A stretch of 64,000 nucleotides of DNA from the NCBI GenBank assembly GCA_003971905.1, contig RSEE01000005.1, forward strand, positions 310,001-374,000. Reading direction: 5' to 3'. This document shows positions 1 to 64,000 of the stretch, in pieces. A program made the position numbers and the translations under genes. The notes beneath the pieces were generated by a model. That model ran no database searches and was not told the origin of the DNA. It was given only the letters and a program-made list of their open reading frames with translations. This DNA is from Moniliella sp. 'wahieum'. Its lineage: Eukaryota. Every line of letters begins with the position of its first letter. Position 1 is the stretch's first letter.

Positions 1-873
1 CAAGCCTCGGTGGGAAAGGCGCCGAGCGCACATCGATCGCTGACACCGTGCTCGTGTCCCAACCGGGTGGCCAAAGAGAAGGAAGGGGAAGACCCCATAC
101 TGTTCCCAACAACCCCACTCCATCGTCGCTGCAGCCATGGATGGAGAGAGAGGGCCGGATGCCCCAGAAACAGCCCACAAAAAGGACCAGCGTCTACGTA
201 GGGCCAGCCGCCAGGACCAGAGGAGGGACTCAACGATCGAGTCAATGAGCAAAGGGATGGCTTGGTGGGGGTGTTTAGCTGTTATCAAGCTGATGCAATG
301 AACGGGAGGTGAGGGGCGGGGAGGCGAAGCACTTGGCTCCCATTTGGACGGTATGCTGACCGTGAGGTTCACAGATGGGAGGGCCTTCTGATGAGAGCGC
401 GTGGATCGTCCATCAAGGCATTGGCGGTGGCGAGGGAGCCCAGGGCGGGCTCCGAACCCAAAGAGGCGCCTGAGGGACGGAGAGGATGCTCGCTGAGACC
501 CCCGGAGCACGGGACTATACTATACCGCATCTGACAAGAGAGAACGGAAGGCATTCAAGTTGAGCACAGAGGTGGTTCCGACGAGGGCGCGGAATGATTG
601 GGCGCCAAGCGCACTGGCAGGTGGCGTGGAGGGGGGGGGCGATCCCAATAAGGGCTGGGCCCCTAGGCCCACGCTGTCTTGGGCCAGGAGGGTGTTGAGA
701 AGGCGACGGTACGTGCTTTTGTACGTGGAGCTGCCAACAATAAACAGGATCAGTTCGTGAGACGCAGAACGGTGCCCAGTTGGGGCACGCGGGGGTAGGG
801 GTAGAGCAGAGGTACTACAGAAGCGTGGTAGGGCGTGCAACCGTCGGCCTCGGCGAGGGAGGCAGCAGCCCAT
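1..873 (-). CDS. hypothetical protein, runs off the window start, frameshifted
   Basis: Coding-like minus-strand segments (HELILFIVGSSTYKSTYRRLLNTLL...; LATANALMDDPRALIRRP) divergent from glycogenin. No family recognised; start uncertain. Confidence 0.35.
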
Positions 874-1156
874 ACAGGGCACGCGTCGATAGAGACAGGC
901 CACGTGACCGGCGTGACCCCCCAGAGGCAGTGCCAGATAGCCGGGTGGGCTGTCTGTTGCGGGGCAAAACACCCATCCTGGGGGGTTGGGTAGTATTGGG
1001 TGGCGGGCATGCTTGCTACTGGCTGCGGGAATCATCATCTGTTCTCCGCGCCTTCATCATCCCCCAGGGGTCACCGTCGATTGGTGGGCAAGCACGCTCT
1101 CATGCCACCACCATCTCCCCCCTCCCGCCCCCTGCCGTGCCCCCGACACCCCGCTG

Positions 1157-2942
1157 ATGGCTGTGTCCCGCACAGCCGACGTGGCGTTCGTGACGCTCGT
1201 CACCTCCGACGCCTATGCCCCCGGCGCCCTTACCCTCGCCCATGCTCTCCGCTCCCGTGGCCACTCTCCCTTTGACCTTGCCGTCCTCGCCACTCCGGCA
1301 ACCTTACAACCTGCAACCCACACGCGCGCTCCGAGCTGCGTTCGACCTCGTGGTAGGCGTCGAGCCCCTCAGCTTGCGTTCCCTGTCGGCCCTGGCTGTT
1401 ACTCAATCGGACCGTGCAGCGCGTCTGGCGGCCGAAGAGGCGCGCAACCTCGCCGCCCTCGATCGGCCAGACCTCGGCGACGCCGGCGCACCCTTGACCA
1501 AAGTCCACGCCTGGCGCTTGACCATGTACAAGCAAGTCGTTACATTGATGCTGATATCTTACCGCTTCGCTCGCTTGACCATCTCCTTTCCCTACCTTTG
1601 ACTCCGGCTACCGTTGCTGCTGCGCCCGATACCGGCTGGCCTGATTCGTTCAACTCAGGCCTGATGGTATTTCGTCCGTCAGAAAAGACGTTTGCAGCGA
1701 TTGCGGCGTATGCGTTTAGCCACCCATCGTGGACGGGGCCGACCAAGGATTGCTCAACGATTTGTGGAGGACGAGGGCAAATGGGAACGACTGAGCTTCC
1801 TGTACAATGTTACCCCCACCTCTGGCTATACCTATTCGCCGGCCTGGAATCGATTCAGTCACGAGGTGTATGCAGTTCATTTTATCGGCTCGCACAAACC
1901 CTGGTTTGATCTGCCTCCCTTCGAGCCGCACAGGCAAGCGAACCTCTCTCTCCCACTTCGGCTCCGCTGGCAGGCGACTTTTCCACGCTGGCTTATACCT
2001 GGTGGCAGACTTACGTTGCTGCACACCCCGATCCTGATCCCTTGGCCTTGGGCCTTGCTTCTATTTCTGCCCGGGCCCTTGGAGCGCAGAAAAGCAAACG
2101 AACAATCCTGCGCTGGAGAATTACTTTTCTCTCCCTCTACCGGGCAAGAAAACGCTTTTGCCAGCCCACCTTACCCAGCCCGAGGCGCTTCCTTGCAGGC
2201 GGAGGTGCCCAAACCTTCTATTGAAGCCCACACGGCGCCCTGGCATGTCCCTATCCACGCTCCACCTTCTCGTCGCATTCAAGCACCCCGTGAATTGGCC
2301 CAGCACAAGCTCAGTAATGCTTGGGATAACTTTAATCGCGACCGGGACCAGGTCGAGGCGCAAGCACGGCATCGGGCCCAACTGGAAATTCAACACCGCG
2401 TACGCCAATTGGACATGCTGGAGCACATAGCCATCACTCAAGGCGACCAATGGCGGTTCTATCTTTCTCCTCCGGATGAAAAGGCCATCCGAGCCAAGGG
2501 GAAAATGCCCCTGTCGTCGGTAAGAGATGGGGCTCAGCCACCCAAGGCAACCCGATTTTTCCCGGAAGATCGATTGTTCGCCGAGCCCGAGCCCGAACCA
2601 GAGCCCGAGCCCATCTCTCTCCTCCCTGCGCCATCGGCACACTGCGCCTGCACCGCCCTCGGGAATACCCAGCAGATGAGGTATACAAATGCGTGGGATG
2701 CCATCCCGGCCATTGTTTCGCTCGGGGGGCAACACAAGGTGCGCAGGCACGGCGACAGCAAACGTTCTTCCTTGCGCGCCGCCATCCGTGCCCGCGTGGC
2801 CGAGGCCAACCGGTCAGATGCACAGGAACGAGCGCGGGCGCATGCCCATGCCACCGGTCCTCCTACCAGGGAGGCCACCTCTGGCCCTTCTTCTATCATC
2901 TCTTCCGTCCCGTCTCTGCCGGGGCAGGTGTCCCCCCCGTAA
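1157..2942 (+). CDS. GLG1: glycogenin-like glycosyltransferase family 8
   Basis: AFVTLVTSDAYAPGALTLAHALR, LTKVHAWRLT, YIDADILPL (DxD), APDTGWPDSFNSG, VHFIGSHKPW and C-terminal NAWD motifs, spread over several frames. Confidence 0.9.
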
Positions 2943-3249
2943 CCAGGCTTGTTGGGTTCGCTTCGCTGCTCTTTTGGCGTTTCAACAGGCCTGCTTGGGG
3001 GGCCTGGTGCTCCATGTGAAACAATAACGTCACTTCGTATATTTCTTTCCGTTGTCCTAAGTTTTTATCCTGCTACGCATGCCAATCGTTCTGTTCACCG
3101 GCTCCCCCCTCTCATGTACCTCGCTCACGCGCATGACCACGGTCACCGATGCATACCCTACTACAGTGTCCATATGAGTCATGCCCGACAACCACGTCGG
3201 GCTCATCTGGGGAAGAAAGTTCTGGGGAGAAGGATGCAATAGAGACAGC

Positions 3250-4100
3250 CTAGAATCCGCGCTTGCGGAGCCAGCGCTTGACTTCGCCCACCCGGTTGCC
3301 CCGAATCAAGATGCGACCAGAGCGCTCCTTGATCACATCGGGGTGCACCTGGCTCGCAATCCACTTGGGCACATCCAGTTGCGGCTTGCTGCCATACGCC
3401 TTTTTGCCGGCATTGCCGCGGTTTTGCAACCCCAAACCCAGGTAACCGTACACGGCCGTTGTCAGCGGCGGCACGGGAATGCCGAAGTGCTTGGCGCGCA
3501 ACAGTTGGCCCGGAGTTGGGCCAGCGGCAATTTCTTCCTTCAAACTGGGCAGGGTGGCCCTCAGGTCACGTTCCATGGCCTGCCAGGACACGCACGGGAC
3601 AAAGTGAATTCAAGTTAGGAGGGAGGCACCCAGTGGGCCAACAGGAGAACCCAACGTACCTCGACTCACCGTAGATGTGCTTGATCTCGGTTTGAACACG
3701 CGAGCGAATCTTCTGGTACTTGACGTACAACCGGAAGCTCGCGTGACCGCTGGGTAGCAGGTGGAGGTCCAACTGACGGGAACGGTGGACGCCATAGGGC
3801 AACTCTTCTTCGGCTGCGCCTTGGCCGCACCCTGGGCCTTGCCCGTGCTAGCAGGGACATTCACAATCTCCTCGGCCACCAGGTCCTCAAATGCGATAGG
3901 CTCAGACATGTGCCGCGGCACCTTTTCGTGCCGCCATGACTTGCGCGGCGTCTGGTTGGTTTGGGGCTGATGCGGCGGCCGCGCTTGGGCGGAGGACACC
4001 CTGGATGTGGTCGATGGTGATGTACCGCACTCCCGACGGCACGCACGGCACACACGTTTGCCGCGCGCACAGCGGCACGGGTGGTCGTTGGCAGCAGCAT
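3250..4100 (-). CDS. IMG2: mitochondrial ribosomal protein mL49 (Img2 family)
   Basis: Presequence-like N-terminus MLLPTTTRAAVRAA; YGVHRSR...LYVKY...TEIKHIYG; intron ~3580-3668; C-terminus GRILIRGNRVGEVKRWLRKRGF. Confidence 0.8.
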
Positions 4101-4311
4101 GGATCAATGCTACCCTCGGCCGCGAGGCACAGTCGTCGTGGGCGGGGGGTTGGTGTGGTGGGCAAACTGGCCAGCCCCGACTTGGCCAACAGCAAGAAGA
4201 TGCAGCGCGCGGAATGGGGAGAAGGCGATTCCGCCCTGCAGGAAAGGGGGAGGGCGGGGTGAAATGTTGCAAGGCGGGCTGGATTTGCTGTGGATTGCTA
4301 GTTGCTGCTAT

Positions 4312-4339
4312 TCATCGATCATCGATCATCGATCATTAA
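4312..4339. repeat. 7-bp period array TCA-TCGA x3 followed by TCA-TTAA
   Basis: tcatcgatcatcgatcatcgatcattaa in the divergent IMG2/SYM1 promoter. Confidence 0.9.
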
Positions 4340-4713
4340 CATTGTGCATCCGCCGCTTTGCCGCATTCTGGTACGCCAGTTGTGTGTGCCCCGTCGAGTT
4401 CCGCGAACCTCCCCAGTCTGGTGTGTTTTGCCACTATGGGAGCCGTGTGTGAGCGGGGTAGGGGGGGGGGTATGCGTACCACATCTAAAGACAGATGCAT
4501 GGGAGCGTGGAGCGTCGCGTAGCGTGGCATTGTGTTGAGGACATTGTATACCGCCGCCGCACCTCCTCTGAGGAACCCCAGGCACAAGCAGCACTCCTGC
4601 CCCACTAGGGTTGGGCCGATCAGTGCGGAGGGTTGGGCTTTTGCTCCACCTTGCTGCTCGGTCGCAGCCCCACCAGCACCACCTGTTGGCCGACGCCCTT
4701 TCAGCGCCAGGCG

Positions 4714-5400
4714 ATGCAGGCGCTCTCCGACGCCCTCACCGCCTCCAGCGCCACCTTTCCTCGGCGCCTCGTCAGCACTGGTGTGCTGTACGGCGCAAGC
4801 GACCTGCTCGCCCAAGCCCTCGTCCGCTCCCCGCCGCCTCCCTCCCATGTCCACGCGCCGACGCGTGTGTCCCGCTGCTGCGCACGCTGGGACGCAGCCC
4901 GCACGCTACGCCTGACGCTCTTTGGCACCCTCATCTTTTGCCCCATCAGCAGTGTGTGGCTCGGCACCGTTCTCGAGCTCGTGCCGCTGCCTGCCGGCGT
5001 GGGGGCGACGGTGGCCAAGGTGGCGCTGGACCAGTTCTTGATGAACCCCGTACTATTGGTGGTGTTTTTGGGGTACATGGGGTTCTTTGCGCCCCTCCCC
5101 CCCCGATGGGGTGAGGGTATGAGCAGTTGGACCTCCTCGGCGCTGCGGGCCCGCACGGCCGCGGCCCACGCCAAAGTCCTGACTGAATTCCGCTCCATCC
5201 TTACCCAATCGTGGCTCGTCTGGATCCCCGTTCAATCCATCACAATGGGCTTCATTGCGCCGGCCAACCGCTTGGTGTTTATTTCCCTCGTCTCGCTATT
5301 TTGGAACGCTCTCCTCAGTGTTCTTACCTCCCGTCCTCCCGCTCCCGCGCCCGAGCCGGAAGAGGATACCCTGCCTCTGACCCAGATCAATGTCGAATGA
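4714..5400 (+). CDS. SYM1: Mpv17/PMP22 family membrane protein (Sym1-like)
   Basis: VSTGVLYGASDLLAQ, WDAARTLR, KVALDQFLMNP, SWLVWIPVQSITMGFIAPANRLVFISLVSLFWNALLS. Confidence 0.85.
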   Translation: MQALSDALTASSATFPRRLVSTGVLYGASDLLAQALVRSPPPPSHVHAPTRVSRCCARWDAARTLRLTLFGTLIFCPISSVWLGTVLELVPLPAGVGATVAKVALDQFLMNPVLLVVFLGYMGFFAPLPPRWGEGMSSWTSSALRARTAAAHAKVLTEFRSILTQSWLVWIPVQSITMGFIAPANRLVFISLVSLFWNALLSVLTSRPPAPAPEPEEDTLPLTQINVE

Positions 5401-6122
5401 TCTGATCTGTCTGGGGCCCCCAGGTGCCACGATCGGCTGTCCGTCGCTCCCGATATGCTGCCGGGGCTTGCCCACAAGCAGGAATGGACAATGTATGTTG
5501 TACCTACTGAAACTTATCGCGGAGGCTGGAGGGCGTGAAAGGACAAAGTACCCTCAAAAACAGTAGCACTCCCCTGTGGAGGCCACCATGAGAGAAGCGA
5601 GTCTCTATATCTTTACAGTATAATATAGGCAAAAGAAAGCCAATGGAAACACAAGCAATTGTGTTACCAATAAGGAAGCAATAGGATGGAACAGAAACTA
5701 CGAGGACAAAGGTTAATACTATGAACAAGCCAACACAAAAACGTACAACACGGCATATCTTCTGTGTACTAGTCACCGCCCAGACCGATATAGACATTGG
5801 GCGCATGCTGGGCATCGCTCGCACTGTGTAATACAGGACACCACAAAAGATGGAGTTAGCTCTTACGGCAGTCATGTCCCACAGTAGCCATATATCCCAA
5901 GACATTTTAAGTGTAGATGCAGGAGAGGAGTGAACGCAGAAAGGGTTTGCCCCGATTCGTCATCTGAGAAGAAGAGCAATCCTCATCCCCGCCCTGGAGT
6001 TGGGCCAGGACATCTTCACGATTGTGCTCGGCCAGCGAGGCAGTAAGGTGTTCGTCTGACATCAACCGTGTTACTGTCGGTTGTGGATCTTAGCTCCATG
6101 GCCTTGAGACGGCACTCGCTGA

Positions 6123-6173
6123 CCTGCAATAACGCGCAGCACATCCTGGCCTGCAATAACGCGCAGCACATCC
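6123..6173. repeat. direct tandem duplication, 24-bp unit with 27-bp period
   Basis: cctgcaataacgcgcagcacatcc at 6123 and 6150. Confidence 0.85.
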
Positions 6174-6540
6174 AGCGTTCGGACCCTGGCTCTGGCCGCC
6201 GGGGAGCGCACGTACCAGTGCACCAAGGGGGCTTCCTCCATCTAGGACGCCCCCATCGCTGCCAGCTTGCGAGTTGCTATGCTGTTGCTGGCACAATGGC
6301 ATGTGCATTGAATATTGACGACACACAAAATGTCCTAATGCGGACTCCGTACTCACATGTCAGCAACGCTCCTCCCTCTACAGGGCGATCTCAGAGCTTC
6401 TGTCAAAGCTCGTAACGCGTGGGTGAACAGTATCTCACGATCTCATCCTGCATCATGCACAGCATGTACCAGACGTACGTGTATAGGGGGTGTGCCAGCG
6501 GTGAGGTAGGGTTTCGGAAGTTGATATGCTCAGTCTGGGC

Positions 6541-6632
6541 CTGAGCGCCAGAGTGCGTGAACGGCTGAGGCTGAGCGCTCAGCCTGAGCGCTCACAGCCC
6601 CCCGGCCCCCTGCTCAGCTTGAGCGCTTAGCC
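6541..6632. repeat. TGA-GCGC-TCA / CTGAGC palindromic cluster
   Basis: ggctgaggctgagcgctcagcctgagcgctca; the same motif type occurs at 14712-14755, 27900-27930 and 59862-59935. Confidence 0.8.
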
Positions 6633-7889
6633 GATCTATCCCGCCGGCATCCGCTGGCGTCCCACACGAGCATGCGAGCAACTCGATGTCTGTGGCGATG
6701 ATAAATGGTACCTTGTTGGAACCATGGACAATCCTTTTGGACATCGACCAAGGGTGTGGCATCTGTGACAGGCTGGCCCCAAACAAACCTTTTCGTGTTG
6801 GACCTTTTCGTGTTGGACGGGGTGGCCTAGGGTGGCCCCCGGGGGGGGAGTTACCCGGTTGCGCGCGAAGAAAAAAAATATGGCAGAGCGGGCGGAGGCG
6901 CTGGAAGCTGGGAAGGGCCAAACGAGATGTCAGCATGTCAGGCCCATCAGGCAGGAATATCAGGATCTGCAATGATATCCCAGTGGTATCCCTAGTGACG
7001 CATTGCGTGAAAACGACAGTGCTGAGTAAGGAACTCAGTGTTGGTTCAGACATTTGAGAGAAGGTGGCCGATGATGTTATCCCTGAAAAGATCGAAGAGG
7101 CAGATCCTGGCAGATCCGGTTTCAAATTTCAGGGAGAGTCCAGGAGAGCTCAGCCGAGGCTCAGCGCCTCAAGCGGCAGAGAAGAAACAAGACGAGCTTT
7201 GGGAAGTGGGATGATTTCGATGGACAAGCGACATTTCCTCTGCTGAGCGCGCTGAGTGCGAACTAGTGCTGACTAGGTGGTTGATGGCGTGGTAGGGTTT
7301 GGTCCAGTGCATGTCCTTTGGTCTTGACGTCCTCCGCAAGCCCCATGGAGGAGAGATGGAGCCAGTGTGGGGCCGTTTGTGGGACGTCCGACGGTGCAAA
7401 GGCGCGTCGGCGCGCCCGACGCGTAACCCTGGCGCCCCCCAGTGTCGGACGCCAGGGCACCCCAACAAACGCCCCGCGCAGGGGCAGTGCGTTTGGCTGC
7501 AACTGGCGTGCGGCTGGGAGGATCAGCTGCGCCCTGGTGCCTGCTCAGCATGCCCAGGCACCCTGGCAGTGTGTTTTCACGCTCGGCCACGGGGCTTGCG
7601 TCTCGGGGCAAAGCAGGCTCGGCGCAGTGTCCAGCCACTGCTACGTAACTCTCGGCTGCTGGTCGGGGGGACGGGCCCGCACGGCGGCGGTGTTGTGATA
7701 AGACTGGGCCAGACCAGGCAGACTAGGCCAGACTGCCCGTAGCAGCAGCAGGCAGCCGCCGTCGGCAGCCACGCCATCTTCTTCTCCCCCACACCTTCTC
7801 TCTCCAGTCTCCTCTCTCTCCACGTGCCCGCCCCTCCTCCCCCTCCTCCCCCTCCCTTCTCTCCCTGATCCTGCAGCTCCCGCCACTCT

Positions 7890-9720
7890 ATGGCCAACCA
7901 CCTCTCTCCCGAGCCCACCGCCGTGGCCGGCGAGGCCAAGACCCCCATCTCCGATATCGATATCACCGGCGTCCAGCCCCTCTCTTCCGCCTCTGGGTTC
8001 GACGAGAAGCATGCCGATGAGCCCGTGTTTGAGTCGCGCAACCATGAAAGCTCCGCATCCGACGTTCTCGCCCTTCTAACCCAGGGCGACACCGAAAGTC
8101 AGTTTTCGCTTCTGGAGAACAAATTTGTCCTTGCCTGCGCCTTTTTTGCCTCCCTCTCCGGTTTCCTCTTTGGTGTCGACCAGGGTATCATGAGCGTCAC
8201 TCTCACCATGGACCACTTCCTCGCTCAGTTCCCCAAGGTCGCTCCTGGCCACCACAGTGCCGGTCTTTACAAGGGCATCGTCACTGCTCTCCTCGAGCTG
8301 GGCGCCGTCATTGGCGCGATCATCGCGGGGTATGTGGCGGACAAGCTAGGCCGTCGGCGTTCCATCCAACAAGGTGTCGTCTGGTTCACCATTGGCGCCA
8401 TTCTCCAATGCAGCTCGTACGATTATGCCCAGTTTGTTGTCGGTCGCTTCATTGGTGGCATCGGAATTGGTGTTCTGTCCATGACTGCACCTCTCTATAT
8501 GGCCGAGATTGCTCCCACGTCGATCCGCGGCTTTGTGTTGGCTTCGGAAGAGTTCTCAATTGTGGGTGGCATTGTGGTGGCGTACTGGTTCACCTTCGGC
8601 ACGCGCTACATTGATTCCGACTGGTCTTTCCGCTTGCCACTGTTGGTGCAGATGGTTCCGGGCATTCTGCTCATGGGGCTCAGCTTCCTCCTACCTGACT
8701 CGCCCCGTGGTGGGTCCAAAAGGGTGGGCCCGAGGCGCACCACCAAGCTCTGCTGATCGTGGCCAAGCTGCGCAACCGGAGTACCGAGGATATCCGCGTC
8801 CGTGCCGAACTGCTCGAAATTATTGCCCAGGTCGAGCTGCAACAACAACCAGTCGCGAACGGCACCCGAACCTCCACAAGCCCAACGTACGTTACCGTCA
8901 GCTGAAAATGGAAGTGGCTGCCTGGATCGACTGTTTCCGGCCTGGGTGCGCCAAGCGCACGTGGATTGGTATCACCATCATGTTCTTCCAACAGATGATT
9001 GGTATCAACAGTCTGATTTACTATGCTCCTTCGCTGTTTCAGCAATTGGGATTGGCTTACAATCTTCAGCTGGAGCTGAGTGGTGTGACCAACATTGCCC
9101 AGTGGGTCGGCGTCATCATCTCTCTCTTCTTGATGGACCATGTGGGCCGCAAACCGCTGTTGCTGTGGGGGTCGGCTTGGACGACCGCTTCGCTTTGATT
9201 GTGGCCGTGTTGACGGGGCTTTACCAGCACAGCTGGCCTGAGCACCGCGCGGCCGGCTGGGCTGGTGTCGCAATGCTGATTGTGTATGGTCATGTACGGC
9301 GTGTCGTGGGGCCCGATTGGGTGGGCCATGCCCAGCGAACTGTTCCCTCAGTCGCTTCGGTCCAAGGGTGTGGCCTACGCGGTGATCAGCAATTGGTGGT
9401 GGAACTGGGTCGTGGGGATCATCACCCCCGAGTTGGTCAACAAGACGGGGTATGGCGCGTTTGTCTTTTATGCCTGTTTCGCCGCCGTCTCCATCCCTTG
9501 GATCATCTTCTGCCTCCCAGAAACCAAGGGGGTCCGGCTGGAGGATATGGATCGTGTCTTCAACGACCGAACGGGACAAGAAGATCGTGCGAAGCTCGCC
9601 GCCATCCACCGCCGTCTGGCCACCGAGGCGTGCCGACCAAAGGGAGAGGTTCCCTCGGACGAACCATTGAGCACCACCTTTGCCGAGTCGCAATGGAAGA
9701 GTCAGACGAGCGAGAACTAA
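7890..9720 (+). CDS. MFS sugar porter (hexose/polyol transporter family)
   Basis: GFLFGVDQG, ADKLGRRRSI, GRFIGGIGIG, PLYMAEIAPTSIRG, FQQMIGINSLIYYAP, MDHVGRKPLL, WAMPSELFP, LPETKGVRLEDMD; several frameshifts between 8700 and 9290. Confidence 0.95.
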
Positions 9721-10859
9721 GGGAGCCGCATTCTTCTTTACGCCTCTGCCTTGACCGCCCATATCACACTGCCTTGCAATCCTTTCACCTTCTTTCTCAT
9801 GGGCCACTGCCTCTTTGATAGCCATATTGGGCGGTGTCACGCTCCCGTTTTTGTGACATCGCCTTACTGGAATGGCCTCGCTATCCTGGGGTTGATGTAC
9901 TGTCACTTGCACCTCTGTGCCAGAGGCCCTACATTCTCTTCCAAAAGTGTCTCCGCCCCCAACCCTTCGTTTTTCCTCCCACTGATCCAAGCCGCACAGG
10001 CGAAGATCATTGGCCTCGTGAAGAGTTCCCAGCATCATATCTACTTGCATACCCCGTTGTAAGTTCTTTTGTTATGCCCCTCAATTCCTTGCACGCCCAG
10101 CTGTTGAGGTAGGCTACTGGGTGGACCGTGCCCCTCCCCCCGCCCTCGATTTCCTAGATGGCTTGCGTCTTCCATCCCCATCCGCCCCGACGTTGCTCAC
10201 GCCTCTCATGTCCACACGCCCCCCAGTGCGGCCCAGGTCGTCTTCCTCACGCCCGCTAGCCAAAAGAATCAGCATCTTGCATTTGCCACCGTGACACAGT
10301 TGCCCTGGGCTTCCTGGAGCACCTCAGGTGCCAAGACAAGTGAGAATGGTAGCAGTTTTGTTGGATGCCGCTGGTCTGATACTGGCAGAACCCTCCCCCG
10401 GCATCTCTGTCGCATTGCTGGCCTGAGCTTCGCTCTTCAGAGGTGGCACAGGATTGGTACCTGCCTGAGGCCTGGTCTCGCCACACCGCCAGAATCCCGT
10501 CTTGTTCGCTGCATCCTCCCGCAACGTCTCGGCCAGGACTGGAGCCATGAACGCTCAGCCGACGGTACTAAAGCGCCGCCGTCGGCGTCTATAACCTTGG
10601 CAGAGTAGCCGCCCATCCCTACGTTGCGCTTCGTGCGTGGCTGGCTGGCGATAAAGCACGTTCCCGGCTCACATCGGCCCTGGTCACGCTGCGAGATGTC
10701 TATGCCGAGCTTTGTGAGGGGTTCGGATTCTCCAGGTGTCTGTACACTGTGCACGCTCTAGTCACTGTGGTCTGCCGTATTATAGGGGCAAATGGGGAAC
10801 AGGCGCGTCCATAGCAAAGAACAGGTAGAACAGAGGAATTGGAAAGGCAAAGGGATTTA

Positions 10860-12075
10860 CTAGACTGTGTTAGGTGGCGGAGTGGGTTTCGTCTTGGGTC
10901 CTGCCTCCTCCACCGCGCCGTGGGGAGGAGGCGACGGGGTAGCAGTGTCGTGGAGCAAAGGCTGCCGCTCTGGATCGTCGATGCAAGCTTCGCATGACCA
11001 GTGGGTGACGGTGTGAGCATGGCCCCCGGAGGAACAGGCGGAGAAGGTGCCGTGCCGCGCGCGGGGCCACAAGCGCCACGAACCAAGTCGCCTCCAACGA
11101 AGCTACCTGCAATGCACGTGAGGATGATGATGATCGCACCGATCAGAGAAAACGAAACGCTCGGGGACGTTCGGCTTCGAGCGGAGCGCGCCGCACGTCC
11201 TGCGCCCGCAGGGGTGGAGGGTTGCCGGGATCAAAGGCGGGATGGGGCGGCCGTTGATGGAACGTGCCTTGTCGGGGTCGTAGCGGGACTTGAGGATGTT
11301 AATGTAGATGGTGGTGGCCGTCGTAGCATAGGCAACATCTTGTGTTGCAAACACCCAGATGCCAGCGACGATGGCCGGTCCGAGTGCCAGCGCATTCGCC
11401 AGGTTCGTCCCAGCTTCCAGCGCCTTGTTGCCCGACAAGGCGTCGTGGCCCGTGGCAATGAGCGTCAGGGCAGGGGCCAAGCGTGCGCATGCACGGCGAG
11501 CAGCACCCGCAAGGGAAGGTGCACACATGCCCATTCCACCGGGTGAGCAGCAAAGAAGGGCCGAAGCGGGGCATGCGTGGCGCCGCCCGTACCCGAGTGG
11601 GCATGGATAAAGTACGTCCGCACCACGCCCACCAGCAGCAACACGGCTGACACCCACGACACGCTTGCCGCAAACGCAAGCACACCTTGGCTCGCATGGT
11701 TCGGCCCCGCCACGCCCAACGACCACGAAAGCGAGCGGCACCAACCGACGCATAGCCCAACGCGGGCATCAGTCCAATCGCACGCGCCACCTCCTCGCGC
11801 GCCCGGCCCGAGCGGACAGAGCCCGCGGTGGCCAAGGCAAACAGGCTGAAAAAGAGCGCAGTGGACAGCAGGCTAATGCCAAGCCCGATGATGCCCCACT
11901 CGGACGGGGAGAGGTAGGTCCAATGGCGGGCCAGGCGCACATCGGCACTAGGTCGCACCAGTAGAGCGCCGCATAGCACCGCCACCACCGTGCCCAGCAC
12001 CGACATGGGCGTGAGGACGAGGACTTGAACAAGCGGGCGCAGGAGCGCCTCGGAGGTGGTGGAGTGGGACGGCAT
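10860..12075 (-). CDS. hypothetical multi-pass membrane protein
   Basis: MPSHSTTSEALLRPLVQVLVLTPMSVLGTVVAV..., WGIIGLGISLLSTALFFSLF and ALGPAIVAGIWVFATQD hydrophobic segments in successive frames; 3' end uncertain. Confidence 0.55.
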
Positions 12076-12760
12076 GGTGGCCGACCAGTGGGCGGACTCA
12101 GCGTCGATGGGGGTGGTGGGAGCGTGTGGGGAGGGCTCGATGGAGCGGCGTCGCGCAGGTGGAGGATGGGTCGCTAGGGGGGGGGCCGTACTGGTGCTCC
12201 GACTGAGTCCCAGTGTGGCCGTGGTTGATTGAACCGCGGCGCTCCTCGCGGGCACGCAGAAATCTGATTGACGTCATTGAGCGTCGTCGGAGCATCAACT
12301 CCCTGAGGCTGTGGCCTGGGGGCTCATTGACCGCATCGACCTCATCGGCCTCATCCATCGTCGATCATCGATCATCCCTATCGACCACTTCCACGTCCTT
12401 CCGGACGATCGGAACAATGCATCAGACTTTACAGACGGCACGCAGGCAGCCTCACCTCCCGCTGGCGAGGGCGCTCTCGTATAGGAAGGACAAGGCAGCG
12501 AGCGCACAGGGATGCGATGGGCGCACAGGCCACCGGACGCAGCGCCCACACTACTCGCTTTGGTTCGCATGGCCCGAACCCAAGCGGCTGGCTGGTGGTG
12601 GTGCCCAACGGCAGTCCCGATCGCGTGGAGTAAATTACCTAATCCACCCCGAACGCGGCAGAAGCCCTGTCGAAACAGCCGACCGGGCCCACCGCACCCG
12701 CAAACAACGAGTGGGGCAGCGAACGCGAGATTGCCACAGTACTGCCCACCATCTGCTGCC

Positions 12761-14323
12761 ATGCCGCTCAACTACTCCAAGTGGGACAACCTCGAGCTTT
12801 CCGACGACAGCGACGTGGAAGTCCACCCCAACGTTGACAAGCGCTCCTTTATCCGGTGGAAGCAGCGACATTCACGAGAAGCGCGCCGCGCGCAAGGCCA
12901 CGTACGATGCGCTGCAGGCCGAGCATCTCATGTCGCAGCAACTGCTGCCTGTGCTCGATGACCTCAAGAGCAACACCGCATCTGCCGGCGCGGACATGGG
13001 CCACAACTTCTTTGCCCGTCGTGTTGCCCAGCTTTCTGCTGAACGCGACGCGCGCGCGGCGAGGGGCGAGGTGGACAACAACCACCCGACCAATGATATG
13101 ATCCTCTCTCTCCTGCTCCAGATCCAAACCGCCGACTCGGTCAAGGGCAAGCAGGGTGCTGAACTGGACCAGGCCCTTGTTTCAAGCCTCACCTACCACC
13201 GCGATCGCCTCGAGCAGCGCGACAAAGAGGTTCTTGCTGAGATTGCGGAGATGGACGAGGAAGACAAGAAGAAGATCACAAGTGAAAGCATTCACGATGC
13301 ATTCAACACGGCGTATGTACATTGTGATTATTCTTTCGATAACCCTGCTGACCCTATGACTCGCAGTTTGTTTCCAAGGAGAAGGAGGAGGAAGATGCTA
13401 AAGCCGCCAAGGCTGCCTCGAAGGCCAAGGCGCCTGCAACAACAACAACAATCGAGACTCTCAATTCACCCGGCGTGCAAGCTCAGACTGCGGGCGTGAG
13501 CTCCAATGCGGAGAAGGAGGAGGAGGAAGAGACGATTCATGCCGCGACGCCCGAGATGATCGAGTTCACACAACTGCCTTCGTCCATCCCCCCCTCTTCC
13601 CCTGGAGACGTCCGTGCTTCCAACCAACTTCTCGCTCGGCACGATCAATATGGATGCATTTGACAAGGCCTATGACTTTCTCAAGGCCCACCCGCGCCTG
13701 GTCAAGAGTCAATCAGCCCGTGCGGTGGACAGTCTGTTGCTGACGGCGTTGCAGACTCAACAGCAGGGCAAGGACGCGCAGGCGCGCAAGGTGGTGGAAA
13801 AAGCAATACTCCTGCAGTTCTGTGCCAAGCTTGGCCCCGACGGTGTCCGCCTCTTTTTCCAGCGCATGACCCAAACTCGTGGCCAGGCGGCTGTCTTTTT
13901 CCTGAACGATGTGCTGAACACGTACGTGCGCATTCGCGGGAGTGCAGCCAGACTGGCTGCTGAAGCGGCCGAGGAAGGCGAGGAAGGCGAGGAGCAGATC
14001 CAGTTGGTCGCCGAAGACCCGAATGTCAAGATTGGCTTTAACATCCCCGAGGGGCCACCACCCGAGAAGCTGGAGCTGGCTAGTGAAGGCTTTGAGGGTG
14101 TCACACCCGAAATGGTACGGGAGATGCTACAACGGCAGTGGGACATCTTCTCCTCTTTCCCGCCCGACTTTCAAGAAGCGCTCAAGACGAAGAGTTGGAC
14201 AAGGTCAATGCCTGCCTTGGCCGCATGCCGCTCGCACAGGCGGAAGAGACAGTGCAGAAACTGGACGAGGGCGGCATCCTGAACTTTTCTTCGACAGAAG
14301 TGCAAGATGATACGGGCAAGTGA
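12761..14323 (+). CDS. CDC37: Hsp90 kinase co-chaperone Cdc37
   Basis: MPLNYSKWDNLELSDDSDVEVHPNVDKRSFIRWKQ; LQFCAKLGPDGVRLFF; FPPDFQEALK...LDKVNACLGRM; intron ~13313-13366. Confidence 0.97.
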
Positions 14324-15000
14324 AAGCAAAAGCCCTGATGCAATGCCTATCTGCCTTTGGACTCAGTGAGTCGCCATCGCTAGGCACGTTGAGGGAGATC
14401 TGCTGTAGCTTGCAATCTGAGCCTTGCGCCTGGGGCTACCACAGGCTAGCAGTTATTCAGTGGTCATACTATGTAAAGAGGAAAGTGGGGGGATAATCAG
14501 GTTGTGCGCCACAGTGGCGGGCTGTGGAGAGCTAAAAACAAGAGGAAATGTCATGGTGCGTGTCAACATTCAATCCAGTGCCCCGGCAGAGACAGCCTGC
14601 GACACGGAACTTGGGTTGTTTTCCAGACAAAGAGACCGTGCAGGTCGGATGCCCAGAACAGGAAGCGCGGGGCGGTGACGATTGTTCAATGAACGCATTG
14701 CCCCAGAGGTGAGGGCTCAGGCTGAGCGCTGAGCCAGCGCTGAGCGCCGAGTGAGTATACGGCGCTCTAAGATCTAAGCAGAGCCAGTTGACGCGCGCTA
14801 ACGGCGCGTGTCGGATCGAACGTGGGATGATCGATGAAGCTGAGGCCCACTGGGGAAATGGTTCGACCTGGGGCTCCCGCCTCAGCCTGACTGCGCAGGC
14901 CCAGGAGGCCGGCAGCAGCTGGTTGATGCGAGTGAGTGGGTTGGACCGACACGGCCGAGGCAGCAGCACCAAAAGCAGCACCGAGCACCTCGCAGCACCT

Positions 15001-15035
15001 CGAAGCACCTCGATGCGTCCCGAAGCATCTCGAAC
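15001..15035 (+). promoter_or_regulatory. putative imperfect heat-shock elements upstream of HSP104
   Basis: cGAAgcaTCtcGAAc at 15020-15034 and a similar copy at 15001, about 250-290 bp before the ATG. Confidence 0.35.
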
Positions 15036-15287
15036 CGGCCCGCACTCAGTCGTACTCACTGGAACACGCGTCATCCGCCCAGTGTGCGGATGCGTGACGC
15101 GTGACAGGAGCACGGGCCACACCCATCATCACACGTCACATATCACACGCCACATGTCACATGTCGTCGCTGAGCAGCAGTCCCATTTAAAAAGCAGCCT
15201 ACCCGGCACTCAGCCCCATCTCACCCCCAAGTTGCCAGCAGGCACCCTCTCTCTTACCACCCTTCCTGCCCTCCATCGATCCCCACC

Positions 15288-18117
15288 ATGTCCAACGAAG
15301 GCTTCCAATTCACCGACCGCGCCAACGGCGTCCTGGCCCAGGCGCTCCAGCTTGCCAAGGACAGCCCCATGCCCTCGTCGCCCCTGCCCATCTCGAACTT
15401 GCACTGCTCACCGATCGCACTCAAACTTCCCAAGGGCCATCCAGCGGCAAAGATGCCCCCGCTAACGAGTCCCTTCTGCATGCTGTCCTCGCCAAGTCGG
15501 GGGTCAACACGCAGCGCGTCGAGGAGGATCTGCGCTCTGCCATCCGCAAAATCCCCCAGCAAAATCCACCTCCCGACGAGGTGAGCATTAGCAGCCCCCT
15601 GCTCAAGTCCCTCAAGGCTGCCGACAAACTCCGCACCTCCCAACACGACAGCTTTATCGCCCAAGACCACCTTATCCTCTCCCTTCTTGACCACGACAGC
15701 AAGTTTGTCGACATTCTCAAGGCAAACGGCCTGACCAATGTCGAGGTCCTCAAGACCGCCCTAACCCAAGCACGTGGCGCACGCCGCATCGACTCTAAGA
15801 ATGCCGAGGCTGGCTTTGACGCCCTTAACAAGTATACCACCGATCTCACTGCCCTCGCTGCCGAGGGCAAGATTGACCCAGTAATTGGTGCGTAACTCAT
15901 CTCTCATACCATCCCATGACTGCTTGTACTGACTGTTGCTATCTCTCCCAGGACGCGACGCTGAAATCCGGCGCATCATTCGTGTTCTCTCTCGTCGTAC
16001 CAAGAACAATGCCGTCCTCCTTGGTGAGCCCGGTGTAGGCAAAACCGCTGTTGTCGAGGGTTTGGCCAACCGGATTGTCAACCGGGACGTGCCTCCCAAC
16101 TTGATTGGGCGACTCTTGTCGCTCGACATGGGCGCTCTCATGGCTGGAGCCAAGTACCGCGGCGAGTACGAGGAGCGAGTCAAGGCGGTTCTTGAGGAAA
16201 TCGAAAAAATGCAAGAAGACGGGACGAATGTGGTCTTGTTCATTGACGAGATTCACCTCATCATGGCCGGAGGCGGCAGCGGCGGCATGGATGCCGCCAA
16301 CCTGCTCAAGCCTATGCTGGCTCGTGGCAAACTGCGCTGCATTGGCGCCACGACGCTGGCCGAGTACCGCCAGTACATTGAGAAGGACGCTGCTTTTGAG
16401 CGTCGTTTCCAGACTGTTTTGGTGGAGGAGCCGGATGTGGAAGCGACGATTGCCATCCTTCGTGGTATCCGGACAAGTATGAGGTTCACCACGGTGTTCG
16501 CATCCTCGACTCGGCGCTTGTTGCGGCCGCCACTCTAGCCAAGCGCTACCTTACCAACCGCCGCATGCCCGACAGTGCGATTGACCTGGTCGATGAAGCC
16601 AGTGCGGACGTGCGGGTTCAGCGCGACACAGTACCGGAAGACATCGACAAGTTGCAGCGCAAGAAGCTGCAACTCGAGGTGGCCATCCACGCGCTCGAGC
16701 GCGAGAAGGACCCGGCCAGCAAAGAGGCCCTGGCGAACACTAAGAAGGAGCTTGCCCAGCTCGACGAGGAGTTGGGCCCCAAGATTGCTGCTCATGAGGC
16801 CGAGAAGGAGAAGGGCGATGAGCTGAATGCGACGCGGCGTCGCATCGACGAGCTGCAAGCTAAAGCGGCCGACGCCGAGCGTAGGTACGACGTGCAAACG
16901 GCGGCTGACCTGCGCTACTATGCCATCCCCGAGTTGGAGAACAAAGTCAAGCGGCTACAGGAGGAGGAGCGCAAGCGCGAGGAGCACGACCTTTCATCCG
17001 GCAAGAACTCAGTGACACCCGAGGCTATTGCTACGATTGTCTCGCGCTGGACTGGGGTACCGGCGAGCCGGATGATGGAGAGCGAGAAGAAGAAACTCTT
17101 GACGTTGGAGAAGTACCTCAGCCGTGACGTTGTGGGTCAGCCGGAGGCAGTCAAGGCTGTCGCCCAGGCCATTCGTCTTTCGCGCAGTGGCCTGGCCAAC
17201 CCCAACCGTCCCATTGCCTCTTTCCTGTTCTGCGGGCCTTCGGGTACAGGTAAAACCTTGTTGTCAAAGTCGCTCTCTAACAGCTGTTTGACGACGAAAA
17301 CGCGATGATGCGCATTGATGCGTCCGAGTACAGTGAAAGCACTCTATCTCTCGTCTGATTGGTGCGCCACCTGGGTACGTTGGCCACGACCAAGGTGGTC
17401 AGCTGACTGAGTGGGTTCGTCGCCGGCCATACTCGGTGATTTTGATTGACGAGATTGAAAAGGCGGCACGGGAGTTCTTGACGCTCTTCCTTGCCATCTA
17501 GACGATGGCCGTGCCACTGATGGCCAAGGCCGTGTTGTCTCGTTCAAGAACACGATCATCATCATGACATCAACTTGGGTGCCCAGTATCTGATGGAGTC
17601 GGATACCGATGGCGGCCCCATCAGCCAACATACTGCCGACTTGGTCAATGGTGCCATTGCTGCCCATCTCCCGCCCGAATTCCGCAACCGTGTGGACTCG
17701 ATTGTCATTTTCCGCAAGCTCAGCCGGAGCAACATTCGCGAAATTGTCGACAACCGGGTGGGAGGTGCAGCAGCGTCTCAATGCTCGGGCAAGCGAATGA
17801 AGATTGAGCTGGACAATGGTGCCAAAGACTACTTGGCCAGTGTCGGCTACAGCCCCACTTTGGGCGCTCGTCCATTGGCCCGGGCGATCCAGAGCGAGCT
17901 GCTGAACCCATTGTCGGTCTACATTTTGCGCGGTCAAGTGCAGGATGGCGAGAAGATCCACGTGACGTTCAACGGCCCAGAAAATCATCTTGAGATCCAG
18001 GCGAACCATCCGATTCCGGAGCAATTAAGGACTTGGACCCGTCTGACATCCGACGACGACGACGACGATGATGAGGATTTTTACAACCGCCCCAACCCCA
18101 TCGAGCCACTGGACTAA
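15288..18117 (+). CDS. HSP104: Hsp104/ClpB AAA+ disaggregase
   Basis: [15 protein letters not shown] (intron 15888-15951), [14 protein letters not shown], second Walker [19 protein letters not shown], acidic C-terminal tail; no mitochondrial presequence. Confidence 0.97.
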
Positions 18118-18641
18118 GCACTGCATCCCCGCCGGCCGAACCATCCCCTCCCTCTTCTAAGCCTGCCAAGGGGCACAGGCATAACAAGAAACACCCCTCT
18201 CCAAAGACTTCCCTCTCTGTTAGGGATGAGCGCAAGGCCAAGCGACCTCGACGCTCGTGATTCCATCTGTTCTGTTGATGTATCCTGCAAACACTCCCAA
18301 ATCTAGTAGCTTGTATCCATGCGAAATTTCCTGTCAATACCTTGGTCATTGCCTGTAGATCGGATGACAGTATGCTCGGCATGTTGAACCAAAAAGCAGC
18401 AAGGTTGCTCGAACCAGTCGTGGTCGTATGAGCAATAGTAGTAGTACATCAGGGAGTCGTTCATGCCAGCAATTGGGAAAGTATTAGTCCAAAGCAGAGC
18501 AGCCCATAGTAAACGTCTTGGCTGCTGGCCCGTTGACGCTCAGTTGAAGTGGCTGGTCATTCGGCGTCAGTCAAACGCGGGACCCCACAGGGGCAAACAA
18601 CCTCAGCGGCAAATGACGGGAATGACCCTAGCGACAAATGC

Positions 18642-19320
18642 TTAATACTTCAACTGATCCGGGTCCACGCCTCCCGCTTGAGCAAGGGACGACAACACCC
18701 CCTCGGGTCGCATCGAGGCAGCAGCAAATGCCTCGGCCGGAGCAAACGAGTACACCGGTGCGCCGAGTCCCAAACTTCGAGCCAGTTGGCGGTACTTGGA
18801 CCGGATGCGGGAGAGTAACTGGGAGATGTCCTCTTCTTCCTCTCCCTCTTTCTCTTTCCCATCAGATTTGGGTGGATCGGAAGAAGATGGATCGTCATCG
18901 TGAACATTTTGATCGCCATGGAGTCCTTCGGGCGCTGGTTCTGATGCCGAGTGGTTCTCCAATGGGAACTGGTCAATCAGCTCGAGGAATTTGGTAATCT
19001 GGATGGTTTGCTTGACCTGTCTCCTGGACGTAGCTTGTTCCTCCCCCTCCTCCACACTCGCATGAAGCACACGCATCCATGTGCGTGCCAGGCCCTCGTA
19101 GTAGCCCAGCTCAGACCAGACCGAAAAGGCGTGTTGGACACCCAAGTTGCCCCCGTCGGCACGGCCATGGGCAGCACCATGCTCGTACCCGCCTCGGTAT
19201 CCCCGGTCAAACGCGCTGGATCAAGCGTCAGTGTGTGGGTGAGCGAAAACGGGGGACACACACGTACGACTCTTCGACGTGGTTGAGCGCTTCAAAATCA
19301 ACGCTGCCTTGGTTGGACAT
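18642..19320 (-). CDS. LTO1: Lto1/ORAOV1 (Yae1_N family) CIA adaptor
   Basis: MSNQGSVDFEALNHVEES, intron ~19216-19267, GX3-repeat FDRGYRGGYEHGAAHG...LGVQHAFSVWSELGYYEG, RIRSKYRQL. Confidence 0.8.
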
Positions 19321-19526
19321 CACGCCGGGGGCGGTGGTGGTGGTGTGGCAGGAGAAAAGGCCGTCTTACCTCCGGCTGGAAAAAAAATGAAAGCAAATAA
19401 GCGAGCAAACAAGCAAGCGGACGTAATTTAACGTGGGCTGGACGTGCTGAACTTGAGCAGCTTGCGCGGCCTGTCACCACCACCAATCCTGTTCACTTCA
19501 TCGGTCCAGTGTTCCAACGCCCCTCG

Positions 19527-21297
19527 ATGGGCTCGCGCTTGCTCAGACTGCCACCCGAGATATGGGTGGAGGTATCCGAAGTGCTCTTGAGGCTCGAGGG
19601 CGCCAAAGCTTCCACCTCACTTGCCAGGCTCTCGTGCGTATCCCACAAGGCGAATGAGCTGGTGGAGCAATGCGGGTGGGATGTCTATCTTCGCTGGTTC
19701 CCTGTGACCAAAACGTTGCGAGCGCCGCTGCTCGCCTCTGCACGGGAAAGGGCATCCGAGTCGTACCTTTGCCGCAAGTCTTGGGACGAGATGAAAATGC
19801 AGGTGACACGAGCCTTCCTTACTGATGATGCGCGCAAGGTAACCGGCCCGCTCCTGTTGCTCGGGACCGAATGCGTCTTGCTCTTTGTTCATTCCCACGT
19901 TCATGTCCGTACCCTACCTCGGGAGCACGCTCAACGTCGGCTCGGTTCGATTCGCTTTGATTTGATGCCCACCGCGGGCAAGGTGGGGCAATGCAGAACT
20001 TTACTTCAGCCTGCATGGTCGACCCAAGCGGTTCCAAAGTGATTGTGGGCCGCATCGATGGCAGCTTGGAGGAATACCGCCTTCCCTTGCACCTCCTCCG
20101 ACAACCCAAAAAAGAGGAAACAGTCGATCTCTCTCCAGGCGGCGGCCACCTTGGTTCCGTGTCCGCCAGCTCCCGAACTCCCTTCGATACGGAGGGTGAT
20201 GCAGCAACACCCTGCCCAGGCACTGTCCTACGCTGATGGTTTGCTAGCCACCCTCACTCGGAGTGGGAGGGTAAGTTTGTGGGCTAAACGAACCGAGTGG
20301 GTGAAAATATGGGAGGTGGAGTTGAAAATGCAAGCGTGGACATGTCTCTTGGATCGTGCTCATCGTTGGCTAGCTATTGGGGCCAAAGGCGCCGAAAGCC
20401 TGCTGCTCTTCCCGTTGGCAGACAATCTGTCCCTCAACCCGCCTATGGTCCTCAGCACTCTATATTGTCCTTCTGGTGCGACCCGAGGAGGGGTCCTATA
20501 CCAAGCCAAATGGGGGAAGGAAAGTTGAGTTCAGTGTTTGCTCTGCTCCCGTTCACACACCTCCTTATTGCTGGGTTTTACGACGGGTGGTGCGAGTATA
20601 TGACCTGTCTCAAGTCCATGGCACGACTTGCCCAACCAGGCATCGCTCGGTGCGCCCGAGCAGTGGCCCATTCCTGTCTACTCTGTGCCTACTACACCCC
20701 AGAGGAGAGGCCAGATCCCACTTCCACCTGGGTGCCTGCCTTGACGCCAATCATGCATTACCGAGACCGTTTCGACGACTCAGCAGTCTACTGCCTCTCG
20801 CTGGGTGCCAACTGCATCTTGGCCGGCATATCCACCTCGGGAATCGTCAAGATGTACCCTCTCTCTACCCCCGTGCCCTCCTCCTCACTTGCCAGTCTTG
20901 CCGAACCCAGTGCCGCGTCGCTGGTGCAGCGCTTCTGCTTGCGTGGCACCGATACTGTGACCCTCTCCACCTCTCTTCCCCCCGGCTCGTCGGAGGGGAA
21001 AACGATACGCTGGCTACCCGTCCCGCTCGCCCGTGTTTGCGCTGGTGGCCGATTGGAATCGGATGGTAGGCGTGACGGATTGCTTGGTATTTGATGTCGA
21101 GGTGGGCGCGACCGACAAGGGGCAGTTGCCGACAAGCCGCCCTCGGCTTTAACGCAAAAGTCTTCACACAGCCGCGATCCGCCTCCTAATTCTCACCTCC
21201 AGATCGCACCCTTCACCGAGCTCTCCTCCTCGTCCACGCTCTCCTGACTATGTACGCTCTCATAAGGCAGGACGGAAAGGGGAGGAAGAGGCGTTGA
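19527..21297 (+). CDS. F-box protein with WD40-like C-terminal region
   Basis: LLRLPPEIWVEVSEVL...LARLSCVSH (F-box-like); IVGRIDGSLEEY, LIAGFYDG, VYCLSLGANCILAG...GIVKMY beta-propeller-like repeats; end uncertain. Confidence 0.6.
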
Positions 21298-21850
21298 GGG
21301 TACTGCCGTATCTGTCGTTTGAGTCGACAGCGCTGGCATATGCCTAATGTTAATGATTGGGTTTTCCTATTCATCTTAGCAGGGCATGTGTGCCGATGGG
21401 GTTCATTCTTAGTAGTCTGGCGCATACCTACTAATAGTAGGCCGAGGCGTTACAGCGTTACCGCACCAACAATCAGCCATGCTGCGTTCTGCTCTGTCGT
21501 GGTATGTAGGAGAGGGCATATGTGAGCGCGTAACAAGAACGACCGCTTTCCCGTGAGTTCTTGGAGTCTGGTGCTTTCCGTGGCCAAGATGGTAAACGTC
21601 AATCGACGATCCTTGCAACAACAGATTTTTTGTACGTTGTTGAAGAGGACATCGGCACGCCTTACCTGGCTATGTGGAGTGCGGCTGCTTGTTAAGCTCA
21701 TTGGTTGAACGCCTTTCCCTTGCCTCAGCAAAATAATTTAAACGCAATTCCGCCCGACTGGGGCGGAAGCTGCAGGAAGATCCTCCCGTTTGGCAGAACA
21801 AGCCGCCCCCACCGGTGCCGCCGCCAACGACGACGACCAGCAACTTCAAC

Positions 21851-22677
21851 ATGTCGGCGCTGCGTGTGTTTGGGCTGGGTGCCAGCTTGCGCAGGACGTC
21901 CCTGGCCATTTACCCACGCTACTTCTCCACAACCAGCCGTACTTGTGCCTCGTCCGAGGCCGACCAAGATGCGGGTGCTGCTCCTGCCAATGCAGAGGGA
22001 GCCGCTGAAGAGGGTGGGTGGGATTCCTTCAAGCAGCAGTAGCTGCCGCTTCTCCAAAAACTAACCTCTTCATTTCTTTCCATTTCCATCAGGTTCTAGG
22101 TCGGCCACGCCAGCTGGGACTGTGCTAGGGTCTGTCCATCTTTAAGGACAAGCCGGACCCGGTGGCCAAGCCCGACTCGTGGTATCCCCCCTGGGTGTGG
22201 GAGGTCAACACGCGTCGTGGTGTGGAGGAGGAGGTGAACACTGGTCCTGGTGGCTTGGGTGCCTGGCACCTCGACACGACGGGTATGACCAAAGGTCAGG
22301 CGCGTACTGCGGAAAAGCGGTTGGTACGCGAGCGTCGCCGTCAAATGCGTTTGGCAGAGAAGGAACGGTTGCGCAAAGAAGCCATCCTGGCCGAACGGAT
22401 TGCGCGTGGTGAGAAGATTGAGGCTGAGGACCCCGAGGAAGCGAAACGTCGTGCAGCGCTTGAGAAGGAGAAGAAGGAGAAAGAGGACCACGAGTACTAT
22501 CTTCGCACTGGTATCACTCCCCGCCCCGTGCCCTTCAAGACACCAAGGCCAAGCTCGATCAAAAGGCCCGCGCGGCAATTCGCGAGTCCAACTTCGTCAA
22601 GAAGTCGTCTTGAGAATACGGATTCTAGAATACAAGATGGTATAATATTGTGCGAGCCACAGGAGAGAGAGGAGTGA
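21851..22677 (+). CDS. MRPL37: mitochondrial ribosomal protein mL54 (yeast Mrpl37 family)
   Basis: Presequence MSALRVFGLGASLRR; intron ~22017-22092; SATPAGTVLG...FKDKPDPVAKPDSWYPPWVW followed by basic KRLVRERRRQMR. Confidence 0.8.
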
Positions 22678-22752
22678 AACGGGGAAGAAGGGGAATGGAA
22701 AAGCGAGGTAGAACGACAAAGTGATGTGCAGCGGCAGTAGGTGGATATAACT

Positions 22753-23534
22753 CTAATCAACTACTCTCACACTGCTGCCCCTGTGACGCGCGCACCCCTT
22801 CGGCGCTTTGTTCCTCCGTCATACGCAGGTGTTCCTCTTCATAGATCAGCAAAGGTCGGTTGTGATCAGTTACCTCGGGGATGGTGAGACGCAGGCCGAA
22901 GGCGCGGGCGAGGATAATCTTGAAAATATTTTGAACGTTGTGGCTTCGGTGCTGGAGGAGAAGATGAGGGGAGCACGCATCGCACGAGCGTACCGCCGCG
23001 CTGCACGAATGTTGTCCTCCCGTTCAACCAGGGGCAACTCGTTGAACAGATCGTACTTGGTGCCCACCAAGATTGGGATCGCACGCCGGTTGAACCCTTT
23101 GACTTGGCGGTACCACCCCCGAACGCTGTCCAGCGTCGGACGGCGAGTGAGGTCAAACATGTACAGGATGGCAACGCGCTGTTGCAGACCATGGGGAGCA
23201 TGTTGACAAACTCGCGTGCGCCGCCCAAGTCCCAAAGACTAAACGTAATCGGTGTTGGCGGATGCGGATGGTACGCTCCATGAAGTGAACCCCCAGCGTT
23301 TGAATGTACTCTTCATCAAACTGATTGTGAATGTACCTAACCATCAACGACGTCTTGCCAATCTGGGCATCCCCCACAATGCCAACTTTGAGGATAACAC
23401 TGGAAAAAGAAGAAGGTGAGCGAGAGAAGCTGGTCCGGGTCCGATTCGTAAAAGGCAGAATGGGGCATCAACGTACGCTTGACGCTCGCCCTCTCGGGCG
23501 CAGGAGGCGCAGATGCAACTGGTGTGGACGACAT
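22753..23534 (-). CDS. TEM1: septation/mitotic-exit GTPase Tem1/Spg1
   Basis: LKVGIVGDAQIGKTSLMVRY, YIQTLGVHFMERTI, WDLGGAREFVNMLPMVC, MFDLTRRPTL, ILVGTKYD, IFKIILARAFGLRLTIPE; intron ~23400-23476. Confidence 0.92.
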
Positions 23535-23893
23535 GAACGAGAGCGGCAACACAAAGCGCAGAGGAAAACGAAAGTGTGACGTGCGTGCTAGCGGAGAAGG
23601 GTGCTGGACACAATCCAATAGGAGAGTGCGGGGGACCTGAGAAGAAGGAAGTCGGATTGGGGCCGGGGCCGAGGTCGCGATAGGGGTCGGGTAGCCCGTG
23701 GGGAAGCAAGAGCCAGGAGACAATGGCGGAGATGGAGGCGAACCAACCCTATCGGAGGCGTTTGTTAGCAGCTGCCTTGAGCACACTGCTCCTGTGCGAA
23801 GCCCGCCAGATCAACACTCTTTTGAACGTTCAATATCGGCCGCTGCGCATGCTGGCGCGTGGCGAAATAGCGAAAGTCGCGGGTTCGGTCGCG

Positions 23894-23916
23894 TATATAT
23901 AGCCAGGCTATATATA
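23894..23916. promoter_or_regulatory. perfect inverted repeat carrying two TATA tracts
   Basis: tatatatagcc-a-ggctatatata: 11-bp arms with a 1-nt spacer. Confidence 0.6.
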
Positions 23917-24672
23917 TAGCTAGCTGTCCTTATCAATTGTGCAGGCCGTGGATGGAAGCGTCAGGAGAATTGACCTCCAACACGGTAAAGCCATTCCACC
24001 CTTCATTAAATGATGCACGCTCTCTTTCAAGGATTCATCCATGAACGCCATAGTTCTTCGCTACAATTACAAACCCTCCTGTTGTTGTAGAGTGATGACC
24101 CGATGAAGCACGAAAAACGCGCGCAAACACGTCAGGTTGGTAACATCGTTCCCTCGCTTCGTCAGAACGAAAGGGATGAAGGGTTCTTGGACATGTCCCA
24201 ACAGGTACTTGGCGTTCTTATCGCATACTAATAACTCTGGGCTCAAAAACTGCTCAAGAACCCAAGCTCCTCCCTCTGTTGAGGCATAAGGGCGCTGCGC
24301 TGATCCGTGGAGCGCGGATTACAGGGAAAAGAGACATGAGAGATGCCTCAGGTCTCAACGTTCAACCAACTAGGTGTGATGGAATATCGTGCACCGTGGG
24401 GGCCTCAAGGGAATAGTGTAGGCAAGACAAGGCTTGTGCGGTTGGGGCTGAGGGGGCTGAAGCAAACAACTATAGTAGAGTATACAGTGTATAAAATCTT
24501 CAACAACGTGTGGTGTGGTGTGGCGTGTTGCTGTGGTGTAAGTGCGACTGATGAGGAGCGCAAAGATCAATATGGTCATGAAAATATGCACATTCAACCC
24601 GTGGCAGCGTCAATCGGCCTGGTACGGGATATACGTAAGTGTGGGGGGAAGCGCCCTGACAGGAATGTGGGC

Positions 24673-26573
24673 TCAGATGAAGATTTCGAGGCATTGCGAG
24701 CAAAAGAACGGTTCGCCGACTCCTCACGCTCCTGTCGGAGCACATCGAGGGGGATCATGCGACGGCCCGTAACCAAGTCAATGTCTTCAAGGCGAACCCA
24801 GAGGTTGGACCCGCCGGACTTGTTACGCATGAACAGCCCGGCAATGAAGAAGACGATGACCACGGGGATGGCAAGGCAAGCCTGGAAGACGATCGCACGG
24901 CCCGAACCCGACATGGACGATGCGCCAATGGGCCAGCAGGCAATTATGAACTGCAGCACCACTACCAGAGAGCAGAAGAAGGTGCCCCAGATGGAGCCAA
25001 CCATGCCTGTCGGCGACTGCCACGGAAGCTCCTCAAGTGTAACCGGCCTTCTTCCATGCCATGCGGAAGCGAACGTGGCACAGGGTAACCGAGCCCCAAG
25101 AGAAGATGGTCGAGAGACCACTGAGGGCAAGCAACCAGTTGAACACGTCCGTGTTCGACGCAGAGTAAATCAGGAACGAAAGGAAGCCCATGGCCAAACT
25201 GAGGATCACAGCTGGCATAGGACGACCTTGACGGTCAACAAACTTGAAAATGGCAGGGGCCTGGCCCTGCTGCGCCAACGCAGTAAGCGTGCGCGAGGCA
25301 CCGTACACGGCCGAGTTGCCCACCGACAGCACGGAAATCAAAATGACGGCATTGAAAATCGAAGGCAAGGCCTTGATCTTCCCAATCTGGATAGCAATGA
25401 CAAACGGACTGGCGCGAGCATCGTAGGAGGAGGTACCACCAGTCAGACGCTCGTTCATGGGGCCGACACAGAGTGTCACAACCAGTAGTGAAACCACGTA
25501 GAAAATGATGATACGGGCAAAGATCTGCTTAGCAGCCTTGGGCATGTCTTTGCGAGGGTTTTGCGACTCGGCAGCGGCTAGACCAATGAGCTCTGTGCCA
25601 GCAAAGGCAAAGGCGGCACTGACGAAAACAGAGCAGAAGCCTTGGAATCCATTGAGGAAGGCATCCGAAGCAGGATTCCAATACCTTGCGCCAATGTGCT
25701 CATGGGAGGGGGCACCACCAGCCGAAATAACACTACCACAGACTGAGGACGTAAGAAAGGTTAGCAATCCAAAACTGTACGGTGCACGGTGAAATCAAAT
25801 ACGCACTGATAAAGCCGATAACAGCAATGATCTTGACCATAGCGGCAAAGCTTTCAAATTCACCATAGCCACGGACGCCAAAGAGGTTGATGCCGCCAAT
25901 GACGACGATGAAGATGATAAGCCAGACACCAGGACTGATGTGCTCATTAGGATCCCAGAATTTGATCACCATCGAGGCAGCCGTGAGTTCCAAAGGCAAG
26001 ACGATAAACCATTGCATCCAGTAGTTCCAGCCCATGGCGAAACCCCAGGCGGGACTGACAAACCGAGTCGAGTAGGTAGCAAACGAACCCGAGATGGGGA
26101 AGAGCGAGCCCATTTCACCAAGATCCATAACGACACAGAGAAGCATGGTGCCGATCAAAAGGTAGTCCAACATCAAGAAGCCTGGACCACCCGTGTGGTA
26201 TACACCGCCAGAACCAATGAAGAGACCAGTACCGATACTGCATGCGGGGGGGAGGGGTCAGCACATGTTGGGCTCAGAAAAAGATTACGATTGAAGAGGA
26301 GAAAGACGAACCTGCCGCCAAAGGCAATCATCTGCATGTGACGCTGAGTAAGACGACGCTTGAGCTGCTCAGGAGGAGGGTTGCCCTCAGTGTGCTCGAG
26401 GGAAATAGAGGTGGCCTCAACATCCTGGCCCTTGTCGATGGAGTCCTTGTCGTCGTGATAAACATTGGTGGCGACATCGGCGTCGTAGCCGGGGCCAGCG
26501 GGGATCTCGGCAGGGCCTGTTGCGGTCTGGGCCGGCTTGAAGCCGTCCACGAAGTCCCTGAGAAATGGGACAT
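24673..26573 (-). CDS. amino-acid permease (YAT/APC family, Gap1-like)
   Basis: LKRRLTQRHMQMIAFGG, LGEMGSLFPISGSF, WGFAMGWNYW, GYGEFE, FAFAGTELIGLAAAES, SPFVIAI, GNSAVYGASRTL; two introns (~26198-26309 and ~25743-25802). Confidence 0.95.
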
Positions 26574-26647
26574 AGAGGGTAGACGAGAGAAAGGGGGGTG
26601 GGCAGGATAGAGAGGAAGGAGCCGGACAACCGCAGAGTGTTGATGGC

Positions 26648-26655
26648 TTATATAT
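26648..26655 (-). promoter_or_regulatory. TATA box of the amino-acid permease
   Basis: ATATATAA on the minus strand about 75 bp upstream of the ATG. Confidence 0.55.
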
Positions 26656-27834
26656 CGCAGGTCGCCCCGCTGGCTCTGGGTGGCTGGCGCATGGCTGATG
26701 GAGTGCGAGGCAGGCTGACTAGCTGGCTAGGCAAGTGACTAGGGGTTGGGAGGTGTACGTTTGCGTGACTGGTCAGGGCAGGCCTGCGCGCACCGATGCT
26801 GCTGACGATGGAGGGGCTTAGGCTGCTGCTGCCCTTGCGGAGGCGAGCCAACGGCAGAGCAGCATCGCGTGGACCACACTCACCTGGCCCTGTGCCCACA
26901 AGGCCAAGCCAGCGCAGGCATAATAGACCGCTGGGGCGGAATATTGCCTGCTGCGCCCTGCGCGGCCATCCAACCACACACGCCTCCTGCCTCAGCCGAC
27001 CAATCTAAAACGGCCGAGGAGATAGCGGCGCACACTTGCGCCATGCCTTGGAGGTGTTGTGACGGCCGGTTCCTCGAAGGGCGATATGCCCCGGACGCCA
27101 GGGTGCTAACACCTGCGATATACGGTAGCAGCCATGCTCGTTCCTGTCCAGCATGTCCCGCCAGGTCCCACGCCCCATCCGGCCCCACCCCAGCTGCTGT
27201 GCCGCATCAACTGGGCGCTGTGCCTCGGGGCCGGTGTCTGCGCAGCCACATCGTACGGAGTGGCTGTGGCTGTGGCAACCCTGAGTAGGCCCCCAGCAGG
27301 GCCCCACGCGGGCCAAGGGCGGCCTGACTAGTAACTGCCCTCCTGCGTGCGGCAGCAATCCATGGGGCTTGGACGCGGCTTGGCGAAGAGGTGGTGTGCC
27401 CCGTGCTAGCAGGGGCTATAGTAGGCGCTTGCCCCGTCCAACATCAAGCTTCAGGCCCAGACCCGCCCACGCCAGCCTTCCGCGATAGGCACTAGTACCA
27501 CAAGCCACTAGCCACTAGCCAGCACTCAAAAGGGGACACACAGCCGATAATCGATACGGCAAAATAAGCAAGCAGCCCCAGGGCAGTAAAATGGTATCGC
27601 AGGGGCCTCAAACAGACAGCACCTGGGCACAGTGTCAATAGCGCTGAGCACCCATAACGCTCGAAGCTATCATCTATCAAAAAGGCTATCAATCACACCA
27701 TCCCCTCCCTCAGTCCCCCATCCCATCGCATCCGCCGTCCCATCCACACTCCGCCCGTCCGTGCCTCCTTTGCCCCGATGCCCCGATGTTTGAGCGCTTC
27801 CATCTCACCAACAGCATCTCCGGCACAGCCATCA

Positions 27835-28015
27835 TCAACGTTAAACGTTAAATGTTCGGCATCGCGTCATCAAGACCTCAACGCTGGCTGAACCCATCAG
27901 AGCGCTCAGGCTGAGCCTCAGCACTGAGCCTCGCCGTGACATCAAGCTTCAAGCTTGAGCTTGAGCTTGACTCAAGCCCCAGCCAGCGCTCAGCATCTCA
28001 GCTTCAAGCCTCAAG
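27835..28015. repeat. cluster of TNA-palindrome arrays (ACGT, GCGC, AGCT spacers)
   Basis: tcaacgttaaacgttaa; agcgctcaggctgagcctca; tcaagcttcaagcttgagcttgagcttgactca. Confidence 0.85.
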
Positions 28016-28830
28016 GTCTTTTTATCCGTCCCTACCCAAACCCATGTCTTCGGCCAGACCTGGCGATTGGCAGTGGGGGGCTTTTGTTCCGGTGTCCGGC
28101 GGGCAACAGTATGTTATCAAGGGCAGTGTTTTCGCCCCTTGCCCTTTGTCCCAACAAGTCGGAATTATGATGGTGTCGCTGTCATACGTAACGCGGTACT
28201 TAGTAGTACACAATCAGTGTACGACTACGCACACATTGACCTAAGGCCTAAGATTCCACTAGGGTGGCAGTAGGGTTATATATTGTCCTTCTTGTTTATG
28301 TGTGCCTGGATGAGGTTCTTGGCTACAATACATATGATGGTAACAGAAGGCGAGATTGGGATGATCGAAGATGGTTTATGTCATGTGTTCTGCCGTGTGA
28401 TCGGCTACGCTACCGGGTTTACCCCCCTTCCTCAAAGAGAGCATGGATTGGCACCCCCCGTGACCAAAGGAAGGAGGGGCGTGCAATTGATACAATAAAT
28501 CCTTGGCGCATCGCACCCCGATGCCTAATACAAGGAAGGAGGCGTACGCGATCAAGAATGGTTCTAGCTAGCTTGCCCAAAGCCCGAATGAAGGAGGGGT
28601 ATGCCAAGCAACGAATTCTTACTCCTCTGCACGTGGATGATCCCACGGCGATCCTACAATAGCTTTATTGAGACTGTCGGGGCTGATGCAGCCGTGCTCT
28701 GCATGATCGTTATTAAGAAAGCGAACAGCCGAGCTGAGCTGTGGGTCTGGACTCACGAAGGATCCGCAAAGAATCCACAAGCGAGATAATCTTCCAGACA
28801 GGAAGATGGTGTCGAGACAAAAGGGTTGTC

Positions 28831-28964
28831 CTAAATATACATGGCTAATCGAAATTTCTTGCGCACAATCTTGGGGCCTTGCCCACCTTGAATTTTGTAC
28901 GTAGTCCTCACATATCTATCCGGAACCTTGTTACCAGCATTTTCGATTAGCTATGTACATTTAG
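28831..28964 (+). mobile_element. MITE-like element, copy A (24-bp imperfect TIRs)
   Basis: Left end ctaaatatacatggctaatcgaaa matches the reverse complement of the right end (ctaaatgtacatagctaatcgaaa) with 2 mismatches; a near-identical inverted copy lies at 32823-32940. Confidence 0.75.
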
Positions 28965-29167
28965 CCAAGGCCCCTTTATAGCGCCAGTCCCTCCTCAGGT
29001 TGACGAGTTCCGGTAATGAGGGGCTGCATTGCTATGACATTGGGCACCCCATGTATTGTATAGTACATGGATTTTGAGAAGACGCAACCGAAAGAAGAAT
29101 GCAGGACACTCAGGCAAAACAGGCATTATATGATAGAAAAGCACGACAGACTACATGCGTTCAATCG

Positions 29168-31220
29168 TCACCCCCGATGTGGCATACGACGAGACATGAA
29201 GCGACCCCAGAGGGACGTTTCAAGTCCTCTGGGCGTCGTGGGAAAGGCAACTCTCCCGCCGCGCGAGACACCGTTTGAGGGCGAATGTAGGTCGTCCAAA
29301 TAGTTCTTACGGCTGTTGCGCAGCCGGATGGACAGATCAAGATACGCATCGAGTGTCAGCGAGGGGTACTCCCAATCTGTCTTGGATCGTAAGGGCTTGG
29401 GTAAGACAAGGCTTTAGAGTCCCTATTGGGAATGGCATGATAGCGTGCCAGCTCTGCATCGAGCAAGGGCTTGGGAACAGGGATGGGACCGTCAACCTCG
29501 TCCTTAGCACCGTTCGAAGCAGTGGAAAGGTATTCTTGCCACAGCACCTCCGTGGGATAAGTGGAATACTCCAGTTGGAACTCGGGGGGTGGAGGGTTGG
29601 ATGGATTGGCCTCGTACGCGCTGTTGGCCTCATCCAGATTGAGATGCCACTCGGAATAACCTAATGGGAGAGGAAACGGTTCGTGCGAACGGGAGATGCG
29701 GGGTGACGGTAGTAAACCTTCTTGTGATCTTTCTTCTTCCTGATGCCCACCGCTTTGTTTCTCCCAGCCCAAGATAGTTTGACCCACAGATGACGATGTC
29801 AGGCCCGCTTCCTCCTGTACCTGATCCTCGTCCTCAACAGAGAAGTCCGATGCATAGTCCTTGGCCCGATAGCGCGTTCCGAACTCGTATTGTACGTCCA
29901 AACGCGCATAGTGGGGTACCAGTTGGGCAATAGCGAAGGGGACAGTGATGCCACACTGTAACGGTCCAACACGTCCTCGGTCACATTCTCTGGGACCTGA
30001 AGGATATTGTTGACCATGAGTGCAACAATATCCGTCGCTTGCACATTATAAGGGACGTCGGCCGAACCATGTTCCGCGGACTGTGGAGCAGACTCTCATA
30101 CGGGTCCAGCATGGCGTCGTCTTCCTCCATCAACTGTTGCGCCCTCTTCTGGAGGGGACGGGGGTGGAGGGTTATCCTCTGTGTGGAAGGTGAAAAGATC
30201 ATAGTTTTGATGACCATAGTGCTGTCCGACAATGGTATCTTGATAGCGAAGCACCAAGTTACTGTACCGTTGATAGCAGTCCTCAAGTACCACGCCTTGT
30301 TAGGCGGAACATGGCCGATTAGATGTGCCTGCATCCCACGGTTTCTAGTCCGACCCAGCTGGGCCTCGAGCCAATCCTGGGAAGATAGCATGTCAGTCTA
30401 GGGCCCAATGATTCAGGGGGAAAGTACAAACCAATTCGAGTCCGCCCGGGTCGCCCCGACGCGAGTCACAGCCATCGACCATCTTGTTGGACTTGAACCA
30501 GTAGATGGTTTGAGGCTGAACACAGTCAACGCTGCCGGAATCACATCGCGGGCAAAGTACCCGCCAATGGAGCACACATGCGCTTCCGACTCAGGCAGCA
30601 AGCCAAACTGGGCCCACATGCGAGCGTACATGAACGTCACATCGTTCGGGCCGGGCCACATGATGTTGTGTGGGTATATATCGTTGTTTCCAATAGCCGG
30701 CACGATGGGAACGCCAGGGAAAGCAATCTTGAGCTGTTGGATACACCATCGGTTAAACTCAAAATTTCGTCCCGCGTTCGAGGGTGGACAGGACCATGTC
30801 GTGGCGAACATTGTCACCCGTCCAGATAATAAAGTCGAGACCATCCTGGGAACCAAATGATTTGGCGGCCCAAGCCAGTGCCTTCTCCACCAGCCAGGGG
30901 GGCGAGTCGCACTCGGTCCGAGGTGCCCCAGTACCCAGCACGGATGGCCGCCTCGGGATCGTCTAGCTCGTCGGCCATCAGCTGGCACGAAGACTCGACC
31001 GTTGCATTGTACGTGTAGAATTGGTCCGGGTGCATGTCAGTCACATGGAGAAAGCGTCCATGGATAGGACGAGGCTGGGGCGTCGTTGCTGCGCGTGCAT
31101 CGCTCGTTGCTGGAGGGCCTCTCCCTCGAAGAGCAAGGGCGACGCGCGGATCGCCGGCGCAGCGCCCAAGGCGAGAATGACCGTCGTCGCTACAGCCGAA
31201 GCGGCGGCAAGGGCCCGCAT
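29168..31220 (-). CDS. PPN1: vacuolar endopolyphosphatase (calcineurin-like metallophosphoesterase)
   Basis: N-terminal hydrophobic anchor; GRFLHVTDMHPD, CDSPPWLV, DFIIWTGDNVRHD, IVPAIGNNDIYPHN, LIGHVPP, GQHYGHQNYD, PSLLPNWYPTMRV, FQLEYST. Confidence 0.93.
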
Positions 31221-31766
31221 GCGTGCAAACTTGTGATGGCAGAGGTACAACGAACCGGAACAAGGGAAAGTGAGATGGTAGCGGAGCCGCAGTAAGTGTT
31301 CTGCCTCCAGAGATGATAGATAGCCCACGTGCGAGCTAGCTGGCGGGCTCCTGGTCGATCCGCGAAGACAAATTGGTCAAAGTTCGAAGGCGGTTGAACG
31401 GTTGAACGGTTGAACGTTTGAACGTTGGTGTAATAAGGGTGTGTTTCGGTGCAATACAATATTGAAATTGCAAGTGGCGCCGTACTTTAATCCGTGTCTC
31501 TATTCCATACGAGAGACCCTGTCCTTGTGCTGCACGGCCATCTTTCCCCCCTTGGCACCGTTCCATACATCATTTACCCCCCCCCTGGACCACCGTTCCA
31601 TAGGCCCCTTTCCCATAGTCAACAATGTCCGCAGTTCCATCGTCCAGAGAGACCTTCACGCCCACACATACAGCATAGGTTAACGTTCCATCATATTCAC
31701 CGTGGCATATATACCATTCTGTAGTCAGTAGCAGGGAAGCATGGCTTGCGCGAGACCTCAGAGGAT

Positions 31767-32266
31767 CACGTAGAGGGATGTTGGGGTGGACGACTGGCCC
31801 CTGCCCCGCCTAGGTTCTTCTTCGTGGCTGCACCCTTTGGGGCCACCGTAGTCACTGCCCCTTCGGCCCGCTGGGCGATTGTCGCCACCATTCCGTCGTC
31901 ACCACCTTTGCTCATTGTTCCATTGTCCCCCCTTGATGGTTAACCGCACCACTGCAGCTGCCGTTCCATCGTTGCCCTTGGCCACCGGGCAATTGACCAC
32001 CATTGAATATTGACCAGAAACCGCCACCGCCGCCGCCACGGTTCTGTCGGTCCCGGGGGCCACCGGCGCGGACGGTGAACCGTTTCACTCTCTTGATTCT
32101 CCGTCCATTAAGCGTCCTCTTGATGGCGAAGCGGCCCGAGGGCGTAGCGAAAACGCGTGCATAGGAGCGGAGAGAGAAGGGGGGGTAAGAGAAGGAGGGA
32201 CAGAGGACGTGGAGCCGATGCTGCTTTGGGGGATGTGAGATTCATTGCGCAGGAGAGGGAGGCCAT
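31767..32266 (-). CDS. possible small secreted Gly-rich protein, frameshifted
   Basis: MNLTSPKAASAPRPLSLLLLP hydrophobic start; another frame reads RIKRVKRFTVRAGGPRDRQNRGGGGGGFWSIFNGGQLPGG. Confidence 0.3.
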
Positions 32267-32822
32267 TGGGGTGATGGTTGCGAAGGTGAACTGGACTGGC
32301 CTAGACTGACGGGGCGGTGGCTGCGCGCGCACAACAAGCAGAATGCGACAAGAACGCCAAGTATCAGGGCCGCACCCAAGAACCGTGTTTCCCTTTGGAT
32401 TTGACGACCCGCAGTCCTCCGGGGGGGGAGTTCGAATCCCACTCTCGTCATCATGTGGAAGTGGCAGGCGAGCTAGGCAGGAGTAGGAGTGCTGTGGATG
32501 CAATCAGGGGGAAGGCAGGCCGCGGAGGCGCAACAGGAAGGGGCGGAACAGAGGCGGAACGGGATCGCCTCGCACAATACTATATGCCTCCACCAAAAGA
32601 CAGCGGGCAAGCTGCCTGAGAACTGGATGGAATTGACTACTGAGTCTGAATGGAGAGATGGTTCAACGTTCAACCGTTCACCACGTTACGTTCACCTCTC
32701 GGATGTCTACCACGTTCATCCGTATCCACACGCGCTGTCTTGGGCGTGGGAACGGATGACGTACCAGATGGTCCTGATCTGCCGACGATTCCCTTGGTTC
32801 CGTACCCGGGCTTGGCGCTCCC

Positions 32823-32940
32823 ACATAGCTAATCGAAAATGCCGGTAACAAGGTTCCGGATAGATATGTGAGGACTACGTACGAAATTCAAGGTGGGCAA
32901 GGCCCACAAGATTGTGCACCAGAAATTTCGATTAGCCATG
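32823..32940 (-). mobile_element. MITE-like element, copy B (inverted relative to copy A, ends trimmed)
   Basis: Reverse complement matches 28840-28956 with 4 substitutions and 1 indel by manual alignment. Confidence 0.75.
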
Positions 32941-32959
32941 CAAGCAACACGCGCCGCAT

Positions 32960-33015
32960 AAACGGGTCGGTTCAGGCGCAGTGGTTCGTTGTCCCAGCCT
33001 TAAGCTCTGTCAATG
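32960..33015 (+). repeat. dispersed repeat family 2, copy 1
   Basis: tgtcccagccttaagctctgtcaatg (32990-33015) is identical to 51907-51932; the upstream aacgg.tcggtt is also shared. Confidence 0.75.
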
Positions 33016-33080
33016 ATACAGTGGTTACCAGTTACAGCATGATAGAGACGATTGCGGCCAGTTGATCACCGACAACAGGT

Positions 33081-34190
33081 TGGACGTTGGACGTTGGACG
33101 TTGTGTCGGCATGTCGTGCTTGCGATGTGATGGGACACTGGTGCAGTGTGCCATAGGCTTAGCCAGCCTCTGGCGCTCCCACCACTTGCACCCGACAGCT
33201 AGCTCCGCTAGTTCCGCCCCGGCGGAAGTCTGGCAGTCCAAGGTGTCTCCTCGTCAAAGCTTCGGCAGTCGTAGCTTACTCTTCCCTCTCTTCCACCCCC
33301 CTCCCTCCTCCCTCTCCGCTACTGTCCCTACTATCACTCACCCGCAATCAATCCCTATTGCCTATTTGACCTAGAGTTCTTGATTGCCGTTTCGCTTAGC
33401 ATCGGGATTCGGTCACATCAGATGCAAGATGCCCCTTGCATGATGCATGATGCATGCGTGATGCATGGTGCACATGATGCAATCGATCATCGATCATCGA
33501 TCATCGACACCATCGGTCTTTCACTTCACTTCAACTTGAAGCTTGACTGGCTCGACTGCGTTCGCAAGCTGCCAGCTGCAAGGGAGATCCTGAGGTTGTT
33601 CCGCTTGACTCGGAGCAGTGCTGCTAGTGATGATCAAATCAATCACTAGTCACTAGTCACTAGTATAAATAGTAAATAGTCCACCTAACTAGTAACTAAG
33701 CAACTGCTCGGTAACCGGTAGCCGATGAGCGGAGCGCGTGAGCGCGTGAGCTCGCACCGTGGTGGAGTTAGGCCTTAGGGTTAGAGGGTAGTACTTGGTG
33801 GCCTGCCGTGGGCGGCGGCCTATGGCGAGCTAGTGACATGCGGCATGCGACGCAGTGCCAGCAGGGTTGTTCAGGCGGGCCTGTCCTCACATGCTGCATG
33901 CTGCACCTCACAGCGTCGCACAGTGGAAGCATGTGGCAAGTAGGCCAGGCCAGGCAGGGCAGGCGCTGGCGCAGTAGGCTGCATGCGATGTCCATCCATG
34001 ATGCATGATCGATGATCAGTGACCCCTTGCATGCAGGGCAGGCGCCAGGCCGGCATCCAAAAACGGCAGCTCAGATTTCACCCATCATGCACCATGCATC
34101 ATGCATCACCGGTCACCCGTGCACCCTCCGCAGCTCCCCCCTGCCCCCAGCATGCCCCAGCATGCCCCAGCATGCCCCAGCACCGCCCAG
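33081..34190. repeat. dense cluster of TNA-palindrome arrays upstream of ZRC1
   Basis: (TGG-ACGT)3 at 33081; TGA-TGCA at 33441; TCA-TCGA at 33483-33507; (TCA-CTAG)3 at 33643; TGA-TGCA-TGA-TCGA-TGA at 33999; TCA-TGCA-TCA-CCGG-TCA at 34099; (ccccagcatg)3 at ~34145. Confidence 0.9.
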
Positions 34191-34263
34191 CACAAAATCT
34201 TTCTCGTCCCCCTCCGCCGCCGCCACCACCCACCACCTCCCCACCTCCCCCCGCCGCCCCGCC

Positions 34264-35841
34264 ATGGGTCGCCAAGCGCGCCTGCTGGCGCTCCTCGCCA
34301 TCGACACCGCCTTCTTCTTCTCGAGATCATTGTCGGCTATGCCGTCGGCTCCCTCGCCCTCGTCGCCGACAGCTTTCACATGCTCAATGATGTCATTTCC
34401 CTCTTGGTGGCCCTCTGGGCTCTCCGCCTCAGCAACGGCGATGATGGCGATGGTGAAAGCGACCCCCGCTTCTCGTACGGCTGGCAACGTGCCGAAGTCC
34501 TCGGCGCACTCATCAATGGCGTCTTCCTTCTGGCCCTCTGCTTCTCCATCTTTATGGAGGCCATCGAACGCTTCTTTAATGTGCAAGAAGTCCAGAACCC
34601 GCGCCTGGTCATCTTTGTTGGTTCCCTAGGCCTCCTCTCCAACATTGTGGGCCTCTTCCTCTTCCACGACCATGGACACAGTCACGGAGGCCACTCACAC
34701 GGCCCTAAGGATGCCGCCATCGACAACGAAGAGGAGCATACCCATGCGCATGACCATCCTGTTGCTGCCAGTGTCAGTGGTCATGCCCACGCGGACGCCC
34801 CCACTGCTCCCCATCCCACGTCCACTCCCGACGAGGACGCTGCTCCGTCCCGTGGCCACGACCGTAATTCTAGCCTAAACAGTCTCTATGGCCACCCGGC
34901 CCAAACACGCGCCAACGTTGTCCAGACCGCCGCCGACTTGGGCTACCAGCGTCACGCGCATGCCCATGCCTCTTCTCACTCTCATGGCGGCATTGAGATT
35001 CAAGGGGGCGAGCGCGACACGTTGCCTGCCACTGCCGATGTCGAGGCTGTGCCGCACGACCATGCACACGCGGACGACGGTGCCTCGCACGGCCATAGCC
35101 ACGACCATGCGCACGGCCATGACGGGGCGATGAACATGCGTGGTGTGTTCCTGCACGTGATGGGGGATGCATTGGGCAATGTGGGTGTGATTGCGTCGGG
35201 TCTGTTCATTCTGCTATCGGACAAGTGGTGGCGCTTCTACACGGACCCTGCTATCTCCTTCCTCTTGACCATCATCATCTTCCACTCGGCCTTGCCACTG
35301 GTCAAATCGGCATCATTCATTTGCTCCAGGGTGTGCCAGCCGGGGTACGGCTGGACCTAGTCAAGCGTGCTCTGCTGCGGATTCCCGGTGTGATTGGGGT
35401 GCACGAACTGCACATTTGGCAGTTGAGCGAAAGCAAGTTGGTAGCTTCGGTGCACTTGCACGTCGATTGCTCCGCCGGGCAGATTGAGCGCTACCACCAG
35501 ATTGCGTCGAGTGTGAAGCAGGTGCTGCACCGCTGGGGCGTACACAGCAGTACGATCCAACCCGAGTTTGTGCCTGGTGTTGCGGCGGCGGCCGAGCTGG
35601 GTGGGATCGAAGTGGAGCCGGGCAAGACCGACCAGAATGGCCGGTTGATCACACCCCAGGGCGAACCGGTGGAGGAGGCGATTTACAAGAACGATATTGG
35701 TTGTTTGTTGGTGTGCAACCAGGGTGCCAATGCGTCGTGCAATGGCAGGGATGTTGCCCCTCCAAAGCCCCCTCCCCCAGCCACCCTTCCTCCTTTAGTG
35801 CTCCCTCGGACAGCCCGGCCCCAGAGAGCACCGACAACTAA
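34264..35841 (+). CDS. ZRC1: cation diffusion facilitator zinc transporter (Zrc1/Cot1, ZnT1-like)
   Basis: SLALVADSFHMLND, FSYGWQRAEVLGALING, His-rich loop HDHGHSHGGHSH, NMRGVFLHVMGDALG, VHELHIWQL, GVHSSTIQPE; end approximate. Confidence 0.95.
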
Positions 35842-36151
35842 GACCACTTGCCGACATGGGCCATCGTATCAGCCCGCCGTGCCATGGGCTCGGCCTGAGC
35901 GTTCTCATTTGTGCTGCAAGTGTACCCAATAATTTCGAATGAACAGGCAGAGTTGGCTTGAGGTCAAAAAATACTTGGACGGGGGTTTGGCGTGTTTTTG
36001 GCTTTGTTTTGTTTGTAGGTAGGGGGGGATGCTTCCGCCGTTCCGATCCGAGGTAAAACAGAAAAAAAAAAAGAACAAATGAATGTGCGTTTACACGTGG
36101 GTCGCCGGCGGGTGTGCCGGCGCGGCCGTCGGTGAGGCCTGAAGTGGAGCC

Positions 36152-36180
36152 GGGTGGGGCAGGGTGGGGCAGGGTGGGGC
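36152..36180 (+). repeat. (GGGTGGGGCA)3 G-rich tandem repeat
   Basis: gggtggggcagggtggggcagggtggggc. Confidence 0.8.
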
Positions 36181-37277
36181 ACATGAAATTTTGCGGGCGG
36201 GGTGGGCGGGTAGGAGCAGTGCAAGGCAGGGAAGGAAGCGGCAACGGGGTTGACTAGGATTAATGACTGGACGGTGAATATTTGAATAGAGAATCGAGAC
36301 GTTGAAAGCGGACAGAGCGGGGAGCAGACAGTGGAGCGCAGGGCACCGAATGTAAGGAAGGTGTCGGCTATTTGGAAAGACTGGAGATGGGACGGGATCA
36401 GGGACGGCAGCTAGTTTTTAGGCCAATAATTCAAGACCTTCCCAAGGGCCGTTTCAACGTTTTCTTCCGAAGTTGTGATCGCATCATTGATGTCAATCTA
36501 AACGCTAGAATGCTAAACGTGACTAGACCAAGGGACGAGTAGCTTACAGAGACCAATGCGCTGCTCAATTGAGGGTTAATTAGTAAGGGGGCATATGCAT
36601 GTGGGTGGGCGCATGGACAAGGAGACTGCTGCCGATGCGGAGTGCGGAGAAAAATAGCGATGGTCTTTCAACTGTTCAACTGTTTAACGTTTGGCTTCCA
36701 AATTCCAGGCCCGATCGATGATGGATGATGGATGATCTCCTGCGCCAGTGTGACATGGGATTGCATGCGACACGTGACATATGATTGCGAGCGCGGGCAT
36801 ATCGGACATGCGACAGGGCCACCGCCTGTCCACGCTGCTCCATGCGGCGCCGGAGCGGGGTGACCGGTGAGGAGCGGGGGGGAGGGGCGAGGTGGATGGC
36901 AGGGCAAACGGCCATGGCCATCGGCGCTCCCTACGCACATCGGCGGCGACGGAAGGGGGAGGGGAGGGGAGGGGAGGGCTGGGGCAGCAGGCAGGCGTGC
37001 CGACACGTGGGCGTGATGGGCGCGGAGACCAACCACACCAACACCAGCGCACAGCCCAAATTAACAAGGCGCATATATGCCGCTTGTTCCGCCAGCTGAT
37101 CGTTGATCGTCGGTTGATCGGTTGATCGATCATCCTGCCTCGACGCCCGCCGTGTGGCTTGGCTCTTCCGGCGGCTTGGGCACTGGGCTTGGCTAAGCTA
37201 AGCGTTCAGCCACGCTCCTCGCCACCGCCACCGCCACCGGCCACCCGCCACCCCCCCCCCTCTGCCGCCTCGTCCCC

Positions 37278-40079
37278 ATGGCCGACGCGTGTGTCCTACC
37301 GGTGGGTGTCTATGTCCCCGGTGCCTCGCTCGCCAGCACCCAGGTGCGCCGCCCCCACCCCGTCCAGCGCCGGTCGGGCGGTGCGCGCCTCGGCTTGCTC
37401 GAAACGCTCGACGAGGTCTCCCACAGCAACGCCCTTCATCTCCAGGCCACTCCTCCTGACAACCCACACGCCCACCTCCCCCGGCACGAGCCCTCGCTTC
37501 TGCCCGCTGAGGGCTACTCCTTTGTCGCTACTGACCTCACCACTCCCAGTGGCGGCAGCGCTGGGAACGCATGTGCATCGAGGCGGGCGACCCCGGCTCC
37601 ATCGGCATGGTTCTCAGCTCGTCCCGTCTTAACTTGGCAGCTGGAGCCACGCCGGGGCAAGATACCAGTCCAGCCTCCTTTGTGCGCCAAGCCGAGCTTT
37701 GGCGCGCCAATCCTGCGTTCCAGAGGGACGAAGTCAACCTCACCACTTCTGAGGCAGCCCCGGTGTGACACACTACTCCTTAGCCCATGGATCGAACTTG
37801 ATGCGGCAGACGAAGGTTTACGTCTCGACGCCGAGTTGGCGCTGATGCAGGAAGTCGCCTACGCTGCCCACCTCAACGCCTCCGCCGTGGCACTTCCGCT
37901 CCGTCGAGTGACCCAGAACGAAGAAAGTTTCTTCCCTTCTATGCTCGGACCGTAGCAGCTTGCTTTAAACCTGTCTCAGTGGCAGCACCACCCCTCCCGC
38001 TGGAGCGACCATGTCCCTTCTCATTTCGCTCCCCATTACCAGCCCCCACGAACTGGCGCGCAAACTGGCCAAGGAGCCATTGCCAGCGTCCGCAAAGTCC
38101 GCTGCCGTGCTCAGACGCGTGGATGACGACTGGGCCTGGGAAACCTGGAGCACAATCCAAGATGTGTGTCGGCACAACCCGAGGGTCAAGGTCATGCTTG
38201 ACCTGCGCTCCCCACTGCCTGTCCAACGCCGTGTCTTGGGCCGGTGGGCATCGGAACCCGTAGCGGGTATCTCGATCCCCGCTTCCTCGTTTATGAGCAA
38301 TGCCAAGGGCTTCCCTGTGCTCAGCAAGGCGGCCCAGGCGCTGGTCCGCTCCCTCCTCCCCCAAAAGCCTAGCATCCTCCTCTCTGAGACGCATACCCCC
38401 CCCCAGAGCATACCCGCGGAGGCAGCGACGCCTACCTAACTACATTAAGCATTTTGTCCGCACCACCACCGCCTCCTTGGCTAACGAACTCACTGCGTTG
38501 ACACTCACTGATACCGATCCCCTCCAAGTCCCACGACAGCCCTTGATGGATAACTTTGCCTCCAACACTTACGCCGAACGAGAACAGGATGAAGTCAAGT
38601 ACAAGCTGTACGAAGACGCGCTTGCGGCTGCGTTACGGGACCGAGCTGCCGCGGGACGTGCCAAGGAAGTGGTCCGGATCTGGGTCTGTGGCGCAGGAAG
38701 AGGGCCGTTGGTCGCCCGATGTCTGGCCGCTTCCTGGCGTAGCCGCGTCCACGTACATGTGACCGCCGTAGAAAGGAACCCTCACGCGATCGTGGTGTTG
38801 CAGGACCGGCAGGCGAAGGAGTGGGGGGTCGAGCGGGTCTCGATCCTGAGCGGCGACGTGCGCTTCTTACCCCCACTTTTGGACGAAACGGACAAGGCTG
38901 ACATGGTCGTTTCTGAGCTGCTTGGATCGTTTGGCGACAATGAGCTGGGACCCGAATGTCTGGATGGGGCCAAACGGTTCCTTAAAGGTACGTTGACAAG
39001 CATGGTTTGGCCCGTTAACCAGGGCTGTGGTTAACGTTTGCGCGATGCCCCCTTTTCTTTTCTCTTCAGTTGGCGGTATCTTCATTCCTTCGTTCATAGG
39101 CAACTACTTAACCCCCATCTCCTCTCCCCACCTCTATCCCAAGACCAAGAATACCAAAGCGACACCGCTTCTGTCGGAGGAACAAAAGCGCGGTGCACTC
39201 GAAACCCCCTATACCGTCTTAGTCAAGTATGCTGGCTACCCCGCCGCCTTGGGGGGCGGGGGATGGGCGCCCATCCAGCCAGGATGGGAATTTCACTTTG
39301 GAGCAGCCACGTCGTTTGCGCCGCTGGATGACGCCTCGGGGCTGCCATTGAACAATTCGGCCAATGTACGCACTGTTGCGCTCACGTTTTACCTCCCGCT
39401 TCCGTCGGTGGTGCATGGGCTGATGGGTTACTTGGAAGCCCGCCTGTATGGTGACATTGTTCTCAGTAATCCCGATGCTGGGCAGAGCTCAGAAGGACTC
39501 TCCTCTTTTCCCCGCTGTTCTTCCCGTTCTCTGCCCCGCTGTACACTCCACCCGGCTGCGAACTGGCCATCCACATGTGGCGAATGACGACGGAGCGGAG
39601 GGTGTGGTACGAGTGGTACGCAGAAGCTTTCCTTGCGCTTCCTATGGTGCAGGGGGCTGCCTCCCCCTCTGGTCGGACAAGTACAGGACTCGACTCGCCC
39701 TACGCGCCACCGGGCTACGCCTCGCCCATCTTGGCCGATGGCACCCATCCCTCTTCCGCGGGAGGAGAACGTAGCTCGAGCGCATTCCAAAATGCCCCGG
39801 CTACCCCGGCCTTGCTTGCGACGCAGCAACTCGATACGGCCACGCCACGGCGGGATCGCCCTTGGGCGTCTCCTCGCCCGTGTGCCCTCGTCCATGGGGT
39901 GGTGATGAGTCCACGGCCAAGTGGGGCGAGCACCTTGAATGGTGCCGGTGGCGCCCTGCTCGGCCCCAGCCACAGCCGCAGCCTCAGTCACAGCCACAGT
40001 TTGCTGGACTGACACGGGTCAAAACCAACATGACCGCCTTGATGAACCCGGGGGACGAAGCTCGTGGATGAGCTTGTAA
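37278..40079 (+). CDS. PRMT5: type II protein arginine methyltransferase PRMT5/Skb1/Hsl7
   Basis: SPWIELD...LMQEVAYAAHL, RWASEPV...FMSNAKGFPVLSK, QPLMDN, VCGAGRGPLV, AVERNPHA, DMVVSELLGSFGDNELGPECLDG, VWYEW, NPGGRSSW; intron ~38988-39069. Confidence 0.93.
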
Positions 40080-41024
40080 CATGCAACCTCCGAGCGTGCG
40101 CCACTCCAGAGTGCCACTCCCCTAGTTTGGAGGTGGAGGAGGGGGGGTGATGGCATGCGGTGGTGACGAAAGCTATGATACACTTATGATGTGCAAGGGC
40201 GCACGGTGGGGGGGGAGCGATACATCTCGACTTTTCCGGCTGTGGTTCAATACTCTGATGTGTGCATGTGTATGATTTGTTCGGATTCCCTCTGCTTTTT
40301 TGACGAAGTCGGTTGCGCCAACGGGCAACGATCAAGGTTGAGTTCAAGGTTGATCTTCGTCTTCGTATTTTGTTGATCGAGGGCTTGGCACCCTTACTCT
40401 ATATTCCCCCAAGGCTGCCCTCCCACGTGGCTGGCCGACAGGGGCTGCGCGCCCGGACGGATGGGTCAATCAAGCAGACGTTTGCTGCACCCTCTCTCCC
40501 TTCCCTTTCCCGTACGATACTCAAGCAGCATGACCCCCCCCCCCCCATGGCTCTCGCCAACGTGCGATATCCAATTTATCCGCTCTTCCTCCTCCTCCTC
40601 TGCCCCTCTCCCTATAAGCGCTCACACTTTCGTTCCCTTCTTATTCATTATCGTTTTCTGTGGCTCCCGCCTCCCATTCCACGCACAGCACACGTTCTCC
40701 CCCCCCCTTTTTCCGCTCCACGCTACCTCAGTTTGCCCCGTTGGTGGTCCTGCAAGCTACAACCATGCCGCCATCATCCAGGGAGTGAGTTGCGGGCGTC
40801 GGATTGCGCATATGTGTATAGGTAGGACTACCTTAATCTTTTGGAATCACCACCACCACCACCACAAGGCAACTCACGGTGAGCTGGGAGCTGAGTGGTG
40901 AATGATGAACATAAGCGGTAGCTTCTTCTTAGCTTTCCCGTCTGACATGGGCTGTAGCAGACTGTATGTAGGTACTCGTAAAAACCTGCTGTAGAATCAG
41001 CTCGACTGGTTGCCGGCGGTGTAG

Positions 41025-41105
41025 GTCATGTGACCATCACAGGTCATGGGCCGGTCATGATGCATGATTCGTGATCACCGGATGTCTGGTGACCGGTGAC
41101 CTCAC
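41025..41105. repeat. TSA-palindrome cluster upstream of NOP9
   Basis: tcatgatgcatgattcgtgatcaccgg and tgaccggtga. Confidence 0.7.
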
Positions 41106-41231
41106 CATGGCCATGCGGAATTGAGGGGTTCCGCTGCTTTAATTTTTTGTTTTTGGCGGCTGGCTGGCTTGGGCCCATAGGTGACTGCCCTCTTTCGTCC
41201 TACTTGGCCCATCCGTGTCGACATCAATCCA

Positions 41232-43872
41232 ATGGGCAAGAAGGGCTTTGCCGGCAACAAGGAGCGCAAGCGTGGCCGCAAAAAGTCCAAGGTCGCCGCT
41301 GAATCCCAAGTGGAGGCCGGCGGGGGCAGCGGGTGGGGAGGGTGCCCACGCCCAGCATACCGCCGGTGTCGATGGGCAGCCGTCATGGATTGCTGCGGGC
41401 GCGCCAGCCGACGAGGTCGACCCAACGGCACCCTTTGGCTTTGTCGATTCCGACGTCAAGACGTACTTTAAGGACCTCTTTGGCCAGCTCAAGGCTGCCG
41501 AGGCCACTGTCGCATTGGTGAAGAGGAACCGACGAACATGACAGGACTCGGAGCATGCGCTGCTCATGCAAGCCGCCTTGCGCGAAGCCGATGGGCGCGT
41601 TCTTACCCTTGCCACCGATCCAGACACGCGTTTGTGATGGAGTACCTTATTGCCCATCTTAAAGCAAGCCCATCCGTATTCTCATGGACCGCATGAGTGG
41701 CTCTTCACATTGGCCCAACACCGCTTCGGATCGCACGTGTTGCAGTCCACCCTGGCTGCTCTGCAGCCCTTGGTGTCGGAGGAAGTCAGGATGGGCGGCA
41801 AGGCCAAAGGGTCAAGCGACACGGATCTTGGCCACCTCCGCTCCCCCATCAAGCTTCTTCTTGACGCAGTGGACGAACTTCAGCCCCATTTGGTGCCCTG
41901 GTTCAAGACTCGTTTGGCACTCACGTCTTCCGCGTTCTCCTGTTTTTGCTTTCCGGCCGGGCTGTCGAAGAGGAGGAGACGAACAAGAACAGTGCCATCC
42001 GCTCTCGGCCCGGTCTAAGCGCAGCTCCAAGTACCGTGCCAAGGAGATCACCTCGGCCTCCGCTCCCGGCCAGGCTGAAGGCGGGACAGCGCAGGAGGCG
42101 GTGCAAATCCCCACCTCGTTCGAAACTGTTTTGGAGCAAGTTCGGGCGAATGTGTTGTCAGAGATGGGGATGAACGAGGTGCGTGCGATTGCAGTTTCCC
42201 CCGTTGCCGCCCCGGTTCTTGCCATCTTCCTCGACTGTGAGGCCCGCTCTCCCGATCCAAACACGCGGCCCGAGGCGCCCAACTCGCTCCACGATTTGCT
42301 CCTCGACGGATGGCGAGTTTTGTGCGTACCCATCCTTCTCCTAGTCCTGATGAGGTGCCGGAAAAAACCGACTTTACCGAGTCGATGCTTCGCGATACGG
42401 TGGGCTCCCTCACTCTTCAAGCGGCGTTGTTCACGGCTTCCCCTCAAGTGCTCTTCCTCTTCTACCACATCTACTTTTCGGGTCGCTTGATCAAGTTGGC
42501 CACCCATCCTGTGGCCAACTTTGTTACCTCCACCTTGGTCCGTCGATTAGGCTGGATCATCGCTCAGGCGCGCGAGAAGTTGGTGGGCGTAACCGTCGAA
42601 GACGGGAGCACAGCCACCGGCTTGCTCCACTCGGTCTCCAGGAGATCACAGCAGCGGGCAACAAGGTAGTCAAAGAAAAGAAGACCAGTCTGTTGTCTGC
42701 TGTGTTGGAAGCTGGTTCCATTGCCGATGCCGATGGTTCGACCCAATGCAAGAGGCGGTCGTGGACGCACTGTGTGCCAGCTTTTGGCTATCGGTAACTG
42801 CGTCTGCGCCTCAGGAGGGGCAGACAGAGACGGCGACGGCCGAGGCAGAAAAGAGCGAGAAGCGCTGCTGGTGATCTTGTCGCTTCAAACGCGCAAAGAC
42901 TGGTTAAAGACCCAGTCGAAGAAGAGGACTTCGGCCCAGTCCAAGACCAAGGGCAACAAGAAAGACGCATTTAGCCAGGCTGTCGCCGACGAGACCGACA
43001 GTGACGAGAGCGATGACGAAGAGGAACTTTCGCGTCAACCGGAACATTCGGTTCCTGAAGCAGACGACATTCAAGCCGATACCCAAGGCAGTCTGACTTC
43101 AATCGATGGCCAAGCTCTCTTCCCCCGCCAACAGCGTTCTACACCGAAGGTCCGTCGTTTTCTGCTTTTCGTGTTCCAGATGTGTATACTGACTTTGGGC
43201 TATGTATCGATACAGCTTGGAACGCCAGACGCCAGCCACGGTTCTGGGTCTATGCAAATCGCCGACCGCGGTCCATGTGTGCTGGCCTGCTCTCAAGCAG
43301 TAACCACCTTTGTGCAAAAAAAGAAACTGTATGAGCTGCTTTTGCCGCATCTTGCTGCGCTCGCCGACGACCGATGGGGCAGTCGGGTAGCCGACGCGAT
43401 CTGGGACGTGGCCGATGTCTTTGTCCGTTCCAAGATGGTACGGCAAGCCCAAACCCAAGAGAGGCATCTTGCATCCCAGTACGGCCGTTTCCTCCTCAAA
43501 AAGCTCAACCCGGCATGTTCCGTAAGAACCAAGAGCGTTGGCGGGAATGGGCCAAGCAGTTTGTTCTCCCACCCTTCCCTCGCTGCGCGAGGAGACGATG
43601 GCGTCGCTCCGAGCCGCTGCCAAGCGGGTACCTGCTTTGTCTTCCTCCACCGCCTCGACCAAGTCAGAGCCACCGAGCACCAAGCCGAGCAAACGCAAAC
43701 GCGAAGACAAGTCCGTTTCGTCACATAGCAAAAAGAGCAAAAAGACGGAAAGGTCAAGGCCAGGGCCCATGACAAACCCCGCAAGGCAGCCAAACACGGT
43801 GGTGTGGACGCTGAATTGGACGCTATTTTGCTGAAGCAGACTGAGCCCCCACTCATCCCCGCCCGTCTATGA
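41232..43872 (+). CDS. NOP9: nucleolar Pumilio-repeat protein Nop9
   Basis: PFGFVDSDVKTYF, LAQHRFGSHVLQS, FGTHVFRVLL, LATHPVANFV, LADDRWGSRVAD, SQYGRFL; intron near 43150-43216; end approximate. Confidence 0.9.
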
Positions 43873-45653
43873 GCAATGTTTGGCCATGATTCCATCTTGT
43901 TCCCTTTACTATGTACTGCCCCATCAGTTATGGAGAACTATGGAAGTAGAGTTCAAAATGTGTATAGAACAGCGGAGACGGGATGTCGTTATATAGCGCT
44001 AAAAGTAGGGGGGGGAGTTCTCTGTTTGCTGGCCAAGGCCGCAGTCCTTCAAACCCATCAAATGCAAGACTTCCTACTGATGTTCACTGCCCCACGCCCC
44101 GCTGCCAGCCAATTTGGTACTAGAAGGATTCCTGGGTGGGGGGGATAGCACCTGACGGTATGATGGGCGGGCCGATAGTGCATTACACTGGACATGCTCA
44201 CACGCTACTCTCTCTTTCCTTCCAGGGCAAGTCCGTCGGAGGCAATCGGCCTATATACGTTGTGGTTGGCAACTGACCATAAACGTTCAACCCGCAAACC
44301 TCTACCGAGCCCTCTTGACACATCCATCAGTCAGACCAACCAGGCCTCGTATAACTGTGCCAGTGGCAGCTTCTTGACCCTCCGCTCTCACGCCAAAAGC
44401 ACAATGGCAAACTGAGCCAGGACCGTGGCATTTTCCACCACATACTGTCCATATGCACCTGAAGCCGCAAAGGAGGTGCCCTTAACGATTCTGCTGCGTA
44501 CCACATATCTGCCCAGCGGATCGAGCGCGTCGGAGCAGTCGTCCACCGATTTTGGTTAGCAATCCAGATGTGGACTTCAACCATGTCCTCCATCGTGCCG
44601 CGAGAGAGACGCTCTTGTTGGGGAGAGAGGTTAGTGGCCGTACATGTGCATGTGGTTTGGCAAGGTGTGAGTGCGAACACAGCCCCAAGAGTACCTCTCT
44701 CCAAATGGGATGGTTGAAGATGATCTGGTGTACAGGGGGGCTGGGCGTTTTGAACTTCGGGCACCTGTACCATTTACTGTGCTTTATGCACCACAATAGT
44801 ACCAAAACTTGACTCCGCTAGCACAATGCGTTGAGATCAAAACGGGGTCTCCGTATTGTGCTAATGCCCCTCCACCATTGGTAATTCCAGCGCCCGTTCT
44901 GTCCACACAAATGTCTGATGGTCTGTTGCGAAGGGGGATTAAAAGCGCTTGAGTCCGGGAGACCAAAGGCCTCACTAAGACGCCAAGCTTCAAGCTGCGT
45001 GAGCTTCAGGTGAAGCCTGAGGCTCAGGCCTCATGCGTAGGATGGTCGGTTGGAGAGAACGGACCTGAGAAGTGCACAAAGTATGATGGGCGTCTGCACT
45101 CCTTGGCATAGTCCACTGGCCAACAATGCGAATGGCCACTGCCCCTGTCACTTTGTTCTCCAAACTCCCTTCCGATTAGATCCCCACACGTACAATTCTT
45201 GATCGCCAATGGCTCTGGCTGTTACCAGACTCCGCAGGCTGTGGCTTGGATAGGACACTACGATATAGTGACTGTATCATGCGACGACCGAGGCCACAAA
45301 TTACTTTTGGATCTTTATTAATCAGATTCATGGTATTCATTCTTGTCTAATCGCAACGTACCACAACGGCCTTCTTCTCTAACCACATTGGCCCTACACA
45401 ATCTCCCCGGCGGGGTCCACCAGATTGATTCAGCGAGAGATGGGCTGAGGATGGACATATTGTGACGCGTGACAGCCGGATGGCTCTGGTATCCGTCAAA
45501 TCGTCACAGGGCTCTGCAAACGACACCTGCAAAAATGATGGGACTGAGGGGGTGGCGGACGTGTCGGCCTGATCCACTCAACGTACTCAGCAGCTCCACA
45601 TTTTCTTTCGAGACATCGCTCCGTTAGCCCGCGAAATTTGCAAAAGGGCATGT

Positions 45654-45681
45654 TCAACGTTCAACGTCCATGCATCGTGCA
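45654..45681. repeat. in-register array TCA-ACGT-TCA-ACGT-CCA-TGCA-TCG-TGCA
   Basis: tcaacgttcaacgtccatgcatcgtgca. Confidence 0.85.
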
Positions 45682-46059
45682 GGGCCACCGCCCATCGGCC
45701 TGCCAACGTAGTCCGCGCCGCCCATGAGCTGGTTGATGATCAACCACTTAGCTTTAATGGGACGGAAGAATTCCTGCTCACGACTCGCTTCAATCGGTTT
45801 TGCTGCTCACCGCGGTACTTATCCACCCATGCATCCACACACTGAGGAAACAAAAGATGGGGGTCAGAAGCTGGGAGGGCGGTCTCCGCGGCACAACCAC
45901 TGGCACCTGGTGCCCGCAATGGCGCTTTAACATGGAGTGTTCCAACGTGCAGGTGGTGGGGTGGTGGGTCAGGAAAGTCCAGGGACAGGCGGGATGGACG
46001 CCATCCTGACCCCCGGCACCTCAAGTGGGGGGGAACTCCGTATTTGGTCAGAGTCCTGC

Positions 46060-46110
46060 ACTCAGCGCACTCAGCGTACTCAGCGTACTCAGCGCCTTAG
46101 CGCTCTCAGC
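46060..46110. repeat. 9-bp period array (actcagcgt/c)n
   Basis: actcagcgcactcagcgtactcagcgtactcagcgc. Confidence 0.85.
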
Positions 46111-47622
46111 CCCCTGAACTCCGCCCTGCCAAGTCCGCTCCCATCTCAGACCTCATCGGCCTCATCTTGTTCTCCTCCCTTGATGCGTTTTGGCGCACAG
46201 GCCGGTTTGCTACCCGGCCCACGGTCGTTCCCACCAGCAGGAGCCATGTGCTACTGCACTGGGACCCAGTCCGAACACATTGCGCAGTGCGCATCGGCCC
46301 AGCCGCCCGGCTTACCCAGTCCCACAGTCGATCGACCGTCGCGCCGCGGTCGGCTGGGCGCGCCGCCTGGAAGCTCCGCCTGGCCCATGCGCATAGCGCA
46401 GTGCGACGCAACCTGACTCAACCTGCACACACCAGCGCTGCTCACCACGGCGGTGCGTGGGGCGCGGCTGATCCGATGGGCTGGCTGCCTTGGGGAGAGT
46501 GGCGGGTGGGGCTGGAGGACGCAAAAAGAGCGCTGAGGCTGAGAGCCTAGAGTACCCGCACCCCGCCGCTCGTCTTGGCGGAAACAATGGGCGGCGGAAG
46601 TCCGGGTCGGTGCAGATCAGCGATCGTATTGTTCAGCATCAGCGCATCAGCGCCCGCCGGCGCCCCCAGCACTCGTGGCCCGGCGCAGCCCAGCACAACA
46701 ATATACCAGCGCTGGTCGGCCGATGGCGCTACACTGCGCCCGCGAGGAGGACCCCCATTCGATGGGCGCTTACTGACTACCCCCCTACACGGGACATCGG
46801 TCGCCCCATGCCCCTAGTCACTAGTACTCCCTGCTCCGACCGCGCCCCACTCGGGATGCTCGGTCATTATAATCATTCCCAGGGTATAGTATACAGGACG
46901 CGTAGTGGTCTCGCGCTACCCCGTACCACTTTCCACGCCTGCTACAGGAACTGACCTGGAATCCTGTGCCTGACACCTGCCCGGCCCGAGCGCTTGGTGA
47001 CCTCAGCCGTGACCTCACGCAGCAAAGGCAAACGGAAGACTTTCGTTTGCTTACACCCGCCATCCGGTCTGTGGCCGGCTCATAATGGCACACGACATCT
47101 GATGTATATATCATGGCCACACATACGCCAAGACATCGAACTTCCCTGGGTGGAAGTGGGGAGGAAAAGGCTAGTGGGCGCTCTCTTGACCATCTTGGTC
47201 CGCCCTCAGCACCGCAAGTCTCGCAGCGCCCTCTTCAACGTCGGACAGCCGCCGACGTGAGAGTCGATCAATCGATCGTGTTTCTACTCACAGTGCTCTT
47301 CTGTGCTCATCGCCTCCGGTTGGGCAGCGTCCATTCTACCAATCCTCTCCATGATCCGCACGGGGCGACACAGGACGTTTGGGCCCGGAAATGGTCAAGA
47401 AGACTACCCGGATGGTCAGCACGATTGGACCGAAGCCGCGTTCCTGTCCCCAGCACATGGTTTTTGCAGGGGTGAGACGGTGCCACTATCCTATACAGAG
47501 ACTCTTCCGATGGAGGGTGCAATACTTTCCGTACCGAGAGAGCAATTACTTCATCTGCTTCAGGTGCGCTCCAGCTCCGAGAGGAAAAGGAAACAAGAGC
47601 ACAAGAACCATTCACCGTTGAG

Positions 47623-47630
47623 TATATAAA
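47623..47630 (+). promoter_or_regulatory. TATA box of the small secreted protein gene
   Basis: TATATAAA followed by a CT-rich leader and a CACAATG start context at 47737. Confidence 0.65.
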
Positions 47631-47736
47631 GGTCGACTCGCCTCTGCCCCTCCTTCTTCCTCTCACCACACCACACTCTTCGTCCTTTTCGAGCTTTCCA
47701 CCCACACAAACACATTCTATCCCCTTCTTCCTCACA

Positions 47737-48116
47737 ATGAAATTCAGCTACACCGTTGTCTTCGCCCTCGTTGCCCCGCTCGCGGTTTTGGCCGCGCCCG
47801 CTGCAAAATCTGGTTCGTCTCTCACGGCCTTCACGGACGACGATTGCAAAAACAGCTACTTTACCAACACCGACGTCGCGCACGATGGTATCCAGGGTAC
47901 CAATTGCTTTAACACATGGATCCGTGGGGAAGGTGACACAGCGGTGTACCGGTGCAGTCCATCACCACCTCAAACCTCCAAGGAGGATGTGTGGCTCATA
48001 TCTACTCGAATCTCGACTGCGAGGGCGAAGTGTTGGCGGTCGACTCGCAGCAGGATAACAACTGCTACCGCAACTATGGCAACTGGTTTGGGCTGAGCGC
48101 CCAGATTACCTGCTAA
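47737..48116 (+). CDS. small secreted cysteine-rich protein (candidate effector), one frameshift near 47950
   Basis: Signal peptide MKFSYTVVFALVAPLAVLA; the corrected C-terminus reads VQSITTSNLQGGCVAHIYSNLDCEGEVLAVDSQQDNNCYRNYGNWFGLSAQITC*. Confidence 0.8.
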
Positions 48117-49521
48117 GCCTCTGCCCTGGTCACGGGTAAAGATGCTTGGGACTGACTGTCCCATCAAGGGCTTTTAGCCTACATACGTTTTCTACATCCT
48201 TTTTCGTGTTCTTTTCTTTCTCGGTGTAAACTAAACGAGAGGGTGAGGGTTCCAACTCTGGGATCGCCTTTTCCTTTCGAGCCACTAATACTGTTACGTG
48301 ACTCTACCGTTATGAAAAACCCTTTTCCTGAGAGGCAATCTTTGTCTTCTCTGTTTTGACTCGTTTTCTCTTCCTGTGGGCTCCACACGTTAACGTGGTC
48401 GCCTTTTGCGCTTTGACGCTCCAACTACTTGAAATTATGTGTCTGTTTTTCCTTTCTCTTGGATACTCGTGTGGGCCGCTCTGTTTCATAGCACAAAAAG
48501 GGGTGATGCATATTTGCGGGGAATCGGCTGGGTGTAATAGGCTATCATTTTGCAGTAGTGTTGCTCCTTTTAGATTCAATGTAACACGCCAACGGGTCCA
48601 ATCTTCTTTCAGTGGCGTGTATTCATGAGAATAGTTGGCATCTTCTCTATTATTATACCGTGCACATATGTGACGAAAAAAGATTTTATAGTGGGGAGAG
48701 ACGCTCTTCTGCATATACATATATCGTAGGTCACTGCACAACAGGATGAACGGGTCGGTTTGTATATACGCGCGCAGAGCGTTTTTTGTCTGCAGACTCA
48801 AGTCTCCCTGTCAATTATATGGTTGCAGTATAGGTAACCCGCGGTAACCGGGTAGAGACAAGCAGTTAGTTTGAGATGTGTGTGCGCTCGGGGTGCGCCC
48901 GAGCAGCTTGACCAGACGAGAAGAATAACTCGGGAGGTTGGAGAACGGTAGGCAACATGCCGATTAGGCCTGTGCAGAGAGCCATTATGTGACTGGATGT
49001 GTCACGGTCCTCTTAGCTATAATCAGGTAAATCTTCTCACTGTGCTCTTCGCCGATCCTGTTCTCCCAACCCTACCAGTGCATCCTTTGCTTCCCTTGGT
49101 ACTTGACCTCACTCGTATCGCCTGATCGACTGATCCTTACAAGATGTAGTGAGGGCGTCGTAAATATTGAAGATCGTAAGAGAGAGAACGCACTATACCA
49201 TTTTGGGGGCAGGAAATAGTAAAAGACCCTGCGCCACCGGCTGCGCCCTTACAATTAATAGCCCCTTAGGCCGGCCTTTATACACTAACGACCCCGCCGA
49301 TGTCAAACCACGCTCTATCCCCTCCGCCCTCGTGAAAGACTTTATCGTTCCTAGTATACCCCTATAATACCCCACCCGCCGCATGTGTGCTCTTATCTGT
49401 CAACACCGCCACAACGAAGCCCTCTCGCCCCCCAAAAACCCTCTGTGCTCACTTCATTTTGTTCACATCTACCCCTCCTGTCCTGTCTCCCATCCCTGTC
49501 GAGGCTTTCACCAATCGTCCC

Positions 49522-50489
49522 ATGTCGAGTAACCATCCCAGTGAGGAAGACCCGATCGCAACGCCGCTCACAATAATATCGCTCCGGACGAACAGGTACG
49601 GCCGCCGGCTTCGCTTGCTCCCCCAACACCAGTGCTGGCCAATCTGGCGTCCAAAAGCGAAGCAATTACCAAATTGGCCAGCATCCCTCTCTTGGTCGCA
49701 CTCGTGGTCGGGTTGCGTGAGTACGTCGCTTCCAAGAAACGGCTGGGCCAATTGGAGCGAAGGGCGGTGACGGTAAGTGAATGGGTTGCAGCGACGGTGG
49801 TGGTGCGTCTAAGTTTCTTGAGCACTGTGGCTGTGATCGCCGATTCATTGGCCAGCAAGACGCTCACTCGTGCCGAGAAGGTGGCACCACAAATCTTCAC
49901 TCTTACGCCAGCCGACGTGGTGGACACTGTTTTTCAAAATGTCGCTGGCGCACGTTCCCTCGCTGTTAGTTCTCGGGTCAAGGCACAGGCTCACCTGGAT
50001 CAACTGCGCGCCGAGCACGTTACCCTACATAGGGCATACCAGTCCTTGGCCTTGCTCAATACGCAATTGGTGGCGGCGGGGTTGAAGGCCAAGGAGGCCG
50101 GCAGCTCGATCAGTGACAACGTCCAGACCGAGCTCCACCATCTCCTGGACTCGGTGGGGGACGAGCTGAATCGCCTGCACCATTACCTCCTCTCCCTCCC
50201 TGCTGACGCCAAAGCGGGTCTGGAGCCCATTCAGGCCACATTCCTAGCCAAGTACGAGGATGTGACACGCCAACTCAAGGACAGCGATGCCCCAGTTGGC
50301 CATCGCGTCTGGGCGCCCAGCTATTTGACCAATTCTACCCTCCCGGCTCTCAACACCGCATTACGTTCCCTCTCCTTTACCAAGACCCAGTCTACTGAAC
50401 CGGCCCCTGTGAACCCTCTGACTGTCTTGGAGATCATGGAGGTCGACCAGTTGCCTCAACCCTCGCCCCCCACCACGAAGACTGACTGA
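49522..50489 (+). CDS. perilipin-like lipid-droplet protein (putative)
   Basis: SEAITKLASIPLL...ADSLASKTLTRAEKVAPQIFTLTPADV resembles the fungal perilipin (MPL1/CAP20) pattern; amphipathic helical C-terminal half. Confidence 0.5.
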
Positions 50490-51876
50490 TGTGAGAGGCG
50501 AGCACTCAACATTTCTTCACTATTTCTCTTCTTTCTTCTCTCCAGTCCCTTCTCCCCTGTGGTTCCATTTTCTTTCCCCCTTTTGTGAGCCTGGAAAACG
50601 GAGTGTATGGCAAGCATGACACTCACTGCCGTTCCTGCCTGAGACCCTCATGGCCTTTTGTTTATTCCCTACTACTTTTCGGCCAACCCAGGACTACACT
50701 ACGATTTGACACTTTCACAGGCTTACTAGGGCCGAAGTCCCTCTCCTCCTTCTTTCAGGAGGGGGGTACTTACGGCTTGGTTAGTAGGATGGCAAGTGTG
50801 AGGAAAGAAGGTGAGAACAGGACCGACAGGGGATGAGTACGATATGCTGGTATATGTACAAACAGTATATGCATTACATTACAAAGTAACAGCTTGCTGA
50901 TGGAGGGACTGTCGGCACTACCGTCCATACACTTACTTGATGCTAGCGAATTTGGTCTCAATACTTTCTGAGATTATGGAGTGCTTGCCCAGCTCGCCTC
51001 ACAGGCAAGATCAGACGCACAGGTCTCGGATCTCTCGCGCGGGGAAGGAAGTGGTGGCATATTATTATTGTTGTAAGAAGCCAGGGCGGCAAGACGCTCT
51101 GTGGGGGTGCCCACCAAAGCGGGAGGATCGGTCAGCGTCTCCTCCGTTAGCCAAAAACCAAACCACCCAGCTTTGATCCGTGGAGAGAAACCGGGGTTGC
51201 GTGCCAAAAATGACCGAGAACAAAAGTGAGGAGAGCCACGTCCTTCTCGAGTACTGTGGGTACTGTTGGTATTGTGGGGCCGTCGGGTGCTTCGCCCCCT
51301 GGTTTATCGTGAGGCAGGCCCACTGTGGAGAGGGGATCTGCCCCTGATATAAGCCCTTGGACGTCGTATTAGTATTTCTATTAGGATGAGAAACAAGACG
51401 GGACCCTAAGGCCTAACGCGTAACGGAAGAGCTAGCGCTATCTACTAAGTACAGTAGGCTAACCGCACGACTTTGCAGAGCGATATAAGATAGACGTGAG
51501 TCTCGCGAATTCATATAAGCGTAAGTACTAAAGAGGGGAGAAGTTGAGGGTGAACGTTAAACGTTAAACAGAGACCCATAGAAGGTTGTAAGAGCTTTAC
51601 AGAGAGTTGTTAAGACTGAAACCGCTTTGAAGGGGAGGCTGACGGATGACGCTGCGTACAGCAAGGACAGAGGCTGTAGCGGAGGGCTGTAGCTGAGACA
51701 CAGCTGCATGTGCATGCACCCCCACCTCTTTTTCCCCACACCAATTAAACATCTATTACCTGGCAGATAAGCATATTGTCAGGTAACGGGGTACCGTGCT
51801 GCCGTTGTGGCATCTCTAAAAATATAGCCCCTAGTGCTTTCTCTCGCTTATAGTTCCAAACAACCCCCGCAAGATG

Positions 51877-51932
51877 AACGGTTCGGTTTAGACGTAGCGT
51901 TCCCCCTGTCCCAGCCTTAAGCTCTGTCAATG
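51877..51932 (+). repeat. dispersed repeat family 2, copy 2
   Basis: aacggttcggtttagacgtagcgtt...tgtcccagccttaagctctgtcaatg. Confidence 0.75.
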
Positions 51933-52375
51933 GAATGCACACAACATAGGGATTGGGCCTCCCCCCCGTTTGATTTTCGGCTTCTAAAAACTGGCGTAAA
52001 CAATGGATGCACATTCAGTTGCTGTGGAAAACGAGGGTCGACATGTGGCGTCCTGAGTGAGAGGCGCGACTGTGGCGTGAGGCGCGTGAGGATACAAAGA
52101 CGATCGGAGAGGTGCTAGCAAAAGAAAACCAGTCACCTGGAGGGGAAATGTGCAAGGAGGAAGTAGAAGGAGAATGAAAATCGAGGAACACTCAACACAA
52201 TCCACCGAGGGAGAAGAAAGTGAGAGATCTGGACAGTGCGAGACAGGGGAGGGGGAGGAGGGGGTGAAGACAGAGAAAGGAGAGATGGACACCCACCTCT
52301 CTCAACTCAATGTTCGGCATGGAGAAAAAAAGGGAACACAAGCCAGCTGCTTCTGAGGCCCTGGCGAATGGGCGG

Positions 52376-55300
52376 CTAGTATGGAGGTCGAGCCCGGGTT
52401 GAAGTAGAGCGGGAGCTGGGAGGGAGAGACGGACGGTCCGAATCGGGCTGGAGGTGGCAGTGAGGACGAAGAGATGGACTGGGATGGGGAGGACGAGTAG
52501 GAGGCCGATGATAGTCCCCTACGTCCCCCTCTTCACTCCGTGGAGCTCGTACGGACGACAAATGGGATCCAGAAGAACGAGAGCGCAAGCGTTGCGAGCT
52601 CCCGGGCCTCTGACGCGTGCTTCCTGGGGCCGAGGGGGAGGGCCCAGAAGAACGCCGAAGCGAAAGAATGTGGCATCCAACGCGCCGGCCTGCCGAAGCC
52701 AGGTGATGGATCCAGCTGCCAATGCGGCGACAAAGCCTTGCTCGGCAGGCGACAGGAGCCGCGTGCGGTCGGAAAACAAATGGCCAACAACAACACGGAG
52801 CGCTCGTCTCGTGTCCATCCCGTCGGTTGTGAGCGGCCAGAAGGTGCCTGGACCGGCATCGGTTCACTTTCTCGCCCGTCAGCGACCGGAAGGAGCAGAC
52901 CACCTGCCGACACAATTGCTCCAGCGCGGAACAGGTGCTGGGGGGAAGAAGGGTAGCGCCAGGCAGCGTAGGACCGGTTCTGTCCGGGGTGGCGTTTGTG
53001 CCAGTGTCCGAGTCCGCTTCGGCGTCGTCGACGTCGGTGGCCACAAAGTGGCGCGGCAGATTGTAAAACAAGGCAGGCAAGCCGCGGTGGTCATTCACGT
53101 TATGTGAGGCAGGCGCCAGGGGCACCGAAGCCAGTCGGGTGGGGTCCAGCAGCACACCTTCCGATCCGGTCTTGGGCCCAGAGGGGAATGAGCCACAATC
53201 GTCCAATCGGGCACGTTGGTTGAGGAATGAATTTTGATTGGCTTGCGTGCCAAGTACACCAGATCGGCCCCCAACGCGCTGGCAGCTGTGGCTGGTGAGG
53301 GCCGACGCCAACTGGGGCAGCAATTGTAGCGCCACATCTGGCGCCCCATCCTCCGCTCCCGCGGCAGACCGTTTGGCCCTGGCTTGATGCAATCGTTCCT
53401 GGAACGCAGCCAAGAGCTGTTCTTGCTCAAGAGACGCTTCTACCTCCTCGTCGAGCCCTTGTGCCATCCCTCCTCCACTGGTAGGACCGCTCCAGCCAAA
53501 CAATCCATCTTGCGCCACTCGGACCTTGCCCCCGAGCCAAAGCCAGCACCTTCCTCTGCCAGGCCCAGCTGCTTGACATCGACTTGCAGTTTGTTGTACT
53601 GCTGTACCATGTGACGTTTGCGAAGCGCCACACCATGGGCATAAGCATGTTCCAACAACGTTGCCATCTGGGTTGCCGTAGTTTGAAGGACCGATTCGTG
53701 GCTAGCAGTCCACTTGGCCATTGTATCAGAGGCGACCGCTCCCACTTCATGGGATGCAGCTTGGCCCGGCCGTAGATAGGGTTGCGTCGGTATCGTGGCG
53801 TTGAGGAAGTGAGGCACACCAACGCCACAGGCAATCCCGTTGAGGAGACGATGGGCTGGACCGCAACAAACTGTGCACCACCCGGTTGTCGTCCTGCTCC
53901 GTCGCCCGACTCGGTGCTCCCATTCTGAACCGAGGATCAACGCTAGTGTTCGACACAATCATGGAAGAGTTGCGATTGAGTAATGCATGGGCCTCAGGGC
54001 TAAACCACCGTGGTCGAACGGAAGTAGCGAGTCCGCCTGTCGGATGTTGGGGGTGCTCGCACCAACGCCTTCCACGTACCAAAGGCACAGCCCCCGCTCA
54101 TTACCACAGCCAGGTAGGCTTCCATGTCACTGGGAAGAAGTGCCTCCAACTTTGCCAGAAGGACTTCCGCATTGCCAGCCAATGTATCTGCCACCTCGTT
54201 CATGTTGACTGCGTCCTCCACCGGCTTTGAGGCTGACTGAGAGTCAGCAGGGGTTCCTTGATGCGCGAAGATATAATCTGGATAGCGGGCGATTGAGGTG
54301 CATGGCAGCCAACCGTTGCCGTTCGAAGCTGTGGGAAGATGGGGCAAGAAAGAGGGGGATAGGTAGGTCAGCGCAATTGTCCAACCACACGCGAGAACGA
54401 AGGAAAACATACATGGGGAACGGTGCAGGAATCCGGGTATCTCCAAGGACGAAAAGAAACGGATCACATCACGTGAGCCTCGACTATTGATCCGACCGCG
54501 GCATCTTCCAGTTGGTCAACTGCCGACTCGGTATCCAACGCGTCGTCGCCGTTGGAGCTCGGATGGAAAACATGGGCCGCAAAGTTTGACGATCCCATCT
54601 CGGAACCAGAGGCGTCCATTGTCCCTGCCATTCGGCCAGCACGGGAGGTGGCATGTCTCTGGAACGCGGCACGGATCTCCATGAACGAGTCGATGATTTG
54701 AGCTCCAGCTGATCTAGCATGGCACTAGCGTATGCAGTCGGGTTAGGCACACCATCGCTGAGGGCGGAAGACGGACCAGCTCCGTGGGTGGGGGAGGGGG
54801 AACCGGATAGGGTGGAAAGTGGGATCCGTCAAATGAGCCGAGACTGTAGATTAGTAACAGCTCACCAAGAGTGAGTTGAGACAAGAACCAATGCACCGGC
54901 GAATGGGGGCTGTACCTCAGTACTTCCTGTCCCGCCGACCACCAGGACCATCATGCAAAAAGGCCAACGAGAGGCGGCGGACGCAATGGGACCAGAGCGC
55001 GGACCCATATTCGTACGCTCGATTGGAATCAAACGTAAACACTTGCCCGGTGGAGGAAAGAGACGCGGCATCCGATCGGGGCACACTACGTCCACTTGCC
55101 TTGCTTGCCCTGACGGCACATTGGACTTGCTGGAGCGGGTGGTAGGGAGAGCCATTTTGACCCGCTCGCCCGAGGTGTTGGTGACTGATTTGGATAGATT
55201 GGAGCCATCGGTTGTCCAATTGGGAGAGAGGAACCAGACATTTCACCGAAACTGGTGTGGTTGATCGAGGTGGATGCAGTTAGAGAAGGGCTGGCGACGC

Positions 55301-55924
55301 TCGATCCCGAGGTGAGACTGGTGGAGGCGGCAGGCGCACTGTCGTTGGGGGCGCGAAAAAAGAAAGTAAGGATGGCGGGTGCAGCTAGACCTGGATTGAG
55401 CTCTGGTTCAAAGGAGGGTGAAATGGGATCGGAGCTCTGGGAAGGAGAGGCAGAGGAAGGTTGCTTGCGGCCAAAGAGGCGGCGGGCACCATTGGCCACC
55501 TTTTCAAAGCGGTCCAGGTCTTGCTCGGACGATGACGGGGATGGGTTGGCCTTGCCGAGCATGCGGCGCCATCCCTTGGTACGGACAGCAGGCTGGGCTG
55601 GGGAGCCACTGTGACTCGCGTGCCCAGCAGACAGGTTGCTCTGGCCTGACACGGACGGGGTGTGGGTTGCGGCTAGCAGAGGCGGGGCAGGCGATCGAGG
55701 CGGCGCCAGGAAGCCGAGGACTGAGCGGCGACAGAGGGGATGGACCCGCGCGAATCGTGGAAGCCAGCAAGCTGATAGTCGTTCAGCAACGGCCGGGGGC
55801 GTCCAGAGGGGGTCGAGCCTAGCAGGGCGGCCAGGCGATAGGAAGTAGCGGCGTAGTACGCGTCAATGGCGTCGCCCTCTTCGTGTGCATTATGCTGGTA
55901 TGCTGGGACTGGGGGGAATGCCAT
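52376..55924 (-). CDS. large hypothetical protein (Ser/Pro-rich ends, helical or coiled-coil core), heavily frameshifted
   Basis: Continuous chain of coding-like minus-strand ORFs from MAFPPVPAYQ (55924) to ...STRARPPY (52376). Confidence 0.6.
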
Positions 55925-56254
55925 GGGTATCGTGGTGGTTAGTGGTGGTCGGACTCAAGGTCAGAGATACGGCGAACGCAGGACCAAGAACGAAGCACTG
56001 AGAAGCAGCCATGTCTGTCTTGGTGAGAATTTGGCGTCTGTGCGCCAAGGCTGCTTATTGGCAGGCGTTGGCTGCCAGCTCGTGTTTACACGCCTGTCCT
56101 GCCCCCAGCCCTTCCGGCCCCCGCGGCCAGCACCACAGCAGTGTCTGGTGTGGGGCGCAAGCGCCCTGATGGCTTGCAAACTGGCGCTGGTGCGGGGCCT
56201 GCCCGCGGCCACGCCTCGCCCATCCCATCGGCCAGCTCGATGATGGATCGGTAA

Positions 56255-56392
56255 CAACTAGGATAACTAGTAACTGAGGAGTACACTTAGTTAGTCACTG
56301 GCTTCACTAGCTAGTCACGCACTGAGGCATTGAGTACTCAGACAGAGTACTCAGTTGCCCAGGGCCGGGCACCGAGTGTGGTGTACTCAGAC
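56255..56392. repeat. TNA-CTAG / TGA-GTAC-TCA cluster
   Basis: taactagtaa, tcactagctagtca, tgagtactca, gagtactca. Confidence 0.7.
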
Positions 56393-57224
56393 CGAATACA
56401 CAGTCCTCTGCCAGCCACAAGCCACAGGGCCAGCACACACCCCGCCCGCGCCACCCCGCTCATCCCCAGCTGGCCTGCCTGCCCTGCCTTAACTCGCCTG
56501 CCTCGCCACCCAGCCCCACCAGCCGACCTCACCCTCGGCGACCTGATCCCCTACCCTACTTGTTGTCCAGGAGTCTCCTACCCCGTCACGTGACATCACG
56601 TCCCCTCGCATTTGCTCCCGGTTCGGAGGCTTGTCTCCTTCCTTCCTATCCTCACTTAGCACAAAATTGCACACTACAACTTACTGCAGCAGGCAGGGAG
56701 CAATGGCTGCTAGAAATCACCTTGCCCCTCACCGCCAACAGCCAGAAAGGACGGATGGAAGCAGCGCACATCCGCGAAGGGAGAAGCAGTTTTGCCGATT
56801 CAGCAAATCGACCTGTTGACCTAGTATGAGGTCAAATAGGGCAAACACGAGTCGCCTCGAAAGGGAATGAATTAAAGCTCGAGTTTTCTACATGGGACCT
56901 ACACAACTTAAACACTGGTTTGGATGGACTGAGGGCACCCTTTAGGGCGGGATAGAGGACGTTTGATTTTGGAGGGAAAATGGCTAAGGGGAGGGGAACG
57001 GGGAAAGGGGGGGGTGAGAATCATGAGCAGGGGTCGCCAAAGAGCGCCCCAGGTGAAAAGGCGGTCATAAGGAATGGCAAGGAAGTCGAGGAGCGCGGCA
57101 CGTCCAAAGCCGCCCGCCTCCAAATCAATGTCATTCCATCCATAAGCAAGGCAAGTCGGTAGGAAGGCGCAAGCCCCTCTCGCCACCCCCTCCGAGTATC
57201 ACGGAACAAGCACCAAGGGTAAAC

Positions 57225-57806
<582 letters not shown>

Positions 57807-57811
57807 GACGA

Positions 57812-58007
57812 CTACTCATAACCAAGGGGTCCAGGGTCAGCAAACTGCCCTGTCCGCATGGCCGTTCAAAAACCAAGATCCTTCAGCTCTGAGGCCGGGA
57901 CCAGCGTGCACTCGGACACCGCCACAACGTGTAGCGGGTGTGCGAGAAAGGGAGCACGCTGTGCCCGGCTCAACCGCACGCGTAGTTCCATGCAGAGAAG
58001 TACTTAC
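57812..58007 (-). other. probable 5'-UTR intron of RPS7
   Basis: GTAAGT donor at 58007, CTGAC branch point at ~57838, TAG acceptor 5 nt before the ATG. Confidence 0.6.
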
Positions 58008-58123
58008 CAAACGATGGATGGAGGCTGGACAACAACGGTGGGCAAGTTTCCCAAGGTGGAGCGGGCGAGAAGAGCCATAGCCCTGGGACGGTCTCGGACC
58101 GCAGCAGGGCGTAATTCTCGGTG

Positions 58124-58146
58124 TAGGGTTAGACCATTAGGGTTAG
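58124..58146. promoter_or_regulatory. paired TAGGGTTAG (telobox/Tbf1-like) elements upstream of RPS7
   Basis: tagggttag-acca-ttagggttag. Confidence 0.5.
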
Positions 58147-58870
58147 TGCCTGGCTTCATTAACTTGGAAAGATCAATATGAATTGGGTATGCAAGTACGT
58201 AATCGGGTTACTTTGCAGGTTTCTTTGCACCGAAGTTCAACAGCTTATTAGCGCCTAATAAAATTGGCGTGCGCTCACGCCTGCTCGCGCTCATTAGTCA
58301 CTGTGACAATAGCTGCCAATACTGGTGGCATTCGCGTAACACTGAGGGCAAAAAGAATCACTGCACCTAAGGCTTGCTCATCCAGCTCATCTCTCATTGT
58401 CTTCTTGTACTCTAAAGCCACATCACTGTCAAAACTTCGGCAAGGTCAGAGGAAACGCGTCACCACCATCAGCTGCAGTGAACGAGAAATTGGTCCTCCT
58501 AATAGAGGGGGGTCTATAAGCAAAAAACAAACAAACAAAAACAAGAGCCGATTGATCACGTCTCTATATTCCCAACGAGAGGACCACAGAGCCTACGGCC
58601 CGGTCAGCTGGGGCTTCGCCCCTAACCTTACCACCGTTCCCCTTCGCCACCGTCTCACATGGTCTACCACGTTCAATGGGATCTACGCGCGTAACAATCC
58701 GGTCGGTTTGAGAAAAAGCGAATGGCGGGCGCCATTATAGGGTCCCGACCTGCTGGCTACTCCACTGTTGGGATCCTAATTGAGGTTCGGCCCGAACAAC
58801 CAGCGCATGCCAAATGAGCGAGTCACTCAGTAATGCATGGTTATGCTGTTACGCATTATGCGGTTACCGG

Positions 58871-58932
58871 AACGGTTATATGCGGTTTTATGCGTAGCGT
58901 CTCCTCGTAGTTGTCCCAGCCTTAGAAGCTCC
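58871..58932 (+). repeat. dispersed repeat family 2, degenerate copy 3
   Basis: aacggtt...cggttttatgcgtagcgt...ttgtcccagcctta. Confidence 0.55.
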
Positions 58933-59048
58933 GAATGATCTGCATGAAGGATCTATATACACCGAACTGTGATAGACAAGATGCTTGTTATTTGGTGGGA
59001 CATGGACCGGTAAAAATGATGCCGGTGATGCTGCTACTTAATCTCTGA

Positions 59049-59440
59049 TCAGAATGCAAAGTCTGACTGCGCGAGGACAACAACGGACGAGGTGTCCTGT
59101 TGAATGTGGAGCCACCTCGCGGTCAAACTGTTTTGCGATGAGCGGAAGCGATGTGGACGTCCACTGCTCCGAGCTGTGAACCAATCAAAGAAAAAAAAAC
59201 TGTCAGTACCAAACCAGAAAAAGAATGCAAGCTGTTTCATGCAATGACCACGTACCTAGCAAACTCTTGTTCAATGTGGAAGTGGTTCGGATCAGCCGCA
59301 TTGTGGAACACCTTGAATTTGATGTTCCCCTGCTCTTGCGTCCGGATCTTCTCCGCCAGCTCCGACAGAAGTTGAACAACTTTGTCGCGTTTGCCGGGAA
59401 GAGCAGTGAAGGAAGTGAAAAGAACTTTGGAATAGGTCAT
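59049..59440 (-). CDS. ABM (antibiotic biosynthesis monooxygenase / dimeric alpha-beta barrel) family small protein
   Basis: FTALPGKRDKVVQLL...EQGNIKFKVFHNAADPNHFHIEQEF; intron ~59175-59255; AVDVHIASAH; TATATAA at 59534-59540. Confidence 0.8.
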
Positions 59441-60436
59441 GATGGAGGGTGGGTGGGATGTAGGTTGGGAAAGAAGAAAAGTCGGTATAGATGCGTGTTA
59501 TAGGAAAACAAGTGCCAGCACGGGGGGGGGCTCTTATATATTAGCGCCCGCACGGTTGGTGCTGGGGACCAAGCGGGGCACGGGCCATTTTGAGGCCAAG
59601 TTCAGCCTGATGTGGGTGGAGGTACTATACAAAGCTGAGGGCCACAGACACGCCTCTCGCCTCCATCGGACCAGTATGGGAAAACGAAAATGGCTGGTGT
59701 GGCGGTACTCGTGGGCAGGGGCGCTGAGGGCAAATATTATATGAGGGTTGGGGGACCCATCCATGGCCCGCCCCCGCTTCGTATTTGTCGTGGCATCTTA
59801 CCTCCGCATTTTGCGGCCTGTGCGCGACAACACATGGCGGCCCATGCGTCACGCTCCTGTCCTCAGGCTGAGCGCTCAGGCTGAGCTGAGATGCGTCAAC
59901 GTCGTCAATGACGTGAACGGCTCAGCCTGAGCGCAGACGAGCTGGTGTGGTCCTCAGCTTTGCTACCCAACTCTCGTTGAACAGTTCAACTTTAACCATT
60001 GCATTTCATGCTTGCCCCCACAGCCCCCACCCTCCCTCTTTTGCACAGGAATAAGGTTTCGGCGGAAAGTACCTGCGCTCGCCATCGCTTCGAATGGGGG
60101 AAGGTTCTGCTGTCTTCGAGACTGCGGTGTACGTAGAACAATATATTCAGACACTATAGTAACGCGTAATGAGATGTGTGCGCAACCAGCATACAACTTG
60201 TCCAACCTGTCGTTCGAGTTGGTCTCAACATCTACGGTAGCGGTATATGATACTTGAGCTGATGCAGCCACAGGGCCCGCATGTACCATCATATGCATGG
60301 GGGGTGAGCGTTGAAACAAGAGATCAGAGAGGTGAGAGAGCATGTGGAGTCGTGTCGAAGCAAGGACTCAAGAGTCCATATGAGAAAACCCAAGAAAGAA
60401 GAGGTGCATGGGCATGGGCCTTAGCTGGTCACCTCC

Positions 60437-61680
60437 TTACGGGCTGGTCGCGTTGAATTCGGTGTTGAAGACAATGTCCCAAATCATGGACGTGACACCA
60501 ACCCGAGCTCGTAGTTCTTGTAATGGTGTCGAGGTGGAATCGTTTCTGTGCCATGACATAGGAAGGCAGCCGAGAGTGGTGCAACGCCCAGTGCATCGTG
60601 TCGTATCCGACATAGGAGACGAAGGCACCCGCAATAATCCCATTGGCAAATGCGGTAGGCAACACCATGTGAGCAAATCTGGTGAAGGGAGCTTGAAGCG
60701 TAAAAAACAGCACGGGCGGCATCACCAGCCGCAAGCCATCCATAGGGAGGTAATGGTGCACGCCATGCAACAGGAATGAAGAAGTAGGAATGCGGGGCGA
60801 TCGGGAAGGAGGGCATCGACGTGGAAGAGGAACCGATGCAAGCCATATTCCAGTGTCCACATAAGGATGCCACTGAAGCAAGCAACCAAGAGACTAACCC
60901 ATGCCGCGGGCGAGGCATACGGGACTAGCCGAAGGTAAGCGAGCCAACAGGCGGGGACGTTGAAGCAGAGGGGACGGAAGCATACTAAATTGACAGAGCG
61001 CCCGCGCCGCCAGGGTAGCAGCGATGGGCAGCCAATCAGTGGCCGGAACGAACCACTTGGTTTTGGTAACATCTCGAGGTACCATGGCCAAAGAGCGGAG
61101 CCGAACCCTTGACATGACGAGGAATGTGAACCTGCTCGAGATAGAATGTTTTGTCAAAGTTGGCGAACCACACTTGCGGAATCAAAGGCTTGGTGGATCA
61201 AGGAACTGATGCTGTTGCAGATCTTTTGCCGTGTCGTATTATCGGGGCAAAAGTCCTCGGTGATAACGATTTCCTCGTCCTTGCCACTAAAGTCTCCACC
61301 GCGCACCCCACCATACTTCTTGAGCGTCTCGACGTCCACGCCTGAGGCCGCATTTGGGCCAGCGTGGAGGTCTGCTGCTGCTTGGCTTTCGCTAGGTCAT
61401 CGCCGAGGCGAGGCGACCGATAAAGTACTCTTCCAGCACAGCGTACGCTGCCTCTGAGTGCTCGTGGATCTGCGGGTCGGCCATGGCGCCAGTCAGGTCC
61501 TTTCCGCATATGGAAGCAGCAGGTCATCACCCCCAGGGTGATCCTGGACGAATGGGGTCACGTCAAAGACGCGGTCGCCGTGCACAACCCCAGTCATCCA
61601 GCGTTGCATGTGCCAGCAACGTCCTCGGCGCTGAAGAGGCGCACACGGCGGCGCGGCGCGGCATCGGTATTGGTGGCCAT
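60437..61680 (-). CDS. SCS7: sphingolipid fatty-acid alpha-hydroxylase with cytochrome b5 domain
   Basis: DHPGGDD (cytochrome b5), TKTKWFV, WTLEYGLHRFLFH, HGVHHYLPMDGLRLVMPP, YDTMHWALHH, HHYKNYELG, GVTSMIWDIVFNT. Confidence 0.95.
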
Positions 61681-62040
61681 GAATGGAGGGAGATGGAGGG
61701 GGTGGTGATGGTAGGATGGAAAGGGGAGAAGGAGAGAAGGGATAGAGAAGGGCCGGGTGTAACTAGCTGGTTGGCCAAGGGGCCAGCCGCACTGGGTGTT
61801 ATAGTATGGCCTGCGCTGCAGTCTGCCCATTTTTGTCATGGGCCGAACAGGCGCGCTCGCGCAGTGCGCTGCACCGCGCCACTGTTTGCCCCGCAGACAC
61901 GCGTTGTGCGGCCCTGCCTTGCGCGCTGCCACCTCACACGCGGCGAGCCCCAATATACCCCACCCGCGCGGTGCGGCCCAGCAGGGGACACAGCGCCTGC
62001 GCCTGCTGCGCCTCTCGCCCCTTCTCCCCATTATGCATCG

Positions 62041-62605
62041 TCGATCATTAATCATGCATTAATCATCCGCGGCGATGGGCGCATTGGTCAAGATCGCCCG
62101 ACTCGTACCGCGCCGTACCCTGCCCAAATACTTCCGTCGCCCATCCCAGGCCATCCCCCCATCATGCATCAGGCCTCATCGACTATCGACCATCGACCAT
62201 CGACCCATTCTACGCCCAAACCTCGTCTCGCGCGGCAAAAGAGCCAGATCGTTGAAGTTGAACGTCAACCTTGAAGAGCTTGAAGCTTGAAGCTTGAAGC
62301 TTGAAGCTTGAAGCTTGATTAATGATTGCCCACAGCATCGCTGACATGCGTCTACTTTTCCTTCCTGTACTGCTGTATACCCAGAGGTCCCACATCCTGC
62401 ACCATACACCCACGCATGCCAGATCCCAGTGGGATCTGTCTGAGACGACTTGTTGGTTTTTCGTATTGCGCTCGTGTTCTTCATCCATCTTCGAGCTTCA
62501 AGCTTCAAGCTTCACCCGACGGCGAGAATCATGTTAATGATGCATCATGCATCCATCATGCACATGTGGAGTTGCAATGGGCAGACAGTGCAATGAACGT
62601 TTGAA
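62041..62605. repeat. cluster of TNA-palindrome arrays upstream of SCS7
   Basis: TCA-TTAA-TCA-TGCA at 62045; TCA-TGCA-TCA-GGCC-TCA-TCGA... at 62162; (TGA-AGCT)5-TGA-TTAA-TGA at 62281; TCA-AGCT at ~62497; TGA-TGCA-TCA-TGCA at ~62538. Confidence 0.92.
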
Positions 62606-62869
62606 CCTCCCTTCTCTCTTCGCGGTGAGTTTCTTTTTATCTGAAGCGATGAATACACGCTGCTGGACGCGACCACCATTGACGCGACCGAGACGCGAGG
62701 CTGACCTGCGCAGCGGAGTGGCAGGTAGGGAGGCCAAGAGGACCAAGCAACATGCAACCACCAGAGAAAAAAAAGGTGCAACAGGATTGAACGTGTTGGA
62801 CCGCCGCACCGCCGCAACGTCGCAAACGCACAATAAGGGGGGGAAATCGGAATGAACGATGTCTTCGCC

Positions 62870-63871
62870 ATTGATTCGCAGTTCTACGCATGGTATCAGA
62901 TACGCTCCTATCGTCAATTGTCGGTACAGCAAAAGCAACAGGCTAGGTTCCATCCAGAGGGACCAACTGAATGTTCCAGTGCTTGTAGCGCCATGACTAG
63001 CAAGCATGACTAGGGGGGTACACATTGGACCCTAGGCTATTGTACAGAGTAGCAGGAGATGGATGTGTCTCTGCGCATGGTACACGTTGGTACGCGCGGG
63101 TACGTGTCAGGCTCACGACACGGGGAGGTACGGTCAGTTGGGGCAGAAGCGGCAGAAGGGCAAGAAGGAGTGGAAAGCGGGGCATCGACAAAGTGGCAGG
63201 AGCTTGCCGAGAAGAAGCAGGATCCTGGGTCGGATGAAGAGACGGATGCAGCTGCCCAATCCCATGGGAGTGGAGCCGTGCCAGGTAGGCGGATGAAGAT
63301 CCGACAAAGTAATGTTGCTGGCGGGAGAAGCGTTGCGTTCGTCGGGCAAGCGCTGTCCGAGTCCCCCAAAAAAGGCTGTCACCGCAATCAGCTTGTGACG
63401 AAAACTCATGCTCCACCACCACCTGGGAATAGTTCAGCCCTTCCTCTTCCGCATCCGATTGCTCTGCGTCGGCGGGGATGCCTTCCCCCTTTGCGCGAGG
63501 TGCCCCCCGAGGAGGAACGGCCTGGCATGCCGCTCCAACCATGCGACCCAATTCGGCCAAGTCACCCAGATGGGTGTTGCGAGGTATAAAAGGGCAACGT
63601 TGCGTACGCCAAAACAATCAAGAAAGAGTGACAGTTCCTCTCCACCAAGAGGGGCAAGACGGCTGAGACGGTAAAGCCCTTTTTCCTCTTGAACTGTCTT
63701 GGTATCCGAAGATGCAACAGCAGGCGCCGGGGAGGTAGAGACGCCGGGGCCTGGCGGGGGCCAATCGCCCCTCGATTGGCCCAGGCTCGGCGGGCTCTCC
63801 AACTGCGCTTCCTCGATCGGTTCTTTTGGATGATCGGACAAAGGATTGCCACTAGCTCCGGAACTGGCCAT
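62870..63871 (-). CDS. hypothetical protein, frameshifted
   Basis: MASSGASGNPLSDHPKEP...LFLDCFGVRNVALLYL...; EEEGLNYSQVVVEHEFSSQ; 3' end uncertain. Confidence 0.45.
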
Positions 63872-64000
63872 GCCTTTCGCTCCTTTGCACGTTGACGCTT
63901 GGCCTTACGCTTCTCGGCAGCAGAAAGGTGGCCGTGATGCTCATTAGGCTGGGGGGGAGACAGTGGCGCTGGCTCCGGCGCATCTTGTACACGAAGTGTG

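Follow-up and report, generated by a model that had tools for sequence, protein, structure and literature searches.

Heptameric simple-sequence repeats are reportedly found in bacteria, where period 7 is said to be over-represented in intergenic DNA. Such arrays, noted in PMC4692102, often form inverted pairs able to fold into hairpins; the bacterial-type ones (as in metagenome loci L010, L027, L040 and L058) are built of many different non-palindromic heptamers, with symmetry arising from two opposed arrays. The fungal arrays described here share the intergenic location and the period, but differ in that each unit is self-complementary, carries a T-N-A core and is found in a eukaryotic host. 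They are not arbitrary units in opposed pairs, and only 5 inverted pairs of like arrays were found among 46 arrays.

Hairpin-forming microsatellites such as CAG/CTG are a further point of comparison, with their self-complementary units, foldable slipped strands and, as in the general behaviour of short tandem repeats (PMC7441554), a balance of expansion against point mutation that keeps arrays short. The present arrays resemble them in these respects, but the unit length is 7 rather than 3, copies number only 2–6, and many units obey one grammar and share a register. Where microsatellites at different loci have unrelated units, here 19 of 34 exact period-7 arrays are of T-N-A plus palindrome design.

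Small templated insertions that perfect or create palindromes are the third relevant class. In yeast rad27 mutants, folding back of the nascent strand is reported to cause indels at short direct repeats, to correct quasi-palindromes to palindromes and to elongate palindromes (PMC5677150); short fold-back inverted duplications are described at breaks (PMC11724301), and human non-slippage insertions are said to lead to pseudo-palindromic features (PMC3638132). These events recall the present arrays in that they include duplications between direct repeats a few bases long and proceed through a folded-back strand; in the text seen of the same papers, neither a fixed length nor an anchoring triplet is reported. 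In the present arrays, by contrast, every step measures 7 bases and is anchored on T-N-A, and such steps are the dominant feature of non-coding DNA in a wild-type genome.

Finally, cut-and-paste transposons leave footprints. The target duplication of PIF/Harbinger elements is the 3-base T-W-A. Palindromic target motifs are typical of transposons; for Galileo, the 7 duplicated bases form the pseudo-palindrome GTANTAC, whose central base is free (PMC4168063). A direct repeat around a short palindromic remnant is common to both, but the core here is T-N-A and not A-N-T, and the remnant takes all 16 palindromic values.

One rule for the heptamer arrays

The window, by which we mean the whole 64-kb stretch of DNA analysed, comes from a smut-related fungus of the Ustilaginomycotina. 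Between its genes, a 7-base unit made up of T-N-A and a 4-base palindrome recurs in numerous short runs (Table 1). The unit may equally be written as a 6-base A....T palindrome plus one base, from which the two symmetry centres 3.5 bases apart, pointed out in a preliminary description of this DNA, follow directly. That description's observation of palindromic heptamer arrays is confirmed and is sharper than first stated: the T-N-A frame and the self-complementary 4-mer form one sharp rule, much too strict for chance.

The units it named are present at TCGA 4312, GCGC 6572, CGCG 15095 and 45463, TGCA 33441, CTAG 33643, CCGG 34106 and 41090, GGCC 45024 and 62169, ACGT 45654, GTAC 56331, TTAA 62045 and AGCT 62281; for CATG at 15157 the array stands, but it contains a single full TCA only. 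The core had been given as T-S-A, which holds for the TCA and TGA units but is too narrow, as TAA and TTA occur with the same 7-base spacing. Four palindromes thought to be missing do occur, ATAT and AATT with TGA or TCA, and GATC and TATA with TAA or TTA, and all 16 are present among the palindromic matches. Nor do TCA and TGA interchange within an array: in 55 of 74 palindromic matches the two flanking triplets share their middle base N, and TCA and TGA arrays are the two orientations of one unit. Such a direct repeat with the same N would be given by duplication and not by inverted copying.

Table 1. Heptamer arrays and single units in the window. Positions are those of the window; x gives copy number.
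Position	Arrays and units	Context
4312..4336 (strand.)	TCA-TCGA array, 3.6 copies (ATCGAT+C), then TTAA in register	between minus-strand Img2-like gene (3253-3609 + upstream ORF) and plus-strand Mpv17/PMP22 gene
6309..7131	single-unit cluster: TGA-ATAT-TGA (6309), TCA-CATG-TCA (6353), TGA-GCGC-TCA (6572, 6585), TGA-GCGC-TTA (6620), TCA-AATT-TCA (7122)	
12351..12376	TCATCGA array, 3.7 imperfect copies	upstream of Cdc37 gene
14710..15165	TGA-GCGC, TAA-GATC-TAA, TGA-TCGA-TGA, TGA-CGCG-TGA, ACATGT-C-ACATGT	between Cdc37 and Hsp104/ClpB
27325..28251	TGA-CTAG-TAA, TCA-AGCT-TCA, TCA/TAA-ACGT, TAA-GGCC-TAA; (TCAAGCT)2, continued as (TGAGCT)n; at 27498, variant array CCACTAG x3.4	upstream of amino-acid permease gene
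31391..31426	period-8 variant CGGTTGAA x4.2: heptamer GTTGAAC + one extra base; end TTGAACGTTTGAACGTT	
32661..32680	GT-TCA-ACGT-TCA-AC, then 8-base step	
33420..34120	densest cluster. Arrays: (TGATGCA)n 33437-33478, (ATCGATC)3.7 33482-33507, (TCACTAG)3 33643-33664. Single units: TGA-AGCT-TGA 33537, TAA-CTAG-TAA 33686, TTA-GGCC-TTA 33768. Mixed chains: TGA-TGCA-TGA-TCGA-TGA 33999-34015, TCA-TGCA-TCA-CCGG-TCA 34099-34115	upstream of CDF (zinc transporter) gene
36713..37132	(GATGGAT)3.4 (spacer TGGA, a near-palindrome), TGA-CCGG-TGA 36861, TGA-TCGA-TCA 37123	upstream of PRMT5
41058..41101	TGA-TGCA-TGA, GG-TGA-CCGG-TGA-CC	upstream of NOP9
45024..45667	TCA-GGCC-TCA, TTA-TTAA-TCA, TGA-CGCG-TGA, GT-TCA-ACGT-TCA-AC	
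51407..51569	CC-TAA-GGCC-TAA-CGCG-TAA-CG (mixed chain, TAA core), TAA-GTAC-TAA, TGA/TAA-ACGT (AACGTTA x2.4)	
56264..56340	TAA-CTAG-TAA, TGA-GTAC-TCA	
62044..62565	second dense cluster: TCA-TTAA-TCA-TGCA-TTA at 62045; TCA-TGCA-TCA-GGCC-TCA then (ATCGACC)n at 62162-62205; (TGAAGCT)6 then TGA-TTAA-TGA at 62277-62327; (TCAAGCT)3 at 62494-62514; ATGCATC x2 at 62540	

Counts and controls

T-N-A followed by 4 bases and an identical T-N-A occurs 102 times in the window, and the spacer is palindromic in 55 of these. With the other 15 three-base cores and the same spacer length only 0–11% are palindromic, T-N-A with 2- or 6-base spacers gives palindromes at chance level, and T-N-A with a 6-base palindrome (period 9; 2 of 59) is not enriched. 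These flat controls bear out the earlier statement that the arrays are not ordinary microsatellite slippage of unrelated units, although head-to-tail copies of one unit are present, as in such microsatellites, in exact arrays of 2–6 copies. The narrower pattern T[CG]A-N4-T[CG]A is found 105 times, and its 52 palindromic cases exceed the Markov background (means 4.1, 3.3 and 7.0 and maxima 8, 10 and 12 for orders 1, 3 and 5, 60 runs each). In non-coding DNA, crudely defined and amounting to 30.2 kb, 40 of 71 same-N cases are palindromic, with 1.2–2.0 expected from Markov models of that DNA (maxima 4 and 8 in 100 runs).

That chance, base composition or an assembly artefact should account for the arrays is barely conceivable: they are known from assembled sequence, but the excess in non-coding DNA and the flat controls speak against chance, and arrays of at most 42 bases with differing sequences are unlike collapse or stutter.

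Tandem Repeats Finder placed period 7 in 26 of 107 rows. Maximal reverse-complement symmetry, found in 11% of random units, is reached by the 19 exact period-7 arrays of at least 2 copies mentioned above, and full symmetry shows no excess at period 6 (2 of 53) or period 8 (0 of 11). The 74 palindromic matches correspond to 54–56 independent loci, which by visual grouping fall into some 17 intergenic clusters. None of the 74 lies inside Pfam-supported coding DNA, where 15 of 95 non-palindromic matches do; a 7-base step shifts the reading frame, and its products would therefore survive only outside coding DNA.

The spacers and flanks carry further structure. Among non-palindromic spacers, 29 of 47 retain one of the two pairs (40% expected), an excess that decay of palindromes would give; in the densest cluster, TCCA adjoins TGCA and TCGA at 33994-34017. 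Of the 56 chains, 25 have the matching half-palindrome in the upstream flank and 23 in the downstream flank (6% expected for each), so that many loci are two copies of a 7-base pseudo-palindrome. Six pairs of different palindromes share one 7-base register, which slippage alone cannot produce.

Fold-back insertion as a candidate origin

We tentatively favour, at rather less than even confidence, the reading that the arrays are a lineage-specific mutational product, in which 7-base duplications or insertions are helped by self-complementary (hairpin or fold-back) intermediates. The elementary event adds 7 bases, repeating T-N-A directly and leaving between the copies 4 bases that become self-complementary. 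Its intermediate would be a single strand that has slipped or folded back and is stabilised by internal base pairing. A single looped-out unit could form 2 pairs around a T-N-A loop and two units a 5-pair stem with a T-N-A triloop; the folded structure would evade the removal of flaps or loops, and a duplication would become fixed. Template switching by fold-back, of the kind that corrects quasi-palindromes, might then perfect or create the palindrome, and ordinary slippage could afterwards copy units up to 6 times. DNA folding predicts 5–6-pair stems closed by TGA or TCA triloops, and for the 6-copy array a fold of -13.8 kcal/mol (z -7.2). A further argument is that the free 4-mer must be self-complementary whichever of the 16 palindromes it is, which only base pairing, not a protein, can impose. 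Of the two options offered in the preliminary description, a mutational or synthesis process thus fits the self-complementary spacers and the excess of near-palindromes better than a protein.

Several observations disfavour fold-back insertion. The model does not account for the strict T-N-A core, and nothing obliges a triloop to have ends that pair. Next to T-N-A, A and T exceed their share in the base composition: 26 of 62 units have a W-S-S-W spacer (W = A/T, S = C/G) and only 8 of 62 an S-W-W-S spacer, the opposite of what stem stability would lead one to expect. The predicted folds of short arrays are weak (-0.9 to -5 kcal/mol, z -1.4 to +1.0). Period 9 is not enriched, though a 6-base palindrome would give a stronger hairpin. 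Structure-forming short repeats are reported as constrained, not favoured, across eukaryotic genomes (PMC7441554). Many loci, moreover, are 12-mers of a 5-base direct repeat and 2 inverted bases with a random-looking far flank, and resemble palindromic (P) nucleotides from a hairpin-capped end opened off-centre.

A serious rival, to which we give somewhat less weight, is that the arrays are scars of a cutting enzyme specific for T-N-A. A transposase or domesticated nuclease would make a staggered cut at T-N-A, and repair of hairpin-capped ends would add P nucleotides. Each cycle would then deposit a 4-base palindrome between two T-N-A triplets, and further cycles would extend this into chains, some of them combining different palindromes. 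The enzyme might be PIF/Harbinger- or IS5-like, with T-N-A as its 3-base target duplication, or one whose cuts are staggered by 5 or 7 bases. That only T-N-A with a 4-base spacer stands out, and does so absolutely, looks enzymatic, the direct repeat around a short palindrome has the form of a classical target-site duplication with excision footprint, the 12-mers fit P-nucleotide addition at one end, and successive events at neighbouring T-N-A sites explain different palindromes in one register more easily.

Against such an enzyme, PIF/Harbinger excision is mostly precise, and P nucleotides from a T-N-A end predict N-A-T-N' palindromes or the inverted form TCA...TGA, which is a minority (8 of 43 single-unit chains by our count). 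Flanks that are arbitrary in sequence yet complementary are beyond what a dimeric protein can select. The direct repeat is of fixed length, but the remnant is not that of one element family; since all 16 palindromes occur, the 4 bases cannot come from the ends of one transposon. In the 64-kb window no transposon with T-N-A flanks, intact or miniature, was found, none of the 232 ORFs of at least 110 residues has a transposase domain, and the 429 pairs of inverted 10-mers include none flanked by identical T-N-A triplets.

Neutral or functional arrays

On the reading we tentatively favour, the arrays would be neutral or nearly neutral products of a lineage-specific small-insertion process, rather than genes, RNAs or protein-binding codes. 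Rfam covariance models gave no match over the whole window at the gathering threshold, and our literature search found no paper matching T-N-A plus 4-base-palindrome heptamer arrays. The flanks of 80 metagenome contigs with one such array show only 11%. The ATTCACG arrays that the preliminary description ascribed to Ustilago maydis were likewise not found in the literature, the 7 papers containing both words being unrelated by title and abstract.

A selected function in cis is distinctly improbable. It would place proteins on T-N-A every 7 bases, or dimeric factors on 6-base palindromes such as ATGCAT, ACGCGT or AACGTT, and six-base palindromes are indeed typical sites of dimeric factors. All clusters are intergenic, many lie just upstream of genes (Cdc37, Hsp104, the CDF transporter, PRMT5, NOP9, the amino-acid permease), and T-N-A is constant while the spacer varies. 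However, a protein blind to spacer identity cannot demand self-complementarity, all 16 palindromes are used with mild preference among them, TCA and TGA orientation differs within one promoter, copy number is low and many units have decayed. Only T and A are set, the remaining bases being free as long as they pair with one another, unlike a fixed recognition sequence. A protein that reads such half-sites, the other option first offered, is thus an unlikely cause; it finds no direct support, and by our own reading orientation is independent of the neighbouring genes.

It is also very improbable that the arrays are the worn inverted terminal arms of a small selfish mobile cassette. Arrays of like units do lie inverted 100–660 bases apart, in 5 inverted against 2 direct pairs among the 46 arrays, and bacterial-type metagenome contigs do carry inverted heptamer arrays. 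These numbers are small, though, nothing gene-like or conserved lies between paired arrays, the majority of loci consist of one unpaired unit, and the bacterial arrays are built of any heptamer. In the dense cluster at 62044..62565, the TGA-AGCT and TCA-AGCT arrays form an inverted pair 157–189 bases apart; in that at 33.4–34.1 kb, like-unit arrays recur inverted 490–660 bases apart in the order A, B ... B', A'.

The arrays and the rule that they follow

The 7-base arrays with palindromic spacers are genuine features of the window. On re-inspection of the sequence, the units that the preliminary description had listed were present at each of their positions, with the qualification that at 15157 the array is there and a full TCA stands in only one of the flanking triplets. 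Period 7 makes up 26 of the 107 rows that Tandem Repeats Finder returned for the window. The pattern T[CG]A-N4-T[CG]A occurs 105 times, and N4 is palindromic in 52 of these, against expectations of 4.1, 3.3 and 7.0 under Markov models of order 1, 3 and 5 (maxima 8-12, 60 runs each). When the count is limited to non-coding DNA (30.2 kb), the same core stands on both sides in 71 cases, of which 40 are palindromic, where simulation gives 1.2-2.0 (maxima 4 and 8, 100 runs), and the proposed excess of palindromic spacers over a Markov background is thereby borne out. The codon-usage mask used to separate coding from non-coding DNA is crude and noisy, with arrays swallowed inside spurious ORFs, and pieces with Pfam support were preferred as coding DNA.

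The rule comes from an unbiased table in which every three-base core of the form aNb was paired with a direct copy of itself at a given distance. With a 4-base spacer, the T-N-A core has a palindromic spacer in 55 of 102 cases, and the 15 other cores in 0-13 of 36-190 (0-11%). The same core is at chance level with a 2-base (8/31) or a 6-base spacer (2/59), and the signal is absent for cores of 1, 2, 4 or 5 bases. The middle base of the core is free, the 7-base spacing being found in TAA and TTA as in TCA and TGA. TCA and TGA had been described as interchangeable, which does not hold: neither TCA-to-TGA nor TGA-to-TCA is enriched at distance 7, and the two middle bases are the same in 55 of 74 palindromic hits, so that TCA and TGA arrays represent a single unit read in its two orientations. 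All 16 possible palindromes occur in the window, including AATT, ATAT, TATA and GATC, which the preliminary description had not seen, and 14 of the 16 occur with TCA or TGA on both sides. Counting pairs of 6-base A....T palindromes by the gap between them gives 24 at a gap of exactly 1 base, 10 at gap 8 (the next register of the arrays) and 0-4 at the others. Among exact period-7 arrays of at least two copies, 19 of 34 are maximally reverse-complement symmetric for an odd unit (random units, 11%), and no such excess is found at periods 6 and 8.

Genomic location and host

The window has a G+C content of ~58% and carries eukaryotic, intron-split genes for Cdc37, Hsp104/ClpB, PRMT5 and NOP9, together with genes for a sugar transporter, an amino-acid permease, a CDF zinc transporter and mitochondrial ribosomal proteins. 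The CDF protein has its best matches in Parajaminaea, Meira, Jaminaea and Violaceomyces (56-59% identity), followed by smut fungi; these matches place the DNA in a fungus of the Ustilaginomycotina, to which the protein collection searched contains no close relative. Antisense to the sugar-transporter gene lies a 463-codon open frame (8683-10071, minus strand) without a Pfam match, probably a spurious one in GC-rich coding DNA. The long spacer upstream of the same gene contains a 27-base tandem duplication (6119-6173, 2.0 copies, 96% identical).

The palindromic hits fall into 54-56 independent loci, in about 17 intergenic clusters grouped by eye. Of the 74 palindromic hits, 0 lie in coding DNA with Pfam support (16.4 kb), versus 15 of the 95 non-palindromic T-N-A pairs; this agrees with the intergenic placement first proposed and shows that the units are not coding DNA. 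Clusters often lie upstream of genes, and single promoters mix TCA and TGA orientations; like arrays are inverted 100-660 bases apart in five pairs and direct in two. Short ORFs and start codons predicted within arrays are probably spurious. The long CDF-transporter frame has its first ATG, at 34101, within such an array, TCATGCATCA / TCATGCATCACCGG, and the Pfam domain begins ~70 codons later, so the true start codon may be downstream.

Several functional readings of the arrays were set aside. Scans for tRNA and Rfam families over the whole window gave zero matches, which removes known RNAs. A three-frame stop function was considered, since any T-N-A triplet reads as a stop codon in one of the two strands, and is rejected on the mixed orientation within and between promoters. 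On inspection, the heat-shock, AP-1 and bZIP consensus sequences are absent from the arrays. A protein reading half-sites at fixed spacing, one of the two explanations first offered, cannot account for the self-pairing of a spacer that it does not read. The units do bring classical 6-base palindromes (ACGCGT, ATGCAT, AACGTT and others) upstream of genes, which is of interest for promoter evolution, and some of these imports could be co-opted as binding sites.

Finer anatomy of the units

Six pairs (34001, 34101, 51409, 62047, 62164 and 62311) place two different palindromes in one 7-base register. What is constrained is therefore the 4-mer between T-N-A copies and not the flanks of a single T-N-A: the chain CC-TAA-GGCC-TAA-CGCG-TAA-CG, for instance, has two palindromic spacers around a middle heptamer that is not palindromic. 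Of 56 chains, 25 are bordered by the matching half-palindrome at the upstream end and 23 at the downstream end (expected 6%). In the short class, the 7-base periodicity runs past the 10-mer by values clustered at exactly 0 or 2 bases. Where the extension is one-sided, the opposite flank looks random, with no match in 8, one match in 4 and two matches in 0 by hand count, and many loci are thus 12-mers, in which a 5-base direct repeat is split by the 2-base reverse complement of the repeat's own end. The 2-base extension has no significant strand bias (16 vs 8).

Lone 7-base pseudo-palindromes are only mildly enriched for the T-N-A core (10.2% vs 5.2-7.1% for other cores), and the signal resides in the duplicated form, not in single pseudo-palindromes. 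Non-palindromic same-core spacers retain one of the two pairs in 29 of 47 cases (expected 40%), as palindrome decay would give. The remaining period-7 arrays are mostly one step off the rule, and the variants are included in the table below. By hand tally, the units prefer W-S-S-W spacers (W, A/T; S, C/G), which 26 of 62 have, and avoid S-W-W-S spacers, present in 8 of 62; no further conserved flank was found around the units. Period-10 arrays of CCCCAGCATG (x3.8), AGCACCTCGA (x5) and GTGGGGCAGG (x3.8), at 34144-34192, 14984-15042 and 36144-36181, adjoin heptamer clusters and do not follow the T-N-A rule.

Variant heptamer arrays and other repeats in the window
Feature	Positions	Remarks
Variant arrays	27498, 33079, 62177	CCA or TGG replaces T-N-A
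Variant array	36713	TGGA replaces the palindrome
Miniature element, ~120 bases, two copies	28839-28960, 32822-32941	opposite orientation, 3.9 kb apart
Dispersed intergenic repeat, three copies	32945-33017, 51860-51934, 58870-58939; also 32705-32734, 58662-58691	core TGTCCCAGCCTTAAGCTCTGTCAATGAT

The miniature element, with ends CATGGCTAATCG.../...CGATTAGCTATG, is the sole MITE-like element found. Its copies are 98% complementary over 83 bases and are flanked by the 2-base repeats TA and CA, and the copy at 28839-28960 is centred in a near-palindromic target, CTAAATATA to one side and TACATTTAG to the other. Pfam has no match for the ORFs that lie between the two copies, nor Rfam for the dispersed repeat.

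Origin of the units

Complementarity without a fixed sequence demands base pairing of nucleic acid, and we therefore favour, tentatively and with a probability somewhat short of even, the reading that the units are products of a small-insertion process passing through a self-paired single strand. The end state consists of a 7-base step, a T-N-A copied directly and a self-complementary filler, with survivors only outside exons. The path might begin at short direct repeats, by slippage or duplication. The strand that loops out would form 2 pairs and a T-N-A loop from one unit or, according to a folding program, a 5-pair stem with a T-N-A triloop from two, and fold-back template switching could afterwards perfect the palindrome. 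By analogy, the ingredients of such a path are all known in yeast: PMC5677150 describes indels at short direct repeats, correction of quasi-palindromes to palindromes and palindrome elongation, and PMC11724301 reports inverted duplications of 5-34 bases that arise by fold-back at breaks. In humans, insertions outside repeats generate pseudo-palindromes (PMC3638132).

This insertion process leaves the strict T-N-A core unexplained, and the A/T preference beside the loop opposes stem stability. Short arrays are predicted to fold weakly, clear structure being computed only for a six-copy array (-13.8 kcal/mol, z -7.2), and period 9, that is T-N-A with a 6-base spacer, is without enrichment. Structured short repeats are, moreover, generally constrained, according to PMC7441554, which counts against insertion. 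It is because of all these points, together with the mixed chains and the 12-mers, that we hold the reading no more firmly.

The mixed chains and the 12-mers more closely resemble the outcome of recurrent cutting and repair, with P nucleotides, the palindromic bases left when a hairpin-capped DNA end is opened off-centre. A T-N-A-specific transposase or nuclease writing the units as scars is accordingly a serious rival, though a less likely one. PIF/Harbinger elements make a T-W-A target duplication. The closest parallel in print is Galileo, whose target duplication is the 7-base pseudo-palindrome GTANTAC (PMC4168063). Against such an enzyme, and excluding an evident transposon, a transposase domain occurs in 0 of the 232 ORFs of at least 110 residues in the window and T-N-A flanks in 0 of its 429 inverted 10-mer pairs. 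The candidate agent could be a transposase or nuclease, whether active or domesticated, that works via hairpin-capped ends, and each action would leave a 7-base scar made of a free but self-complementary 4-mer and a second T-N-A. That this fungal lineage possesses a dedicated activity which recognises T-N-A, cuts and rejoins, its scars accumulating as promoter chains, seems to us improbable; if true, it would be a new mutational signature of an enzyme, readable from sequence, in a eukaryotic genome.

If the arrays are a mutational record, they constitute an unusually clean natural signature, of fixed length, fixed anchor and free self-complementary filler. Such a signature could serve, in a eukaryote, to trace the origin of small templated insertions and of palindromes, and to find the repair or transposase genes responsible. 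Short repeats prone to hairpins are a known kind, as are palindromic insertions copied from a template; the anchor here is unusually strict and unexplained, on the basis of one 64-kb window. We did not find the combination of T-N-A and palindrome described in fungi, in a literature search with most subscription journals outside its coverage, so that absence is unproven; the same literature lent no support to the heptamer arrays (ATTCACG/ATTCGTG) that the preliminary description mentions for Ustilago maydis.

Comparison with metagenomic arrays

A 21-base probe, (TCATCGA)x3, comprising three copies of the commonest unit, matches at least 119 metagenome contigs, from which 80 loci were taken with their flanks (376 kb), the seed array being masked before counting. 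T-N-A pairs in these flanks have palindromic spacers in 41 of 371 cases (other cores, 3-12%), compared with 54% in the window, whose figure is therefore no general trait of array-bearing DNA. Matching contigs are often GC-rich, and five that were inspected, from one assembly, hold unrelated heptamer arrays in opposed (inverted) pairs, as is reported for bacteria (PMC4692102). Contigs L010, L027, L040 and L058 (67-68% G+C) are dense in arrays, with units such as GTCGTAA, CGAGAAG, ACCAGTG and GGTCACC mostly in opposed pairs, and their ATCGATG arrays switch to ATCGATC at the centre; these represent the bacterial heptamer phenomenon. Two further contigs, L026 and L050, encode fungal domains (NACHT, DUF6540), and their additional units follow the rule in 5 of 16 cases, too few to claim it beyond the window's genome and at most a sign that other fungi may have the process in a weaker form. 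In another matching contig, L025, GCATCATGCATCACCGGTTCC at 6531-6543 has TGCA and then CCGG in one register, as at 34099-34115 of the window.
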